Origin: Caldisericia bacterium
GTDB taxonomy: Bacteria > Caldisericota > Caldisericia > JAAYUI01
Length of the DNA stretch: 64,000 bases
Direction of reading: 5' to 3'
Assembly (NCBI GenBank): GCA_963674785.1
Contig: OY771555.1
Span: forward strand, 1,952,001 to 2,016,000
Shown here: positions 1 through 64,000 of the stretch, piece by piece
Layout: every line of letters begins with the position of its first letter
Position numbering within the stretch: position 1 is the stretch's first letter
Translations under genes and position numbers: made by a program
The notes under the pieces: model-generated
Seen by the model: the letters and a program-made list of their open reading frames with translations, nothing else
Told to the model about the DNA's origin: nothing
Databases searched by the model: none

Positions 1-1
1 C

Positions 2-448
2 ACTGACGAAGTTGCAACAACAAGACTCAAGCTTTGGGTAAACACTGCAAAATTTGTCATCAATGACAAACAGGTTGATGACCTTGACCCAATGCCAACA
101 ACAAAATCTCCGCCACTTCCAGAGGCTCTCGCTGGAAACTCATACATGCCAGTAAGAGCGATCTTTGAGGCACTCGGTGCAACAGTCGGTTGGGATGGGG
201 ACGAAAGAAGAGTTGATGCAACACTTGGTGACACAGTCCTTCAACTCTGGATTGACAACTCAACTGCAAAGATTAATGGCAGTGAAGTCAAAATCCTCGG
301 TGCAGACGGTACAACAGTTCTCTATCCAACAATTGTTAACGGTAGAACGATGCTTCCACTGAGATTCGCATGTGAAGCACTTAAAGCAGATGTCAATTGG
401 ATTGCCGCAGAACAGGCAATTGAGATTGTTTATCCGTCTGAAAAATAA
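2..448 (+). CDS. 5'-truncated exported protein, C-terminal copper amine oxidase N-terminal-like (stalk) domain
   Basis: Open frame from nt 2 (TDEVATTRLKLWVN...) into ORF 92..448; motifs YMPVRAIFEALGATVGWD and PTIVNGRTMLPLRF; homologous to the C-termini of the next two genes. Confidence 0.85.
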   Translation, partial: TDEVATTRLKLWVNTAKFVINDKQVDDLDPMPTTKSPPLPEALAGNSYMPVRAIFEALGATVGWDGDERRVDATLGDTVLQLWIDNSTAKINGSEVKILGADGTTVLYPTIVNGRTMLPLRFACEALKADVNWIAAEQAIEIVYPSEK

Positions 449-480
449 TTTATCGCAAATTTCTAACTTCTAAATGTCAG

Positions 481-510
481 AAAACCCCCTGGTAATTCCA
501 GGGGGTTTTA
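481..510 (+). terminator. Intrinsic terminator
   Basis: AAAACCCCCTGG-TAATT-CCAGGGGGTTTTA hairpin followed by T-rich sequence. Confidence 0.85.
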
Positions 511-552
511 TCTTTTAAAGCTCTTAACAAAAATCGCCCCGATTTTGTATTG

Positions 553-580
553 TTAAAACCCATATAACAACCAATAATAT
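553..580 (+). promoter_or_regulatory. Candidate promoter of surface-protein array (TTAAAA-N16-TAATAT)
   Basis: Fits the 16-bp-spacer pattern seen across the window; weak -35; overlaps an imperfect inverted repeat at 524-556. Confidence 0.4.
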
Positions 581-610
581 TAGCATATTGAAAATTTAGG
601 GGGTGGTTGC

Positions 611-3586
611 ATGAAAAATAAATCGAATTGTTTAAACCCGAAACATTTTTTTGTCATCCTTTTATCAGTGTTTTTATTGATAACATTTTCCGGCATCCCC
701 GACTCAGCCGCTATTCTTGGCCCAGTTCATGTTGAAATGAATATCACAGCAGAAAGGCTCGGGGCATCAAGAGCTAACTCAGCAACATCATTTAAGATTT
801 ACATGCGACTCAATGAAAACATCGAAGTGAACGATTGGATCAAGGTTTGGTTTCCAATTGATGAAGCTTCATGTAATCCTGAAGATATCTGCGATGGGCC
901 TCTTGAAATCAAAGGTGAAGGTCTGGAACACCCGAGATTTGTTCCAAATGAAAAGTATTTTGAAAAATATCCAGAATCAGATGAGAAAGAGTTCACGAAA
1001 CTTTATGAAATCTTGGATGAATACACAGCAGAAGCAAGATTTTATGAATGCTCGGATTGCGATGATATTGAGGGAAAATGTCGAATAGTTCAAGATCCAT
1101 CCGGACTTGGATGTTGGATCATGGGAACAGTTTTACCAATACTACCGAAAGATGACCAAGAACGATTTTATCGAATAAACCAACTGGAATATTTAACTAG
1201 TATTGGATATTCTCCTTGTGGTGCTTGTGGACAAGGAGGTCTAAAACTTATCCAAACATGGAATGAAAGGTCTCTTCAGGCTAACTCAACCGTAAGCGTT
1301 GACGCCTGGAGACAAGGTTATAACCCAATTGATTATAACATATCAAAACGCACTGGAATCATAACTCCTGCAACACCGGGAAGATATCGTTTAAAGATTG
1401 CAACAAAGGCTGAGCCAACACCTGTTGAATCAGACTCATTTGTACTTCCCTGTTCAGAAATCACAAAACCGTTATTTACCTATGAAAGATACGCAAAGAA
1501 GGAATATGGAACATATTCAATTGATTTTGGTGTTGGTGAGGGTGGGGCACTTGATAAAGGTCGATCGAAAATAGCACTAGATTTCCCAGAATGTGTAAAC
1601 ATAAAAAAGGGATACTCACTCTACAAACATTTCAGTGTAAATGGTGTTCAAAGAAACTACAAAGACTCAGTCTTTGAGTTTGATGAGAAAAACAACATCG
1701 TATCATTTATAAGTCCTGTTGATATTGACAATATGGGTCATGTAACCATAACAATTGACGGAAAGCTATTTGAAAACAGTTGTGAAGAGCCATTTACTGT
1801 TTTTGTATCAACCAGCTCTGAACCAGAATTCATCGAATCCACACCACTTGAGATAACAATCATCGAGCCATATTTGGTTGAGATTTCAAATATATTCTTG
1901 AGTAATTATAGAGCGACAATGCCAACATCATTCGAATTCACGCTTGTACCTGACTTAGACGTCAAAGTAAATTCTGGTGATGAGATTGAAATACGACTAC
2001 CCGAGGGAACAATCCTACCTGAAAATCCAGGTATTGAAAAAATCAAATCTTCTCCGAATAAAATAACAAACATAAGGATTGATGATTCAACGGTTTTCTT
2101 GACCTTCGATGAGGACTTCAAATACCCAATACAAAACACAATTACTTTTGAAGAAGACTTTGGAATCATCAATACCAACAAACCAGATATATACAAACTA
2201 GAAGTAAAAATTTCTGGATCAGAAAAAGTATCATATTCAGAACCATTTACAATTCAAACACCCCCACTCATTACTGAACTCAAACTCCTCGACCCTGATG
2301 AACCTGATGGATGTGGTGGTTGGTATAGGACTCCACCAGTACTCTCACTTAAGTGCAGAAACCCAGATGCAAAAATCAGACTTTGGTATGATGACGATCC
2401 ACTTGATAAAGCAATTGTATACTCAGGACCAAAAAGACTTCACCCAGGCTCACAGAGACCAATCATTCACTTTCAAGCGATATATGGTGATGAGCTTGAA
2501 GAGCCACAAAGTATGCAGTTATTTATAGATACTGTCCCACCAGCAATTAAAACCATGCAACCCGGCGATGAAGTTGTATATACAAGCAAAGATTCTTTTA
2601 CGATTACGGGTAAGAGGGATTTTATCGAGATGCTTACAAATGGAGGGCCATCTCACCAGGTTGCGGATGGAGTACTCATCAAGGTTAATGATGGTGAGTA
2701 TACACAGATAATTGAACCAGAAATCTTTGCAGTCGCAGATAGAGACAGTGTTGAGTCAGAATGGGAACATGAAGTAGAACTTGTTGAAGGTGAAAACATT
2801 GTCACAATTCTTGGTCGTGACCAGGCATGTAATGAAGAGACATGGGTCAGAACAATCATCAGAGATACAACCGTTCCATACCTTGAATTATTTGGCTTAG
2901 TGGAGGGCGAAAGAGTTGAAAGAGAAAGCCCCATCAGATTTAGAGTCAAATCTGAATCAGATGCAATTGTTTATATAAACAAAGAAATCGCATCCATTGA
3001 AAAAGACTTGGGTGACGGAACATCGATTTTTTATGTTGACCTTGTTGTTCCAAAACATGACACAAGTATTACAATTCACGCTGAATCGATAGATAAAGCA
3101 AATAATTCCAACAGTATTATGGCAATATACTGGATAAATTATACACCGATAAGACTCAAGCTATGGATAAACTCTGCAAAGTTTTTCAAAAATGATGAGC
3201 AGATATCTGACCTCGACCCAATGCCGACAACAAAATCTCCACCTCTTCCAAAAGCCCTTGGAGGAAATACCTACATGCCAGTTCGATCGGTTCTTGAAGC
3301 AATTGGCGCAGATATTGAGTGGATAGGTGATGAAAGAAGAGTAGACATCAAATTAGGAGATGTCTCTCTTCAGCTTTGGATTGATAATCCGATTGCAAAG
3401 ATTAATGGCTTGGACAAAAAAATCGTTAGTGCAGATGGCAAGACTCAACTCTACCCAACAATCGTAAATGATAGAACCATGCTTCCATTGAGGTTTGCTG
3501 TTGAAACAGTAGGAGCTGATGTTAACTGGATTGCTGATGAACAGGCAATTGAGATTGTTTATCCATCGGACACTGTGGGGGATTAG
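611..3586 (+). CDS. Exported surface protein paralog 1 (991 aa): Cys-rich N-module, Ig-like repeats, C-terminal stalk domain
   Basis: Signal peptide; GPVHV...WFP...PRFVPNEKYF...WIMGTVLP...CGAC...AWRQGYNPID...AEPTPVESDSF module; DTxPP Ig linkers; C-terminal GNTYMPVR/DRTMLPLRF. Confidence 0.85.
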   Translation: MKNKSNCLNPKHFFVILLSVFLLITFSGIPDSAAILGPVHVEMNITAERLGASRANSATSFKIYMRLNENIEVNDWIKVWFPIDEASCNPEDICDGPLEIKGEGLEHPRFVPNEKYFEKYPESDEKEFTKLYEILDEYTAEARFYECSDCDDIEGKCRIVQDPSGLGCWIMGTVLPILPKDDQERFYRINQLEYLTSIGYSPCGACGQGGLKLIQTWNERSLQANSTVSVDAWRQGYNPIDYNISKRTGIITPATPGRYRLKIATKAEPTPVESDSFVLPCSEITKPLFTYERYAKKEYGTYSIDFGVGEGGALDKGRSKIALDFPECVNIKKGYSLYKHFSVNGVQRNYKDSVFEFDEKNNIVSFISPVDIDNMGHVTITIDGKLFENSCEEPFTVFVSTSSEPEFIESTPLEITIIEPYLVEISNIFLSNYRATMPTSFEFTLVPDLDVKVNSGDEIEIRLPEGTILPENPGIEKIKSSPNKITNIRIDDSTVFLTFDEDFKYPIQNTITFEEDFGIINTNKPDIYKLEVKISGSEKVSYSEPFTIQTPPLITELKLLDPDEPDGCGGWYRTPPVLSLKCRNPDAKIRLWYDDDPLDKAIVYSGPKRLHPGSQRPIIHFQAIYGDELEEPQSMQLFIDTVPPAIKTMQPGDEVVYTSKDSFTITGKRDFIEMLTNGGPSHQVADGVLIKVNDGEYTQIIEPEIFAVADRDSVESEWEHEVELVEGENIVTILGRDQACNEETWVRTIIRDTTVPYLELFGLVEGERVERESPIRFRVKSESDAIVYINKEIASIEKDLGDGTSIFYVDLVVPKHDTSITIHAESIDKANNSNSIMAIYWINYTPIRLKLWINSAKFFKNDEQISDLDPMPTTKSPPLPKALGGNTYMPVRSVLEAIGADIEWIGDERRVDIKLGDVSLQLWIDNPIAKINGLDKKIVSADGKTQLYPTIVNDRTMLPLRFAVETVGADVNWIADEQAIEIVYPSDTVGD

Positions 3587-3594
3587 ATGAAAAA
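2281..3594 (+). repeat. Degenerate direct repeat copy 1 (3' half of paralog 1)
   Basis: Aligns with 5257-6570 at a constant offset of 2976; near-identical blocks alternate with divergent patches. Confidence 0.85.
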
Positions 3595-6562
3595 AAATAT
3601 TTCTATTTTTTTGATTGCGATTATACTTTTGAGCTTTTCTGGAATCAAACCAACACTTGCCAATCTTGGCCCTGTCCATGTTCAGCTAAACATCACAGGT
3701 GAAAAACCAGGTAATGCAAGAGCAAACGCTGTCAATTCATTTATCATCTATGTTAGGTTCAATGTAGATATCGAGGCCCACGACTGGGTAAAGGTATGGT
3801 TTCCAACATATGAAGCTTCATGGGATGAGGAAGATATTTGTGATGGACTTCCTGAAATCAGAGGGGTTGGATTAGAGCATCCTAGGTTTGTCCCAAATGA
3901 AAAATATTTTGAAATATATAAAAATCAGGAAGAATTCGAAATCGGTAAACTCTACAAGATTTTAAATGAACACGATGTGGATACTGACTTTTATGAGCCA
4001 ACAGATTGCAAAGAGCTGAGTGAAAACTGCAGACTTAGAGCAGACCCCTCTGGTCTTGGATATTGGTTGATGGGAACGGTAATGCCATCTCTACCAAAAG
4101 ATCAATCAGATAGAAAAGAAAGAACCGCCCAAATAATATATACAACATATTTTGCGTACCCAACTTGTAGTGAATGCCAGGGATATCCAATAATGGTTCA
4201 AACCGAAAATGAGTGTTCATTCCAAAAAAATTCATATGTTGGAATTGAGGCATGGAGATCAGGGTACAATCCAATTGACTATCATTTCTCTAAGGCAACG
4301 GGAATCATTGCGCCTGCAACACCCGGAAGATATCGAATTAGAGTTGCAACCCAAGGCGAACCAACACCGGTTGAATCAGACTCATTTGTCCTTCCATGCT
4401 CTCAAATTTCGCAACCTGTTTTTGAATGTTATGAAAACTTCTTTGATAAAAAGAAGATTTATAATATCACCTTTGAAACAGGAGAGGGTGGTGCACTTGA
4501 TGCTGGAAACTCATTGATAAAAATCAAACTTCCTGAAGGACTCACTGCACCCAAAAAAACCCGCGGTAGGGAAGTTTTAGTCAATGGTGTACGTTGTAAA
4601 GCCGACATCAGATCAGAAACCTCTGAGGAAGGTACAATTGCCACAATCATCCCCTCCGTAAATGTTTCAAATCTAGGCTACGTGGAAATCACATTCTTTG
4701 ATAGTTTTTTCGGACATCATCTGACAGAAAGTGATGGTATCGAGGTTTTAACATCATCAGAGCCTGAATGGGTTAGCTCAGACAGTTTAATCTTTACACA
4801 CAAAGACCCATCAAAATTCATGATTGAAGATATTGTACTATCAAACAGCATTGGTTCTTATAAATCATCATATTTACTGAAGCTACTGTTTAATGATGAT
4901 TATGTAATCCCAAAAACAGACACAGTAGAGATTGATTTTCCAACTGGCACAATATTCCCAAAAGAACCGGATTCGGAATTTGTCAAAATCACACAAGGGA
5001 CAAAAAATGAATCAGGAAACATCAAAGACGGCAAGAATATTTTTGTGAAATCTTGCGAAACATCTGGCACAACAATCAAATTGATTTTGGGAAAAGAGCA
5101 TTATTTTTCCGATTATGTTGAAATCGAATTCATGGAGGATTTTGGGATAATCAATTCTGCAGAAAGAATCATCAAAAAGATGAAAGTCACAATTGCAGAC
5201 CACTCTGAAGAATCTGATTTCATTGAACTTTTACCACCTCCACTTGAAACCACACTCAAATTCCTCGACCCTGATGAACCAGACGGATGCAATGGATGGT
5301 ACAAAACTCCACCAGTATTATCTCTTTCATGCAGAAACCCAGATGCAATAATCAGAGTCTGGTATGATAACGATCCAATTGATAGAGCAATCATGTACTG
5401 GGAGCCAAGAAGACTTGCACCAGGTTCACAGAGACCAATCATTCACTTTCAAGCGATATATGGTGATGAGATTGAGGAGCCACAAAGTGTGCAGTTATTT
5501 ATAGATACTGTCCCACCAGCAATTAAAATCATGCAACCCGGCGATGAAATTGTATATACAAGCAAAGATTCTTTTACGATTACGGGCAAGAGGGATTTCA
5601 TCGAGATGCTTACAAATGGACAAACATATCATCAGGTTGCAGATGGAGTGTATATATCGAATAATCATGGTGAATATATTGAAATCTTGGAACCAACAAT
5701 CTTCAATGTGTTTAACCCTGAAGGAATCGCACAGGAATGGGAACATGAAGTAGAACTTGTTGAAGGTGAAAACATCATCACAATCCTTGGTCGTGACCAG
5801 GCATGTAATGAAGAGACATGGGTAAGAACGATCATCAGAGATACAACCGTTCCATACCTTGAATTCATCAGTCCAATTAAAGGTGAAAGATTAGAAAAGG
5901 ATAGCTTGGTTAGAATCAGAGTCAAATCTGAATCAGATGCAATTGTTTATATAAACAAAGAAATCGCATCCATTGAAAAAGACTTGGGTGACGGAACATC
6001 GATTTTTTATACTGAACTAATAATCCCAAAACAAGATACAATGATTACGATTTTAGCAGAGGCAACAGATAGAGCAAACAACGAAAGCTCTCATATGGCA
6101 GAGTTTTGGATTGATTACTCACAAACAAAACTCAAGCTATGGATAGACTCTGAAAAGTTTTTCAAAAATGATGAGCAGATATCTGACCTCGACCCAATGC
6201 CAACAACAAAATCTCCACCTCTTCCAAAAGCCCTTGGAGGAAATACCTACATGCCAGTTCGATCGGTTCTTGAAGCAATTGGCGCAGATATTGAGTGGAT
6301 AAGCAGCGAAAGAAGGGTAGATGTTAAGCTTGGGGATATAACACTTCAACTTTGGATTGATAATCCTGTTGCGAGAATAAATGGTTTGGACAAAAAAATC
6401 GTTCGTGCCGATGGAAAAACCCCACTCTACCCTACCATTGTAAATGATAGAACGATGCTTCCACTTAGATTTGCCTGTGAATCAGTAGGTGCAGATGTTA
6501 ACTGGATTGCAGATGGACATGCAATCGAGATTGTTTATCCATCGGACACTGTGGGGGATTAG
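3587..6562 (+). CDS. Exported surface protein paralog 2 (991 aa), same architecture as paralog 1
   Basis: Signal peptide; same N-module (CSECQGYP); C-terminal ~435 aa highly similar to paralog 1; TAG-ATG abutment with the previous gene. Confidence 0.85.
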   Translation: MKKNISIFLIAIILLSFSGIKPTLANLGPVHVQLNITGEKPGNARANAVNSFIIYVRFNVDIEAHDWVKVWFPTYEASWDEEDICDGLPEIRGVGLEHPRFVPNEKYFEIYKNQEEFEIGKLYKILNEHDVDTDFYEPTDCKELSENCRLRADPSGLGYWLMGTVMPSLPKDQSDRKERTAQIIYTTYFAYPTCSECQGYPIMVQTENECSFQKNSYVGIEAWRSGYNPIDYHFSKATGIIAPATPGRYRIRVATQGEPTPVESDSFVLPCSQISQPVFECYENFFDKKKIYNITFETGEGGALDAGNSLIKIKLPEGLTAPKKTRGREVLVNGVRCKADIRSETSEEGTIATIIPSVNVSNLGYVEITFFDSFFGHHLTESDGIEVLTSSEPEWVSSDSLIFTHKDPSKFMIEDIVLSNSIGSYKSSYLLKLLFNDDYVIPKTDTVEIDFPTGTIFPKEPDSEFVKITQGTKNESGNIKDGKNIFVKSCETSGTTIKLILGKEHYFSDYVEIEFMEDFGIINSAERIIKKMKVTIADHSEESDFIELLPPPLETTLKFLDPDEPDGCNGWYKTPPVLSLSCRNPDAIIRVWYDNDPIDRAIMYWEPRRLAPGSQRPIIHFQAIYGDEIEEPQSVQLFIDTVPPAIKIMQPGDEIVYTSKDSFTITGKRDFIEMLTNGQTYHQVADGVYISNNHGEYIEILEPTIFNVFNPEGIAQEWEHEVELVEGENIITILGRDQACNEETWVRTIIRDTTVPYLEFISPIKGERLEKDSLVRIRVKSESDAIVYINKEIASIEKDLGDGTSIFYTELIIPKQDTMITILAEATDRANNESSHMAEFWIDYSQTKLKLWIDSEKFFKNDEQISDLDPMPTTKSPPLPKALGGNTYMPVRSVLEAIGADIEWISSERRVDVKLGDITLQLWIDNPVARINGLDKKIVRADGKTPLYPTIVNDRTMLPLRFACESVGADVNWIADGHAIEIVYPSDTVGD

Positions 6563-6570
6563 ATGAAAAA
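5257..6570 (+). repeat. Degenerate direct repeat copy 2 (3' half of paralog 2)
   Basis: Aligns with 2281-3594; shared junction TCGGACACTGTGGGGGATTAGATGAAAAA. Confidence 0.85.
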
Positions 6571-8602
6571 TAGAACTATTGTATTTTTATTGTCTACCAT
6601 AATGTTGATTAGTTTTTGCACATCCTCAAAAACCTCCGCCATGCTCGGACCTGTTCATGTTGAACTCAATACAACACAGGAAAAATTTGGTGCAGCAAGA
6701 GCAAACAGCCAAACGGGCTTTAATATTTTTATGAGAATAAACGAAAACATCGAAGTTTTTGATTGGATAAAGATATGGTTCCCAACATATGAAGCATCAT
6801 GGGATTTAGATGATGTTTGTGATGGATTACCAGAAATAAAAGGTGAAGGACTCGAGCACCCAAGATTTATTCCGAATGAAAAGTATTTTGAAAAATATAA
6901 TAATCCAGAAGAAGAAAAGATTGGAAAACTTTATGAAGTTATCAGCCAATATGAATTGGATGTTGAAACGATTTTTACAAAGCCGGAACAATGTGAAAAG
7001 CCAGGCGAAAATTGTAGACTAATTGAAGACCCATCTGGACTGGGGTACTGGTTAATGGGGACAGTTTTACCACCACTTCCATACGATAATATCGATAGAT
7101 TTAAACTTTTGACAAAAATACTGTATAAGGATGTTTCAGCGGGATATACACCTTGTGATTGTATTGGCTACGTAAAACTCGTCCAAACTGAAAATGAAAG
7201 CTCATTAGAGCTTATAAGACAAAGTGGGGCTGAAGCCTGGAGACAGGGTTATAACCCAATCAATGTTAGTGTATATAAATCCGCTGGTATAATTTCTCCG
7301 GCAACGCCAGGAAGATATCGTCTAAAGATTGCCACCGCAGGAGAACCTGAACCTGTTGAGTCAGACTCATTTGTACTTCCTTGCTCAAAAATATCAAATA
7401 TAAATATAAAAAGGAATTCACCTTCAAGTTGGAACAAATCGGCATTGGATATTCATTTTGATGTTGGTGAGGGTGGGGCTTTAGATGCTGGGAATTCAAT
7501 GATTCACATTCAGTTCCCAGATGAATTTGAATTGCCTGAAAAGCTTGATAGAAGATATATCTATATTAATGATGTACAACTTATGAAGCTGACAAAGGTT
7601 GACACCGAATCAAACTCAATATCTCTTGTTTGTTCAGCAAATATTGAAAACACAGGTCATGCAAAAATCTCATTTCTAGATATCCTAGACTTGCAGTTTC
7701 CAAAAGAGAAAAAGAACTATGTATTCAAAATCAGCACATCATCAGAACCCGAAGAGGTCAAGGGGTTCTTTGACAATATATCTGAGGGTGAGAAATACTG
7801 GAAACAAATTCCAACAAATGTCAAAAAAAGGATTTTGAAAAATGAGGGGCTTGATGAATCATTGGCCTTTCAAAATATTGAAAACAACGATGATCTGGAA
7901 AAACTTGTAAATTCTCTCCAGTTTATTTCATGGGGTGTGAGGCCAGAAGTAAGCAGGGATTATTCAAGATTATTCTTCAATTTCTATGTGCCATATGAAA
8001 AGGAATATTTGCTTGCTTACCACAAAACAGGTGGGCAGGCACCCACAGCGTTTCTTGGTCCTGATTGTTGTCATTATGAACCAGGGTTTTCTGCAGATGA
8101 CCCATTTGACCCAAGGAAACCAGTTATCTATCCCGGGTTTGGCACAATCTATCCGTATTGTGATGTGATGATAAAAAGCTATAGACGGTGTTCTCACAAG
8201 GCATCAAAAACAATTCAACCGGGGAAAGATTACTTGATGATAATTATCGGTGGAGACCAGTGTGCAAGTGTGGGGTGCAAAAGCTTCAGGGAAGAGCACG
8301 ACACATTCTTCACATTCATTCCATCAGTTGAGTTTGAATCAGATTATACAAAAACATTCTCAAGGTTTTCAGAAATCTACCCACTGGAATTCAAACCAAT
8401 GTTGCCTAATGAATGCTGGCACTACACAAATGAACCTGGTTCAATATTTTTGTTTGAACATGACTGGAACAATAAAACTTTCAAGCTGTCGGTCGGCAAG
8501 ACACCTGGAGATTTTGAAATGTTTTTTGATCTCGATTTGAGCTTGACCGAATGGAATACTTGGCTTGATTATGTTTATCACATGAAGAAACTTGGGAGAT
8601 AG
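6563..8602 (+). CDS. Exported protein paralog 3 (679 aa): Cys-rich N-module, one Ig-like repeat, unrelated Cys-containing C-terminal domain
   Basis: Signal peptide; N-module (YTPCDCIGY, AWRQGYNPIN); no stalk domain. Confidence 0.8.
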   Translation: MKNRTIVFLLSTIMLISFCTSSKTSAMLGPVHVELNTTQEKFGAARANSQTGFNIFMRINENIEVFDWIKIWFPTYEASWDLDDVCDGLPEIKGEGLEHPRFIPNEKYFEKYNNPEEEKIGKLYEVISQYELDVETIFTKPEQCEKPGENCRLIEDPSGLGYWLMGTVLPPLPYDNIDRFKLLTKILYKDVSAGYTPCDCIGYVKLVQTENESSLELIRQSGAEAWRQGYNPINVSVYKSAGIISPATPGRYRLKIATAGEPEPVESDSFVLPCSKISNINIKRNSPSSWNKSALDIHFDVGEGGALDAGNSMIHIQFPDEFELPEKLDRRYIYINDVQLMKLTKVDTESNSISLVCSANIENTGHAKISFLDILDLQFPKEKKNYVFKISTSSEPEEVKGFFDNISEGEKYWKQIPTNVKKRILKNEGLDESLAFQNIENNDDLEKLVNSLQFISWGVRPEVSRDYSRLFFNFYVPYEKEYLLAYHKTGGQAPTAFLGPDCCHYEPGFSADDPFDPRKPVIYPGFGTIYPYCDVMIKSYRRCSHKASKTIQPGKDYLMIIIGGDQCASVGCKSFREEHDTFFTFIPSVEFESDYTKTFSRFSEIYPLEFKPMLPNECWHYTNEPGSIFLFEHDWNNKTFKLSVGKTPGDFEMFFDLDLSLTEWNTWLDYVYHMKKLGR

Positions 8603-8606
8603 ACAT

Positions 8607-11402
8607 ATGAATCAAAAAATAACAATAATTCTCTTGATGATTGCCCTATTTTTCAGTTTTTCATTTGCTGATTTTACATCGGCAACTATTGGGCCAGTGC
8701 ATGTTGAATTAAATATTACGAGTGAACGGCTGGGAGCATCTAGGGCTAATACGGCAAATTCATTTAAGATACACATGAGGATAAACAAAAATATTGAAGT
8801 TCACGATCTCGTTCATATCTGGTTACCAACATATGAAGCATCATGGAACCCAGATGATATTTGCGGAGATCCTATGTCGATAAAAGGTTTTGAGGAGAAT
8901 CCAAGATTCGTACCAAATGAGAAGTATTTCGAGGAGTTTGACAACAAGGAGGAGCCAAAATTTGGAAAGCTTTACAGCATTATTGACGATGGAACAGGCG
9001 ATGCTGAGTTTTTTGAGCCTGTTTATTGTGATGAGTTGAGCGAAAGCTGTAGGCTAAGAAAAGACCCCTCTGGGCTTGGATATTGGATAATGGGTTCTGT
9101 TCTTCCAGCAATACCAAGAGACAGCAACCATAGAAAAGACTTCTTATTTGATCTTTGGACTAAACTTGCAATTGGATATAACTGTGGTTGCGGTGGGAGT
9201 TATCCAATCATAAAACAAACAAAAGATGAGTGTAGAATTTCAGTCCATTCGGATGTTGGGGTTGAAGCATGGAGGCAAGGATACAATCCGATTGACTTTA
9301 ATATCAGCAAATCAGCGGGAGTAATCTCTCCTGCCACCCCTGGAAGATACAAACTTCGAGTAGCAACTGAAGCTGAACCAACGCCGGTAGAATCAGATTC
9401 TTTTGTGCTTCCATGCTCACAAATATCAAACATCAAGGTTGATGTAAACCTCAAAGCAAAAGAAAAAGATGAGTATATCAAGATTGATTTTGATGTTGGT
9501 GAGGGTGGAGCATTGGATGCAGGAAACTCACTAATCAGAATTGTTTTTCCGGAATCGGCAATTTTTCCAGCCTGGATTTCCAATAAGAACATTCTTGTAA
9601 ACGGTGAAAGAATCAGTGTTAAAGCACAAATAAGTCGTGATAATCACATGATGACTATTGTTTCGCCGGTCAATGTTGAAAATCTGGGACATGTTCAAAT
9701 CTCAATTTTGAAATCATCAGAGATTAGATTGCAAACCAACAAAGAGATGACCTTCAAAGTTGACACATCATCTGAACCTGAACCCGTCAAACACAAGGAT
9801 GAAAGTGAAGATGATTCTTCTGTAACACCAAAAGCTGGATTGAATTCCGTTTTTGTGAGGATGAACGGCAGAGACAGTGTTGCTGTTGCCCCAGCAAACC
9901 AATTTAACTCATTTAAGATTTTTCTTGATCTCAACAAAAAAATAAAGATTGGTGATTGGATAAAAATCTGGTTCCCTGTTTGTGAAGCAATGGGTGCTGA
10001 TGAGGGCTGCGGAGTTCCAGGTATCATAACTGGAAAAAGGGAAGACACAAGATTTATTCCAAACGATACTTACTATGCAAAATACAAAAATACAGAAGAG
10101 ACCGATTTTGGTAAGCTTTATGAGGTTGTAAATGAGCAAACCGGAGAGGTCAAATTCAGTAATGAAACATGTGAAGATAAACCAAATTGCAGAAGTGGTT
10201 ATAGGGCAAATGATTATGGTTATTATCTTTCTGGAACAATGTTCCCACCACTACCTAGAAACAAAGATGATTATAAAGAGAGATTGGCACATATAATCCA
10301 CACAATTTCAATTGGTTACAGTCCATGCTCAGAATGTTCAGGATACCCGATCATCAAACAGACCTGTTATGAAAGATCGATTCAAATTAATTCACCTGTT
10401 GAAGTTGATCCCTCCATAGACGGATACAACCCAATCGATATAAACACCTCAAAGGCAACAGGGATTCTTTCCCCAATGACTGCTGGAAGATACAGATTAA
10501 AGGTTGCAACAGGTGCTGAACCAACACCAGTTGAATCCGAAGCGTTTTATATGTCATGCTCAAGTATCGAAGAAAACCCAGAAATCCAGATCATCGAAAC
10601 AGAAGACGAAGGAAGAATCTGCTACAATATTACATTTACAACAGGAAATGCCGGCTCTTTAGACAATAATGTTTCAGGTATTTATATTGGGTTCCCAAAA
10701 GGGTTTTCATTTGATAGGAACAAGCTTGAAGATAAGATTTACATAAAAACAGGTGACGCAAACACAAAAGTTAGACAATTCTCAGCTTCTGATAACTATG
10801 GAACACTTTATCTCAGCTCTCCACTCGATATCAATAACAAACAAACTGTTGAGATCAGAGTCCCAAAAGATGCGGTAAACCCAGGCAAAGAAAAATCATT
10901 CCATGTGTTTATCTCTACAAGCTCTGAACCAAAAAAAGTTTACACAAACTTTGTAAATATCGACTCAAAACCAAAGAAACCAAAAGAAGTTTATTCTGAA
11001 CCAACACCAATCTCAAACCTGAAATTCACGTCAAACAAGATAGGAGATGAGACAGGAATCTCATTTACCCTTGATGCAAGAGAAAAAACTGTTTCAAAAG
11101 ATTCTGAGTTTAGGGTTGATTTACCTGATGGTTTTTATATTCCTGAAAAAATTCTCAAGAGTCAATTCATGATAAACGGTCATCCTGTAAGGAAATTCAA
11201 AAGAAATACTGAAACCTCAATAAGCCTCTGGGTGGACACAAGAATTATTAAACACCCTTATCAGCTTCGGTTTATCGACTTTGATCTACAGAAATATGCC
11301 AAGATAAGAAACCCAAAAGAAAGCGGAAAGTATACATTCAAAATCTTCATAGACGGAGCATCTGAAACTGAATCAGAGTCATTTGAGATTGTGGCAGATT
11401 AA
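8607..11402 (+). CDS. Exported protein paralog 4 (~931 aa): two Cys-rich modules plus Ig-like repeats, no stalk domain
   Basis: ATG 8607 after GGGAGA SD; signal peptide; module occurs twice (YNCGCGGSYP and YSPCSECSGYP; both followed by GYNPID...AEPTPVES). Confidence 0.8.
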   Translation: MNQKITIILLMIALFFSFSFADFTSATIGPVHVELNITSERLGASRANTANSFKIHMRINKNIEVHDLVHIWLPTYEASWNPDDICGDPMSIKGFEENPRFVPNEKYFEEFDNKEEPKFGKLYSIIDDGTGDAEFFEPVYCDELSESCRLRKDPSGLGYWIMGSVLPAIPRDSNHRKDFLFDLWTKLAIGYNCGCGGSYPIIKQTKDECRISVHSDVGVEAWRQGYNPIDFNISKSAGVISPATPGRYKLRVATEAEPTPVESDSFVLPCSQISNIKVDVNLKAKEKDEYIKIDFDVGEGGALDAGNSLIRIVFPESAIFPAWISNKNILVNGERISVKAQISRDNHMMTIVSPVNVENLGHVQISILKSSEIRLQTNKEMTFKVDTSSEPEPVKHKDESEDDSSVTPKAGLNSVFVRMNGRDSVAVAPANQFNSFKIFLDLNKKIKIGDWIKIWFPVCEAMGADEGCGVPGIITGKREDTRFIPNDTYYAKYKNTEETDFGKLYEVVNEQTGEVKFSNETCEDKPNCRSGYRANDYGYYLSGTMFPPLPRNKDDYKERLAHIIHTISIGYSPCSECSGYPIIKQTCYERSIQINSPVEVDPSIDGYNPIDINTSKATGILSPMTAGRYRLKVATGAEPTPVESEAFYMSCSSIEENPEIQIIETEDEGRICYNITFTTGNAGSLDNNVSGIYIGFPKGFSFDRNKLEDKIYIKTGDANTKVRQFSASDNYGTLYLSSPLDINNKQTVEIRVPKDAVNPGKEKSFHVFISTSSEPKKVYTNFVNIDSKPKKPKEVYSEPTPISNLKFTSNKIGDETGISFTLDAREKTVSKDSEFRVDLPDGFYIPEKILKSQFMINGHPVRKFKRNTETSISLWVDTRIIKHPYQLRFIDFDLQKYAKIRNPKESGKYTFKIFIDGASETESESFEIVAD

Positions 11403-14400
11403 TTAAGATATTGCTTTCTCAACCACATGATGTTTGAAATCTCTTGTTTAGCATTCAACACTTGCCAAATAAACTCTGCGCCAAAGAGCATCTTCTCAAT
11501 TTCTTCTTTTCTGTCCTTCACGGATTTGACTGCAAGGTGATTGTATAGACCAGCAAGATGAACAAATATATTCGATGTGTATATCAGATTCTCTCTTATT
11601 GACTCATTTCTTAGCTGCGCCAGGTAATGATTGATCAAAGAAGTAAGGTCTTCCAATTTTGTTTGACCCAACTTCAAATTGAGAATACTGATACAAAGAT
11701 CAAATCGGTTTTTGTAAAGAAGTGGAAGCTTAACATCCATCAACTTAATCAAAGCATCTCTTATCTTTAAAAAAACCGAATCCTCAAATTCAATTTTTGG
11801 AATTGTCAAAAAATGATATGAAGTATCGATTATTAATCCGGGTTGCTTTAATTCTAGTGACTCATTAAACGATGACAGAAAATCTGAATAGGCAATTTTT
11901 TCATTCCCTGAATAGAATTCAGATGAGCCCTCAATAAGTTTTGCAACAACTCTCTTTGGTGCATTAAATTCTTGAGATGAATCGTTCATCAATCTAGCAG
12001 CATCAATTTTTGCTTCAATAAGTCTACCCTGCGCCAAATGAATCAAATCTGAAAAGTAATCGATCATCACATTTGATGCAGAGATATTTTTTCTTTCAAA
12101 TCTTTTTGATGTTTGCTTTTTTAAATCCAATAGCTCATCCCATCTACCCAAATAATAATATAACCTACTAACCAGAGCATTTGTTAGAGGACTCTTAAAA
12201 CCTTTATAAAGACCTCTTTCGTTTGTCTCAATAATCAGAGAAAGGGAATCAGAGATTTTTCCTTCAGCATAGCTAAAAACAGACTTAACTCTTGCAATCC
12301 AATTTCTCTCAGAGTTGATACTTCTTTCTGTTGCAAGGTTTTCCAGAGAGATAAGTTCCTTCTTTGCTTCGTCTATCTCCAAAAGATCAATTAAAGAGCT
12401 GATCATAATTTTTGAAATACCTATTGTGTTATATCCACCGGTTTTTAAGCTGTAGTATCTAGCTTCTTTGATTGCATCATGCACGGCAATTACATTAGAT
12501 TCAGCAATACCAATCATAGCTTGGGCATAATAAATCTGGGCACTAAACTCATCAATATTCAAATATCTTACCTTCGTAATCAACCTTTTGATGATTTTTT
12601 TTGCATCTTCCAACTCACCAGATAAAACCCTTAGAATAGTAAGAACAATTCCAGCTGCTGTTGAAGAGGCATTTTTTTCACTCTTATATTTCCCAATAAT
12701 CAGCTTTGCTTCTTTTGATTTGCCAATCTTTTGTAAATGCATTGAGTCAGCGATATCTTGAATCAATTGCCATATCCTAAACTCTGTATGATTTTTCAAA
12801 CAAGCGATTTTATGATCTATCTCGTCTCTTGATAAACTCATTTCGTAAATCTGATACCATAAATAATGTATAAAATATGCAACAGACCTATATTGTTCAC
12901 CAGATTTTAGGAAATGGAGACCAACATCAAAAACAAGTTCCGAATCGACAATTTTTGACTCCAAGATTCGATTTGCATGTTCAAGCTCCATCATCGACTT
13001 GATATTATCAGCAATCCTTGCAATTACCGAGGTTCTCAAAATCTCTATATTAAACGAGTATTCCTCTTCTAAACCCTTTTTATGAGTTGAAATCAATCTT
13101 CTTTTTTTGAGTTCCTCGATGCCCGACAAAATATCAAAATCTGGTATTTTTAAACTTTTCCTAATACTCTCTTTTGACAAAGTGCTTGCAGTAGAACCCA
13201 AAGCCAAAAAACCCAGTATTATCGATGCTTTATCAGAAATCCCCATCAAAGAAACACTTATCGAAGGTAAGTAATCAGGATTTGTGAATATCCCCTCTTT
13301 TTCATCATATTTGATAAAGTCTTCCTCAAAAAAAATGGCTTCTTCCTGTACCATCAATCTGAGGAGTTCAAGTGTAAAAAGAGGGTTTCCTTTGCAATAT
13401 TTGATTATATCAAAATAGAGCTTAGAAGGAATATTTTTTGTTCCAAGACAGGCTTGGATAAACTTAATGTAAGTTGAGCCTTCTAGCACATCCAAATCAA
13501 AATATTCGACCTTCCCTTTTAAATCTAGAACAGCGGAATAGTCATCTGCCAAAATATCAGAAGATACAAGCAAAAAAACATTGTCCAGCTCGAAAACAAG
13601 GCTGAAAAAAGAATTCATTGAAACAGAATCAAACAAATGAAAATCATCAATGACAATGGTCACCTTCTCCTTAAAACTTTTTATAAACTCCCTTACACTA
13701 GCAACAATCTCAGCGATATATGACTCTTTACGTTTGTCATCCACCGAAGATAAAACTTCCCTATAATCAATAAATCTTGTGTAATCAGGATTCAATTGGG
13801 AAAGCTCAAATATTACCTGTATTAACCCAGACCCATCATATGAAACAGAATTAGCAAAACCCCTTGCTCTTATAACCAAGCTTCTATTTAGAAACAATCT
13901 CAGTGATACTTCCTCTAAAAGCCTAGATTTTCCAAATCCAAAAGGCGCCCTAACCATAACAATTTCTGAAGAGGTTGATTCATCCCAAATCTTTTGAATA
14001 TTTCTGATCTCCCAACCTCTTCCAATTAACTCTGGTTCACAAATACTTATACTCTTTTGAAAATCTTTTGAAATACTCTCTGTTTTAATTGATTGTAAAA
14101 TATCAACTACTTCCTCAATCTTGGCAGGTCGTTCATCCATATTCTTACTAAGAAGTTTGACAATCAAGTTGCTCAAAGATTTAGGAACAGGAATAGTACT
14201 TTTTGAAAAATCATACACACTTTCATCGCCTGATCCGAAAGCCATTTTCTTTAGATTGGTAACCTCAAATGGGAATTTCTCCGTTAACACATGGAACATT
14301 GATGCGCCCAAAGAGTATAAATCTGATCGAAAATCTACCCCGTACTTCAGCAACAACTCTGGGGCCATAAAGTTTAACGTCCCAATTATCATCCCTTGGG

Positions 14401-14899
14401 ATGTAATCCTTCCATCCTCAGAAAACTTGGCAAGTCCATAATCAATGATTTTAGCAATCTTACCGTTTTCATCTCTTTTCGGAAGAACCATAATGTTTGA
14501 TGGTTTAATATCTCGATGTATGATTCCTTTCGAATGTAGATAACCAATAATCTCAGCAATATCGAGGAATATATCGACAAAAGGCTCCAATGAAAGATTC
14601 ATCTCGGGTGACAGTGGCTTTCCGGGTATGAACTCCATAACATAAAAAAGGTCACCATTGTCCTGTCCATTATCAAAAACCTTGATCACACCAGGATGAT
14701 TCAAAGTCTGCAAAAGTGCTATTTCAGACAAAAACCTTTTGACTTGTTGTGATTCGATATTACTGCTTCCGCCAGATACAAGCTTGACAACAACCTTTTT
14801 ACCAAATTGTAGATCAATCGCAGTATAAACCGATGCTACTCGAGTTTCACTCAGTGATTCCTCTAATTTATATCTTCCAAAGATTGTCCTGTTAGACAT
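11399..14899 (-). CDS. Hanks-type Ser/Thr protein kinase with AAA/STAND-like ATPase and TPR-like helical C-terminus
   Basis: VVVK, HRDIKPSN, DYG, GTLNFMAPE, SDLYSLG; ELIGR..E, Walker A-like FGFGKSRL, Walker B IVIDD; start placed at MSNRTIFGRYKL (14899) behind a promoter. Confidence 0.9.
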   Translation of the reverse strand: MSNRTIFGRYKLEESLSETRVASVYTAIDLQFGKKVVVKLVSGGSSNIESQQVKRFLSEIALLQTLNHPGVIKVFDNGQDNGDLFYVMEFIPGKPLSPEMNLSLEPFVDIFLDIAEIIGYLHSKGIIHRDIKPSNIMVLPKRDENGKIAKIIDYGLAKFSEDGRITSQGMIIGTLNFMAPELLLKYGVDFRSDLYSLGASMFHVLTEKFPFEVTNLKKMAFGSGDESVYDFSKSTIPVPKSLSNLIVKLLSKNMDERPAKIEEVVDILQSIKTESISKDFQKSISICEPELIGRGWEIRNIQKIWDESTSSEIVMVRAPFGFGKSRLLEEVSLRLFLNRSLVIRARGFANSVSYDGSGLIQVIFELSQLNPDYTRFIDYREVLSSVDDKRKESYIAEIVASVREFIKSFKEKVTIVIDDFHLFDSVSMNSFFSLVFELDNVFLLVSSDILADDYSAVLDLKGKVEYFDLDVLEGSTYIKFIQACLGTKNIPSKLYFDIIKYCKGNPLFTLELLRLMVQEEAIFFEEDFIKYDEKEGIFTNPDYLPSISVSLMGISDKASIILGFLALGSTASTLSKESIRKSLKIPDFDILSGIEELKKRRLISTHKKGLEEEYSFNIEILRTSVIARIADNIKSMMELEHANRILESKIVDSELVFDVGLHFLKSGEQYRSVAYFIHYLWYQIYEMSLSRDEIDHKIACLKNHTEFRIWQLIQDIADSMHLQKIGKSKEAKLIIGKYKSEKNASSTAAGIVLTILRVLSGELEDAKKIIKRLITKVRYLNIDEFSAQIYYAQAMIGIAESNVIAVHDAIKEARYYSLKTGGYNTIGISKIMISSLIDLLEIDEAKKELISLENLATERSINSERNWIARVKSVFSYAEGKISDSLSLIIETNERGLYKGFKSPLTNALVSRLYYYLGRWDELLDLKKQTSKRFERKNISASNVMIDYFSDLIHLAQGRLIEAKIDAARLMNDSSQEFNAPKRVVAKLIEGSSEFYSGNEKIAYSDFLSSFNESLELKQPGLIIDTSYHFLTIPKIEFEDSVFLKIRDALIKLMDVKLPLLYKNRFDLCISILNLKLGQTKLEDLTSLINHYLAQLRNESIRENLIYTSNIFVHLAGLYNHLAVKSVKDRKEEIEKMLFGAEFIWQVLNAKQEISNIMWLRKQYLN

Positions 14900-14906
14900 T
14901 GCATCT

Positions 14907-14934
14907 ATTTTATAACAAGAAATATGTACGTCAA
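14907..14934 (-). promoter_or_regulatory. Kinase promoter TTGACG-N16-TAAAAT, likely leaderless
   Basis: -10 ends 7 nt before ATG 14899; no SD. Confidence 0.7.
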
Positions 14935-14937
14935 ATC

Positions 14938-14965
14938 TTGACATAATATGCAAAATGATTATCAT
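14938..14965 (+). promoter_or_regulatory. rpsF operon promoter TTGACA-N16-TATCAT
   Basis: Perfect -35 and TAnnnT -10; back-to-back with the kinase promoter. Confidence 0.75.
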
Positions 14966-15006
14966 TACTGCACTTGTAAGGAAATTTTTAAAAAGAATTT
15001 TCTTCT

Positions 15007-15079
15007 GGTCGAACAATATGTTCAAGTGATTCGACCCAAAATTGCCCAATTAATGGGTATTTGTCCGAAGGAGGAATTA
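15007..15079 (+). promoter_or_regulatory. Candidate S6:S18 ribosomal protein leader
   Basis: GGTCGAA..TTCGACC stem; GCCCA-ATTAA-TGGGT hairpin; CCG immediately before AAGGAGG SD upstream of rpsF. Confidence 0.5.
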
Positions 15080-15574
15080 GTGAAGAAGTATGAACAAATG
15101 TTCATTCTTGCCACCGATACAGAGGGTGACAAGGAGAACGAACTTGTCGAAAAGCTCAAGAACACAATTCTTGAAGGCGGCGGAGAGATTCTTGAATCCA
15201 CTCGTTGGGGGAAAAGAAGACTCGCTTATGAAATCAGAAAACAGGTTGATGGCATCTATTGGTATCATGTTTTCAATGCACCACCTGAGGTTCCTGCACA
15301 ACTTAGAAGAATCATCAGAATCACAGAAGGTTTCGTAAGAGATATGCTTATCGATCTGACTTATGCCGACAAAGCAGAGGTTAGAAGACAGGACTATCTC
15401 AAAAATTATGAAAAACGTAAGGCTATTGCACTCAGCAAGAGAGCAGAAAAAGAAGCAAATGATCTAGCCGATAAACCTGAAGACGAAATGATGCATGCAA
15501 GTGACACCACCCCTGAAGAAGCGCCAGTAACAGAAGAATCAGTGCCAACAGGGGAAGAAAACGATGCTGAATAA
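15080..15574 (+). CDS. rpsF: 30S ribosomal protein S6 with long C-terminal extension
   Basis: GTG after AAGGAGG; KYEQMFIL, WGKRRLAYEIRK, GIY; synteny with ssb-rpsR. Confidence 0.95.
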   Translation: MKKYEQMFILATDTEGDKENELVEKLKNTILEGGGEILESTRWGKRRLAYEIRKQVDGIYWYHVFNAPPEVPAQLRRIIRITEGFVRDMLIDLTYADKAEVRRQDYLKNYEKRKAIALSKRAEKEANDLADKPEDEMMHASDTTPEEAPVTEESVPTGEENDAE

Positions 15575-15977
15575 AGTATTCCTTATCGGAAACCTAGTTG
15601 CTGATCCTGAAATCAGATACACTCCCTCAGGCACTCCTGTTGGAAAAATAAGACTTGCCTGTACTGAAAAGTACAGAGCCAAGGGATCATCTGAACTCAA
15701 AGAGCAGACACTTTTTGTGACGCTTGATGTTTGGGATAGACAGGCAACAACAGCACAGCAGTATCTTCACAAAGGAAGCAGGATATTTGTTGAAGGAAAA
15801 CTTCAGATTAGAGAATATGAACAAGATGGTGTAAGGAAGTGGTTTACATCCGTCAGAGTCAACACCCTCAGATTCCTTGACAGGAAGGGTGAAGGAAGAC
15901 AATCAGACTCCTCACAGCATGATCAAGGGGCACCTGATATTCCAGATTTTGATGAAGAAGATATTCCCTTCTCATAA
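15564..15977 (+). CDS. ssb: Single-stranded DNA-binding protein
   Basis: LNKVFLIGNLVADPEIRYTPSG; acidic tail DEEDIPF. Confidence 0.97.
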   Translation: MLNKVFLIGNLVADPEIRYTPSGTPVGKIRLACTEKYRAKGSSELKEQTLFVTLDVWDRQATTAQQYLHKGSRIFVEGKLQIREYEQDGVRKWFTSVRVNTLRFLDRKGEGRQSDSSQHDQGAPDIPDFDEEDIPFS

Positions 15978-15999
15978 TTCATGAAAGGAGCAACCATAT

Positions 16000-16260
16000 A
16001 TGTCATTCAAAGATAATGGTGGACCAAGAAGAAAAAAAAGCAGATTTAAAAGACCAAGAAAAAAAATATGCGTATTCTGCGCAGAACACATGGACTATAT
16101 AGACTACAAGGATATCAATAGACTCAAACGTTTCGTCTCAGAAACAGGAAGAATTCATTCCAGAAGACAGACAGGCACATGTGCAAAACATCAGAGACGT
16201 TTAGTAACTGCAATCAAGAGAGCAAGAGAAATCGCATTGCTTCCATTTGTGGTAGAGTAA
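16000..16260 (+). CDS. rpsR: 30S ribosomal protein S18 (Zn-type, CxxC)
   Basis: [34 protein letters not shown]. Confidence 0.97.
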
Positions 16261-16272
16261 GGGAGAGTAGAT

Positions 16273-16731
16273 ATGAAGGTAAAAGTTATTCTTCTTAGAG
16301 ACGTTCCAAACCTTGGAAGCAAAGGATCAGTTGTTGATGTAGCAAAGGGATATGCAAGAAATTTCCTCCTCAGAAATGGACTTGCACAGATGGCAACAAA
16401 GTCAGCAATGACAAATCTCTCCTACAATATTGAGCAGTCTGACAGACGCTCAAACAAAGCAAAAATCAAAGCTGAAGAGATTAAAGAGGTTCTTGAGACA
16501 AAAACCCTCACAATGACCGCAAAAGCTGGCCCAACAGGTACTCTTTTTGGTGCAATCACCAGAGATGCTGTTGCAAAAGCAATCAAACGTGAATTCAACA
16601 TGGTTCTTGGAAAAAAATCAATGTCAGTTGACAACCCAATCAAAACCCTCGGAACACATGTTGTTCACATTGATCTTCATCACGAAGTGACTGCTGACCT
16701 CAACGTTGAAGTTGTTCAGCTCACAAAGTAA
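16273..16731 (+). CDS. rplI: 50S ribosomal protein L9
   Basis: KVILLRDVPNLG..G..VDVAKGYARNFL; LFGAIT; PIKTLG. Confidence 0.97.
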   Translation: MKVKVILLRDVPNLGSKGSVVDVAKGYARNFLLRNGLAQMATKSAMTNLSYNIEQSDRRSNKAKIKAEEIKEVLETKTLTMTAKAGPTGTLFGAITRDAVAKAIKREFNMVLGKKSMSVDNPIKTLGTHVVHIDLHHEVTADLNVEVVQLTK

Positions 16732-16750
16732 GATTTACGAGAAATAATTC

Positions 16751-16786
16751 AAAAAAAGACCGACCATTATGGTCGGTCTTTTTTTT
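16751..16786. terminator. Bidirectional intrinsic terminator
   Basis: A7-GACCGACCAT-T-ATGGTCGGTC-T run between convergent rplI and mtnP. Confidence 0.9.
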
Positions 16787-17522
16787 ATTGCTCAGCTATT
16801 ATCTGAACAGTTCTTTTCAAAATATTTGATGTAGTCTCAATTCTTTTATTAAAAATATCAACAACCTCATCGTGACTGAGTTTCTTCTTTGATACCCCCG
16901 CAGCATGGTTTGTGATAACCGCAAGTGCAGCAAAAGGTATTTCAACCTCGGCTGCAAGTGCTGCTTCCTGAGCCCCAGTCATTCCAACAATTGTTGCACC
17001 CATAACAGAAAATGCTTTTATTTCAGCAGGCGTCTCATACCTTGGGCCGTTTGTACACACATATGTGGCAGATGGGTGAAACAACACATTTTCATCAACA
17101 AGCGCTTGTCTTAGGAAATTCCTTAATGTCGGGTCATATGGTTCTGAGACATCAGTATGCCTTACATCACCTGGTTCATCAAAAAACGTAGATTTCCTCC
17201 CCCAGGTAAAATCGATAAATTGATCAACTATTGCAAAATCCCCTGGTTCCATCTTAGGATTTATTCCACCAACGGCATATGTTGCAAGTATTTCAGATAC
17301 TCCAATTTGCTTTAGTGCCATTATGTTTGCCCGGTAGTTGATTGCAGATGGTGGAAGCTTGTGATCTTTTCCGTGTCTGGTGATGAATGCAACCTCGATT
17401 TCATCTTGTAGATAACCAACCTTTATGAGGGCGCTTCCATAATCTGTCTCAATCTCCTGCTCCCTAGCATCCTCAAGCCAAGAAAGATTATAAACACCTG
17501 AACCACCTATAATTCCTACCAC
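16785..17522 (-). CDS. mtnP: Methylthioadenosine/methylthioinosine phosphorylase (MTAP family)
   Basis: GIIGGSG, RHG..H..PP..INYRANI, DQFID.T, GPRYETPAE, VGMT; TNHAAG may indicate 6-oxopurine preference. Confidence 0.88.
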   Translation of the reverse strand: MVGIIGGSGVYNLSWLEDAREQEIETDYGSALIKVGYLQDEIEVAFITRHGKDHKLPPSAINYRANIMALKQIGVSEILATYAVGGINPKMEPGDFAIVDQFIDFTWGRKSTFFDEPGDVRHTDVSEPYDPTLRNFLRQALVDENVLFHPSATYVCTNGPRYETPAEIKAFSVMGATIVGMTGAQEAALAAEVEIPFAALAVITNHAAGVSKKKLSHDEVVDIFNKRIETTSNILKRTVQIIAEQ

Positions 17523-17536
17523 AGTAAGACCTCCTT

Positions 17537-18283
17537 CTAATCAGTAATGATTTCAGTCTTCTTTTTTCTACGATACTTGATATGAGCGATCAATAGGGAT
17601 GATTCAAACAATAAAACAACGGGGATTGAGATTGCAATCATCGAAAGACCATCATTGGGTGCAACAGCAGCAGAGGCAATAAGGATGCCGACCCAAACAC
17701 CTTTTCTGGCCTTCGAAATTGCTTTGGGTGTAACAAGTCCAATTGATGTAATTAACAACACAACGACTGGTAACAAAAAGACTAGTCCCATCCCAAAGAC
17801 AATGAGTGCTGAAAAATCAATGTATGAGGAGATTGAAGTAATTTTTTCAAGTCCTTCACCACCAAAACCAAGGAAAAACTTTCTGGCAATAGGTACAATC
17901 GGGTAAGCTGCGAAAGCACATCCTGTCAAAAAAAGGATGATCATGGCGGGAAGGTAGGCGTAAAGAGCTCTTTTTTCTTTTTTTGTGAGACCTGGAAGAA
18001 TAAACATTGAAATGTTATATATCAAAACAGGGAAGGCGCCAACAAGTCCACCAATAACAGAAACCATCATCTGCGTACTAAATGCTTCAGTTATCCTGAG
18101 GGCATGGAGTTGTATCTCAGGGACACCAAGTGAAGGAACGGGCATTGTGAAGAAATGATAAATATTATCGTACTGTAACCAAGCGACAACACCGCAAACC
18201 AAAATAAAAAATAAAGACCACATAAGACGTTTTCTAAGTTCATCAATATGCTCAGAAATCGCCTTTAAATCATCTGAAGCCAA
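17537..18283 (-). CDS. tatC: Twin-arginine translocase TatC
   Basis: EHIDELRKRL, FILPGLTKKEKR, six hydrophobic segments, P.D..S, LFE.S. Confidence 0.93.
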   Translation of the reverse strand: MASDDLKAISEHIDELRKRLMWSLFFILVCGVVAWLQYDNIYHFFTMPVPSLGVPEIQLHALRITEAFSTQMMVSVIGGLVGAFPVLIYNISMFILPGLTKKEKRALYAYLPAMIILFLTGCAFAAYPIVPIARKFFLGFGGEGLEKITSISSYIDFSALIVFGMGLVFLLPVVVLLITSIGLVTPKAISKARKGVWVGILIASAAVAPNDGLSMIAISIPVVLLFESSLLIAHIKYRRKKKTEIITD

Positions 18284-18285
18284 CC

Positions 18286-18453
18286 TTATTTTTTCTCCGG
18301 TGTGTCTTCAAGCCCCTCTTTTAAGTCGTCTCCAACTTTCTTAAACTCATCAATTCCTTTTCGAAGCGACCTTGCAAATTCTGGAATCTTGCTAGATCCA
18401 AACAAAACCAACACAATGGCGAGAATAATTATTATCTCTTTTGCTCCAAACAT
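18286..18453 (-). CDS. tatA: Twin-arginine translocase TatA (55 aa, absent from ORF track)
   Basis: Translated by hand: MFGAKEIIIILAIVLVLFGSSKIPEFARSLRKGIDEFKK...; GAGGTG SD; directly upstream of tatC. Confidence 0.93.
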   Translation of the reverse strand: MFGAKEIIIILAIVLVLFGSSKIPEFARSLRKGIDEFKKVGDDLKEGLEDTPEKK

Positions 18454-18471
18454 ATCTTCACCTCGAGAGAC

Positions 18472-18499
18472 ATTTTACCCCCAAGAAAGGTTATATCAA
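18472..18499 (-). promoter_or_regulatory. tatAC-mtnP promoter TTGATA-N16-TAAAAT
   Basis: Hexamers read directly; 16-bp spacer. Confidence 0.65.
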
Positions 18500-18526
18500 G
18501 CAATACTCTTTGAAGGTTTGTTATAA

Positions 18527-18554
18527 TGGACAGAAAACATACCATCTCTATACT
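18527..18554 (+). promoter_or_regulatory. pruA promoter TGGACA-N16-TATACT
   Basis: Hexamers read directly; 16-bp spacer. Confidence 0.65.
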
Positions 18555-18588
18555 GTGAGTGTAAAAATCAACATATGGAGGAGTACCC

Positions 18589-20178
18589 ATGAGGATAGAT
18601 TTCATAAATGAACCATATCTGAACATGAAGAATCCAGATGAAAGAGCAGCAATGCAGGAAGCCATTGACTTTGTTCAGGCAAACCTTGGCCATCATTACC
18701 CTCTCATCATTGGTGGAAAAGAAGTCGAAACAGAAGGCAAAATCACATCCGTAAACCCAAGCAAAAAAGACGAGGTTACCGGAACATGTAGCAAAGCAAC
18801 AAGAGACCTCGCAGAACAGGCAATGCAGACAGCCCATGAAACATTTAAAACATGGAGCAAAGTTCCTGCACGCGAGAGAGCAAGCTACCTCTACAGAGCC
18901 GCAGGCATCATGAGAAGAAGAAAACTCGAACTCTCAGCCTGGATGGTTTTTGAAGAAGGAAAAAACTGGATTGAAGCAATTGCTGACACTGCAGAGGCAA
19001 TCGACTTCCTCGAATATTACGGAAGAGTCATGGAAGCAATGGATGGCCCAATCGACATCCCAGCAATCCCTGGCGAAGAAAATAACTACTGGCTGATTCC
19101 ACTTGGTGTTGGCGTCGTTATCCCACCATGGAACTTCCCACTTGCAATCCTTGCAGGTATGACAACAGCAGCAGTTGTTACAGGCAACACTGTTGTTCTT
19201 AAGCCAGCTTCAATCTCAACAGTTATTGCTGCCAAATTCATGGAAGTCATGCATGAGGCAGGAATTCCAGATGGCGTAATCAACTTTATCCCAGGTTCAG
19301 GTGGAGAGATTGGCGATTACATCGTTGACCACAAATACACAAGATTCATCTCATTTACCGGTTCAATGGAAGTCGGAAAACGTATCAACGAAAGAGCAGC
19401 AAAAGTAAATGATGGTCAGATTTGGCTTAAACGTGTTGTTGCTGAAATGGGCGGAAAAGACACCCAGATCGTTGATGCAAACTATCATGACCTCGACTTT
19501 GTTGCAGAGCAAACAATCGCAGCAGCATACGGATTCCAGGGACAGAAATGCTCAGCATGTTCAAGGATCATCGTTGTTGGTGATGAACAGCATGACAAAC
19601 TCGTCGAAAAACTTGTAGAGAGAGCAAAGAAAGTCAAGATGGGTGATGTCAGAGATGGTGATAACTGGTTAGGCCCAGTCTCATCAGCAGACGCATACAA
19701 AACAATTACCGAATATATTGAGATCGGCAAAAAAGAAGGAAAACTTGTTGCTGGTGGAAAATATGATGATTCAAAAGGTTACTTCATTGAACCAACAATC
19801 ATCGACGAAGTTGACCCAATGGCAAGAATCTCACAGGAAGAAATCTTTGGGCCAGTCCTTGCAGTCTTTAGAGCAAAAGATTTCGACCACGCCCTCGAGA
19901 TTGCAAACAACACAATCTATGGTCTCACAGGTGCAGTCTTCAGCGACACAGGTGCAAACCTTGAGAGAGCAAAAAAAGAATTCCACGTTGGAAACCTCTA
20001 CCTCAACAGAAAATGCACAGGTGCACTCGTTGGTTCACAGCCATTTGGCGGATTCAACATGTCAGGAACAGACTCGAAAGCCGGTTCATTTGAATATCTC
20101 TCACTCTTCATGCAGGGAAAAACAAGCTCCGAGAGACTCGACTCAGTTCGCTTTGCTGAGTTCCTTGGAATGATTTAA
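18589..20178 (+). CDS. pruA: L-glutamate gamma-semialdehyde (P5C) dehydrogenase
   Basis: PPWNFP, FTGS, AEMGGK, FQGQKCSACSR, EEIFGP, GNLYLNRKCTGALVGSQPFGGFNMSGTDSKAG. Confidence 0.93.
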   Translation: MRIDFINEPYLNMKNPDERAAMQEAIDFVQANLGHHYPLIIGGKEVETEGKITSVNPSKKDEVTGTCSKATRDLAEQAMQTAHETFKTWSKVPARERASYLYRAAGIMRRRKLELSAWMVFEEGKNWIEAIADTAEAIDFLEYYGRVMEAMDGPIDIPAIPGEENNYWLIPLGVGVVIPPWNFPLAILAGMTTAAVVTGNTVVLKPASISTVIAAKFMEVMHEAGIPDGVINFIPGSGGEIGDYIVDHKYTRFISFTGSMEVGKRINERAAKVNDGQIWLKRVVAEMGGKDTQIVDANYHDLDFVAEQTIAAAYGFQGQKCSACSRIIVVGDEQHDKLVEKLVERAKKVKMGDVRDGDNWLGPVSSADAYKTITEYIEIGKKEGKLVAGGKYDDSKGYFIEPTIIDEVDPMARISQEEIFGPVLAVFRAKDFDHALEIANNTIYGLTGAVFSDTGANLERAKKEFHVGNLYLNRKCTGALVGSQPFGGFNMSGTDSKAGSFEYLSLFMQGKTSSERLDSVRFAEFLGMI

Positions 20179-20187
20179 AAGACATCA

Positions 20188-20213
20188 TCATTCCCGACTC
20201 CGATCGGGAATCA
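20188..20213. repeat. REP-like palindrome
   Basis: TCATTCCCGACTCCGATCGGGAATC, resembling the widespread GTCATTCCCG..CGGGAATCC extragenic palindromes; single copy in window. Confidence 0.55.
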
Positions 20214-20230
20214 AGGACTTAAGAAAACCC

Positions 20231-20260
20231 AAAGGCGACAGAATATCTGTCGCCTTTTTT
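20231..20260 (+). terminator. pruA terminator
   Basis: AAAGGCGACAGA-ATA-TCTGTCGCCTTTTT. Confidence 0.9.
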
Positions 20261-20309
20261 AATAATTACCTTAACTGTCTTCTCATAAACAGAACTCAGG
20301 AAGCAACTC

Positions 20310-20745
20310 ATGCTAGGAAGATTGGATTCAACATACAGTATTTTCGAAATGTTTGAAGGATCTTCGGAAAATATTACATCTGGTGAAGGCAAATAACAAC
20401 TGGAATAAACAATTAAAGCATTAAATCAAACCTCGACGTTCCAAGATACGACATCGCTCGCAGTCAAAATATCCTTTGTGCAACAACAATCGAGATTTAA
20501 GATTAATAAAATTGGTGACTAGTTCTGTTCTGTGCCAAGGATTTGGATATCGGTAAAAATAATAAATACCCAAACAAAGACAGTCGCCACAAAAGCATCG
20601 CTCAGAAACGCTTTAGGTAACAGAAGATGTTTGATTCAGATAAGTGACTTTATGGGTGAAAGTTCAATGAAAGCCAGAAAAAGTAGGCGAATTTCTCCAA
20701 AAAACCCATGATTCGCGAATTATTTTTGCAGACATTTGGGAAGCA
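20310..20745 (+). pseudogene. Degraded SOS response-associated peptidase (SRAP/YedK family)
   Basis: Collinear remnants MLGRL (cf. MCGRF), PRYDIARSQNIL (20441), W*LVLFCAKDLDIG (20513), IINTQTKTVATKASLRNALGNRRCLI, FADIWE (20725); several stops and frameshifts. Confidence 0.75.
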
Positions 20746-20890
20746 CTCGAAAAGATTATGGTTTCAAAAAACCCATTGATATTGAATATTATCCTGTTTC
20801 CTCACTTTATAATTCTCCAAAAATAATGTTCGTGAGTATGTTTTGAAACTCAAATAAAACCCATAAAATAATAAATCCGAATTGTATGTT

Positions 20891-20918
20891 TTGATTCAGT
20901 GTCGAAAGAGTATAGAAT
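20891..20918 (+). promoter_or_regulatory. Promoter TTGATT-N16-TAGAAT
   Basis: Upstream of AGGAGG SD and ATG 20941. Confidence 0.65.
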
Positions 20919-20940
20919 GTTACTTGATAAAGGAGGCGAC

Positions 20941-22066
20941 ATGGGCGATAGATTTTATAGCAGAATTGGTAATGAAATTACAGAATTATCCGAGGAAAAA
21001 TACATGGACGAGAGTGAACTTCAAGAATTAATTGCCGGAAAACCAGAGCTAATAATCCCAAAAGATGAGAATTATAAACTACTGCTTATTTCAAGAGAAA
21101 TGGGGATACCCGATCAGCTACAAGGTGGTAATAGGTGGTCAATTGATCATTTCTTTGTTGGGGATGACGGAATACCAACCTTTGTTGAAGTAAAACAAAG
21201 TTCAGATTCAAGAATTTACAGGGAAGTCGTAGCCCAAATGCTGGATTATGTCTCAAATAGTGCTAAATATTTGACTGAAGAAATGCTCATCGAAAATCTT
21301 TCAAAAAGATTGGAATCTAAAAATATAAGCCCTAAAATAAAAATGAAAGATTTTCTCTGTAACAAAGATGTTCAATTATTCTGGAAAAAAATTATTGAAA
21401 ATCTCCGAGATGACTCAGGAGAAGTAAGATTAGTCTTTGTTGCAGATAAAATTCCTCCTGAACTCAAAACAATAATTGAATTCCTAGAATATAGATTTTA
21501 TGGGATATTTGTTTATGGTGTTGAAGTAAAGAAATATTCAGAAAACCATTACTCAACAAGATTCACAAGATTCTTTGATGAACTTAATTCTGAAAAACCC
21601 AGCAAATCAATAAGGTGGAATGAAAATTCCTTTTTGCGATGGAGTGATAGATAAAAACAATCAGGAGCTCTATAGTTCGGTGATGAAACCAATAATCGAA
21701 TGGGTATCAGGCAATGCTTTCAAGGATGATTTCGGTCGGGGAATCAAGGATGGTTCATACTCACCTTACATCCAAACAAATGACGATTGGTACTGCCCTG
21801 TTATCTACTGGACATATGGAAGGATCAATTTCCAATTCGAGAAATTGCTTGCAAGAAAGGGGTTTAAAAGCGAAAAGGAAAGATTGGAAATGTTAGAAAA
21901 AATCAACTCCATTCCAGGAGTCCAGATCGATAAAAACAGAATTGATGGAAGACCAGCCATCCAAATGGAAACCTTGATGAATAAGAACGCTCTAAAAAAA
22001 TTCATTGAATTTTTAGAGTGGTTCAAAAATAAAGTAAAAGCAATTGACACTGAATCGGAGGAATAA
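20941..22066 (+). pseudogene. PD-(D/E)xK (NucS-like) nuclease-fold protein split by a single-base frameshift
   Basis: ESELQELI, IDHFFVGDDGIPTFVEVK, REVVAQMLDY in 20941..21654; continues in 21620..22066; removing one T of T5 at 21631-21635 joins WNENSF to CDGVID. Confidence 0.7.
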
Positions 22067-22074
22067 ATTCAGTT

Positions 22075-23574
22075 TTATTCCTGATTCTTCAAAAACTCTT
22101 CTTTTGACTCAAGCAGTTTTTGGATACTCTCTCTTGGATGACCAAAAACTTCCACATGAAGTTCCTGTGTTTCTTTGAGATCAAGAAGAGTCAACTCCTC
22201 GTAGTCATCTCTGCCGAAGGAATCTGTTTCGGGGAAATATGCGTACCACAGATCACCATTTGGTCTGATCCAATCATCGCAGGTTTCGTCAATGGCGACT
22301 AATACTTTTTCTGCTTGAGTTTTAAACCGCTCGTATGGGGACATTTTGTATAACTCTAGGAAATAGTTGATCTCACATAATGCATGATTCAAAGACGTGT
22401 GCATCTGAACTCCGAGTGGCTCAGGTGTGATGTAATCATAAAAGAAAAACCCTTCACCCATCTGTGTTTTCTGGTCATCGTCAACTCTTATAAACTCATC
22501 ACCCAATTTTGTGGCAAGCAGTTTTGCATCAGGACTTCCAAGCTCTTCTGCACACTTAATCAGAAATCTGCTGCCATCTGTTGCAAATCGGGTATCGATG
22601 TAGTTGTTTGTCAAACCGTACCATCGCCAAAACATCAATGGAATAACCTGGCTTCTATGGTAACCACTTTCAGGCATCTCCTGAACAGCTGCCCTCATAC
22701 TTGTAAGAACGATATCAGTAAAAAGTCTGTTGGAAGGCTGCAAATACCAGGAGATAAGATTTTCTGCAGGATAAAAACCAGGGTTAAAATAGTAACAATT
22801 CTCCACAGAACCCTTGTAGTCGCCGACCCTTGTTGTATACCACCATCCATCTCTTCTAAGCATTTTTACAAGATTAAGGTCAGTTGCAATAAGTGCTTTA
22901 AGTGACCTTTTATTTTGAGTGTCAATGAGTCTTTTATCTGAAAAAACGATAAAACCCTCTTCATATTCGCTATCAGTTTGGGCAAGCTCAATTGTTAGGG
23001 TGATCTTATCTGGAAGGATAACTATTTTTCCAGTTGAAGCCTTCTTCACTTTTCTTTGAAGTGAAACCGGCTGATCTCTAAATCTTCCCGGGCAGGAAAC
23101 AAAAATCGACCTTTGCCACTCACCAAATTCAACAAATGTAATTCCTTCAGAAAAATCCACGACCATGTTCACATCGGCTGGGACATACTTTACCTCAAGG
23201 TCATCCTCAAGGTCGCTTGATCTCGAAATATACTTGTGTCTCCAGCATCTCCCATTGTTTGTTTCACCAGGGATAAGAAAATCGAAAGTCATGATTCTAC
23301 CAGGAGCATCTGGTTCCTGTCTGAAATACAAGAATATATCACCATTATTGAGCTTTTGCACCCAGACATTTGGCGAGTCACCAAAAGAAAAGGTCTCTTC
23401 GGTCAGGAAGGTTTCAAATTGATTACGCCCAACAACATGCGGTTTTATAATTACTCCATCTGATTTGGCAACCATCGAAACTTCTTGAATTGGGAAATCA
23501 GCACCACTTGGAACTTGAATTCCAATCACAAGAATTATGGTAAGAAAAATCAAAACAAATCTTCTCTTACGCAT
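22075..23574 (-). CDS. Exported hypothetical protein, possible alpha/alpha-toroid C-terminal domain
   Basis: MRKRRFVLIF signal peptide, start overlapping the ccmF end; DTRF, HTSLNH, DLWYAY motifs. Confidence 0.65.
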   Translation of the reverse strand: MRKRRFVLIFLTIILVIGIQVPSGADFPIQEVSMVAKSDGVIIKPHVVGRNQFETFLTEETFSFGDSPNVWVQKLNNGDIFLYFRQEPDAPGRIMTFDFLIPGETNNGRCWRHKYISRSSDLEDDLEVKYVPADVNMVVDFSEGITFVEFGEWQRSIFVSCPGRFRDQPVSLQRKVKKASTGKIVILPDKITLTIELAQTDSEYEEGFIVFSDKRLIDTQNKRSLKALIATDLNLVKMLRRDGWWYTTRVGDYKGSVENCYYFNPGFYPAENLISWYLQPSNRLFTDIVLTSMRAAVQEMPESGYHRSQVIPLMFWRWYGLTNNYIDTRFATDGSRFLIKCAEELGSPDAKLLATKLGDEFIRVDDDQKTQMGEGFFFYDYITPEPLGVQMHTSLNHALCEINYFLELYKMSPYERFKTQAEKVLVAIDETCDDWIRPNGDLWYAYFPETDSFGRDDYEELTLLDLKETQELHVEVFGHPRESIQKLLESKEEFLKNQE

Positions 23575-25678
23575 CAATCCTCTCAAGCTCAATAGTCTCT
23601 TTTTTCCTGTTTCTCATAATTAGTGCCCACAAAATACCAATCAGAATTAGAATCATACCAATCCAAACAAAAGAAATCAAATATTTGACAGAAAATGTAA
23701 TTGGCAACATTACAGTATTGCCAACATCTGGCCTCATGTCAGTGATTCTTGCTCGAACGTAGTCTTTTCCAACCTCTTCAAGATAAATAACAAGGTTTTC
23801 GGTTGGCTCAAGAAGTTCAGTTGTGTCGTCATTGTTTCTATCAAAAATTAATACCCAAGCATCATGTTCATCAGCTAAGGATACCTCAACAGATTTATCA
23901 TCGATGCTTGTGAGGAAAAGGGAGTATCCATTCCCATCAACAGATTCTCCAAGTGATGGAGCCATAAGGATTCCAAGTTCGGGTTTCCCAGGGGCAAGAA
24001 TTACATCTGAAACAATCCCACGCTTGATAAATGGTTCAACAACCCAACTTCCAGTTTTATCCATTATGCCAGTCAACTTAGCTTCGGTTACATTGTTGTT
24101 AACATCAGTAATCGAAACACTTGCTTCATAGTCTCCATTATCATTAACCAAACTGAAACTATTAAGAACCAAAGTACGATCAGCAATCACTTCGCTTTTC
24201 TGGTTGATCCTCAAAATATCTTGTTTGATAAACTGGAAATTTGAAGAAACTACAATCCCTACAATAAGAATCGAAAGACCTATGTGAGCAATGTTTGAAC
24301 CCCACTTTTTCCAACCTAAAGCTTTCATCTGCATCACATTTGAAACAAGCGTGAATGCAGAAAGGAAGACCAAGATAATAACAACAGGTATAAAGACACC
24401 AAGCTCATAGAGTAACCAGATTCCAATTATTCCAACAAGCATCGGCGAGATGAGTTTTTTAGGAAGGGAATCCTTTTCAGTTTTTCCCCACTTAAAAATT
24501 GGAGTGAATGCAATTCCAGCAGAAAGAAGAATCCCAACAGGTGCAAGAATTACTGAATAAAAACTTGTCGAAATGACTTGGTTAGAACCGATCAATTTTG
24601 TAATAACTGGCCAAAATGTGGCAACCAAAACGACAGCAGAGAAAATCAAAACAACAAGATTACCAGCACCAATCAGAAATGATTTGCTAAGCAGTGGCGG
24701 TTCTTCGGTTTTTTCAGCTTTGTCTTTCAGTTTCAAACAAACAAAAATTGAAGCCAGAACTGAAAGTATGAGCAAAATGGTCAGGATTATTGAGAGAGGT
24801 TGACCTGAAAATGAGTGGACTGAAACGTCTGATAGAATCCCTGATCTTGTGATGAAAACAGCAAGAACAATTGAAACAAAACTTGCAAGTGTGAATCCAA
24901 CTGTTGATCTGAGATTCTGTCTTGTATTCTTATTCCCCGGCAGTGAATGAAGGGCTGCAGAGAGGAAAAGCCACGGGATAAGTGTTGCATTCTCAACAGG
25001 GTCCCAACCCCAGTAACCACCCCATCCAATCACCTCATATGACCAGATTGCACCAAAAACAATTCCCACACCCAGAAACAACCAGGTTGCAAGAATCCAT
25101 GGTTTGATTTGGTCTCTCCATGAATCAGCGGATTGATTTTTGGATAAAGCAAAATTCAAAGTAAGGCCGAATGGAACAATCATGAGCGAATATGCGATAA
25201 AGGTTATTGGTGGATGACTCAACATCCAGAAGTTTTTCAGTAATAAATTTAGTCCCTGTCCATCTATGAATGATTTCGAAGACATTGCAAATGGATTCGT
25301 AAAAACAATCGATGAAAGAACAAACAACTGGAAAATAAGAACTGTAATCATCGTCTTTGAATCAGTTTTCTTTTTCAAAACCAAGAAAAGGAGAACAATA
25401 GAGATTATCGCTGACCAAAGGATTAGTGACCCACTATCACCAGCCCAAAGAGCTGATATTTTGTAAATCCAGGGAAGTGCTTTTTCAGAGTGATGGAACA
25501 CGTATCTGATTTGAAAATTATCAGAGACCAACGCCCAAATCATGTAGCCCATCATAAAAACTGAGATAATTGATTGACCGATTATCAATGGTTTAGACAA
25601 ATATCTTTTTGAAATAGAGATAATCGACGCAATAGTAAGAACAATTGTTAAATAAAGTAGAATATTTCCAATCATCAT
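23567..25678 (-). CDS. ccmF: Cytochrome c heme lyase CcmF
   Basis: LWAG..GS..LW, GLN.LL, HPP, WSY...GWGGYWGWDPVEN, ALHS, TRSG...VHSF. Confidence 0.95.
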   Translation of the reverse strand: MMIGNILLYLTIVLTIASIISISKRYLSKPLIIGQSIISVFMMGYMIWALVSDNFQIRYVFHHSEKALPWIYKISALWAGDSGSLILWSAIISIVLLFLVLKKKTDSKTMITVLIFQLFVLSSIVFTNPFAMSSKSFIDGQGLNLLLKNFWMLSHPPITFIAYSLMIVPFGLTLNFALSKNQSADSWRDQIKPWILATWLFLGVGIVFGAIWSYEVIGWGGYWGWDPVENATLIPWLFLSAALHSLPGNKNTRQNLRSTVGFTLASFVSIVLAVFITRSGILSDVSVHSFSGQPLSIILTILLILSVLASIFVCLKLKDKAEKTEEPPLLSKSFLIGAGNLVVLIFSAVVLVATFWPVITKLIGSNQVISTSFYSVILAPVGILLSAGIAFTPIFKWGKTEKDSLPKKLISPMLVGIIGIWLLYELGVFIPVVIILVFLSAFTLVSNVMQMKALGWKKWGSNIAHIGLSILIVGIVVSSNFQFIKQDILRINQKSEVIADRTLVLNSFSLVNDNGDYEASVSITDVNNNVTEAKLTGIMDKTGSWVVEPFIKRGIVSDVILAPGKPELGILMAPSLGESVDGNGYSLFLTSIDDKSVEVSLADEHDAWVLIFDRNNDDTTELLEPTENLVIYLEEVGKDYVRARITDMRPDVGNTVMLPITFSVKYLISFVWIGMILILIGILWALIMRNRKKETIELERIDA

Positions 25679-26031
25679 TCCTCAACTTTTTCTTCATATT
25701 TGCTTGGGCACTTCAACAAAATCGACTCTGCTTCAAAAAAATCATCTGTCCAAACCCCTGTAACAACACAGGAATCAGCCTGTTCGATGTTTGATGGAAT
25801 TTGATTTAAAAGCACCACTGGTAAAACTTCACCTTTTTCGCTGATAATGGAGAAATTGTTTCCAATGATTGAATCTTTATCAATGTTACCCCAAACCTGA
25901 ACTCTTTTTCCAGACATTGCTTCATTAAAATCTTGAGTGTATGGGGTTGAGGAAATCACAAACATCCAAATGGAAACCGTGACAAGAAGCACAACAATAA
26001 CAGCTCCAATAATTATACGCGTTTTTTTCAT
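25675..26031 (-). CDS. ccmE: Heme chaperone CcmE, Cys type (System I*)
   Basis: N-terminal TM segment; F.AESILLKCPSKYE (CxxxY replaces HxxxY). Confidence 0.92.
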   Translation of the reverse strand: MKKTRIIIGAVIVVLLVTVSIWMFVISSTPYTQDFNEAMSGKRVQVWGNIDKDSIIGNNFSIISEKGEVLPVVLLNQIPSNIEQADSCVVTGVWTDDFFEAESILLKCPSKYEEKVEE

Positions 26032-26034
26032 ATA

Positions 26035-26127
26035 TTATCGTCTCTTGTTCAATCTGATATTTAAAATCACAAGGTAAACAAATACACCAGCAAAAAGAGT
26101 TATTGATGTTATTAAAACAGCATTCAT
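26035..26127 (-). CDS. ccmD: CcmD-like small membrane protein (30 aa, absent from ORF track)
   Basis: MNAVLITSITLFAGVFVYLVILNIRLNKRR; TAATG overlap with ccmC stop; GGAGGA SD; canonical position between ccmC and ccmE. Confidence 0.8.
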   Translation of the reverse strand: MNAVLITSITLFAGVFVYLVILNIRLNKRR

Positions 26128-26765
26128 TATAATTTCTCCTCCATACCTTTATCAATCCTCACAGCCAAATCAAGAAGCAGAATAAAAATCAAAGTAAAAC
26201 CGATAAGCATTCCAGCAAGTCCTATCCACATTCCACCCGTTAAACCTCCTCCTCCAATTGACTCAGGATGAAGAGAGCTTGTAACTCGAGGAAGAATAAA
26301 GACCAAAAACGGAACCGTTAAAAACGCAATAATTGAATAAACCGCTGCGATTCGAGGTCTTAGTTTCGGTTTTGAAATCGAGTTTCTCAGCAATAAGTAT
26401 GCGGCATACATTATGATGAGTATAATAATTGATGTTTCTCTGGGATCCCAATTCCATGCAGAACCCCAGGTATAATAAGCAAAAACTGAACCTGTGAGTG
26501 TCGCAATAATAGAAAAAAGCAAACCGATTTCAACAGACCTATGTGCAAACCGATCATACTTCAAATCATTTTTGGTGAGAAACAATATTGACCCCACCAG
26601 AGAAACTGCAAAAGCAACAACCGCAATCCACGCAGACGGGATATGAAAAAAAATAGATCTGTAGGTTATTCCAATCACTTTTTCCACTGGCGAGTAAAGA
26701 ATACAGTAGAAAAGCGAAGGAATAATAACTATCGGAGTCATAATTCTCATTATTGATAAAATCAT
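26127..26765 (-). CDS. ccmC: Heme exporter CcmC
   Basis: IFFHIPSAW, WGSAWNWDPRET, SLHP. Confidence 0.93.
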   Translation of the reverse strand: MILSIMRIMTPIVIIPSLFYCILYSPVEKVIGITYRSIFFHIPSAWIAVVAFAVSLVGSILFLTKNDLKYDRFAHRSVEIGLLFSIIATLTGSVFAYYTWGSAWNWDPRETSIIILIIMYAAYLLLRNSISKPKLRPRIAAVYSIIAFLTVPFLVFILPRVTSSLHPESIGGGGLTGGMWIGLAGMLIGFTLIFILLLDLAVRIDKGMEEKL

Positions 26766-26768
26766 CTT

Positions 26769-27431
26769 CTATACACCCTTCTCAAGATATGGAAGGAATA
26801 AAATTCCTGTTATCAACACAGCAAAGCCTTGAGCCAAAACAACAACAAGAAGTGTAAACGAAACAGGACTAGATTCCAAGACTTGAGTTGTAATATTTAT
26901 AAGTGATATAAGTACCGGCAAAATAATTGGAAGAGCAACAATCGGGAAAACCGAACCTCTGGCAGCCCCCCTTGCGACCAAATAACTTATTATTCCCTGA
27001 GTGATACCAAGAGCAAAACTTCCAAAAACCATCACCAAAAACAAAACCGGTAGAACAGTCAATGATAACTTAAACCAAAACACTAGAAGTGTTGATACAC
27101 CCAAAGAGATCACTGAAATAAAAATCGAATTTGCGGAAACCTTACTCAAATAAATAACTGATGGTGGAACAAGTTGTCTCATCAAGTCTGCGGTTTTTTT
27201 TGTTTCCTCATCAAGAAAAATTCTCTGAGAAACCTCAGAACATGAAAAAAACAAAACCATCCATATCAGGGTTGAAACTGTAACCTCTGAAACAGAGATT
27301 TTTGACATTGGAAGCGCAACAGAAATACACATGACTACGACAATTCCAAATGCATATCCAATCAACATTCCACCTTTGAAAAGAAGCTTTATATCTTTGA
27401 CCAAAAGTGTCTTAAAGTTTGACCACAACAT
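26769..27431 (-). CDS. ccmB: Heme exporter permease CcmB
   Basis: Multi-TM; KD..L, F.DEE, YLSK, P..LP..LPV; synteny. Confidence 0.85.
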   Translation of the reverse strand: MLWSNFKTLLVKDIKLLFKGGMLIGYAFGIVVVMCISVALPMSKISVSEVTVSTLIWMVLFFSCSEVSQRIFLDEETKKTADLMRQLVPPSVIYLSKVSANSIFISVISLGVSTLLVFWFKLSLTVLPVLFLVMVFGSFALGITQGIISYLVARGAARGSVFPIVALPIILPVLISLINITTQVLESSPVSFTLLVVVLAQGFAVLITGILFLPYLEKGV

Positions 27432-27993
27432 TCCACTCTCTCCAAAGATGATTTGTAGCAATAATTGTCATCAAACCATTTCGATTTCTTTTTTCAATTT
27501 CATCTGTCAATTTCAAAATTCCCTTTTCATCCATATGTTGCTCAGGTTCATCAAGTAATAAAACCTCAGGGTTTATCAGGAATGATGCAATCAACTTTAT
27601 TCGTTGTTTGTATCCTGATGAAAGCTCGCCATATTTTTTATCGAGGTGATCTTCAATATCCCAACCTGAAACATCTGGAAATGCTTTTTTCTTCAGGTTT
27701 GATACAAGCTTAATATTTTCCACAACTGTCAACTCATGATAAAGAGAAACATCAGGGGAACAGAGAAATATACTTTTCATTTCATTAGTTTCAAAACCCT
27801 TCGAAAAACCAACAAACTCTAATTCACCTTCTGTTTGTTTTTGAAGCCCAGAGATAACCCTAAGCAAAGTAGTTTTTCCAGAGCCATTTGAGCCCAAAAC
27901 AACAGATATTCCAGAATCAAATCGCACAGACAAATCAGAAAAAACTTCCTTGTCTGAAAATTCCATTTTTAAAGATTTAACATTCACACGCAC
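27412..27993 (-). CDS. ccmA: ABC ATPase CcmA
   Basis: GSNGSGKTT, LSSGYKQR, LLLDEP; first gene of the ccm operon. Confidence 0.88.
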   Translation of the reverse strand: MRVNVKSLKMEFSDKEVFSDLSVRFDSGISVVLGSNGSGKTTLLRVISGLQKQTEGELEFVGFSKGFETNEMKSIFLCSPDVSLYHELTVVENIKLVSNLKKKAFPDVSGWDIEDHLDKKYGELSSGYKQRIKLIASFLINPEVLLLDEPEQHMDEKGILKLTDEIEKRNRNGLMTIIATNHLWREWNVVVKL

Positions 27994-28000
27994 ACATGAA

Positions 28001-28028
28001 AGTATAAATTATCATATAATCTGGTCAA
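28001..28028 (-). promoter_or_regulatory. ccm promoter TTGACC-N16-TATACT, likely leaderless
   Basis: -10 is 7 nt from GTG 27993; no SD. Confidence 0.7.
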
Positions 28029-28059
28029 TATAATCCATCTGTCTTCTCAATAAATAGAT

Positions 28060-28087
28060 TTGTAAAATTTTATCTATCATGTAGAAT
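28060..28087 (+). promoter_or_regulatory. thl-hbd promoter TTGTAA-N16-TAGAAT
   Basis: Hexamers read directly; 16-bp spacer. Confidence 0.6.
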
Positions 28088-28125
28088 ACCCCTCGAGAAA
28101 TAAACATAGTTCGGAAGGAGAGATT

Positions 28126-29301
28126 ATGTCTAAGGGATACATTTTATCAGCAGCAAGAACTCCAATTGGAAAATTCATGGGAAGTTTGTCAGGATTTCCA
28201 GCAACCAAACTTGGAGCTTTTGCAATCAAAGAAGCAGTAAAAAGAGCAGGAATCGACGGATCAGAGGTTAGTGAAGTCATCATGGGCCAGGTTGTGCCAG
28301 CGGGTGCTGGTCAGAACCCAGCAAGACAGGCAACAATTCACTCTGGGCTCCCGGAAACAACTAATTCACTTACAATCAACAAGGTTTGTGGTTCTGGACT
28401 CAAAGCAATTATGCTTGGGTCACAGGCAATCCAACTCGGTGAAGCGGAAGCTGTTGTTGCAGGTGGTATGGAATCAATGACTAATGCACCATATCTTCTT
28501 GAGAATGGTCGATACGGCGGATATCGCTATGGTGATGGCAAACTCGTTGATGGAGTTATAAGAGATGGTCTCTGGTGTGCATTCGAAGGTGTCCATATGG
28601 GTAATCTCGCTGAGTACACCGCCAAAAAAGCAAACATCTCAAGAGAAGATTCTGACGAATACGCATTTAACTCGCAGGAAAAAGCAAAAAAAGCACTTGC
28701 GGAAGGATATTTTGATTGGGAAACATTTGATATTGAAATCCCACAGAGAAAAAAAGATCCAATAATCTTTGCAAAAGATGAAACACCAAGACCAACCGAT
28801 ATGGCGACACTTCAGAAACTCAGACCAGCATTTGATAAAGAAGGTGTAATCACAGCAGGAAATGCACCAGGTCTTTCTGATGGTGGTGCAGCAGTTGTCG
28901 TTGGTTCAGAAAAAATGATGGAAAAACATGGTGCTCTCGCAAAGATTGTTGATTACGCATCAGCTCATCTTGCACCAAAAGATGTTTTCTTCGCTCCAAT
29001 CGAAGCTGTCAAAAAAGTGCTTACAAAAACAGGCATGAATATCAACGACTTTGATGCAATCGAAGCAAACGAAGCATTTGCTGTCCAGTGTCTTGCAGAC
29101 GGAAGAGAACTTGGCTGGGATTGGAACAAGGTAAACATTGCTGGTGGAGCAATCGCTCTTGGTCACCCAATTGGTTGCTCGGGTGCAAGAATCATTGCAA
29201 CACTTATAGGAAATCTCAGAAGAACCGGTGGCAAAAAAGGTCTTGCAACCCTCTGTCTTGGTGGCGGTGGTGCTGTTGCAATGGCAATTGAGCTTGTATA
29301 A
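28126..29301 (+). CDS. thlA: Acetyl-CoA acetyltransferase (thiolase)
   Basis: NKVCGSG, NEAFA, GGAIALGHPIG.SG, LCLGGG. Confidence 0.95.
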   Translation: MSKGYILSAARTPIGKFMGSLSGFPATKLGAFAIKEAVKRAGIDGSEVSEVIMGQVVPAGAGQNPARQATIHSGLPETTNSLTINKVCGSGLKAIMLGSQAIQLGEAEAVVAGGMESMTNAPYLLENGRYGGYRYGDGKLVDGVIRDGLWCAFEGVHMGNLAEYTAKKANISREDSDEYAFNSQEKAKKALAEGYFDWETFDIEIPQRKKDPIIFAKDETPRPTDMATLQKLRPAFDKEGVITAGNAPGLSDGGAAVVVGSEKMMEKHGALAKIVDYASAHLAPKDVFFAPIEAVKKVLTKTGMNINDFDAIEANEAFAVQCLADGRELGWDWNKVNIAGGAIALGHPIGCSGARIIATLIGNLRRTGGKKGLATLCLGGGGAVAMAIELV

Positions 29302-29313
29302 GGAGAGAGTATA

Positions 29314-30168
29314 ATGGATATTAAAAAAGTCGGAGTCATCGGTGGTGGCGTAATGGGCAACGGTATTGTCCACGTTTTTGCACAAACCGGATATGAAGTA
29401 ACCATGGTTGAAGTTACCCCAGAACTTTGTGATAAAGCAAAGGCAAAAATCACAAAAAACCTTGGCAGAATGGTTACAAAAGAAAAAATCACACAGGCTG
29501 ATGCAGATGCAACCTTAGCCAGAATCAAACTCACAACAGAGCTTTCAGATCTCGCTGATTGTGGACTTGTTGTTGAAGCAGTTACTGAAAAACGTGAAGT
29601 CAAATACTCAATTTACGAAAAGCTCAACGAAACCCTCTCAGATGAAGCAATCCTTGCAACAAATACATCAACAATCTCAATAACAGAACTTGCAGCAAAA
29701 TACAAAAAACCAGAAAACTTCATCGGCATGCACTTTATGAATCCGGTACCAATCATGAAGCTCATCGAGATCATCCGTGGAATGCTCACATCTGACGAAG
29801 TCTATAATACAATCGATGAAATTTCTAAAAAACTTGGCAAGATTCCAGCAGTTGCAAATGACTTCCCAGGATTTGTCAGCAACCGTCTGCTCATGCCAAT
29901 GCTCAATGAAGCTGTTTATTGCCTCATGGAAGGTGTCGCAACAAAAGAAAACATCGACACAGTCATGAAACTTGGCATGAACCACCCAATGGGACCACTT
30001 GAGCTTGCTGACCTCATCGGACTTGATACCTGCCTTAACATCATGGAAGTTCTTTTCGAAGGACTCGGAGATAGTAAATACAGACCATGCCCACTTCTTA
30101 GAAAAATGGTTGCAGCAGGACTTCTTGGAAGAAAATCAGGAAAAGGATTCTACGACTACACAAAATAA
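29314..30168 (+). CDS. hbd: 3-hydroxybutyryl-CoA dehydrogenase
   Basis: [49 protein letters not shown]. Confidence 0.95.
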
Positions 30169-30190
30169 TCCCCGCCTTATTTATAAAAAC

Positions 30191-30221
30191 AAACCCCCGA
30201 TGGAGATCATCGGGGGTTTTT
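30191..30221. terminator. Intrinsic terminator, probably bidirectional
   Basis: AAACCCCCGATG-GAGAT-CATCGGGGGTTTTT between convergent genes. Confidence 0.9.
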
Positions 30222-30249
30222 CATTTATCTAAAACAATCTTAGGAAAGA

Positions 30250-30819
30250 TTATATTCCTGAATCTATTCTTTTTTCTAGGAACAGCTCTCCATTGATTTC
30301 TTTGTAAACATGCAAAATCCAACCAAGTGATGCACCCTCAGTCGGGAAACAGAGGAAGAAATCTTGCTTGTCTTCTGTTACAAGTTCCGGTCTTAAGAAA
30401 GGAACACCAAAGGTTTTTTCGGCGGTCTCGATGATATGCTCATCAGTCAAGATTTCATCAGCCCACCCGAGTACATTGATCGACATCATAAGCGGTAAAT
30501 CCTGGGTGATCTCTCCAGTTTTCCACGCAGAGATGTGGTACACCAAAAAACGTCCTTTTTCACCGTAAATATCAAGGTATGGGCTTTCCTCTGAATGTAC
30601 AGGGATTGACACAAGCGCATCTGCTGAATTCAGTTTCATCATCAAGCCAGGGATCAACTCCAAAGTTTTGTTCGGGGCATACAACTTGTAATCATCTGTC
30701 ATTGGGATGTTTGCCCACTTTGAATCCATATCAATTCCAACCTCAAGACTTGTAGTACATCCAGCAAACACAAACAAAATGACCAAAACGAGAATCAGAG
30801 AATAATTTTTTATATTCAT
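30250..30819 (-). CDS. Hypothetical lipoprotein
   Basis: Lipobox FAGC after a hydrophobic stretch; overlaps the upstream gene. Confidence 0.7.
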   Translation of the reverse strand: MNIKNYSLILVLVILFVFAGCTTSLEVGIDMDSKWANIPMTDDYKLYAPNKTLELIPGLMMKLNSADALVSIPVHSEESPYLDIYGEKGRFLVYHISAWKTGEITQDLPLMMSINVLGWADEILTDEHIIETAEKTFGVPFLRPELVTEDKQDFFLCFPTEGASLGWILHVYKEINGELFLEKRIDSGI

Positions 30820-31364
30820 TGTTTCAAATCAACAATCGCTATCTTCTCTTCAGGGGTCTGTCCAGTGTTAAATATCTCCAGTGTAATTCCGAGCAAGTTT
30901 CCAGGACCATCAATCATTACAAATCCATCAACCTGTTTTTTGATAATTCCTTTTGCAGTTACAAGTGATGTTAGCCCAGTCTTTTTCTCGTATTCAGCCA
31001 TTGCTGAAAATGATCTTGCGGGAAGATAAACATTTCCGTGAACATCAACCAGTTGGTATCGTACATCTTTTAGATTCAAATATGGCGTTTCACCTGGATT
31101 GATATTCACATTGACAATATAGAAGAATCCTTGCTCGGGATAATATGGGGTTCCTGTTGTGTCATCTTCGAGTGTTTGAAAAATGACAGTTTCTCTTGTT
31201 GGTATTTCAACACTCCAAGTACATCCTCGAAGCTCAAACTCCTTCTCAGCAACTTCAAACGTGTGAGTAACAGCACTTTTTTCGGCACCACATGAAACGA
31301 ATGAAACAAACCCAACTAAAAGTATCAAAACAAAGACTATTCCGGTTTTTCTAAATCTTTCCAT
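30816..31364 (-). CDS. Hypothetical lipoprotein (DUF4352-like)
   Basis: Lipobox FVSC; FYIVNVNI..G...YQLVD.HGNVY pattern. Confidence 0.65.
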   Translation of the reverse strand: MERFRKTGIVFVLILLVGFVSFVSCGAEKSAVTHTFEVAEKEFELRGCTWSVEIPTRETVIFQTLEDDTTGTPYYPEQGFFYIVNVNINPGETPYLNLKDVRYQLVDVHGNVYLPARSFSAMAEYEKKTGLTSLVTAKGIIKKQVDGFVMIDGPGNLLGITLEIFNTGQTPEEKIAIVDLKQ

Positions 31365-31654
31365 ATTTCCTCCAGGTTATAATATATTCGTTCTTCTTTT
31401 TCCATCAGATGAACAATTATATCTCCAAAATCGAGAAGCACCCATCTTGACGTAAAATCGCCTTCAACTTTTCGATTTTTAATTTTTAAGTTTTTCGCCG
31501 TTTTAAGCAAGCTTGTAATTATAGCTTTTGTCTGTGGGGACGAAACAACCGTTGCAATCAGAAAACAATCACACATCGGTGATTTTCCCGTCAGATCAAT
31601 TTCGGTAATATCAACAGCTTTAAGCTCCTCAAGTGTTTCCTTGAGCTTGTCCAC
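31337..31654 (-). CDS. rsfS: Ribosome silencing factor
   Basis: KAVDI..IDL, D.F.IAT, VEG...RWVLLDFGDIIVH....R.YYNLE.IW; exact start uncertain. Confidence 0.93.
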   Translation of the reverse strand: MDKLKETLEELKAVDITEIDLTGKSPMCDCFLIATVVSSPQTKAIITSLLKTAKNLKIKNRKVEGDFTSRWVLLDFGDIIVHLMEKEERIYYNLEEIWKDLEKPE

Positions 31655-31696
31655 CTGTTCCCTAATTATTGCTTCCAGAATAATCCTCCTTATTCC

Positions 31697-32299
31697 TTAT
31701 ACGTATAAACCATTCAACCTAGTGTATTCTAGTACAGATAAAGGTGTTAAACAATTACATGTCAAACCTTCATTTAGTCTTTTCCTAACCAAAGTTGAAG
31801 AAATACTGTTTAATGGGTAGTCCAATTTATGCGAATCCGTCTTAACTGGCAAAGTATCTATCGCACCTTTTGCTTCTTTGAAAGAAACATCCCCTCTTTC
31901 GGCAACAATAAATTCAACATTTTCTGCAACCTTTTCAGGGTTTTTCCATTTCGGCAAAGTCACAATTGAATCACTTCCAGTGATATAGAAGAGTTCGTTA
32001 CCTTTGTAAATCTCTTTGATTCTTCCGACACCTTCGAACGCAAAAACTGGTCTACCTTCGAAAAGCTCGACATCTGAAACCTCAAATCCATCAAGAGAAG
32101 AAATAGCCAAAACACACATATTATACCTGTGAAATTCAGCAATTGGTTTTGAATCTTTATAAAAACCAAAAACAGAACAAGGCACAACAAGAATCTTATC
32201 AAGAAAAAACTGGTCTTTTGCAAAAATCCCAAGCTGAAGATGTGCGTAAGTTGGTGGATTAAAAGAGCCGCCGAGAATACCAATTCTACTCAAGCACAA
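31697..32299 (-). CDS. nadD: Nicotinate-nucleotide adenylyltransferase
   Basis: GILGGSFNPPTYAH, ITGSD, W, ISSTLVR; synteny obgE-nadD-rsfS. Confidence 0.92.
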   Translation of the reverse strand: MCLSRIGILGGSFNPPTYAHLQLGIFAKDQFFLDKILVVPCSVFGFYKDSKPIAEFHRYNMCVLAISSLDGFEVSDVELFEGRPVFAFEGVGRIKEIYKGNELFYITGSDSIVTLPKWKNPEKVAENVEFIVAERGDVSFKEAKGAIDTLPVKTDSHKLDYPLNSISSTLVRKRLNEGLTCNCLTPLSVLEYTRLNGLYV

Positions 32300-33536
32300 A
32301 CCTCTCTGAACCGATTACAATCATATCTCCATCTGCTGCACCCATGGTTCTAAGTTTCTTCTCGATACCAACTCTCTCCATCTGTCTATGAACAAATGCT
32401 CTACCATCGACGCTATTTATGTCTGTTGCGTGGATAATTCTCTCGAGAGGTTCATATTCAACAATAAACTCACCATCGACAACAGTGATGTCAATTTTTC
32501 TCTTAGGAACGATCAATCTGATTTGATTTGTGACCTGAGTTTTTGGCGCTGGGGTTTCTATGATTTTGTCACCCATCATCTGCATCAATTCATCAGTATT
32601 GATCCTCTCCTTGGCAGAGATACTCATATACTTGATATTCCTGATTTCAGCGAATTCTCTCAACTCTTTTTCTGTATCCTCGGCAACAATATCAATCTTG
32701 TTTCCAACAATAAAAGCTGGTTTTGCATATGTTTCTTCTGAGTAGAGTTTAATTTCATTCCATAAGGTTTTCAGTGTTTCAACTGCATTACCTTCTGAAA
32801 GATCGATAAGGTACATTAGAATTCTGCATCGTTCGACGTGTCTCAAAAACTCTAAACCAAGACCTTTACCAACCGATGCGCCCTCAATCAAACCAGGAAT
32901 ATCTGCAACAGTATACCTACTCCAATCAGGAAGTGTCACCACTCCAAGAGATGGCTCAAGTGTTGTAAACGGATAATCACCAATCTTTGGTCTCGCATTT
33001 GAAATATTATTCAAAAGGGTGGATTTACCAGCATTTGGTAGTCCAACAAGACCGACATCTGCAAGAAGCTTCAACTCAATTCTGAGCCTGTACTTTTCAC
33101 CTTTTTCGCCACCAGTTGCGATGTGTGGAGATTGCCTTCGAGCATTTTTAAAATTAACGTTACCAAGTCCACCTCTGCCACCTTTTGCAACGAGGAATTC
33201 TTGACCATCTTCAACAAGATCAGCAATAAATGTGGATTCTGGATCAGTAAACACGGTAACACCAACAGGTACCTTTATGAAAAGATCCTTACCTGATGCA
33301 CCTGTTTTTTGGGAACCCTGTCCAGGTTTGCCATTGTCTGCCTTCTGAAATGGTTTGTCCTTAATGTCAGAAAGGTCGCTTAAACTGGAATCAGCTACAA
33401 GATAAACATCTCCGCCTCTTCCACCGCGACCTCCTGATGGACCACCCTTTGGTTCGTATTTTGCTCGACGAAAGGCAACAACACCATCTCCGCCACGACC
33501 GGCCTGAACGGTTACAGTTACCTCGTCAATAAACAT
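32286..33536 (-). CDS. obgE: GTPase ObgE/CgtA
   Basis: MFIDEV, Gly-rich Obg fold, GLPNAGKST, YPFTT, DIPG, NKID, C-terminal OCT domain. Confidence 0.97.
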   Translation of the reverse strand: MFIDEVTVTVQAGRGGDGVVAFRRAKYEPKGGPSGGRGGRGGDVYLVADSSLSDLSDIKDKPFQKADNGKPGQGSQKTGASGKDLFIKVPVGVTVFTDPESTFIADLVEDGQEFLVAKGGRGGLGNVNFKNARRQSPHIATGGEKGEKYRLRIELKLLADVGLVGLPNAGKSTLLNNISNARPKIGDYPFTTLEPSLGVVTLPDWSRYTVADIPGLIEGASVGKGLGLEFLRHVERCRILMYLIDLSEGNAVETLKTLWNEIKLYSEETYAKPAFIVGNKIDIVAEDTEKELREFAEIRNIKYMSISAKERINTDELMQMMGDKIIETPAPKTQVTNQIRLIVPKRKIDITVVDGEFIVEYEPLERIIHATDINSVDGRAFVHRQMERVGIEKKLRTMGAADGDMIVIGSERFVLE

Positions 33537-33793
33537 TAGCCTACTGGTTCAACAACGCAACGTTTTCCCTTTTTGCCCATTCTGTTAAAATGGACTGTTC
33601 CAGAGATTGTTGCAAAGATTGTATGGTCTTTTCCAAGACCCGTTCCGATACCTGGATAAATCTTTGTTCCACGCTGTCTAACGATAATTCCACCGGCAGT
33701 TACAAACTGACCATCAGCAATTTTCACACCAAGATATTTTGGATTACTGTCTCTACCGTTTTTCGCAGAACCACTCGATTTCTTATGTGCCAT
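33536..33793 (-). CDS. rpmA: 50S ribosomal protein L27
   Basis: [29 protein letters not shown]. Confidence 0.97.
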
Positions 33794-33798
33794 TCTTC

Positions 33799-34875
33799 CT
33801 ATCCTCCTACATAACGCTTAATAATATAATCACTGTCCATCAAATGGAGCAGCGCCGAGTACCCAGGTCTAAACGTCAAGGTACAACCGGTTCTTATCAT
33901 TCCTGCATCCTCCACATCAACAACCATATGATCAGAGGAAGCGTCGATTAATACTACTCCATCATCAAGCGGTGTCAACAATGAAGGGATTGTATCTTGT
34001 TTTCCCACATTCAAAATTGCCCTTTTCCGCACACCCATATCTTTAAATTCTGGGCTTTCACCCATCGCATTCTGGGCAAATTTACCCCACGGTTTTGATG
34101 GTTTATCATAACATTCAATTACCTCAGCAACCAATTTGAATGTATCAATATTGAATCCGGGTATGTATTCTCTTGTGAGAACATTTGTCCCCAAAACGAT
34201 ACTCTCACCAACATGGAGCTCATTGATTCCATCAGGGATACTGTTATCAATCACCATCGGCAAAACATTTGATCCACCACCTGCAACAATTGGAAAGCTT
34301 ACTCCTAACTCAGTTTTTATTTGTTCATTTATCTTTAATAATTCACCAAGGTTTTCTATTGTTGGCATCGCACCTGAGAGACAGGTCAAAGTTGTTCCAA
34401 TTCCTGCAACCTCAATACCATTGAGATTCATCGATGACTGAACAACCGACAAAAATTGATCCTTTGGTATTCCTTCTCGAAGGTCACCAAGCTCAACCAG
34501 AAGAATTATGGAGTGTTTTTTATTATATTTTTCGGCAATCTCTGAAATTCGGTTTATTGTAGAAATATCAGTTTGAAGGCTGACATCAACATTTTTCACC
34601 AAATCTTCAAGGGATGAAAAACCTGGTGATCTTATTGACATCAACTTTGCATCAGGAAAGCTTTCCCTCAATCGAAGTAGATTTTGAATTCTGGAATCAG
34701 CAAGACCCTTGCATCCACATTTCAAAAGCACCTCGGAAATTCTTCTATCTGCTAAAAATGATTTAGTAACACACCAAACATCAATACCTTTTTTTTCACA
34801 AATGTTTATGATTTTTTCAGCATTTTGTGCTATCTTATCCAAGTTTATCTCAAGTATAGGTGTTATCTCCTGCAT
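33799..34875 (-). CDS. PLP-dependent alanine/ornithine racemase family protein (Orr/YhfX-like)
   Basis: VTK PLP lysine, [39 protein letters not shown]. Confidence 0.85.
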
Positions 34876-34881
34876 AAGCTC

Positions 34882-34911
34882 ATCCTATCACATGGGTACG
34901 ATTTTGGTCAA
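34882..34911 (-). promoter_or_regulatory. Promoter TTGACC-N18 with extended TGa-TAGGAT, likely leaderless
   Basis: -10 is 6 nt from ATG 34875. Confidence 0.55.
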
Positions 34912-35007
34912 GGAAAAATTCTGATTATCAGTAAATTTCTTGACTTGTCACCGATATATGAATTACTATAGGCAAGTTATTGATATACTTATTGAGGTGT
35001 TGTAATC

Positions 35008-36363
35008 ATGAAAGGAAATGATTGGGCAAGATTAGTATTCATTCTGCTCATCGTTGCTCTCTCAGTTTGGGTGGCATTTTTTCCAAGCACACTCACTGTT
35101 GAGAAAACGGTTCAGACTGAATCAGGACAGCCAAAAACAGTTGTGGGTCCAAAATACCCATACCGCCTAGGTCTCGACCTTCAGGGTGGTGTTCACGTAG
35201 TACTTGAAGCAGAGAAACCTGCTGAAGGTGAAATCACTGACGAAGCAATGGAAAGGACTGTTGCAGTTCTCCAGAACCGTGTCAATAGTCTTGGTGTTGC
35301 CGACACAATTGTTCAGCGTCAGGGAAACAAAAATCGTATCCTTGTTGACCTTCCAGGTTATCAGGATAAAGAACTCGCTCTCTCCATTCTTGGAAGAACA
35401 GCAAGACTTGAGTTCAGAAAATACGATGGAACTGTAATTCTCACCGGTGAACATGTTAAGTCAGCCAAAGCACTCTTTGGTCAAGGAAACAGTGGAACAG
35501 GCAATGAATGGCAGATCGCATTTGAACTCGATGCTCAGGGTACAACTCTTTTTGCAGACGCAACAAGAGAAGCAGCTGGATATCCAAAGGGTGATGAAAA
35601 AAATACAATCTCCATCTGGCTTGACGAAGACGAACTCATGAGTCCAGGCGTCAATGATCCAATTGAAACTGGTTCTGGTGTTATCACAAGTGGTGGCGGA
35701 GATCTCGATTCACAGAGAGCATGGGCAACCCAGAATGCTCTGCTCATCGAGGGTGGTGCGCTTCCATTACAGCTTAACGCAGACCCAGCAGAACTTAGAG
35801 TTGTTGGTGCATCCCTTGGACAGGATACCGTAAATAATGTCGGACTTGCAGCAATTATCGCAATCCTCCTTATTGCAATCTATATGCTTTTCTACTACAG
35901 AGGAATGGGATTCTTTGCAGTTATTTCACTGGCAATCTACGCATGTATCTACCTTGCACTTCTGCTCCTTGTTGGTGCAACATTCTCGTTACCAGCAATC
36001 GGTGCAGCGATCCTATCTGTAGGTATGGCGGTTGACGCAAACGTAATCATCTTTGAGAGAATCAAAGAAGAGCTTGCAGAAGGCAAAACTCCAACATCAG
36101 CAGTTGCAAATGGTTTCTCAAAAGGTTTCTCAACCATTTTTGATGCAAACTTCACAACCCTTGTTGGTGCCGGTGTTCTTTATTGGCTCGCAACTGGAGC
36201 CGTAAAGGGATTCGCGGTCACACTCGCATTTGGTATCTTTGCATCTTTCTTCACAGCTCTTTTTGTTGCAAGATTCCTTATGGATATGATGACAAAATTT
36301 ATGAAACCTGCTCCAGGCTCAAAAATGTTTGACTTCCTTTATGGAGTAGGAGGTAGAAAATGA
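35008..36363 (+). CDS. secD: Protein translocase subunit SecD
   Basis: LGLDLQGG, RVNSLGV, GALP, VGASLG, GMAVDANVIIFERIKEE, DAN.TT, VKGFAVTL. Confidence 0.96.
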   Translation: MKGNDWARLVFILLIVALSVWVAFFPSTLTVEKTVQTESGQPKTVVGPKYPYRLGLDLQGGVHVVLEAEKPAEGEITDEAMERTVAVLQNRVNSLGVADTIVQRQGNKNRILVDLPGYQDKELALSILGRTARLEFRKYDGTVILTGEHVKSAKALFGQGNSGTGNEWQIAFELDAQGTTLFADATREAAGYPKGDEKNTISIWLDEDELMSPGVNDPIETGSGVITSGGGDLDSQRAWATQNALLIEGGALPLQLNADPAELRVVGASLGQDTVNNVGLAAIIAILLIAIYMLFYYRGMGFFAVISLAIYACIYLALLLLVGATFSLPAIGAAILSVGMAVDANVIIFERIKEELAEGKTPTSAVANGFSKGFSTIFDANFTTLVGAGVLYWLATGAVKGFAVTLAFGIFASFFTALFVARFLMDMMTKFMKPAPGSKMFDFLYGVGGRK

Positions 36364-37850
36364 TAATTTGGGATCCAAAAAAATGGGATATTATCGGTAA
36401 ACTCCGAATCCTTATGATCAGTTTCATCACAGTAATCATTGTTGGAGCATTATTGATTGGATTCAGATGGGCAACAACAGGACAGTCTGTTGATGTTGCA
36501 CACATCGTTTTTGAAAATGAAATCGAAGGCGAGTCAGCAGATATTACAACCAAGTCGGCGGAACTTATCGTTGACATGGAACTTGTCAATGCATCAATTT
36601 CAACTGGTATCAGTAAGGTAAACGTTGCAGCCGAAGAAAACTCAGAAACAGGCGCAGCAGTAGACTATCAGGACATTCAGAATGTTATTGAGATTCAGGC
36701 TGACAGCATCAGTGATGCTCAGTACAAGGAAATTTCAACAATACTTCAGGGTGAATACGGAACTGCAGTTGACTCACCAAGTGCAAAGTATGCTGAAGCA
36801 TCTAAACTCATCACCAAGAAAATTTCAGGTCAGCCATGGAACTGGGGACTTGATTTCACTGGTGGAACAATTGTTGAACTTACATTCGAAGAACCATTTG
36901 TTGAAAATGGTGAAGCAATGGAAGATTCAGCTGTTATCGCCGAAGTCAGAGGACTTTTCTCAAAACACGGTATTTCCGTTGGAGCCATCCAGGTTCAGAG
37001 AAAAGCTGGTACGACAGAGGCTGGTGTAAAGGTTGCAAACTCACTCCTCATCAGAACTCAGGAAGCATCACAAACAAAACTTCAGGTTGTAATCGATGAC
37101 CTACATGACAGGTTTGGTGAAGAAGTCGAAGATCAGCAGAGAATCGATACAATTGGTCCAGTTATCGGTGATGAACTTAAAGCAACTGCATGGAAAGCTC
37201 TTCTTTGGGCTCTTTCAATCATCTTCCTTTATATCGCATTCAGATTTGAACCAAAGGCATCTGTTGCAGCCATTGCATGTCTTGTTCATGATCTCTTCTT
37301 TGTTCTCGGTGTGCTTTCACTCTTCTGGGTCGAACTCAATCTTGCAGCTGTAGCGGCACTTCTGGCGATGATATCTTACGACGTTCAAGACACAGTTGTT
37401 ATCATGGATCGTGTCCGTGAGAATTCAAAACTTTGGCTTGGGAAGATTACCTATCCAGAAATGATCAACCTCTCGGTTACACAGACATTCATGAGATCGT
37501 TCAATACCTCTGTAACAACCCTCTTCTCAATTCTGGTTCTTCTTTTCTTCGGTGGAAGAACAATTCTTGACTTCACACTCATCCTCTTCCTTGGACTTTT
37601 AGCCGGAACATTCTCATCAATCTACATTGCAGCCCCATTGCTTGTTGTGTGGAAAAATGCTGGTGCTAAATATGCCGGTGGAGAAGCTGAAACATATAAT
37701 CTTTCTGGAAACAATGGCGTCAAAGACATGAAGATTGACGTTGAAGAAGAAGTTTCTGATGCTCCAGTTCAAAAGGCACAGTTAGTAAAAAAATCTGGTC
37801 CTCCTCCAAAAAAGAGAAGACCAGGACAGAGAAAGAAAAAACGTAGCTAA
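36360..37850 (+). CDS. secF: Protein translocase subunit SecF with extra extracytoplasmic insert
   Basis: GLDFTGG, IGP.IG.EL, FRFE, L.HD, DTVVI.DR.REN, QT..RS.NTS.TT, GTFSSIYIA.P. Confidence 0.93.
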   Translation: MIIWDPKKWDIIGKLRILMISFITVIIVGALLIGFRWATTGQSVDVAHIVFENEIEGESADITTKSAELIVDMELVNASISTGISKVNVAAEENSETGAAVDYQDIQNVIEIQADSISDAQYKEISTILQGEYGTAVDSPSAKYAEASKLITKKISGQPWNWGLDFTGGTIVELTFEEPFVENGEAMEDSAVIAEVRGLFSKHGISVGAIQVQRKAGTTEAGVKVANSLLIRTQEASQTKLQVVIDDLHDRFGEEVEDQQRIDTIGPVIGDELKATAWKALLWALSIIFLYIAFRFEPKASVAAIACLVHDLFFVLGVLSLFWVELNLAAVAALLAMISYDVQDTVVIMDRVRENSKLWLGKITYPEMINLSVTQTFMRSFNTSVTTLFSILVLLFFGGRTILDFTLILFLGLLAGTFSSIYIAAPLLVVWKNAGAKYAGGEAETYNLSGNNGVKDMKIDVEEEVSDAPVQKAQLVKKSGPPPKKRRPGQRKKKRS

Positions 37851-37888
37851 TAATTTTGATTAAACAATTAGGGATGGAGGTTCCCCGG

Positions 37889-38272
37889 ATGAAAAAGCTC
37901 ATTTTAATTGCTCAGGAAACTGTTGAAGCAAGAAAGAGAGTTTTGATGGCGCTTGAACCGCTTTATGAAGAGGGGTATTACCTTTTCTCGTGCTCAAGCG
38001 GTGAGGATATCTTCAAAAAGATACCTCTTGGGACTCCATCCCTTATTATTCTAGACCTCGTTCTTCCAGAAATGAACGGGTTTGAGGTCTTAAACCGCCT
38101 TCGGGCAAACCCAAGAACAGCTGAAATTCCAGCGATGGTTCTCGTCTCACCTACCCAGGGGATTTTTAAACTTATAAGTATTGGTCTTAATTCCACAATA
38201 TTTGCATCACGTCCAACATCCTCAAGCAAATTGCTTGATCTTGTTAAAAAATGTGTGGAGGCACCAAGATGA
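37889..38272 (+). CDS. Stand-alone CheY-like receiver protein (atypical)
   Basis: LIILDLVLPEMNGFEVL..LR..PRT..IP; lacks the acidic DD pocket and conserved Lys. Confidence 0.75.
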   Translation: MKKLILIAQETVEARKRVLMALEPLYEEGYYLFSCSSGEDIFKKIPLGTPSLIILDLVLPEMNGFEVLNRLRANPRTAEIPAMVLVSPTQGIFKLISIGLNSTIFASRPTSSSKLLDLVKKCVEAPR

Positions 38273-39165
38273 TCGATATTACCAAAATTTATCCCGAACA
38301 TGGAGATTTTGCTCCTCTTGAAGACAGCTACTCTGATAACCCATCTAACGCTATCTACACCATGAGAACCAGGTTACAATCAGGAATCCTCAGAGCAGAT
38401 TTCTCAAACTCTACATTTGGTGTCCTTCTTTACAAAGGAAGACCTCTTATATCGACATACCAATCTGAAAAGGAATTCAAGTTTGGAACCGAGGCCTTAA
38501 ACAAAGCCGAGGAAGCCCATAAAAATGAGAATTCAACCGGTGCCTATAAGGTTGCAGATATTGACCCTCTTGTTGTTGAGTGTTTCTCTGCACTTTTTTC
38601 AAGATACCCAGTCTTTAGAAACTTTAACCCACAGATACTCATTATCGATGAGCTTTTTAATCGAATGGTTTATGAAAAATTTACTGGAAGCATCTGTCTT
38701 ACAACCCCAAATGACTACGTCATTTTGTATGTTTCCTCAGGAAATCTTCTTGATACTGAAAAAGGAAAGATCAACGACAGATACCCAATTAACGAATCTC
38801 CAGTGACAGAAAACATGGCAAAAGCTGTGACTCTTATGAGTGATCCTTCTGCATCTCTGGATATCTATGAAATACCAGAGAACCTCTACTCTGAGCTCAC
38901 AACCTGGCAGTATGGTATTCCATTTAAAACACCTGTCAGCATCAACCTTCTTATCGATGAGCTGATGGACATCTCGAGAGATGAGCTTAAAGGGAAAAGC
39001 ACATTCTTCGATAAACACCTGCAAGAGATTGGCAACGATATTGCTGACATCGAAGATTTCTGTAATAACTTAGAAAATTATCTTGACATAGAGCTTTCAA
39101 GAAGGGTTCTTATCAGCCTCACAGATAAGCTTTTAAATGCCATCTCAGCATTCAAAAACAAATAG
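38269..39165 (+). CDS. Hypothetical protein with two DUF4388/PATAN-like repeats
   Basis: LQSGILR....GVLLYKGRP and KFTGSICL....ILYVSSGNL; ATGA overlap with the receiver gene. Confidence 0.55.
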   Translation: MIDITKIYPEHGDFAPLEDSYSDNPSNAIYTMRTRLQSGILRADFSNSTFGVLLYKGRPLISTYQSEKEFKFGTEALNKAEEAHKNENSTGAYKVADIDPLVVECFSALFSRYPVFRNFNPQILIIDELFNRMVYEKFTGSICLTTPNDYVILYVSSGNLLDTEKGKINDRYPINESPVTENMAKAVTLMSDPSASLDIYEIPENLYSELTTWQYGIPFKTPVSINLLIDELMDISRDELKGKSTFFDKHLQEIGNDIADIEDFCNNLENYLDIELSRRVLISLTDKLLNAISAFKNK

Positions 39166-39970
39166 TCTTTGTCAGATAATACTTGAGGTTGAGTTTTTTT
39201 ATAACAGATTCATCTAAGACATGATTCTCTTTTGGTTCTGCAAAAATGGTTGAACCAGAACCTGTCATTGAAACCACCTCAAACAATCTAGTTTTATTTA
39301 TCTTTTCTATAATTTCTTCAACTTCAGGCAACAATCTTTTTGCGGCATCAAAAAGAGAATTACATGGCTGAGTTATTCTTTTTTCTATTTCAGGAATCAC
39401 TGCATTAACAGGATTCCTATCGAACTCCTCATAAACATCTTTGGTAGAAAGGGATTTTTCAGGACAAAATAGAACAAGTATTTTTTCAGGTAAACTCAAT
39501 TTCTCTATCAATTCACCTGTCCCAAAAACTCTCATCCATCCAGGGTTCATAAATATTGGTAAATCTGAACCAACTTTTTTTGCAATATCAACTATCTCAG
39601 AATCAGAGACGTCAATCCCCAAAAGCTTTATTAGCTCAAGAATGGTTGACATTGCATTTGAAGAACCTCCACCTAAACCAGCTCCATGTGGGATATTTTT
39701 TTTGATTCTTACTGTAACTCTCTTGCTGATATTAAAACGTTCAAAAAAAAGGTTTACCGCTTTCCATACAATATTTTTTTCACCTGGCGCAACATCACAA
39801 AAAACCTCAACACCACTGCCATCAGCCAATTCTAGACTAATTTCATCGAACAAATCGATCGTACTTACTATCGAATCAATCTGATGGAGAGAAGAACCTA
39901 CAGGCTTCGGGAAAACATACAAATCCCAGTTTATCTTTGCGTATGATTTAAACTGGGATGAAACCGGCAA
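39152..39970 (-). CDS. ispE: 4-diphosphocytidyl-2-C-methyl-D-erythritol kinase
   Basis: AKIN.DL, KNIP.GAGLGGGSSNA, GSD.P, MTGSGST; start (TTG 39970) approximate. Confidence 0.92.
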   Translation of the reverse strand: MPVSSQFKSYAKINWDLYVFPKPVGSSLHQIDSIVSTIDLFDEISLELADGSGVEVFCDVAPGEKNIVWKAVNLFFERFNISKRVTVRIKKNIPHGAGLGGGSSNAMSTILELIKLLGIDVSDSEIVDIAKKVGSDLPIFMNPGWMRVFGTGELIEKLSLPEKILVLFCPEKSLSTKDVYEEFDRNPVNAVIPEIEKRITQPCNSLFDAAKRLLPEVEEIIEKINKTRLFEVVSMTGSGSTIFAEPKENHVLDESVIKKLNLKYYLTKTICF

Positions 39971-40772
39971 GTCTTTTGAATTGTTCAACTGTGAGCTCTT
40001 CCCCTCTAATGTTTTTATCAAGACCTAAAAAAGACATCGCAGAATAAACATCTTGGGTGGCAAAACCAGCCTCGGTAAGTGAATTAACAAGCATCTTTCT
40101 TCGAAGCATAAATGCTCCCTCAACAACCTTTAAAAAATGTTCCTCAGCAACAACCGGAAGTCTTGGTATCTCAGGGGGAGATAATTTCACAAAAGATGAA
40201 CCAACATTTGGTTTTGGGAAAAACGAACTTGCATGCACTTTGAACAAAACTTTTGTGTCAAATGCATACTGAGCAAAAACAGAAAAAGCTGTATATTCAC
40301 GAGTTTTGGGTTTTGCTTTGAGATGATTTACTATGTCATCCGGCAACATAAAGTACGCATTTGCTGTCGGTACTTGATTTGACCACTGTCTGATTATCGC
40401 AGATGCACAATAATAGGGGAGATTACCAATCACCTTCGTTGGATTCATTGATCTCATATCCAACTGCAAAACGTCATCAAAGATAACTCTTATATTTTTA
40501 AATTCCTCTGTGTTTCTTAGAAGTAGGGGGCGAAGATTTGTATCAATTTCAACCGCAATAACACTATGAACAATTTCTGCAATCGAGGTTGTTAGACAAC
40601 CAGTCCCAGCACCAATCTCTAAAATCCAATCTGATCTATCAAGCGAAGATGAGACGATAATCTTGTCAATTATTGTTTTGTCATGGCAAAAGTTCTGACC
40701 ATACTTCTTTCGTAGTCGGATTTCGTATTCGTTTAGATCATTTCTTAATGCTTTCAAGCCGTCCGAGGACAT
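39948..40772 (-). CDS. rsmA: 16S rRNA dimethyladenosine transferase
   Basis: KKYGQNF, LEIG.G.G.LT, VEID, GNLPY, F.PKPNV.S, RRK.L.N. Confidence 0.95.
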   Translation of the reverse strand: MSSDGLKALRNDLNEYEIRLRKKYGQNFCHDKTIIDKIIVSSSLDRSDWILEIGAGTGCLTTSIAEIVHSVIAVEIDTNLRPLLLRNTEEFKNIRVIFDDVLQLDMRSMNPTKVIGNLPYYCASAIIRQWSNQVPTANAYFMLPDDIVNHLKAKPKTREYTAFSVFAQYAFDTKVLFKVHASSFFPKPNVGSSFVKLSPPEIPRLPVVAEEHFLKVVEGAFMLRRKMLVNSLTEAGFATQDVYSAMSFLGLDKNIRGEELTVEQFKRLAGFIPV

Positions 40773-41676
40773 AAACTTTCACCTTCCTTCTTCCCCACGA
40801 AAGAGCTGATTTTTTATCATAAAAGAAAACATCAACTCTTCCCGGGCCGATTGCTCCGCCACAGTCCCCAGCAATGGCATAACCGTACCCCTCAATGTAT
40901 AACTGAGTATAGTATGGAATCTGTTTCGGGTAAACTGCAACAACACCAAAACCAGATTTTAGTCCAGTCGCACAAACAGTAGGATCAGAATCGCATTCTT
41001 CGACAGTTGGAGTATATGCAGTTGACTCTAAAACAAGCATATCCTCATAAAATGCTGGTATCCCCGAATTTTTTCCAGATAAAAAATCTCCAACTGATTG
41101 TTTAACCTTTGTTGATGAAATTAATTGTTCGGACACAAACTCATCGTTTTCATAAATTTGAAGATATTTTTTTTGAATAACAAATCCAGCATCAGAATTA
41201 TTTATTATTATTTCTTTTCCGATATTTCGATTTTCTGGTTTATAGATAAAATCATAAGGAATAGCAATATCTTCTATTCGTTCTTCATGTCTCACTCTGA
41301 TCAGTTTTTGTTCTAAAACTCCTGTTTCTGGGTTTAAAACTTTTTCGAATCTGTCATATTTTGAAATATTGAGTTTTACTTCTTCTGGAGTAACACCATC
41401 TTTTGAAAAAAAACTATAAGAATCTTTGCCATCGGTTATTTTAACGACCCTTCTCGACTCCAAAGAGTATATTTCCCCATCATTGAGTCTTGTATCATAG
41501 AAAGATATCAACCTAAAAGAAATGTCTTTCAGATTCTTGTGGTAGGTTGTCAAAACCTCAACCTGATCATCAATTTCTAATCCAATTGAAATAACGGAAG
41601 AAACCCCGAAAAACAGGAGCAAAACCGTTAGAATTCCAATTAACCAATTTGAAATGTAAAATTCGTTTTTACTCAC
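40738..41676 (-). CDS. Membrane-anchored G5/3D-domain protein (YabE-like)
   Basis: N-terminal TM segment; STAY, VAV.P..IP....LYIEGYG.AIAGDCGGAI...RVD; yabE-rsmA-ispE synteny. Confidence 0.8.
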   Translation of the reverse strand: MSKNEFYISNWLIGILTVLLLFFGVSSVISIGLEIDDQVEVLTTYHKNLKDISFRLISFYDTRLNDGEIYSLESRRVVKITDGKDSYSFFSKDGVTPEEVKLNISKYDRFEKVLNPETGVLEQKLIRVRHEERIEDIAIPYDFIYKPENRNIGKEIIINNSDAGFVIQKKYLQIYENDEFVSEQLISSTKVKQSVGDFLSGKNSGIPAFYEDMLVLESTAYTPTVEECDSDPTVCATGLKSGFGVVAVYPKQIPYYTQLYIEGYGYAIAGDCGGAIGPGRVDVFFYDKKSALSWGRRKVKVYVLGRLESIKK

Positions 41677-41704
41677 TTCACAATCACCAGAAAATATGTA
41701 ATAT
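41677..41704 (+). promoter_or_regulatory. Promoter TTCACA-N16-TAATAT, likely leaderless
   Basis: -10 is 7 nt before in-frame GTG 41712. Confidence 0.6.
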
Positions 41705-41730
41705 ATTAGCCGTGAATATAATACTGTCAA
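41703..41730 (-). promoter_or_regulatory. Promoter TTGACA-N16-TAATAT for 3D-rsmA-ispE
   Basis: Perfect -35; overlaps the divergent promoter. Confidence 0.7.
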
Positions 41731-43130
41731 AACAAGAGTTGATAAAGAAGGCAAAAGAAGTCTTAAAATCGGTTGTCGGGGATATAAGAATTCACCCTGA
41801 ATCTATGATTGTTGGTGGAACTGTTAGGGATATTCTTCTTGGAAGAACCCCCAAAGACATTGATATTGCTACTCCGGAGACAACTGAACTGGTAAGAATA
41901 CTTACTGAAAAAGGTTTCACCCACGTTCTTTTGGATGAAGATAGGGACATTCATCGTATGGTGAAAAACGGCACACATGTCGATATCACACCTTTGAAAG
42001 AGGGCAACATTACAGACCTTCTCACACGTGATTTCACGATAAACGCTATCGGAATCATCATCAAAACATGGCAAGTTCTCGATCCGCAAAAAGGATTACC
42101 GGATTTATCAAAAGGACTGATAAGAACCCTTAACGAAGAAAGATTTATCAACGATCCACTTAGGATGATCAGGGCTTTTAGGATTGCAGCTGACATTAAC
42201 TTCCAAATTGATCCTGTAACGCTCAGAATGATTACCAAGCATTCACATCTTATAAACACAACAAGTATGGAACGTATAAGAGAAGAGCTTTGCTGGACTT
42301 TTGAAGCTCCTATGTCGTTTCGATTACTTGAGGGTTTAAATAGATCACATCTATTAGATCGAATCCTACCCGAGTTTTCAAAGGTCAAACGGGTGCCATC
42401 AAACTCACCCCAAATGACAGGTCTTGCAGAACACCTTCTTTGGACATACAAGTACTTTGAAGATATAATGGCCAACCTTGATGATGTACTTCTTGAACAT
42501 GCAGACTCGGCAAGAGAGCTGCTCTGCAAAGAAATCGGTGGAGGTCATTCTCTCTTCATTATTGTTAAGTTAACTGCTCTGCTTCATGACATCGGTAAAC
42601 CACAAACCATGACAACTGATGATAATGTTCACTTCATTGGTCACGATGAAGTTGGAGCAAAAATGATTTCTGAGCGCATGAAAAAACTTAGGTTTTCTAG
42701 TGCAGAGATCGCCGTTGCAGAGACACTCGTCAAAGAACACATGAGACCACACAACCTCGCCAAACTTGATAAGGTCTCAAAACGAGCGATTTACAGATTC
42801 TTCAGAGACCTCGATTATCTTGCAATCCCAAGTCTTTTAATTGCTCTTGCCGATGCCTATGCAACCGAGATGTTACCCTGGGGTTCACTTGAAGCTTATG
42901 CTGAATTCATAAGGGCAATGATCTCTGAGTCAATTGTAATTGGCAAACCAAAACCAATTCTTTCCGGTAAAGACATAATGAAAAAACTCTCACTTGAACC
43001 TGGTCCGATGGTTGGAAAGATACAAACTGACCTACTTGAAGCACAGGCTCTTGGAAAAATTCAAACAGAAAAAGAAGCTTTGACCTTCATAAAGGAAAGG
43101 TTTGATTCATATGAATCAAAAAAGAAATAG
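41712..43130 (+). CDS. tRNA nucleotidyltransferase/poly(A) polymerase family protein with HD domain
   Basis: VGG.VRD.LLG..PKDIDI, DL..RDFTINA, DPLRM.RA.R, ERI.EE, LLHDIGK, GHD.VG; CCA versus CC/A specificity not resolvable. Confidence 0.88.
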   Translation: MNIILSKQELIKKAKEVLKSVVGDIRIHPESMIVGGTVRDILLGRTPKDIDIATPETTELVRILTEKGFTHVLLDEDRDIHRMVKNGTHVDITPLKEGNITDLLTRDFTINAIGIIIKTWQVLDPQKGLPDLSKGLIRTLNEERFINDPLRMIRAFRIAADINFQIDPVTLRMITKHSHLINTTSMERIREELCWTFEAPMSFRLLEGLNRSHLLDRILPEFSKVKRVPSNSPQMTGLAEHLLWTYKYFEDIMANLDDVLLEHADSARELLCKEIGGGHSLFIIVKLTALLHDIGKPQTMTTDDNVHFIGHDEVGAKMISERMKKLRFSSAEIAVAETLVKEHMRPHNLAKLDKVSKRAIYRFFRDLDYLAIPSLLIALADAYATEMLPWGSLEAYAEFIRAMISESIVIGKPKPILSGKDIMKKLSLEPGPMVGKIQTDLLEAQALGKIQTEKEALTFIKERFDSYESKKK

Positions 43131-44172
43131 GTTTTCACCTCTGATCGATAACCTTGAAAAACTCATTTTCATCAACTCTCCATCGGGATACGAAAGTGAA
43201 ATTCAAGAGTTTTTCAAAGAGGTTCTTTCTGGCTCCAACTTAAAAACATGGAGCGATGGAAGAAACGCATACGGAATAATTGGAAACCTCAAAAACGATA
43301 AACCTCGAATTCTGATTTCAGCCCACTGTGATGAAATATGCATGCATGTAAAAAGTATCACCGAAGAGGGATTCATAACGATCACAGAAAACACTGGATT
43401 TAAAAAAGTTCTTCCAGGATTAGAAGTCGTTGTTAAAGGTAAGAAGGATATCCCCGCAGTCATTGGAAGCAAACCACCTCATCTTCTTTGTGCTGGAGAA
43501 ACAGCGAAGCTCAACCCAATTGATGGTCTTCTCGTTGATACTGGTTTATCAAGAGCCGAAATTATCGAATCGATATCTGTCGGCGACCCTGTGCTTTATA
43601 GAAAACAGTTTCTTGAACTGAAAAACAACAGGTTTGCCGGGACTGGAATTGATAACAAGGTTAGTGTTGAGATACTCATCGAGCTTGCAAAAAAGCTTGC
43701 AAATGTCAATCTTCCAGTAAATGTTATTTTTGCCTGTACTTCATTTGAAGAGATCGGAAGCATGGGGGCATCACTTGCATTTGAAAACATCAAACCAGAC
43801 ATAGCATTATCAATTGACACTTTCAGCGCAAACCAATTTGGTAATAAAACTCTCAATAATTCAGAGATTATCAACAACCTCCATATCGGAAATGGTGCAT
43901 TGATGAATCAAGAGATTTCAGATGCCCTATTTGAAACCGCAAAAAACCTAAAAATCAAAACAAATAACATGATTTTTGAAGGACTTGGTGGCGAGATAAA
44001 AAAATATATTTTCACCGATCTTGGTTGTCCATCAGGAATCCTCTCCCTGCCAATTAGAAACCTTCATCAACCAGTCGAGATGTTTGATGCAAACATGGCT
44101 TACGACTGCATTTCTGTGCTTGATGAATTCTTAAGGGGAGTACCAGAGAATCTGAAAGGGCTGATGGCATAA
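43111..44172 (+). CDS. M42 aminopeptidase (TET family) subunit 1
   Basis: SPSGYE, AHCDE, KPPH, DNK, FEEIG, H. Confidence 0.85.
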   Translation: MNQKRNRFSPLIDNLEKLIFINSPSGYESEIQEFFKEVLSGSNLKTWSDGRNAYGIIGNLKNDKPRILISAHCDEICMHVKSITEEGFITITENTGFKKVLPGLEVVVKGKKDIPAVIGSKPPHLLCAGETAKLNPIDGLLVDTGLSRAEIIESISVGDPVLYRKQFLELKNNRFAGTGIDNKVSVEILIELAKKLANVNLPVNVIFACTSFEEIGSMGASLAFENIKPDIALSIDTFSANQFGNKTLNNSEIINNLHIGNGALMNQEISDALFETAKNLKIKTNNMIFEGLGGEIKKYIFTDLGCPSGILSLPIRNLHQPVEMFDANMAYDCISVLDEFLRGVPENLKGLMA

Positions 44173-45212
44173 TGGAATTACTAAGAAAACTTTCAGATGT
44201 CTTTGGACCACCTGGAGCTGAAAGTGAAGTCCGAGATGTATTAATAGAATACATTACCAGCAAAATGGACATACCGCATGAGATTGACAACCTCGGAAGT
44301 CTATATTTCGTAAAAAAAGGCAAAGTAGATAAACCTGTCATAATGCTTGATGGTCATATGGACGAAGTTGGTCTTTTTGTCGTTGGGCACACTTCTGATG
44401 GGTACCTGCAGTTCAGAGGTGCAGGAGGACTCGACCCAAGAGTTCTTCCTGGAAAAAGCGTTCTTATTGGTAAAGAAAGAATTCCAGGAATAATCGGAAC
44501 CACCCCACCACATTGTGAACTCAGAAAACCCATTACCCAGAGAGACAAAACAACTCCCATTGAAGGGCATGCGATCGACATCGGGGCAAACTCCAAAGAT
44601 GAAGCAATATCAATAGCCCCAAAAAACACTCGAATAATGTTTAATACCCAGTTTGAAGATTGGGGAGAAACTCTCAAAGGGAAATCATTTGACGACAGGC
44701 TTGGCTGCTGGGCTATTGCAAGGGTTTTTACAGAGCTTGAGACAGACTGCACTCTTGTTGCTAGCTTCACAATGGGTGAAGAGATAGGAATGGTTGGGGC
44801 AAGACTTGCTGCAAGAAGATTTAAACCCGATCTCGTTATTGAGCTTGAAGGAACTGCAGCGGGAGATATGCCAGATGTTGCAAATCACATGGTCTGTACA
44901 AAAATGGGTGGCGGCCCAGTGCTCACCTTTGAAGACAGAAGCACCATCATTCCAAGGTACATCAGAAAAGCACTTGAAGAGACCGCAGATATTGAAGGAA
45001 TCCAGTATCAATATAAAGGCACAGTCACAGGTGGCACTAACGCTGGAATAATGCAGTACGAAAACGGTGGCACAAAATGTGTTGTTATCGCAGCAGGATG
45101 TCGATATATTCACGCCCCTGTATCACTTATGAGCAAATCTGATGCAAATAACATTGTTAAGCTAACAAAAGCTTTCATCAAAAGAATTGATGATGGAGAT
45201 GTAGTAATATGA
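44172..45212 (+). CDS. M42 aminopeptidase subunit 2
   Basis: GHMDEVG, GGLDPR, FDDRLG, EEIG, GGTNAG, RYIH. Confidence 0.9.
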   Translation: MELLRKLSDVFGPPGAESEVRDVLIEYITSKMDIPHEIDNLGSLYFVKKGKVDKPVIMLDGHMDEVGLFVVGHTSDGYLQFRGAGGLDPRVLPGKSVLIGKERIPGIIGTTPPHCELRKPITQRDKTTPIEGHAIDIGANSKDEAISIAPKNTRIMFNTQFEDWGETLKGKSFDDRLGCWAIARVFTELETDCTLVASFTMGEEIGMVGARLAARRFKPDLVIELEGTAAGDMPDVANHMVCTKMGGGPVLTFEDRSTIIPRYIRKALEETADIEGIQYQYKGTVTGGTNAGIMQYENGGTKCVVIAAGCRYIHAPVSLMSKSDANNIVKLTKAFIKRIDDGDVVI

Positions 45213-46192
45213 TAGATACAATAAACAAACTAATTCACATTCATTCGCCATCTGGGTCTGAAAACCTTCTCGGAGAGGTTGTCACCGAATCACTAGCGCC
45301 AAAGATATGTGAAATGGATTTCATGGGAAATCTAACATGCAGAGTTGAGGGAGAGGGGACGAAGGTATTAATAGTCTCATCAATGGATGAACCATCGCTT
45401 GTTGCCACCTACATCGAATCAGATGGCTTCATAAGATTTTATCCATCAGGTAATTTGAGGATTTCAGATGTTCTCGGAAGACAAGTTGTTTTTCCATCAG
45501 GAATCTCAGGATATGTAGGTGTCGAAAACAATATGGACATCAAAGAAATCACTGGCTTCGACAAACTCTTCATAGATATTGGAACAAAAAATAAAAAACA
45601 GTCTGCTGAATATGTTGATATTGGTGATCATACATCGTTTAATATCCCGACCAGAGCAGAGGACAATTCGATTCTTGGAAGAGATGACCTCAAACTTCCA
45701 ATCGCCGTTTCAATAGCAACAGCAAATGAAGTTGGACAAACACAGAATAATCTTGTTTTCGCATATGCTGTCCAGGACAAGATTGGCGGACGCGGAGCAG
45801 CAGTAATCACAAACAAGGAAAAACCAGACCTCATAATCAACCTCTGCGTAGCAACTGCAACGGATACACCCGTCCATAAACAGAAAGGCAGTATTTCAAT
45901 AGGAGCCGGACCTGTGTTGATTGCAGATGGCTCGGACATAATGAGACATTATCCTACAAACAACCTCATTAAAGAAATTGCAAGTTCAAGCAACATCCCA
46001 CTTCAAGTAACAGTATCAAATGGGTTAAATGTAACAGAGCAAAGAATGAATAACATTCATGCTGGAATCCCACTTGTCACACTCGCAATACCAGTCAGAA
46101 AATATGGAAAATTCGGTGCAATTGGAGATACAAGAGACGCAGTTGATACTTCAAAATTACTTACTAAGATTCTTAGGAAGAAACTGATGTAG
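45209..46192 (+). CDS. M42 family subunit 3, catalytically degenerate
   Basis: SPSG.E, SSMDE (His lost), LFIDIG, VQDKIG (EE lost), IPVRKY (His lost). Confidence 0.8.
   Translation: MIDTINKLIHIHSPSGSENLLGEVVTESLAPKICEMDFMGNLTCRVEGEGTKVLIVSSMDEPSLVATYIESDGFIRFYPSGNLRISDVLGRQVVFPSGISGYVGVENNMDIKEITGFDKLFIDIGTKNKKQSAEYVDIGDHTSFNIPTRAEDNSILGRDDLKLPIAVSIATANEVGQTQNNLVFAYAVQDKIGGRGAAVITNKEKPDLIINLCVATATDTPVHKQKGSISIGAGPVLIADGSDIMRHYPTNNLIKEIASSSNIPLQVTVSNGLNVTEQRMNNIHAGIPLVTLAIPVRKYGKFGAIGDTRDAVDTSKLLTKILRKKLM
46143..46170 (+). promoter_or_regulatory. Internal promoter TTGATA-N16-TAAGAT for gcvT-tkt
   Basis: Inside the 3' end of M42-3, about 50 nt upstream of the gcvT start. Confidence 0.5.
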
Positions 46193-46221
46193 GAAAGAAT
46201 TCCAATTAAGGAGGAAGTTTG

Positions 46222-47325
46222 ATGAAGAAAACTCCACTTTATGATATTCATGTTGAATCAGGCGCAAAAATGGTGCCTTTTGCAGGCTATGAAATGCCAA
46301 TCCAGTACACATCAATTCTTAAGGAGCACGAAGCTGTAAGAAGTCATGTTGGTTTATTTGATGTCTCACATATGGGTGAGATCGAAATCAAGGGAAAAGA
46401 TGCTGTAAAACTCGCAGAAACGGTTTGTTCAAACAATGTCAGAGATATGAATCCTGGTGACATCAAGTACACAGTGCTTTGCAACAAAGATGGCGGTGTG
46501 ATTGACGACCTTTTCATTCACTATATAAGCAAAAACAACATCTTCCTGGTTGTGAATGCAAGCAATGTTGATAAAGATTTTGCATGGATCAAGTCCCATG
46601 AAACAGATGGTGCAAAAGTAACAAATCTTTCAGATGAATACGCTGAACTCGCACTGCAGGGACCAGATGCCTATAAGGTGATTGAGAAAATTACAGATTT
46701 TGATGCACCAAGTCTTCCATATTTTACATTCACCGAAAACAAGGTCAGTGGAATGCCTGCACTTATAGCAAGAACTGGGTACACCGGTGAAGATGGCTTT
46801 GAGCTCTATGTAAAAAATGAGTACGCCAAAGAGCTTTGGAAGGCTGTCATGGAAGCAGGTAAAGAGTTTAATATTCAGCCAATCGGACTGGGTGCAAGAG
46901 ACACTCTCAGGTTTGAAGTAAACTACTGGCTTTATGGCAATGAGCTCAGTGAAACTATCAGTCCACTTGATGCTGGTCAGAAATTTGTTCTTGATTTTGA
47001 AAAAGATTTCATTGGGAAAGATGCCATCCTAAAATACAAAGAAGATGGTAGAAAAATGAAACTCATCAGTCTCAAGATGCTCGAAAAAGGCGGAATTCCA
47101 AGACACGAACATAAGGTTTTTGATGGAGATAAAGAAATCGGTTTTATAACCTCTGGCGGAATGCTCCCAAGTGCTGGTTATATTGGAGCTATGGCATATG
47201 TTCCATTTGGAAAAGGCTACAAATCAGGCGAAAATATACAGGTTGATATTCGCGGGAAAAAACTTCAAGCAGAAATAATCAAGAAGCCATTTTATAAAGG
47301 AACTGCAGGAAAGGTTAGAAAGTGA
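46222..47325 (+). CDS. gcvT: Glycine cleavage system aminomethyltransferase T
   Basis: KTPLY, FAGYEMP, GLFDVSHMG, ALQGP, RTGYTGEDGFE, GLGARDTLRFE. Confidence 0.96.
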   Translation: MKKTPLYDIHVESGAKMVPFAGYEMPIQYTSILKEHEAVRSHVGLFDVSHMGEIEIKGKDAVKLAETVCSNNVRDMNPGDIKYTVLCNKDGGVIDDLFIHYISKNNIFLVVNASNVDKDFAWIKSHETDGAKVTNLSDEYAELALQGPDAYKVIEKITDFDAPSLPYFTFTENKVSGMPALIARTGYTGEDGFELYVKNEYAKELWKAVMEAGKEFNIQPIGLGARDTLRFEVNYWLYGNELSETISPLDAGQKFVLDFEKDFIGKDAILKYKEDGRKMKLISLKMLEKGGIPRHEHKVFDGDKEIGFITSGGMLPSAGYIGAMAYVPFGKGYKSGENIQVDIRGKKLQAEIIKKPFYKGTAGKVRK

Positions 47326-48134
47326 GCAAAATCGAAGAACTCGAGCAGGTTTCAAAGCAAATTAGAAAAGATATTGTTTCGATGGTTCATGGTGCTGGAT
47401 CAGGTCACCCTGGTGGATCACTTTCGGCAACTGACCTCATGACGGCACTTTATTTTGATGTTGCAAACATTGACCCCAACAATCCAGAAAATCCCAACAG
47501 AGACCGTATAATCTACTCAAAAGCCCATGTTACTCCGCTTATATACTCTCTTCTCGCTCGAAGAGGTTTTTTCGATCCAAAAGACCTTGATACATTCAGA
47601 AAGTTCAAATCAAGTCTACAGGGACATCCTCACATTAAGTGTCTTCCCGGAATCGAATCATCAGGCGGATCCCTTGGCCAAGGAATCTCTGTTGCAATAG
47701 GGTTGGCACTCGCCGCAAAACTGGACAAACTTGATCATCGTGTTTACTGTATCCTTGGTGATGGCGAACACCAAGAAGGTGAAGTCTGGGAAGCCTATAT
47801 GTCAGCAGCCCACTACAAACTTGATAATCTCACGATAATTGTAGACAAGAATGGTCTAGAGATCGATGGTTTTACTAAGGATGTTATGAATATCGATCCA
47901 TTGAACAAAAAACTTGCATCATTTGGACTCGAAGTAATTGAAGTCGACGGACACAGTTTTGAATCGATCCTCGATGGTTTCAAAAAAGCAAAAGAGATAA
48001 AAGGCAAACCTCAAGCAATAATCGCGGATACTGTCAAGGGCAAAGGTGTATCATTTATGGAAAATGAAGCCGGGTGGCACGGCAAAGCACCTGATGCTGA
48101 CCAGATAAAAGTTGCCCTATCTGAGCTTGAGTAA
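47322..48134 (+). CDS. Transketolase, N-terminal (TPP-binding) subunit
   Basis: GSGHPGGSLS, LQGHP, GSLGQG, GDGE..EG..WEA, KGKGVSFMEN...WHG. Confidence 0.93.
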   Translation: MSKIEELEQVSKQIRKDIVSMVHGAGSGHPGGSLSATDLMTALYFDVANIDPNNPENPNRDRIIYSKAHVTPLIYSLLARRGFFDPKDLDTFRKFKSSLQGHPHIKCLPGIESSGGSLGQGISVAIGLALAAKLDKLDHRVYCILGDGEHQEGEVWEAYMSAAHYKLDNLTIIVDKNGLEIDGFTKDVMNIDPLNKKLASFGLEVIEVDGHSFESILDGFKKAKEIKGKPQAIIADTVKGKGVSFMENEAGWHGKAPDADQIKVALSELE

Positions 48135-48160
48135 TTCAAAATAAAAATCAAACAACAACA

Positions 48161-48188
48161 AAAGCCCCTCACTTTGAGGGGCTTTTTT
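48161..48188 (+). terminator. Intrinsic terminator
   Basis: AAAGCCCCTCA-CTT-TGAGGGGCTTTTTT. Confidence 0.9.
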
Positions 48189-48206
48189 AATGCAAGTACA
48201 TTATAA

Positions 48207-48978
48207 ATATAAAACAACCCCCACCTTCTTTAGGTGGGGGTTGGGATTATCGCTTTGTACGATTTATTGGTTTATTCTGGCTTCGGTTGTTACAAGGTTA
48301 TGGACAAGGTATTTCAGATGCATCTATGGAGTCAGGGGTTATCTTGTAACAGTAGAAGTAGGAGCCTGCATATTTGTTTTGTAGTTCGATCTGGATTGTG
48401 TCATCGGTTGAGATTGAGAGGTCAATGCATTTTTCTTCTGCAGGTCTGTCGATTGTTGCTATGATGTCAACATCGTTTTCAAGTGATGTGATTCTGAGGG
48501 TGTATGGGCTACATCCACCAAATCTGTCTACTGTGACACAGAGTTTGTCACCATCATATGAGACATCGATATCTGGTTTTGGACATGTTACTGGTTCATC
48601 TGGTCTTCTGTAGACTATGAGTACTGACTGGTCTTGTACTTTGAGTCCTTCGGAACTTGTTGCAACTGCAGTATTGATTACTGAGACACCTGGGTTGATT
48701 TTGATATCGTCTCTGAGTTTGAGTACGAGGTCTACGAAGTATGTCTGGCTTGGGTTAAGCTGACCGATTGCCCATGTGATTTTGTTGAGACCAAGTGATC
48801 CTGCTGGAACTGAGCTTACATATTCAAGTTCTCTTGGGAACATATCTGTAAGAACAACGTTCATTGCTTCTCTGTCACCAACATTTTGTACTTTGAGTCT
48901 ATATTTGATCTTGTCGCCCTGAACTGCAAGGAATTTCTTTGATGTTTTTGAGATTGTGAGTTCTGGTTCACCAAGACA
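48207..48978. repeat. 772-bp direct repeat copy 1 (3' end, 3'UTR and terminator of giant protein A)
   Basis: No mismatch seen by eye against 53364-54135 (offset 5157); identical ORF-track translations at 48234/53391 and 48374/53531. Confidence 0.92.
48211..48243 (-). terminator. Intrinsic terminator of giant protein A
   Basis: CAACCCCCACCT-AAAGA-AGGTGGGGGTTG-TTTT on the minus strand. Confidence 0.88.
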
Positions 48979-51900
48979 CACATTAGTGTACTGTGCATTT
49001 ACAGGTTCTGGTGCGGTTTCTGCGGATGTAACAGCAACGTTTGTGAGTCTTGTTCCTTTTTCAAGATGACCAACAGTAACTCTTACTGATATTGTAAATG
49101 ACTCATATGGGTCAAGATTTCCATCATCACTGATTGAGGTTGTCCACATGTTGTCGCCTAAATCTGGTGGTGGATTTGCATCGAGGAATGTTACACCCTG
49201 TGGATAGTTTTCGGTAACAATTACATTCTGCTGAGTAAATGGAGTATCGTTGGAAACTGTAATTGTATATGTAATAACTGAATCTGGGAGAACTGTGTCG
49301 GTTGGATATGCAGTCTTTTCAATTGAGAGTGATGGAATGATTGGAACCTGAAGAAGATGCATAATGTGTGCTCCGCCTTCTTCTTCGGTGGTTGGATATT
49401 TTGGCTGTGGATGTGGAGCACTTGGGTAGGCTGCACCTGTTACAGTTCCACAAGTTCTTGTTCTTGTATTCTGGTAATAATCCCAGTTACAAGATGGCTG
49501 CTGACCAGTATTCATGTTTGGAATCTCAGTTGGTACACATGGTCCAACTCCGTCAGTGAAATCAAACTCATCGGTTGGGTCAACCGTAACAAGCTCTGCA
49601 TCGCTACAAACTGCATATGGTCTATACCAAATCTCTGTATCATTACCAGCAAGATAAGAATTTTCAACATGTGTTAGTGGATCATAAAGTGGATTCACAA
49701 GTGGGTCATAAGCTGGGTCACCAAAGTCTCTCTGTTCAAGATTCCATCCCCAAGCGGAACCATCATTTGCATAATCAACATGGACATATTCATCCCAATA
49801 TGAGTCTTCAGTCCAGGCGATAGCAGTTTTGTTACCACCAAAGCTGAATGGTCTATTCCAGAACCACTGTGAGGCAAGCTGTTTACCAGCTGAATACCAC
49901 TCTGGGGCAGATGCCCTTGGGCTGAATCTATAGTCTGCTGGGAATCCAGGAGGAAGTGTTGCGGGAACGTAGTTTGGAACTGCATTTGCATTCCTTCTAT
50001 CACCAATTCTGTTTGGATCAGTATATGCCCACCATGCACCTTCTGGTGCTGGAAGTGGATTCATCCATAAGCGGTCACCTTCTGGAAGTCTGTCTGAACC
50101 AATCGCGAAGAAATCCCATTCAGGTTCCCATCGTCCCCTGTAAGCAGCTCCGCTTCCGCTATCACTTCCACATGGGTTGTTATCAGTTGATGTTCCTATA
50201 TGTGTAATATAGGCTTTTCCGCCACTATTATCATATTCCCATTCTGCGACATTCGGTGGAGTCCTAAATCCTGTAAATGTTGAAACTACATGGTTGCCTA
50301 CAGGTCTTCCTGCATCATAAGCACCATCTGAAATCATGATTCTTGAAAGTGGAAGGTTGTCGTTTTCAAAAATATAGAGAATTGCAAAACCATAGAGTCT
50401 TCCGCCACCCGACTGAGCCTGCTGATAGAGATTTGTGATATGAATATCATCATAGATATCATCGATGAATCTTGTTATATCAAATCTGAATGCGTTAAGT
50501 TCGTCTCCGCCACCACTATCACATCTTGCAGGGCTACCAGGGATTCCACCTCTGTTTGAGCCGATATATTCACCATAGCAATACTCCCATGGTGATGGGT
50601 TTATTGATTTACCTGGGTTAACAAGGATTGGTTCATGCTGCCAACCTGTTCCTGGGTTATAACCAGCATCGTTTGTGTAAAGATAAGCTGCAAGGAGATT
50701 TGAGTTTGAAGGAATATAGTCTGGTCTTGCAGTTTTGTTTGGAAGTCCATCTGTTTCTGGGATTGTGCTATCGGTTACAAACTGGCAATAATAATGTCTG
50801 CCAGATGCTGCAACAACATCGTTTGCAGAATTGTATCTGGTGGACTGAACAAGCAAAGCATGCCCAATGTTTCCAGTATATGCCGGGAGGTCCTGAACAA
50901 GCTGCTGGACTGCAGGAGCGTGCACATGCAGATAGAAAAATGGGCCTGTATTTGCGTATGAATAGGAATCAAACTCTAACCCAACACCATCAAATCGGTA
51001 AGCAATTCTGTGACTAGTAAATGTACCTCCTGGCCACGTGTCCCAATATGAACTATCAGTACCGCCACCAAGCGGGCCAACTTCCGCACCACCATCATAT
51101 GTAAAGTACATATAATCATTTGCATTTTCGCCATCACCTACAACAACAGCAGTATGGATTGCCGGACCTCTGTGTTCATCAGTCCAGTAAGTAACTGCTT
51201 CAGCTTCGTATGTTGATGGATCTCCATCTGTATCAACTGAATAAGTGATTATAAAGCCACCTTCATCTCCACCTACATTGATGAAATTGAGTCCTGCCGG
51301 GAGAGTTAAGCCGGCTTCCTGTGATGTAAGTCTGCCTGACGCTCCAAATGCAAGCCCAGGAATATTTGTGCCATATGCAGGAAGATATGTCCATGGAGGA
51401 TTACCAGAACCATCATGTGTTGGATGATACATTATGTCTGTCGTTTCATCATCATCGTCATCAATTTCAATAACTTCAATGTGAAGATCGCCTGCGATTC
51501 CCTGCTCAGCTCCACTATTTACGCCACCGGCAATTGTTTCATAAAGGAAAGGATAAGCTGGAGTAAATGAGCCCTGATCATCAGAATAATATGCACCAAA
51601 ATCACATATGAAATTTTCATTTCCGACATCAGCGGCAACATATGCAAGTCCACCATTGGGGTTTGATGGCCCACTTGGGACAAATACATGTGCCCCAGTA
51701 TGAGTTCTTACATCAAGAATGTTTTGTTTACCATACCAGATGGTTTCAAAATCTTCTTCTTCAACATTTGACTCTCCACCCATATCGATGTCATTAAACA
51801 GAACCTCTGTTGTGAACTGATTGTAAAGGGAGATATTATCATAGATACCAGCAGGGAGTACTCCCCATCCGCCACCATTCATGAACCAATAATCATAATA

Positions 51901-53166
51901 TCTTGAGTTCCAATCAGTAAAGTATGTGTCGACACCATATGTCAGTGCATTTGAGGTATCAATAATGGCTGGCGAAGTTTCTCTCCAAACCTTCCACCAA
52001 CAAGAGGCGGAAAGATTGTACCTTGTCCATGTAAGTTCCTGTGATCTGAGGTTTGTAGGTGATGTGTAGTAAAGACCACCCGAAGACTGGATTCCCGGTT
52101 GATTAAGGTTTTCATAGTTTGGAAGAGTTATTGGAACACCCCACATAAGATGCGGTCTTCTTGCGAGTTGTTTTTCAGCTGCTGTTGGCCATGGTGCACC
52201 ATAATTTGCAATATCACCAGGATCATAAGCATTTCTCTGACACCAAAGTCTTCTCGCGAGAATTGCCTGCATCTCAACCATACCCTCACCCCATGGATGA
52301 TAATATGGGTTCAATTGGTCGTATTGAGCATGAATCATCTCATGAGTAAGAGTGTCGAGTCTTCCGTTTCTGGCGCTTGTCTGCCACTGTCCGATTACTG
52401 CACCGGTTCCACTATCAATCCAATCTGGTCTATCGTCTGGGTCGGCACCATAACCGGTTGGCATATGAATTTCGGCTTCCCAGCCACCAACACCATCAGG
52501 AATTGAGGTTCTGTAGAAAGCAGCTACACCAACGCCAGGACCGTTGTCTCTTACAAACGAAATTGACTGGCTATTGAATGGTGAACCGAATACGTCAGCA
52601 ATACAATCCTCCATTCCAACAACAATACCGTTTCCACCACCTTCAACAAAAAACTCAATATTTGGCATCTCAGATGTGCAATCCCATCTTGGATCATTTG
52701 GCCCAAGGGAACCTGAGGTATCACAGGTGTAGTCCCAGTCAATATCACCAATAGGTGGAATTGCCTGCCCTACGGCGTTTAAAGCAAAAGTCTCAGTTTC
52801 TGTTTCTGGTTTGTTTCCAAGAGGTTGTCCATTTGCAATCAAAGTCACAACTGGAAGTCTTGTGCTCTCAATAGAATCTGAGAATCGATAACCAGCATTA
52901 TAGATAACATTGTTGATTCTGTTTCTGATTTCGACCCTATGTCTCTCAGAAAAATCAACAAAACCTGCTGTATGGTCATTTGGTAACAGATCGGTTACAT
53001 CAATCAAAATCTGTCCAGGATTTTCGTAAGGTCTTTCACTTTCGTCGTTGATTATAACACCATCTAGATTCACTGAATCAGAGGCGAATACAACTCCGGC
53101 GAAAGAACCAAAACCAAGCGTCAAGGACAAGAAAGCAATCATGACAAAGGAAAATACCTTCTTCAT
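48298..53166 (-). CDS. Giant secreted protein A (~1622 aa): HExxH metallopeptidase-like region, DUF3344-like region, two DUF11 repeats
   Basis: MKKVFSF signal peptide with AGGAG SD; LTHEMIHAQY...WGEGMVE; FRFDIT...YGFAILYIFEN; LSIEKTA/LTISKTS..G..I.Y.L.V.N.G...NVVLTD..P..LEY repeats. Confidence 0.8.
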   Translation of the reverse strand: MKKVFSFVMIAFLSLTLGFGSFAGVVFASDSVNLDGVIINDESERPYENPGQILIDVTDLLPNDHTAGFVDFSERHRVEIRNRINNVIYNAGYRFSDSIESTRLPVVTLIANGQPLGNKPETETETFALNAVGQAIPPIGDIDWDYTCDTSGSLGPNDPRWDCTSEMPNIEFFVEGGGNGIVVGMEDCIADVFGSPFNSQSISFVRDNGPGVGVAAFYRTSIPDGVGGWEAEIHMPTGYGADPDDRPDWIDSGTGAVIGQWQTSARNGRLDTLTHEMIHAQYDQLNPYYHPWGEGMVEMQAILARRLWCQRNAYDPGDIANYGAPWPTAAEKQLARRPHLMWGVPITLPNYENLNQPGIQSSGGLYYTSPTNLRSQELTWTRYNLSASCWWKVWRETSPAIIDTSNALTYGVDTYFTDWNSRYYDYWFMNGGGWGVLPAGIYDNISLYNQFTTEVLFNDIDMGGESNVEEEDFETIWYGKQNILDVRTHTGAHVFVPSGPSNPNGGLAYVAADVGNENFICDFGAYYSDDQGSFTPAYPFLYETIAGGVNSGAEQGIAGDLHIEVIEIDDDDDETTDIMYHPTHDGSGNPPWTYLPAYGTNIPGLAFGASGRLTSQEAGLTLPAGLNFINVGGDEGGFIITYSVDTDGDPSTYEAEAVTYWTDEHRGPAIHTAVVVGDGENANDYMYFTYDGGAEVGPLGGGTDSSYWDTWPGGTFTSHRIAYRFDGVGLEFDSYSYANTGPFFYLHVHAPAVQQLVQDLPAYTGNIGHALLVQSTRYNSANDVVAASGRHYYCQFVTDSTIPETDGLPNKTARPDYIPSNSNLLAAYLYTNDAGYNPGTGWQHEPILVNPGKSINPSPWEYCYGEYIGSNRGGIPGSPARCDSGGGDELNAFRFDITRFIDDIYDDIHITNLYQQAQSGGGRLYGFAILYIFENDNLPLSRIMISDGAYDAGRPVGNHVVSTFTGFRTPPNVAEWEYDNSGGKAYITHIGTSTDNNPCGSDSGSGAAYRGRWEPEWDFFAIGSDRLPEGDRLWMNPLPAPEGAWWAYTDPNRIGDRRNANAVPNYVPATLPPGFPADYRFSPRASAPEWYSAGKQLASQWFWNRPFSFGGNKTAIAWTEDSYWDEYVHVDYANDGSAWGWNLEQRDFGDPAYDPLVNPLYDPLTHVENSYLAGNDTEIWYRPYAVCSDAELVTVDPTDEFDFTDGVGPCVPTEIPNMNTGQQPSCNWDYYQNTRTRTCGTVTGAAYPSAPHPQPKYPTTEEEGGAHIMHLLQVPIIPSLSIEKTAYPTDTVLPDSVITYTITVSNDTPFTQQNVIVTENYPQGVTFLDANPPPDLGDNMWTTSISDDGNLDPYESFTISVRVTVGHLEKGTRLTNVAVTSAETAPEPVNAQYTNVCLGEPELTISKTSKKFLAVQGDKIKYRLKVQNVGDREAMNVVLTDMFPRELEYVSSVPAGSLGLNKITWAIGQLNPSQTYFVDLVLKLRDDIKINPGVSVINTAVATSSEGLKVQDQSVLIVYRRPDEPVTCPKPDIDVSYDGDKLCVTVDRFGGCSPYTLRITSLENDVDIIATIDRPAEEKCIDLSISTDDTIQIELQNKYAGSYFYCYKITPDSIDASEIPCP

Positions 53167-53260
53167 ACTGCACACTCCTAATTTAGTTTTTTGATGAATC
53201 AATAAGAAAGGGTGTATCTCGCGACACACGCACAAATCTTGCACATAATAACACTTTCAG

Positions 53261-53288
53261 AGTCTACCTAACTATTCAAATCTGTCAA
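53261..53288 (-). promoter_or_regulatory. Promoter TTGACA-N16-TAGACT of protein A
   Basis: Perfect -35; 16-bp spacer. Confidence 0.7.
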
Positions 53289-53363
53289 CCTTTCCCAAAA
53301 AAACATCTAGAAAAATTGAATAAAATTAAAAAAATGAGAAAATATTTCACACCCATCTTGATG

Positions 53364-54135
53364 ATATAAAACAACCCCCACCTTCTTTAGGTGGGGGTTG
53401 GGATTATCGCTTTGTACGATTTATTGGTTTATTCTGGCTTCGGTTGTTACAAGGTTATGGACAAGGTATTTCAGATGCATCTATGGAGTCAGGGGTTATC
53501 TTGTAACAGTAGAAGTAGGAGCCTGCATATTTGTTTTGTAGTTCGATCTGGATTGTGTCATCGGTTGAGATTGAGAGGTCAATGCATTTTTCTTCTGCAG
53601 GTCTGTCGATTGTTGCTATGATGTCAACATCGTTTTCAAGTGATGTGATTCTGAGGGTGTATGGGCTACATCCACCAAATCTGTCTACTGTGACACAGAG
53701 TTTGTCACCATCATATGAGACATCGATATCTGGTTTTGGACATGTTACTGGTTCATCTGGTCTTCTGTAGACTATGAGTACTGACTGGTCTTGTACTTTG
53801 AGTCCTTCGGAACTTGTTGCAACTGCAGTATTGATTACTGAGACACCTGGGTTGATTTTGATATCGTCTCTGAGTTTGAGTACGAGGTCTACGAAGTATG
53901 TCTGGCTTGGGTTAAGCTGACCGATTGCCCATGTGATTTTGTTGAGACCAAGTGATCCTGCTGGAACTGAGCTTACATATTCAAGTTCTCTTGGGAACAT
54001 ATCTGTAAGAACAACGTTCATTGCTTCTCTGTCACCAACATTTTGTACTTTGAGTCTATATTTGATCTTGTCGCCCTGAACTGCAAGGAATTTCTTTGAT
54101 GTTTTTGAGATTGTGAGTTCTGGTTCACCAAGACA
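53364..54135. repeat. 772-bp direct repeat copy 2
   Basis: Matches 48207-48978. Confidence 0.92.
53368..53400 (-). terminator. Intrinsic terminator of giant protein B
   Basis: Same hairpin as 48211-48243. Confidence 0.88.
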
Positions 54136-57100
54136 TGAGTTTTCATACTGTGCATAAGCTGGGTTTGGAGCTGTTTCAGCTGATGTGTAACAGGTGTTGA
54201 GGAGTCTTGTTCCTTTTGGAAGATGTCCAACCTGAACTCTTATAATTACTGAGAAGCTCTCATGTGGATCAAGGTTTCCATCATCACTGATCGAGGTTGA
54301 CCAAATATTTTCACCTAAATCTGGTGGTGGATTTGCATCGAGGAATGTTACACCCTGTGGATAGTTTTCAACAAGTGTTACATTTTCCTGGGTATAAGGA
54401 GTGTCGTTTGTGATTGTGATTGTGTAAGTTAGAACTGAATCTGGAAGGACAGTTCCAGTTGGATATGCAGTTTTTTCAAGTGAAAGTGATGGGACAATTG
54501 GAACCTGGAGAACAAAGGCATGTAAATGTCCTCTCTCTTCAGATTCTGGATAATATGGTGTTGGCCATGGGCCATACATAGTTGAATATCTACATCTTTC
54601 AGCGGCAGTGCTTGTGTTACAGTTTGGTGGCCAGTTATTTCCCCACTCTGTTGCAACACAAGGTCCGTTACCATCTGTGAGATCTGCTGAATAGTTGTCA
54701 CCGCAAACAAGATATGGTCTCAGGGTCACTGTGCTATCGCTACCACCGAGATAGGAGTAAATACCAGATCCAGCTGATGTTTCAGTGATATGTGGATAGT
54801 TATTCCATCCATCAAATGAACCATCCGAATTATCTTCATCATAATCAGCGTTAACGTATGTCCACCATGGGTCATCCTGCCACATAAGTGCAGTTTTTGC
54901 TGCAACGACAGTAAAGTTTTTGTTCCAGAACCATGCACAACTGAACTGTTTTCCGGTTGATGCATATGTTGGATTCATAGCTCTTGGTCCCCAATAATAT
55001 GGATCTGGGAATCCTGGAGGTCTGTTTGGTGGGTTGCTGGCATCGCTAGTGCTACCAATCCAACCTGGTGCCCACCATGCACCACCTGTTCCATCTGGGT
55101 CAGCTGGAAGTGGATTGAGCCAGAATCTATCCATAGATTTCATATCAGATCCGCATGCCCAGAAATCCCATTCTGTGTTGAATGTTCCAGCAAATCTTCC
55201 GCGTCCGTTATCAGCAGAGTTACCAATAATTCCAACATAAGCACCGGCATTTGCTTCGTCAGTTACCCACTGATCGGGATCTGGTGGGGTTCTGAAACCT
55301 GTGAAAACAGTATTTGAGTTATCACGATGGTTGTTACAAAGCCTGAGGGCTCCGTCCATAATCATAACCTGGTTGAGAGGAAGATTCTGGTTCTCGTATA
55401 TCATTACAACTTCGTAACCATATCTTTGTGGGGAACCTGGTTCAAATTCCTGATAGAGATTAGTAACTGTTATTGTATCATAGCAGCTTGTAACATAAGG
55501 TGTTATGTCAAATCTAAATGTTGACTGGGTTGATGCCCATCCACCACAAGCACAGTTATTCTCGAGGTTGCTTCGTGGTTCATTATCTTTTCCAAGGAAC
55601 TCACCAGTGCAAAGTTCTGAAGTTGGGTTTCCAGCTCTTCCGCCGTTAACAAGGATTGGAACGTGCTCGTATCCGCCAGTAATTCTTCTACCTACAGAGT
55701 TAGCATAGATGTAACACTTAACGAGTGTAGAGCCAGATGGAATGTAGTCTGGTCTGTAAACAAGATGAGTAAGGCCGGTTGGAGCTGGCTGAGCATCAGG
55801 GCTTACAAACTGGTTGAAGTAAATTCTGCTTGGCTGATATGAATAATCGGTTGACTGAGCGATCATTGCAAAACCATATCTACCGATCATTGGTGGGATG
55901 TTATTACTAAGTCGGTTGAATGAGGTCACGAACTGTTTTACATAGTAGTATGGACCAGCATTTGCGTAAGCATAGTCTGGATATGGAGCATTCTGACCCT
56001 GGAATTCATAACCAAGAATTCCACCATTAACATCATCATAGTAAGTATTGTCCTCAAAAGCACAATCTCCACCAAATCCTGCAAGAGCACTAAAGGCACC
56101 ATGATTTATATTAAATGCAATCTGGTCGGCAGTGTTCACACCACCACCAACAATGACACCAGACTGTCCACCCACATACTGTTCTTGGTTTGCAAAAAGT
56201 CCGCTGTACTCAGCTGTGGTTGTTGCAGATGTATCTTCTGCCTGGAATACTGCCTGGTAACCACCTCTTGGAAGTGGGCCACCTGGTACTGAAGTATCTC
56301 TAAAATAGAGAGCTGGTGGGAAGAAAGCTCCACCTTCAACGGAATTGATTCTTCCGGTTGCGGCAAAAGTCATGATTGTTGCACCTGAGGCAGGAACATT
56401 TGTCCATGTCGTAGCAGTTGGCCAGCCAGCACCAGTGTGTGCATCATGATAACTCACTCTAGTTGTGATATCATCACCTGGATTAAGTCCCCCACGTGCG
56501 TGTAGTGAATAGACTGTGAGGTTAAGATTTCCAGCGAGACCAATTTCGGAACCACCAGCAATTGTCTGATAGAAGTATGGTGAATTATCATTGCTGTAGA
56601 AAATACTATTTGTTGGGCCACCTGTGTAGTATGTTCCGAAGTCACAAATTCCTGACTGATCATCACCAGTTGTGTACATCTGTCCGCCAGCAGGTGTTGA
56701 TGGACCAAATGGAACATAGAGTTTTCCACCAGTATGAGTGTTTACATCAAGGACATGCTGTGCTCCATACCAAACAGTCTCATAGTCCTGATTCTCAACA
56801 AGGGTATCACCCTTCTCATTATCAAGGACAGTGGTTGTGAAACTGTTCATCAAGTCGACATCGCCTCTGATTCCTGGATAACCACCATCGCCATTTGCAA
56901 AGTAGTGATCCCAATACTCTGAGTTCCAATCAACGAAATATGTTCCAGCACCATATGTTGCACTGTTTGTGGCAGAAATAATTGCTGGAGATGTCTCTCT
57001 CCATACTTTCCACCATGTTGTTGCCGAAACGTCATATCTTGTGTTCATAAGATATGGATATCTTGGGTTTCCACCTGTAATGTCATAGAAGAATCCGCCT

Positions 57101-58128
57101 GAAGGCTGAATGCCTTCCTGGTTAAGGTTCTCGTATAATGGAAGGGTTGTTGGTACACCAAGAGCAAGTGTAGATTTGTTTGGTGGTGTATATGAGTTTC
57201 TCTGGCACCAAAGCTTTCTAGCCAAGATTGCCTGCATCTCGATCATACCTTCACCCCAAGGATGATAGTATGGATTGAGTCTATCATAATATGCGTGAAT
57301 CATCTCATGAGTAAGAGCATCAAGTCTTCCCTCACGAGCTGTAACCTGCCATGGAACACCTGTATCGTTTCCTGCTGCATCATACCAATTTGGTATTGTA
57401 TCAGGGTCATCGCTACATCCGGTTGGAAGGTCAATGTATCCGACAAAATTTCCACTTCCAATTGGTGTTTCAATTGAACTTGTATACTGAGCATAAACTC
57501 CCTGTGGAAGTCCATCGTTTCTTCTGAAGATTACAGTCTGTGTGAAGAATGGGGTTCCGAAAACATCGGTAATACAATCTTCGATACTTACTGCTACACC
57601 ATTTCCTCCACCTTCGACGAAAAACTCGATATTTGGCATTTCGACATTACAATCCCAAAGAATGCTTGGTGAGGACTGGGAAGTTCCACATGAGTTCATG
57701 AAGTCCCAATCAATATCACCAGACGGTGGGACTGCCTGGTTGACTCCGAAAAGACTGAATGTGCTCTCCCCTTCTTTTCTTTCACCAATCATCTTTCCAT
57801 CGGCAACAAGAATTACGGTTGGAGCATATATCGTCGATCCATCATCTGGAAATCTCTGGTTTGTGGTTGCCCAAGTCTGATTAATTCTACTGAGAATAAT
57901 CTCCTGGTTTCTTGGAGTCGTTAGATACCCAGCGGTGTGATCTGACACCAAATCAGTCACGTCGACGACCATAGCACCAATATTTTCTATTGGTTTTTCC
58001 TCATCTACTACAACCAACCCATCTGTTCCATCTACGGGACCAGTTGCACTTACAGATGTCACGACCATTCCAAAGACCATAAAAACGATCAGGAATGCAG
58101 CAACAGCGATGGCATATGTCTTATTCAT
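53455..58128 (-). CDS. Giant secreted protein B (1557 aa), paralog of A
   Basis: Signal peptide; LTHEMIHAYY...WGEGMIE; WWKVWRETSPAII shared with A; DUF11 repeats; identical C-terminal ~226 aa. Confidence 0.82.
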   Translation of the reverse strand: MNKTYAIAVAAFLIVFMVFGMVVTSVSATGPVDGTDGLVVVDEEKPIENIGAMVVDVTDLVSDHTAGYLTTPRNQEIILSRINQTWATTNQRFPDDGSTIYAPTVILVADGKMIGERKEGESTFSLFGVNQAVPPSGDIDWDFMNSCGTSQSSPSILWDCNVEMPNIEFFVEGGGNGVAVSIEDCITDVFGTPFFTQTVIFRRNDGLPQGVYAQYTSSIETPIGSGNFVGYIDLPTGCSDDPDTIPNWYDAAGNDTGVPWQVTAREGRLDALTHEMIHAYYDRLNPYYHPWGEGMIEMQAILARKLWCQRNSYTPPNKSTLALGVPTTLPLYENLNQEGIQPSGGFFYDITGGNPRYPYLMNTRYDVSATTWWKVWRETSPAIISATNSATYGAGTYFVDWNSEYWDHYFANGDGGYPGIRGDVDLMNSFTTTVLDNEKGDTLVENQDYETVWYGAQHVLDVNTHTGGKLYVPFGPSTPAGGQMYTTGDDQSGICDFGTYYTGGPTNSIFYSNDNSPYFYQTIAGGSEIGLAGNLNLTVYSLHARGGLNPGDDITTRVSYHDAHTGAGWPTATTWTNVPASGATIMTFAATGRINSVEGGAFFPPALYFRDTSVPGGPLPRGGYQAVFQAEDTSATTTAEYSGLFANQEQYVGGQSGVIVGGGVNTADQIAFNINHGAFSALAGFGGDCAFEDNTYYDDVNGGILGYEFQGQNAPYPDYAYANAGPYYYVKQFVTSFNRLSNNIPPMIGRYGFAMIAQSTDYSYQPSRIYFNQFVSPDAQPAPTGLTHLVYRPDYIPSGSTLVKCYIYANSVGRRITGGYEHVPILVNGGRAGNPTSELCTGEFLGKDNEPRSNLENNCACGGWASTQSTFRFDITPYVTSCYDTITVTNLYQEFEPGSPQRYGYEVVMIYENQNLPLNQVMIMDGALRLCNNHRDNSNTVFTGFRTPPDPDQWVTDEANAGAYVGIIGNSADNGRGRFAGTFNTEWDFWACGSDMKSMDRFWLNPLPADPDGTGGAWWAPGWIGSTSDASNPPNRPPGFPDPYYWGPRAMNPTYASTGKQFSCAWFWNKNFTVVAAKTALMWQDDPWWTYVNADYDEDNSDGSFDGWNNYPHITETSAGSGIYSYLGGSDSTVTLRPYLVCGDNYSADLTDGNGPCVATEWGNNWPPNCNTSTAAERCRYSTMYGPWPTPYYPESEERGHLHAFVLQVPIVPSLSLEKTAYPTGTVLPDSVLTYTITITNDTPYTQENVTLVENYPQGVTFLDANPPPDLGENIWSTSISDDGNLDPHESFSVIIRVQVGHLPKGTRLLNTCYTSAETAPNPAYAQYENSCLGEPELTISKTSKKFLAVQGDKIKYRLKVQNVGDREAMNVVLTDMFPRELEYVSSVPAGSLGLNKITWAIGQLNPSQTYFVDLVLKLRDDIKINPGVSVINTAVATSSEGLKVQDQSVLIVYRRPDEPVTCPKPDIDVSYDGDKLCVTVDRFGGCSPYTLRITSLENDVDIIATIDRPAEEKCIDLSISTDDTIQIELQNKYAGSYFYCYKITPDSIDASEIPCP

Positions 58129-58233
58129 ATCACCAGCTCCTTACTTTATTTTGTTAGTCGGGATAAAACAGCACGCACGGACACACACACCCTTGCACCC
58201 ACACATGATCATAACGAATGAATTAACAGACAG

Positions 58234-58262
58234 AATCTATCACAAACGAAGTCGTTTGTCAA
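58234..58262 (-). promoter_or_regulatory. Promoter TTGACA-N17-TAGATT with palindromic operator in the spacer
   Basis: Extended TG; ACAAACGA-AG-TCGTTTGT inverted repeat at 58242-58259. Confidence 0.7.
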
Positions 58263-58375
58263 TGGCACAAGTTGAAGACAAAACTCAAAAAGGGTGGAAA
58301 AGCACTTTTTTGGGAAAATATTGCTCATTAACATTTCCAAGATTGTAATTTATCAAAATATTGTAAAAAAAGTCA

Positions 58376-58403
58376 TTGACTCTAATATGCAATAAGATAT
58401 ATT
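58376..58403 (+). promoter_or_regulatory. Ferredoxin promoter TTGACT-N16-TATATT
   Basis: Hexamers read directly; 16-bp spacer. Confidence 0.65.
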
Positions 58404-58424
58404 GACCTCACAAACTTGACTTAA

Positions 58425-58619
<195 letters not shown>

Positions 58620-58642
58620 TCACTAAATCTATCTAAACTTTC

Positions 58643-58673
58643 AAAAGAGGGCGGTTTTTACCGCCCTCTTTTT
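58643..58673. terminator. Bidirectional terminator
   Basis: AAAAGAGGGCGGT-TTTT-ACCGCCCTCTTTTT between convergent genes. Confidence 0.9.
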
Positions 58674-59369
58674 CTATATCAGAGATAAACCTCTGTCGAG
58701 TTTTGACATCGTTGACGTTGAGGCAATGCCATCAACTTTTTTTGATAACAAGCTAACAAATCTTGCTGCATCTTCAAATAATGATGGTGAGTAGTAGTCA
58801 ATTTCTAATTGAGCAAAATTAATGTCACTTCCCTTAAAGGAGAAATTATCAATTTTTATCTTTATTTTGTCAGACTCATTCGAACCCATTGATACAACCC
58901 AAACCGATCTATAACATCTTAATCTCACAATTTCTGATAAATGCATTGACTCGAGATGTTCAACTGCTCCAATAGACTCTTCAAAAGGTCTTATTAGGTT
59001 TTTCGGATAATCTTTAAAAAGCTCTGCTGTGACCTCTTGGGTCTTCAACACCGAAATCTCAAAATCGTATATCTCTGCGGGTTTTCCATATGCAGCTTCG
59101 GTAAGTTTCCTGTAAGCAATAAATTCTGCTTGCCTGTTTTTTGCTGGCCACAAGGATTTCCTGACTCTCACATAAGAGTTATTTGAGTTCAGCAAAAAGT
59201 TTCCATTCTCGAGGAGCTGATCGAAATATCTGTCATAATTGATCATATCAATTCTTTCTTTATAAGACCAATTCATCTCAGAACAGATATCAGGTATGAT
59301 ATCCACAACTTTATCGATGCTGTCAATCCTGATGTCAAGTTTTAATTCACGCTCACTTGTTGGGTTCAT
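58674..59369 (-). CDS. CYTH (triphosphate tunnel) domain protein
   Basis: ERELKL, DRYFD, YVRVRK, R..R, QLEID, SKLDRG. Confidence 0.75.
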   Translation of the reverse strand: MNPTSERELKLDIRIDSIDKVVDIIPDICSEMNWSYKERIDMINYDRYFDQLLENGNFLLNSNNSYVRVRKSLWPAKNRQAEFIAYRKLTEAAYGKPAEIYDFEISVLKTQEVTAELFKDYPKNLIRPFEESIGAVEHLESMHLSEIVRLRCYRSVWVVSMGSNESDKIKIKIDNFSFKGSDINFAQLEIDYYSPSLFEDAARFVSLLSKKVDGIASTSTMSKLDRGLSLI

Positions 59370-60016
59370 AAAACTCCTCCAATTTTCATTCCTCGTTCGA
59401 ATTTGCTAAGCCTATTTGGAATCAGCGTCGGCCACCTGCCAGACACAAGCTTGTTATCAATTACTATCCTTAAATCATCAAATTTTGATGACCCCTCAAT
59501 CTCTAATTCCAAATATACTCCATCATCCATCGGAAGTAAATACGAAAACCTATCTATGCAAACTTCACAGAAGCTTTTTTGTGTTCCTATTTTAATAACA
59601 CGACGTTCCTTTGAAACAATACAGATTGGTTGGAGGTTTTCAAAATTTGAGACAATCCGATAAACATCCTCATCCTCCGGTTTCTGGTTTATTGTTTTTA
59701 ATTTTTTTTCAAACTTCTTTTTTAACTCTGTAAGAGTTTTTCCTTTTTCTTCAATCCTCATATTGTTTTCTTCAGAAAAAGAATCCAAACTTTTGATGGT
59801 TATGCTTTTTAAATCGATACCGCTATACCTTCTTCTTAGGGTATATCCAGATTCAAGAAGTCCCAATTTATTATCCAAATAAACATCGATATGAGTTTTC
59901 GTTGCCTTATCAAGAACACCGTAGCCAGAAGATTCAATAATCCTGAGCATGATTCTCTCAAGCTTTGAGAAATTTCTAATAATTTCAAATTTTGACTCAA
60001 CTTCATACTCGCTCAC
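59366..60016 (-). CDS. CYTH domain protein
   Basis: EVESKF, DVYLD, TLRRR, TIK, R.EE, KERR, D, ELEIE, SKFERG. Confidence 0.82.
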   Translation of the reverse strand: MSEYEVESKFEIIRNFSKLERIMLRIIESSGYGVLDKATKTHIDVYLDNKLGLLESGYTLRRRYSGIDLKSITIKSLDSFSEENNMRIEEKGKTLTELKKKFEKKLKTINQKPEDEDVYRIVSNFENLQPICIVSKERRVIKIGTQKSFCEVCIDRFSYLLPMDDGVYLELEIEGSSKFDDLRIVIDNKLVSGRWPTLIPNRLSKFERGMKIGGVL

Positions 60017-60022
60017 AAAGCT

Positions 60023-60050
60023 ATATTAAGATAGCATTTACTTTCGTCAA
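60023..60050 (-). promoter_or_regulatory. Promoter TTGACG-N16-TAATAT, likely leaderless
   Basis: -10 is 6 nt from GTG 60016. Confidence 0.7.
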
Positions 60051-60060
60051 GCTCGTACCC

Positions 60061-60088
60061 TTGAAAGAATTAGTGATTAACATATCAT
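60061..60088 (+). promoter_or_regulatory. Promoter TTGAAA-N16-TATCAT, possibly leaderless
   Basis: 8 nt before in-frame GTG 60097; no SD. Confidence 0.6.
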
Positions 60089-60096
60089 CACACAAT

Positions 60097-61128
60097 GTGA
60101 ATTCATTAGAGGAATACTTAAAAGAAGGCATAAAAAGTGTTGAAGAGAGACTTCAAAAATCCGCAATTGAACCGACGGAATCGGCAATTTCTCTCATAAA
60201 TAAAATAAGCGATAAATCACTTGAAACAGACGCAAAAGAATGGTTCAAGCGGATCATTCATTTAAGCCTGAACACACAAAAACACGGAAAACGTTTCAGG
60301 GCGAGATTGGTTCTAATCTTTTCTTGGATAAACAATCTACCCATTGAAACTGCAGTCTCAATGGGTGCATTTGTTGAGATAATTCAAACTGCAAGCCTTG
60401 TTCATGATGATGTTGTTGATGACGCAGACACAAGAAGAGGGAAGTCAACCGTAAGAGAATCAAACGGAAACAGGTTTGCGGTTCTGACTGGAGACTATCT
60501 TTTATCAATTGCCCTTCAAGAGTTATCCCACATTAATTGCCCTCAACTTTTTGGTCTGTTTTCAGAAGTTGTTTCCCAAATGACGCTTGGTGAGGCAATG
60601 GAACTCGAATGTATCAACAACTCAAAAAGGGATATTTCTCACTACTACTCGACAATCTCCCTAAAAACTGCTTCATTGATAGCCTTTTCTGTTTACGCGC
60701 CATTCGTGGTAAGCAACCAGGAGAAAAACACAATTGAGTTAATGAAATCGTTTGGTCTCAACATTGGGATGGCATTCCAGATAATTGATGACGTGCTTGA
60801 CTTTGTTGGCCCTGATGGCAAAAAGATTTTTAAAGATGTCGAACAGGGAATTGCAACATTGCCTGTTATCCTGCTTAAGATTGGAAACATATTTAGCCAA
60901 ACAAAGGATTCTTTGATGGAACTTATTCGAAACAACTCGACCCTAGAAGCCTCTGTTGAGAGAGCTAATAATCACTACAAACTCGCATTTGAAAAAATCC
61001 GTAAACTATCAAAAATGATTTCTAACGAAACCACAACACTCATAAGATCAATCAGCTATGAGATGTACGACAGATTACCAGAATACTTACAAACAAAAGA
61101 CAAGGAGCAGCTCAATGTACCAGTGTGA
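60097..61128 (+). CDS. Trans-polyprenyl diphosphate synthase (probably long-chain)
   Basis: GKRFR, ASLVHDDVVD...RRG, AVLTGD, KT, FQIIDDVLD; Ala at -5 of the first DDxxD. Confidence 0.9.
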   Translation: MNSLEEYLKEGIKSVEERLQKSAIEPTESAISLINKISDKSLETDAKEWFKRIIHLSLNTQKHGKRFRARLVLIFSWINNLPIETAVSMGAFVEIIQTASLVHDDVVDDADTRRGKSTVRESNGNRFAVLTGDYLLSIALQELSHINCPQLFGLFSEVVSQMTLGEAMELECINNSKRDISHYYSTISLKTASLIAFSVYAPFVVSNQEKNTIELMKSFGLNIGMAFQIIDDVLDFVGPDGKKIFKDVEQGIATLPVILLKIGNIFSQTKDSLMELIRNNSTLEASVERANNHYKLAFEKIRKLSKMISNETTTLIRSISYEMYDRLPEYLQTKDKEQLNVPV

Positions 61129-61738
61129 AATCAATAATATCATCAAGAAGAACATTGAGGATGTATCGAACATTGAAATTAATACAGGTGTATCCTCAAG
61201 ACATGTTCATCTCTCAGAAGATCATGTGAAAGTGCTTTTCCCCGAAGGTCTTACAAAATATCGAGACCTATCCCAACCAGGACAATACGCCTGCAATGAG
61301 AAAGTAACTCTCGTAGGGCCAAAGAGTGAAATAAAGGGTGTCAGAATCCTTGGACCAACTCGTAAATCCACTCAGGTTGAAGTATCAAAGACTGATTCAT
61401 ACGCGCTTGGTGTTAAAGCACCAATCAGGATGTCTGGTGATTTGGCAGACACACCTGCAATAACTCTCAAAAGCCAATTCGGTGAAGTTGTATTAAATGA
61501 TGGTTTAATTATAGCTCAGAGGCATATCCACATGCACCCAAGCGATGCAGAAAAAGTCGGTGTTTCAGATAAAGACAACGTGTGGGTAATCGCCAATACT
61601 GAAAGACGGAGCATAATTGGGGAAGTGATTGTAAGAGTACATGAAAGTTATGCACTTGACTTTCATATTGATACTGACGAAGCAAATGCTTTTTCTCTCT
61701 CAAATGGAGATAAAGTAAAGATTGTGAGGAATGTTTGA
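61115..61738 (+). CDS. pduL: PduL-type phosphate acyltransferase
   Basis: SSRHVHLS, LSQPGQYA, VRILGP.R..TQVEVS, RHIHM, HIDTDEANA; AAGGAG SD before ATG 61115. Confidence 0.93.
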   Translation: MYQCEINNIIKKNIEDVSNIEINTGVSSRHVHLSEDHVKVLFPEGLTKYRDLSQPGQYACNEKVTLVGPKSEIKGVRILGPTRKSTQVEVSKTDSYALGVKAPIRMSGDLADTPAITLKSQFGEVVLNDGLIIAQRHIHMHPSDAEKVGVSDKDNVWVIANTERRSIIGEVIVRVHESYALDFHIDTDEANAFSLSNGDKVKIVRNV

Positions 61739-62970
61739 TGGCAGCAGAAAAAACTAGAAGACAGAGATTGGACAACGAAGACTCAAGTAGCTACACAATG
61801 AAATTCTATTCTCCTGAAAAGGAACCAGTCGACCTTTCAGCAAGAAAACAGATGACAATACTTACGGGCGTCAAGTATGCTCTCTTTGGAATTCTTTTGA
61901 TTCTTCTTTTTGTTACAGGCTCGAGATTTATCGGTGACAATGTTATTTCAGCAATGTATCCAAACAGATTCTACCCATGGTTTGGATTTGGAGCAATTCT
62001 CTTCCTTTTGATTTCAATTTTCACCTTCCCAATCGATTACTACAAAGACTACGTACTCGGAAAAAAATCTGGGTTCCACTCAATGTCATGGATTGATATT
62101 GTTGGAAGATGGGCGAGAAGAACATTTATCGACGCAATAAGTTTTGGTTTTATTTCATACATAATGTTCCTCGGATATTTTGATAAATTTATCTGGGATG
62201 CAGTAAGAATCGCCAAACATGCGGATTATATTGCGACCTCCGGATTAGTGGGTTATCTTTTAAGACTCACAATTCCAATCCTTGTATTCGGAATCATTTT
62301 AATTCCTGTCTGGTTATGGCTCAAAGACACCCTTCTTTTCTTTACAAGCTATGGATTCAGAAGAACAAAAAGATTCGATGAAAATGTTGCAAAAGTCAAA
62401 CTTCTTGGAAAAAGATATCATTGCACAATTCTTGGCACATATTACTATCATCTCTCAGGCGACTTCACAACTGAAACAAAACTTATCGGATTCTTTGGAT
62501 TATATTTTGTCTTCCTCCCGGGAACACTTTCAGGTAAATCAGCCCTGGTTGCCTCAGCATCAAAAGCTTTTGCAAACGCAAAAGGTATGCACGGAACTAT
62601 TAAAAACATTGTAAACTGGGTTATTTTTGGAGTTGGTATCTTCCTTTCAATGTACGGATTCCACCTTTCCTACAAGATTTTATATCCAAGACTCACTTGG
62701 CCATCTGAGACAGCTTTTACAGCTGACCCCTCGCTTGTTATGTGGATTATGTTTTTCATGGGCTTAGCATTTCTCCTTGCAACATTTATTAACAACAATC
62801 TTGGAAAGATCCTCGATAAATCATCAGATAAACTTGCGGAAAAAAACGGATTTGAAAGACTTGACGGTTACAAAAGACACAGAGAACTCGGTATGGGTTT
62901 TGATGAAAGCCGTGAACCGCTAACCAATCTATTCCTTATTGATAAAGCAAAACACGAAATATTTCAGTGA
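61738..62970 (+). CDS. Ste24/M48-like polytopic membrane protein lacking HExxH
   Basis: FPIDYYKDYVLGKKSGF resembles the M48 N-domain; about 7 TM segments; the HExxH position reads SKAFAN. Confidence 0.55.
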   Translation: MAAEKTRRQRLDNEDSSSYTMKFYSPEKEPVDLSARKQMTILTGVKYALFGILLILLFVTGSRFIGDNVISAMYPNRFYPWFGFGAILFLLISIFTFPIDYYKDYVLGKKSGFHSMSWIDIVGRWARRTFIDAISFGFISYIMFLGYFDKFIWDAVRIAKHADYIATSGLVGYLLRLTIPILVFGIILIPVWLWLKDTLLFFTSYGFRRTKRFDENVAKVKLLGKRYHCTILGTYYYHLSGDFTTETKLIGFFGLYFVFLPGTLSGKSALVASASKAFANAKGMHGTIKNIVNWVIFGVGIFLSMYGFHLSYKILYPRLTWPSETAFTADPSLVMWIMFFMGLAFLLATFINNNLGKILDKSSDKLAEKNGFERLDGYKRHRELGMGFDESREPLTNLFLIDKAKHEIFQ

Positions 62971-63485
62971 TAAGTTTTGGAATTATTCATCTCGACCCTG
63001 ATGATGTTCGCTTCGCAAAGAGCATCATCAGGGGGTCGGGTGCCTTTTTAATCAACACAAGAAAACACAGGATTCCAGATTCTGTTGTTATTTTTTCTTC
63101 AGGCAAAAAAGATTTCAACAACATTATCGAATCTGTTTCTGAAAAGATTTCTTCTATAAACAGAGTTTCTGAAATCAGAAATATTCGACCTGTTGTGATC
63201 GACACAATTTGTCCTGAACACTTTGAGCTACCAAAAAATATTGACACAGGTATCTTTGAAAGTCCAAATCTTGAGGTCATAATCTCATCGGCAAATGCTA
63301 TTTCAATGCTTGATGAAGTCACAATTATTCAAATCATTCTTTCAGGTAGTAACAATAAAAACTCTCGATTAATCCTTGCTGGCGACAAAAAAAGTATTGA
63401 TGAGTCTATCAATACAGCAATAGCAATCAACAGGTCAACCGGTCGAGTCATTGAAAAGTACGAGAAAGAAAACAGGAGCCAATGA
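62967..63485 (+). CDS. Divergent tandem BMC shell protein (PduT-like BMC-T)
   Basis: GIFES..LE..ISSANA...EVTIIQI.L......SRLILAGD..SIDESI aligns by eye with PduT domain 2; NIRPVVIDTI matches the PduT linker. Confidence 0.6.
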   Translation: MISFGIIHLDPDDVRFAKSIIRGSGAFLINTRKHRIPDSVVIFSSGKKDFNNIIESVSEKISSINRVSEIRNIRPVVIDTICPEHFELPKNIDTGIFESPNLEVIISSANAISMLDEVTIIQIILSGSNNKNSRLILAGDKKSIDESINTAIAINRSTGRVIEKYEKENRSQ

Positions 63486-63955
63486 AGTATTTTTTTGCTC
63501 CATGGAGATACAAATTCATAAAAAGCAAAAAACCAAATCACTGCGTTTTCTGCCATGCTTTATCTGAGAACAACGATGAAACATATCACATCGTAAAGAG
63601 GGGAAAATACTCCTTTGTGATGTTGAATAAATTCCCATATACATCTGGTCATGTAATGGTTATTCCAAACAGACACACAAGTGACTTCTTGTCTTTATCA
63701 AACGAAGAAACCTTGGAGATTACAAACTTTATCAGGGAGTTTACAAAAGTCCTGAAAAAATCTTTCAACCCAGAGGGTTTTAATATTGGGATGAATATTG
63801 GAAAACCAGGTGGAGCAGGGATCGAAGACCATCTTCATGTACATATTGTTCCAAGATGGAATGGTGATAACAATTTCATGCCCGTGATTGGACAAACAAA
63901 AATACATCCGATTGATCTTGATACCGTATTTGAAATAATAAAAGAAAACCTCTAG
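63482..63955 (+). CDS. HIT family hydrolase (Ap4A phosphorylase-like)
   Basis: APWR, CVFC, LNKFPY.SGH, GFNIG.N.G...GAGI..HLHVHIVPRW.GD. Confidence 0.92.
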   Translation: MKYFFAPWRYKFIKSKKPNHCVFCHALSENNDETYHIVKRGKYSFVMLNKFPYTSGHVMVIPNRHTSDFLSLSNEETLEITNFIREFTKVLKKSFNPEGFNIGMNIGKPGGAGIEDHLHVHIVPRWNGDNNFMPVIGQTKIHPIDLDTVFEIIKENL

Positions 63956-63999
63956 TCGATTATAGGGAAACACTCAATAATTTTTCCAACTTCAAGTTC
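63952..63999 (-). CDS. Possible 3' end of a convergent gene extending beyond the window
   Basis: Open frame ELEVGKIIECFPIID* ending in a stop that overlaps the HIT stop (CTAG). Confidence 0.3.
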   Translation of the reverse strand, partial: ELEVGKIIECFPIID

Positions 64000-64000
64000 G

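Follow-up and report, generated by a model that had tools for sequence, protein, structure and literature searches.

In E. coli, a 16-bp spacer between the promoter boxes is suboptimal and typical of a regulated minority, the stable-RNA promoters of the rrnB P1 type, which carry a GC-rich discriminator and are controlled through ppGpp/DksA or the initiating NTP. Housekeeping promoters read by group-1 sigma factors (E. coli RpoD, B. subtilis SigA, and those of 49 species with mapped transcription start sites; PMC12641261) consist of TTGACA and TATAAT boxes. A 17-bp spacer predominates across species (PMC12641261, PMC8407463), about 50% of canonical spacers being 17 bp, 20% 16 bp and 20% 18 bp long (PMC2613000); the accessible part of PMC1615881 holds no information on modal spacers. 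In the ProFinder survey, no phylum has a lower 17-bp share than Caldisericota (30.3%), which was read as indistinguishable from equal use, and the canonical spacer was concluded to be domain-wide; the available text gives neither a 16-bp share nor a mechanism for this phylum (bioRxiv 10.64898/2026.09.23.753901).

From a 64-kb stretch of the genome of an uncultured Caldisericia bacterium (Caldisericota, class Caldisericia; G000), hereafter the window, a first-pass annotation had proposed a housekeeping spacer of 16, not 17 bp. The 16-bp mode holds genome-wide, but 17-bp spacers still account for a large share. In a held-out set of 955 upstream regions beyond the window, with gene starts predicted by our own gene caller, a free-spacer fit assigned 57.5/39.9/1.0% of predicted promoters to 16/17/18 bp; across fits, the values are about 58–59%, 40% and 0–1%, and the 16-bp share among 16–18-bp spacers is 0.55–0.64. 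The two-box search with free spacer and shuffled controls, proposed as a check by the same annotation, likewise peaked at 16 bp: pairs of TTGACA (at most one mismatch) and TAnnnT number 25/165/117/30 at spacers 15/16/17/18, compared with an even background of 28/27/27/25 once the DNA is dinucleotide-shuffled (20 shuffles); antisense DNA of this genome, used as a further control, shows no spacer peak either. Counts at 16/17/18 bp are 56/17/2 in non-coding and 4/5/2 in coding DNA, and no inflation of the 16-bp counts by codon phase was found. The fitted boxes are TTGACA-like (TTG at 0.99/0.93/0.89, followed by a/c/a) and TATAAT-like (T at 0.84 and A at 0.92, with the last T at 0.91). Spacers of 15 bp are nearly absent, and overlapping -10 boxes are present, seen as a small bump at 19 bp. 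A start-codon-anchored test on likely leaderless genes, which requires no spacer model, placed TTG at 16/17/18 bp in 52/27/2 of 128 regions. The modal spacer of predicted TTGACA/TATAAT-type promoters in this genome is 16 bp, with a shoulder at 17 and hardly any 18, in place of the canonical 17-bp mode flanked by 16 and 18, and 17-bp promoters form a large second class. Apart from the boxes, these promoters resemble the group-1 systems in start codons that, at likely leaderless genes, concentrate 6–8 nt past the -10 box (58 of 323 16-bp calls, 41 of 223 17-bp calls), in the minority status of an upstream TG and in a collinear RpoD; they differ in their mode, in the scarcity of 18-bp spacers and in a rewritten flap tip and sigma tail.

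Within the window, all 15 sites listed by the first-pass annotation carry the hexamers it gave, exactly 16 nt apart and at the positions it gave. On the plus strand, TTGACA-N16-TATCAT (14938..14965) precedes the ribosomal protein S6 gene (15080) and is the top call of its region (13.4 bits). The matrix scan, covering 23 upstream regions of the window, places TGGACA-N16-TATACT (18527..18554) before glutamate-semialdehyde dehydrogenase (18589), TTGTAA-N16-TAGAAT (28060..28087) before a thiolase (28126), TTCACA-N16-TAATAT (41677..41704) before a CCA-adding-type nucleotidyltransferase (41739) and TTGACT-N16-TATATT (58376..58403) before a ferredoxin (58434), all on the plus strand; on the minus strand, it places TTGATA-N16-TAAAAT (18472..18499) before tatA-tatC (18453), TTGACC-N16-TATACT (28001..28028) before a CcmA-like ABC ATPase (27966) and TTGACA-N16-TAGACT (53261..53288) before a DUF11-repeat protein gene. 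Another plus-strand site, TTGATT-N16-TAGAAT (20891..20918), overlaps the called start at 20917 (the next ATG is found 22 nt further downstream), and good scores go to a 15-bp site at 20843 as well. TTGATA-N16-TAAGAT (46143..46170, plus) is located within the preceding gene, at its 3' end, ahead of gcvT and outside the regions scanned. The minus-strand TTGACA-N16-TAATAT (41703..41730), before a 3D/G5-domain gene (41676), has a 19-bp alternative of nearly equal score, and the plus-strand TTAAAA-N16-TAATAT (553..580), rightly called weak, is outscored by a 19-bp alternative with TTGTTA at 550. Three genes are likely leaderless: the Ser/Thr kinase gene on the minus strand, because its in-frame ATG at 14899 (reading frame by arithmetic from the ORF end at 11399) lies 7 nt past the TAAAAT of TTGACG-N16-TAAAAT (14907..14934); the polyprenyl synthase gene, with TTGAAA-N16-TATCAT (60061..60088, plus) 8 nt ahead of its called start; and the gene called from 60016, 6 nt past TTGACG-N16-TAATAT (60023..60050, minus).

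Two exceptions had been named, and both are as described: TTGACA-N17-TAGATT (58234..58262) and TTGACC-N18-TAGGAT (34882..34911), the latter 6 nt ahead of an ornithine-racemase-like start, lie on the minus strand and carry TG at -15/-14. The secD site (TTGACT, 34940..34969, plus) had been termed ambiguous; among spacers 15–19, it has a TAnnnT at 18 only. The statement that nearly every transcription unit uses 16 bp was too strong: 16 bp was the best call in 13 of the 23 regions scanned, and exceptions outnumber those listed because the scan gave 17 bp in three, 18 in four, 19 in two and 15 in one. Nor are 17-bp promoters rare exceptions compensated by an extended -10. TG accompanies 49 of 202 17-bp calls and 46 of 300 16-bp calls (Fisher p=0.015); it is commoner with 17 bp and a minority in both classes, unlike in extended -10 promoters, where TG makes a properly placed -35 dispensable.

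The 16-bp class resembles the rrnB P1 type in placing this spacer between near-consensus boxes, including 17 of 27 well-scoring predicted lead promoters of tRNA/tmRNA genes. Unlike that type, it is the majority class over ordinary protein genes rather than confined to rRNA and tRNA genes, its discriminator is not enriched in GC (0.37 versus 0.40), and the best predicted 16S rRNA promoter site has a 17-bp spacer. A separate regulon of a second sigma factor was rejected as well: the genome encodes one group-1 sigma, RpoD, and no second large group-1/2 sigma gene, the remaining sigma4 hits being short or not sigmas, and 1 of 12 positions distinguishes the box matrix of 16-bp promoters from that of 17-bp promoters at p<0.05. 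RpoD therefore probably reads both.

The same shift recurs in related genomes, as the first-pass annotation had proposed to check. Strict TTGACA-N-TANNAT matches total 2561/1092/606 at 16/17/18 bp in 84 Caldisericia genomes, with 16 exceeding 17 in all 84, and in 9 of 9 genomes of f2. As free two-box fits on 89–182 regions did not converge on boxes, even for a Firmicute control, fixed-matrix fits were used instead. These gave 14/58/16/0 at 15/16/17/18 bp for G017 (n=267), a stronger shift than in G000, and, at 16/17/18 bp, 65/20/0 for G040, 58/25/5 for G014, 41/44/9 for G007 (f2) and 19/39/15 for G080 (f6), where the 16-bp share has a wide interval (0–0.82). Pooled loci around rpoD yielded 40/40/7, and leaderless-anchored sites are few in relatives (2–29 per genome). 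The shift is present from 28% to 59% GC, G040 marking the upper end. In the sister class f7, strict counts are 60/68/54 and the fit is 20/62/12 (n=298; 16-bp share 0.11–0.33), centred on 17. Outgroups total 284/1473/331 in 23 genomes, and 22 of the 23 informative ones favour 17 bp, with a sharp mode in G109 (20/260/36); the lone exception, G113, has 14 versus 12 matches, at control level, and its order gives a weak signal of 509 versus 673 in 31 genomes. In E. coli the strict pattern is uninformative, with fewer matches (15) than its reversed control (25), and the Firmicute, run through the pipeline used for G000, gave 17 bp. The 16-bp modal spacer is class-wide in Caldisericia and absent from the sister class.

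We compared the polymerase surfaces that gauge spacer length. The contact of sigma region 4 with the beta flap partly sets the preferred spacer (PMC2613000), and R541C and L607P break it (10.1101/2022.01.24.477500). Outside Caldisericia, the helix of the flap tip is nearly invariant, as is the tail by which sigma region 4 binds the flap; the flap tip is canonical in f7 and every outgroup examined. Caldisericia carry class-specific substitutions in beta at G891, T893, L895, E899 and I905, with L902 changed to W/F/Y, and in sigma at L595, H600, P601, L607 and L611, with L540 replaced by F/Y except in f2 (residues numbered as in E. coli). Conserved columns are lost at 12 of 89 flap positions versus 19 of 431 in the rest of RpoB (Fisher p=0.003), and 7 of the 14 conserved sigma columns lost fall in residues 535–611. 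The HP kink of the sigma tail is found in 0 of 22 Caldisericia loci versus 40 of 48 outgroup loci and is missing from 5 of 5 further loci of f2, f3 and f4; the genomes of the eight outgroup RpoDs without it, where counted, still favour 17 bp. Hence the canonical interface, a beta 891–912 helix facing an HP-kinked tail with L607/L611, is present in f7 and not in Caldisericia. AlphaFold models predict that the Caldisericia tail is a single unbroken helix (462–488) and not a kinked helix packing on the flap tip, with helix-break-helix in the f7 control, which was modelled from a different construct; tail pLDDT is 56–57 in both. The first-pass proposal of an altered sigma region 3–4 or flap geometry is matched by remodelling of both surfaces on the branch of the spacer shift, which occurred by substitution and not by the RpoD indels that had been anticipated: the protein, a group-1 sigma according to fold search, aligns collinearly with B. 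subtilis SigA over regions 2 to 4.2, and the stretch between regions 2.4 and 4.2 measures 153 residues in 7 of 7 sequences checked.

The 16-bp mode may well arise because both distance-setting polymerase surfaces, the beta flap tip and the sigma end, have been rewritten. Our confidence in this cause is evenly divided, because the association is correlative and confined to a single branch, and the family spacer ratios fit general RpoB divergence better than that of the flap tip. The rewritten flap tip and sigma tail would bring the domain that reads the -35 box nearer to the one that reads the -10 box, by about half to one bp; the new interface would move the optimum to 16 bp, and promoters, if the predicted sites are working ones as we take them to be, would then adjust by selection.

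A less probable reading, though the strongest competitor, is that another part re-gauged the holoenzyme (the zinc-binding domain or zipper of beta', the protrusion of beta, or a lineage-specific polymerase-binding factor), the flap/sigma4 changes being bystanders or secondary. The flap/sigma4 changes represent a single evolutionary event, and other candidates fall on the same branch: R77G of the beta' zinc-binding domain (13 of 13 Caldisericia RpoC), beta' 49, beta' 119–123 and beta 461–489, RpoC columns beyond E. coli 940 being left out because most loci end there. The zipper touches spacer DNA (PMC3173786). Caldisericia RpoB is fast-evolving throughout, with long branches and 75% of conserved columns kept, and the family 16/17 ratio correlates best with how far the remainder of RpoB has diverged (rho -0.93, p=0.003, n=7), more weakly with divergence of the flap tip (rho -0.67, p=0.10); no dose-response on flap-tip divergence appears across the seven families. 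Against this reading, losses are enriched in the flap, a hotspot, and the sigma surface that partners it has changed as well. A 230-aa beta insertion is rejected as the cause, since f2 lacks it and still favours 16 bp, and stand-alone CarD, of which none was found in G000, is also missing from many 17-bp phyla (PMC4593161).

Improbable, in our judgement, is that an ordinary polymerase acts on a less underwound chromosome, where a shorter spacer restores the same angle between the boxes. A shorter AA/TT period reflects less negative supercoiling. The period is 10.65 bp (10.55–10.8) in G000 and about 11 in f7 (wide interval, 9.8–12.2), a difference that would roughly match a 0.6-bp shift. However, G000 encodes gyrB-gyrA, GyrA box included, and lacks reverse gyrase, and reverse gyrase, present in just 10 of 93 genomes, is rejected as the cause of a shift found in every genome counted; the first-pass suggestion of DNA topology is thus not supported. 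Moreover, G017 combines a stronger shift with a longer, weak period (11.6; 11.0–12.15), and supercoiling sensitivity is only slightly influenced by spacer length (PMC8695583). Still more doubtful is neutral drift, with a canonical polymerase tolerating 16 bp at near-consensus boxes and deletion bias shortening spacers under an unchanged optimum. Caldisericia boxes are near consensus, and a synthetic E. coli library shows no loss of strength at 16 relative to 17 bp (PMC8695583), but outgroups with as many consensus promoters, such as G109, stay sharply at 17, the shift holds over the full GC range, and 15 bp is hardly used in G000. That the shift is an artefact, whether of AT-rich DNA, of slipped register within TATAATAT runs, of codon phase or of gene calls, is hardly credible, even with overlapping -10 boxes and gene starts from our own caller, given flat shuffle, antisense and coding controls, the start-codon-anchored result, the shift in the 59%-GC genome and the 17-bp outcome of the same pipeline for f7 and the Firmicute.

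Beyond the favoured flap/sigma4 cause, we entertain tentatively that flap tip and sigma tail are a co-evolved, transplantable module that alone sets the 16-bp optimum; the 17-bp rule would then be tunable, and 15- or 16-bp modes of other lineages would be independent settings of the same dial. The surveys cited above treat the 17-bp spacer as fixed for housekeeping promoters of bacteria, and promoter predictors trained with a 17-bp prior will mis-rank Caldisericia promoters. The findings suggest a possible route to polymerases of shifted promoter preference, with about a dozen residues named as swap candidates. With a 16-bp class, a canonical sister class and matched sigma4-flap changes, what fixes the distance measured by the polymerase becomes directly testable.

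All 15 predicted promoters to which the first-pass annotation had assigned a 16-bp spacer separating the −35 hexamer from the −10 hexamer carry the reported boxes 16 nt apart, and its two exceptions have spacers of 17 and 18 nt, both with TG at −15/−14. The window spans C1:1952001–2016000 of the source genome, which is one contig of 2.23 Mb (39% GC), in which our own dicodon model called 1834 genes (1795 kept). From these, 978 upstream regions were taken and the 23 inside the window were set aside, leaving 955 held-out regions. A genome-wide two-box search of these regions peaks at 16 bp and not at 17: TTGACA (at most one mismatch) followed by TAnnnT occurs 25, 165, 117 and 30 times at 15, 16, 17 and 18 bp vs 28, 27, 27 and 25 times in 20 dinucleotide shuffles. 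Three further box definitions gave the same distribution shape, and where regions are non-divergent the antisense strand showed flat spacer counts. When the spacer was allowed to vary between 13 and 21 bp, a two-box model gave 0.4, 57.5, 39.9 and 1.0% at 15, 16, 17 and 18 bp, and a fixed generic matrix yielded 59/40/1 at 16/17/18 bp (share of 16, 0.54–0.64). Spacers in this genome have their mode at 16 bp, with 17 bp as a large second class and 18 bp nearly missing; the original wording of "16, not 17" overstates this. Within the window, 13 of the 16 calls of 16 or 17 bp are 16, a proportion that sampling from the genome-wide ratio can account for (p = 0.12).

Matches to the strict pattern TTGACA-N-TANNAT number 56, 17 and 2 at 16, 17 and 18 bp outside genes vs 4, 5 and 2 inside, and the excess is non-coding. 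Box matrices are alike in both spacer classes (300 16-bp vs 202 17-bp calls), one position of the 12 differing at p < 0.05. A small bump at 19 bp (8 non-coding strict matches) arises partly from overlapping −10 boxes; some of these matches overlap a 16-bp −10 box, and the remainder could be MerR-type sites. Among tRNA/tmRNA lead regions, 27 of 38 score above 9 bits, with spacers of 16 bp in 17, 17 bp in six and 19 bp in four. Most tRNA genes, which include a tRNA-Sec, stand alone, each behind a promoter of its own (48 genes, 38 of them lead units), and the genome has one 16S gene.

In 58 of 323 16-bp calls and 41 of 223 17-bp calls the start codon follows the −10 box by 6–8 nt, a pile-up expected of leaderless mRNAs; at 11–19 nt the 16-bp class has 1–4 per position. 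TAnnnT precedes the start codon by 6–8 nt in 128 of the 978 upstream regions, and in these, with no spacer model used, TTG stands at spacers of 15, 16, 17 and 18 bp in 1, 52, 27 and 2 cases (16 vs 17, p = 0.007), control anchors 0–4 or 12–17 nt before the start codon being flat. Judged from sequence, leaderless genes are likely common in this genome, with likely examples in the window at 14899, 34875 and 60016 (minus strand) and 60097 (plus strand). Five very short intergenic gaps of the window hold back-to-back or overlapping divergent pairs of predicted promoters (14907–14965, 18472–18554, 28001–28087, 41677–41730 and 60023–60088). The window also encodes two tandem 991-aa proteins, each with a C-terminal copper-amine-oxidase N-terminal domain (PF07833; 611–6562, plus strand), and two tandem DUF11-repeat proteins of about 1600 aa each (48298–58128, minus strand), whose genes each have a predicted promoter, one of 16 bp and the other of 17 bp.

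The 16-bp modal spacer is class-wide in Caldisericia. Counted across every one of the phylum's 93 genomes, the strict pattern occurs at 16/17/18 bp 435/210/99 times in family f1, 307/183/91 in f2, 1002/341/231 in f3, 529/222/74 in f4, 38/18/12 in f5 and 250/118/99 in f6. As descriptive tallies and not tests, kin being non-independent, 16 bp exceeds 17 in every genome of the class (84 of 84) and in three of nine of the sister class f7 (60/68/54), and 17 exceeds 16 in 22 of 23 outgroup genomes with at least 10 matches (284/1473/331; 32 were considered, nine GC-rich ones being too sparse and dropped). The order of the one exception has 509 matches at 16 vs 673 at 17. Fixed-matrix fits to retrieved DNA at 16/17/18 bp gave 58/16/0, with 14 at 15 bp, in G017 (f3, 267 regions), 58/25/5 in G014 (f3, 66 regions), 65/20/0 in G040 (f4, 59% GC, 88 regions), 41/44/9 in G007 (f2, 66 regions), 19/39/15 with an interval too wide to inform in G080 (f6, 74 regions), and 40/40/7 in pooled rpoD-neighbourhood loci; the controls gave 20/62/12 (f7 pooled, 298 regions) and 13/64/14 (Firmicute G126, 110 regions). 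That the modal spacer has truly shifted to 16 bp we regard as very likely. Five genomes with a Patescibacteria-type RpoD (G112, G114, G115, G128 and G131; four titled Patescibacteria, one Gammaproteobacteria) are skewed towards shorter spacers (50/121/18 at 16/17/18 bp); the flap tip is canonical in the two examined, alongside a partly altered sigma tail.

Two studies report that the 17-bp spacer predominates in every TSS-mapped species (PMC12641261; PMC8407463). The ProFinder preprint (bioRxiv 10.64898/2026.09.23.753901) puts the median spacer at 17 bp in each of the 49 genomes, places Caldisericota lowest of 67 phyla for 17 bp (30.3%, CI 22.3–39.3) and concludes that the canonical spacer is valid domain-wide. 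Our literature search, covering few subscription papers, returned no report of a 16-bp mode in Caldisericia or another lineage, nor of Caldisericia flap or sigma changes.

The source genome encodes one group-1 sigma (489 aa), whose closest relatives are titled Caldisericia/Caldisericales (80–87% identity). The RpoD indels suggested earlier were absent between regions 2.4 and 4.2, which span 153 residues in 7 of 7 sequences checked. We define a lost column as one conserved in f7 and outgroups but no longer so in 90% or more of the Caldisericia, numbered from fetched E. coli sequences. RpoB has lost 31 of 520 conserved columns (13 Caldisericia vs 8 reference sequences), with 12 of 89 in the flap vs 19 of 431 elsewhere (p = 0.003). 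The flap losses are at 834, 837, 840, 845, 891, 893, 895, 899, 902, 905, 912 and 922; beta L901/L902/I905/F906 form the sigma-binding patch, and 902 is W, F or Y in Caldisericia. In f7, two Patescibacteria and the remaining outgroups examined, the flap tip has the canonical form. For RpoD (22 of 28 candidate loci past the ORF filter, one titled Calditrichota though Caldisericia-like, vs 52 references), 14 of 126 conserved columns are lost, 7 of them within 535–611, where the residues listed are A535, L540, V558, L595, H600, P601, L607 and L611. The HP kink of the sigma tail occurs in 0 of 22 Caldisericia vs 40 of 48 outgroup loci and is absent from five more RpoDs of f2, f3 and f4; aromatic residues at sigma 539/540 are missing in f2. 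AlphaFold predicts a single helix from 462 to 488 in the source RpoD and helix, 5-residue break, helix in an f7 control, with pLDDT of 56–57 over the last ten residues of both models and differing constructs.

Other features were noted in these genes. Of all RpoB segments, the beta protrusion helix (E. coli 461–489) has diverged furthest in the class. An RpoB insertion of about 230 aa near E. coli 738–745 occurs in f1 and f3–f6 and is absent in f2 and f7 (source genome, residues about 670–914, locus L146:751–1533, minus strand; also loci L126–L128 and L131–L137); it has no Pfam match at E 0.01. Between rpoB and rpoC, a gene of 640–696 aa, presumably EF-G-like by its N-terminal GTPase motif, is found in 13 of 13 Caldisericia examined and not in f7 or outgroups (loci L126–L137; contig C1, about 1678500–1680700, in the source genome). 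The rpoB match of genome G088 lies in a 2274-aa open frame, about twice the usual length, through inserts or fusion (C58, about 13500–18000, locus L115). Stand-alone CarD is absent from the source genome, the sole PF02559 match (C1, 1916735–1916902, locus L251) lying in an Mfd-sized 1172-aa frame.

A flap-tip/sigma4 change is the best explanation that we can offer for the 16-bp mode, held at middling confidence. A review states that preferred spacer length depends in part on sigma4–flap contact (PMC2613000), a contact disrupted by R541C/L607P according to another study (10.1101/2022.01.24.477500). Counting against a flap/sigma4 change, the shift lies on a single evolutionary branch, on which the whole Caldisericia polymerase is fast-evolving; in a quick RpoB tree the 13 Caldisericia, three f7 and five outgroup sequences form separate groups, each set off by a branch with SH-aLRT 100. 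Family 16/17 ratios track the rest of RpoB (rho −0.93) more closely than the flap tip (rho −0.67, p = 0.10; n = 7, raw counts, unequal backgrounds). In RpoC, 22 of 454 conserved columns are lost, among them R77G (zinc-binding domain) and 119–123, and the HP kink is missing from some outgroup sigmas that have no spacer shift. A small energy change could suffice, because 16-bp spacers are as strong as 17-bp ones in a synthetic E. coli library (PMC8695583). DNA topology, the other cause first proposed, is a less likely candidate and is unsupported: gyrase with a GyrA box is present in the source genome, reverse gyrase occurs in 10 of 93 phylum genomes, the source not among them, and the AA/TT period (10.65 in the source genome; 11.6, weak, in G017; 10.95, with a wide interval, in f7) is not supportive. 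The RpoB insertion as cause was rejected, being absent in f2, where 16 still exceeds 17.

Under a flap-tip/sigma4 change, the interface would have been rebuilt on the branch leading to Caldisericia and may dock sigma4 closer to sigma2, which would move the spacer optimum to 16–16.5 bp. The sites of the source genome are predicted to work as group-1 sigma70 promoters do, departing from them in one defining feature, the 17-bp mode.
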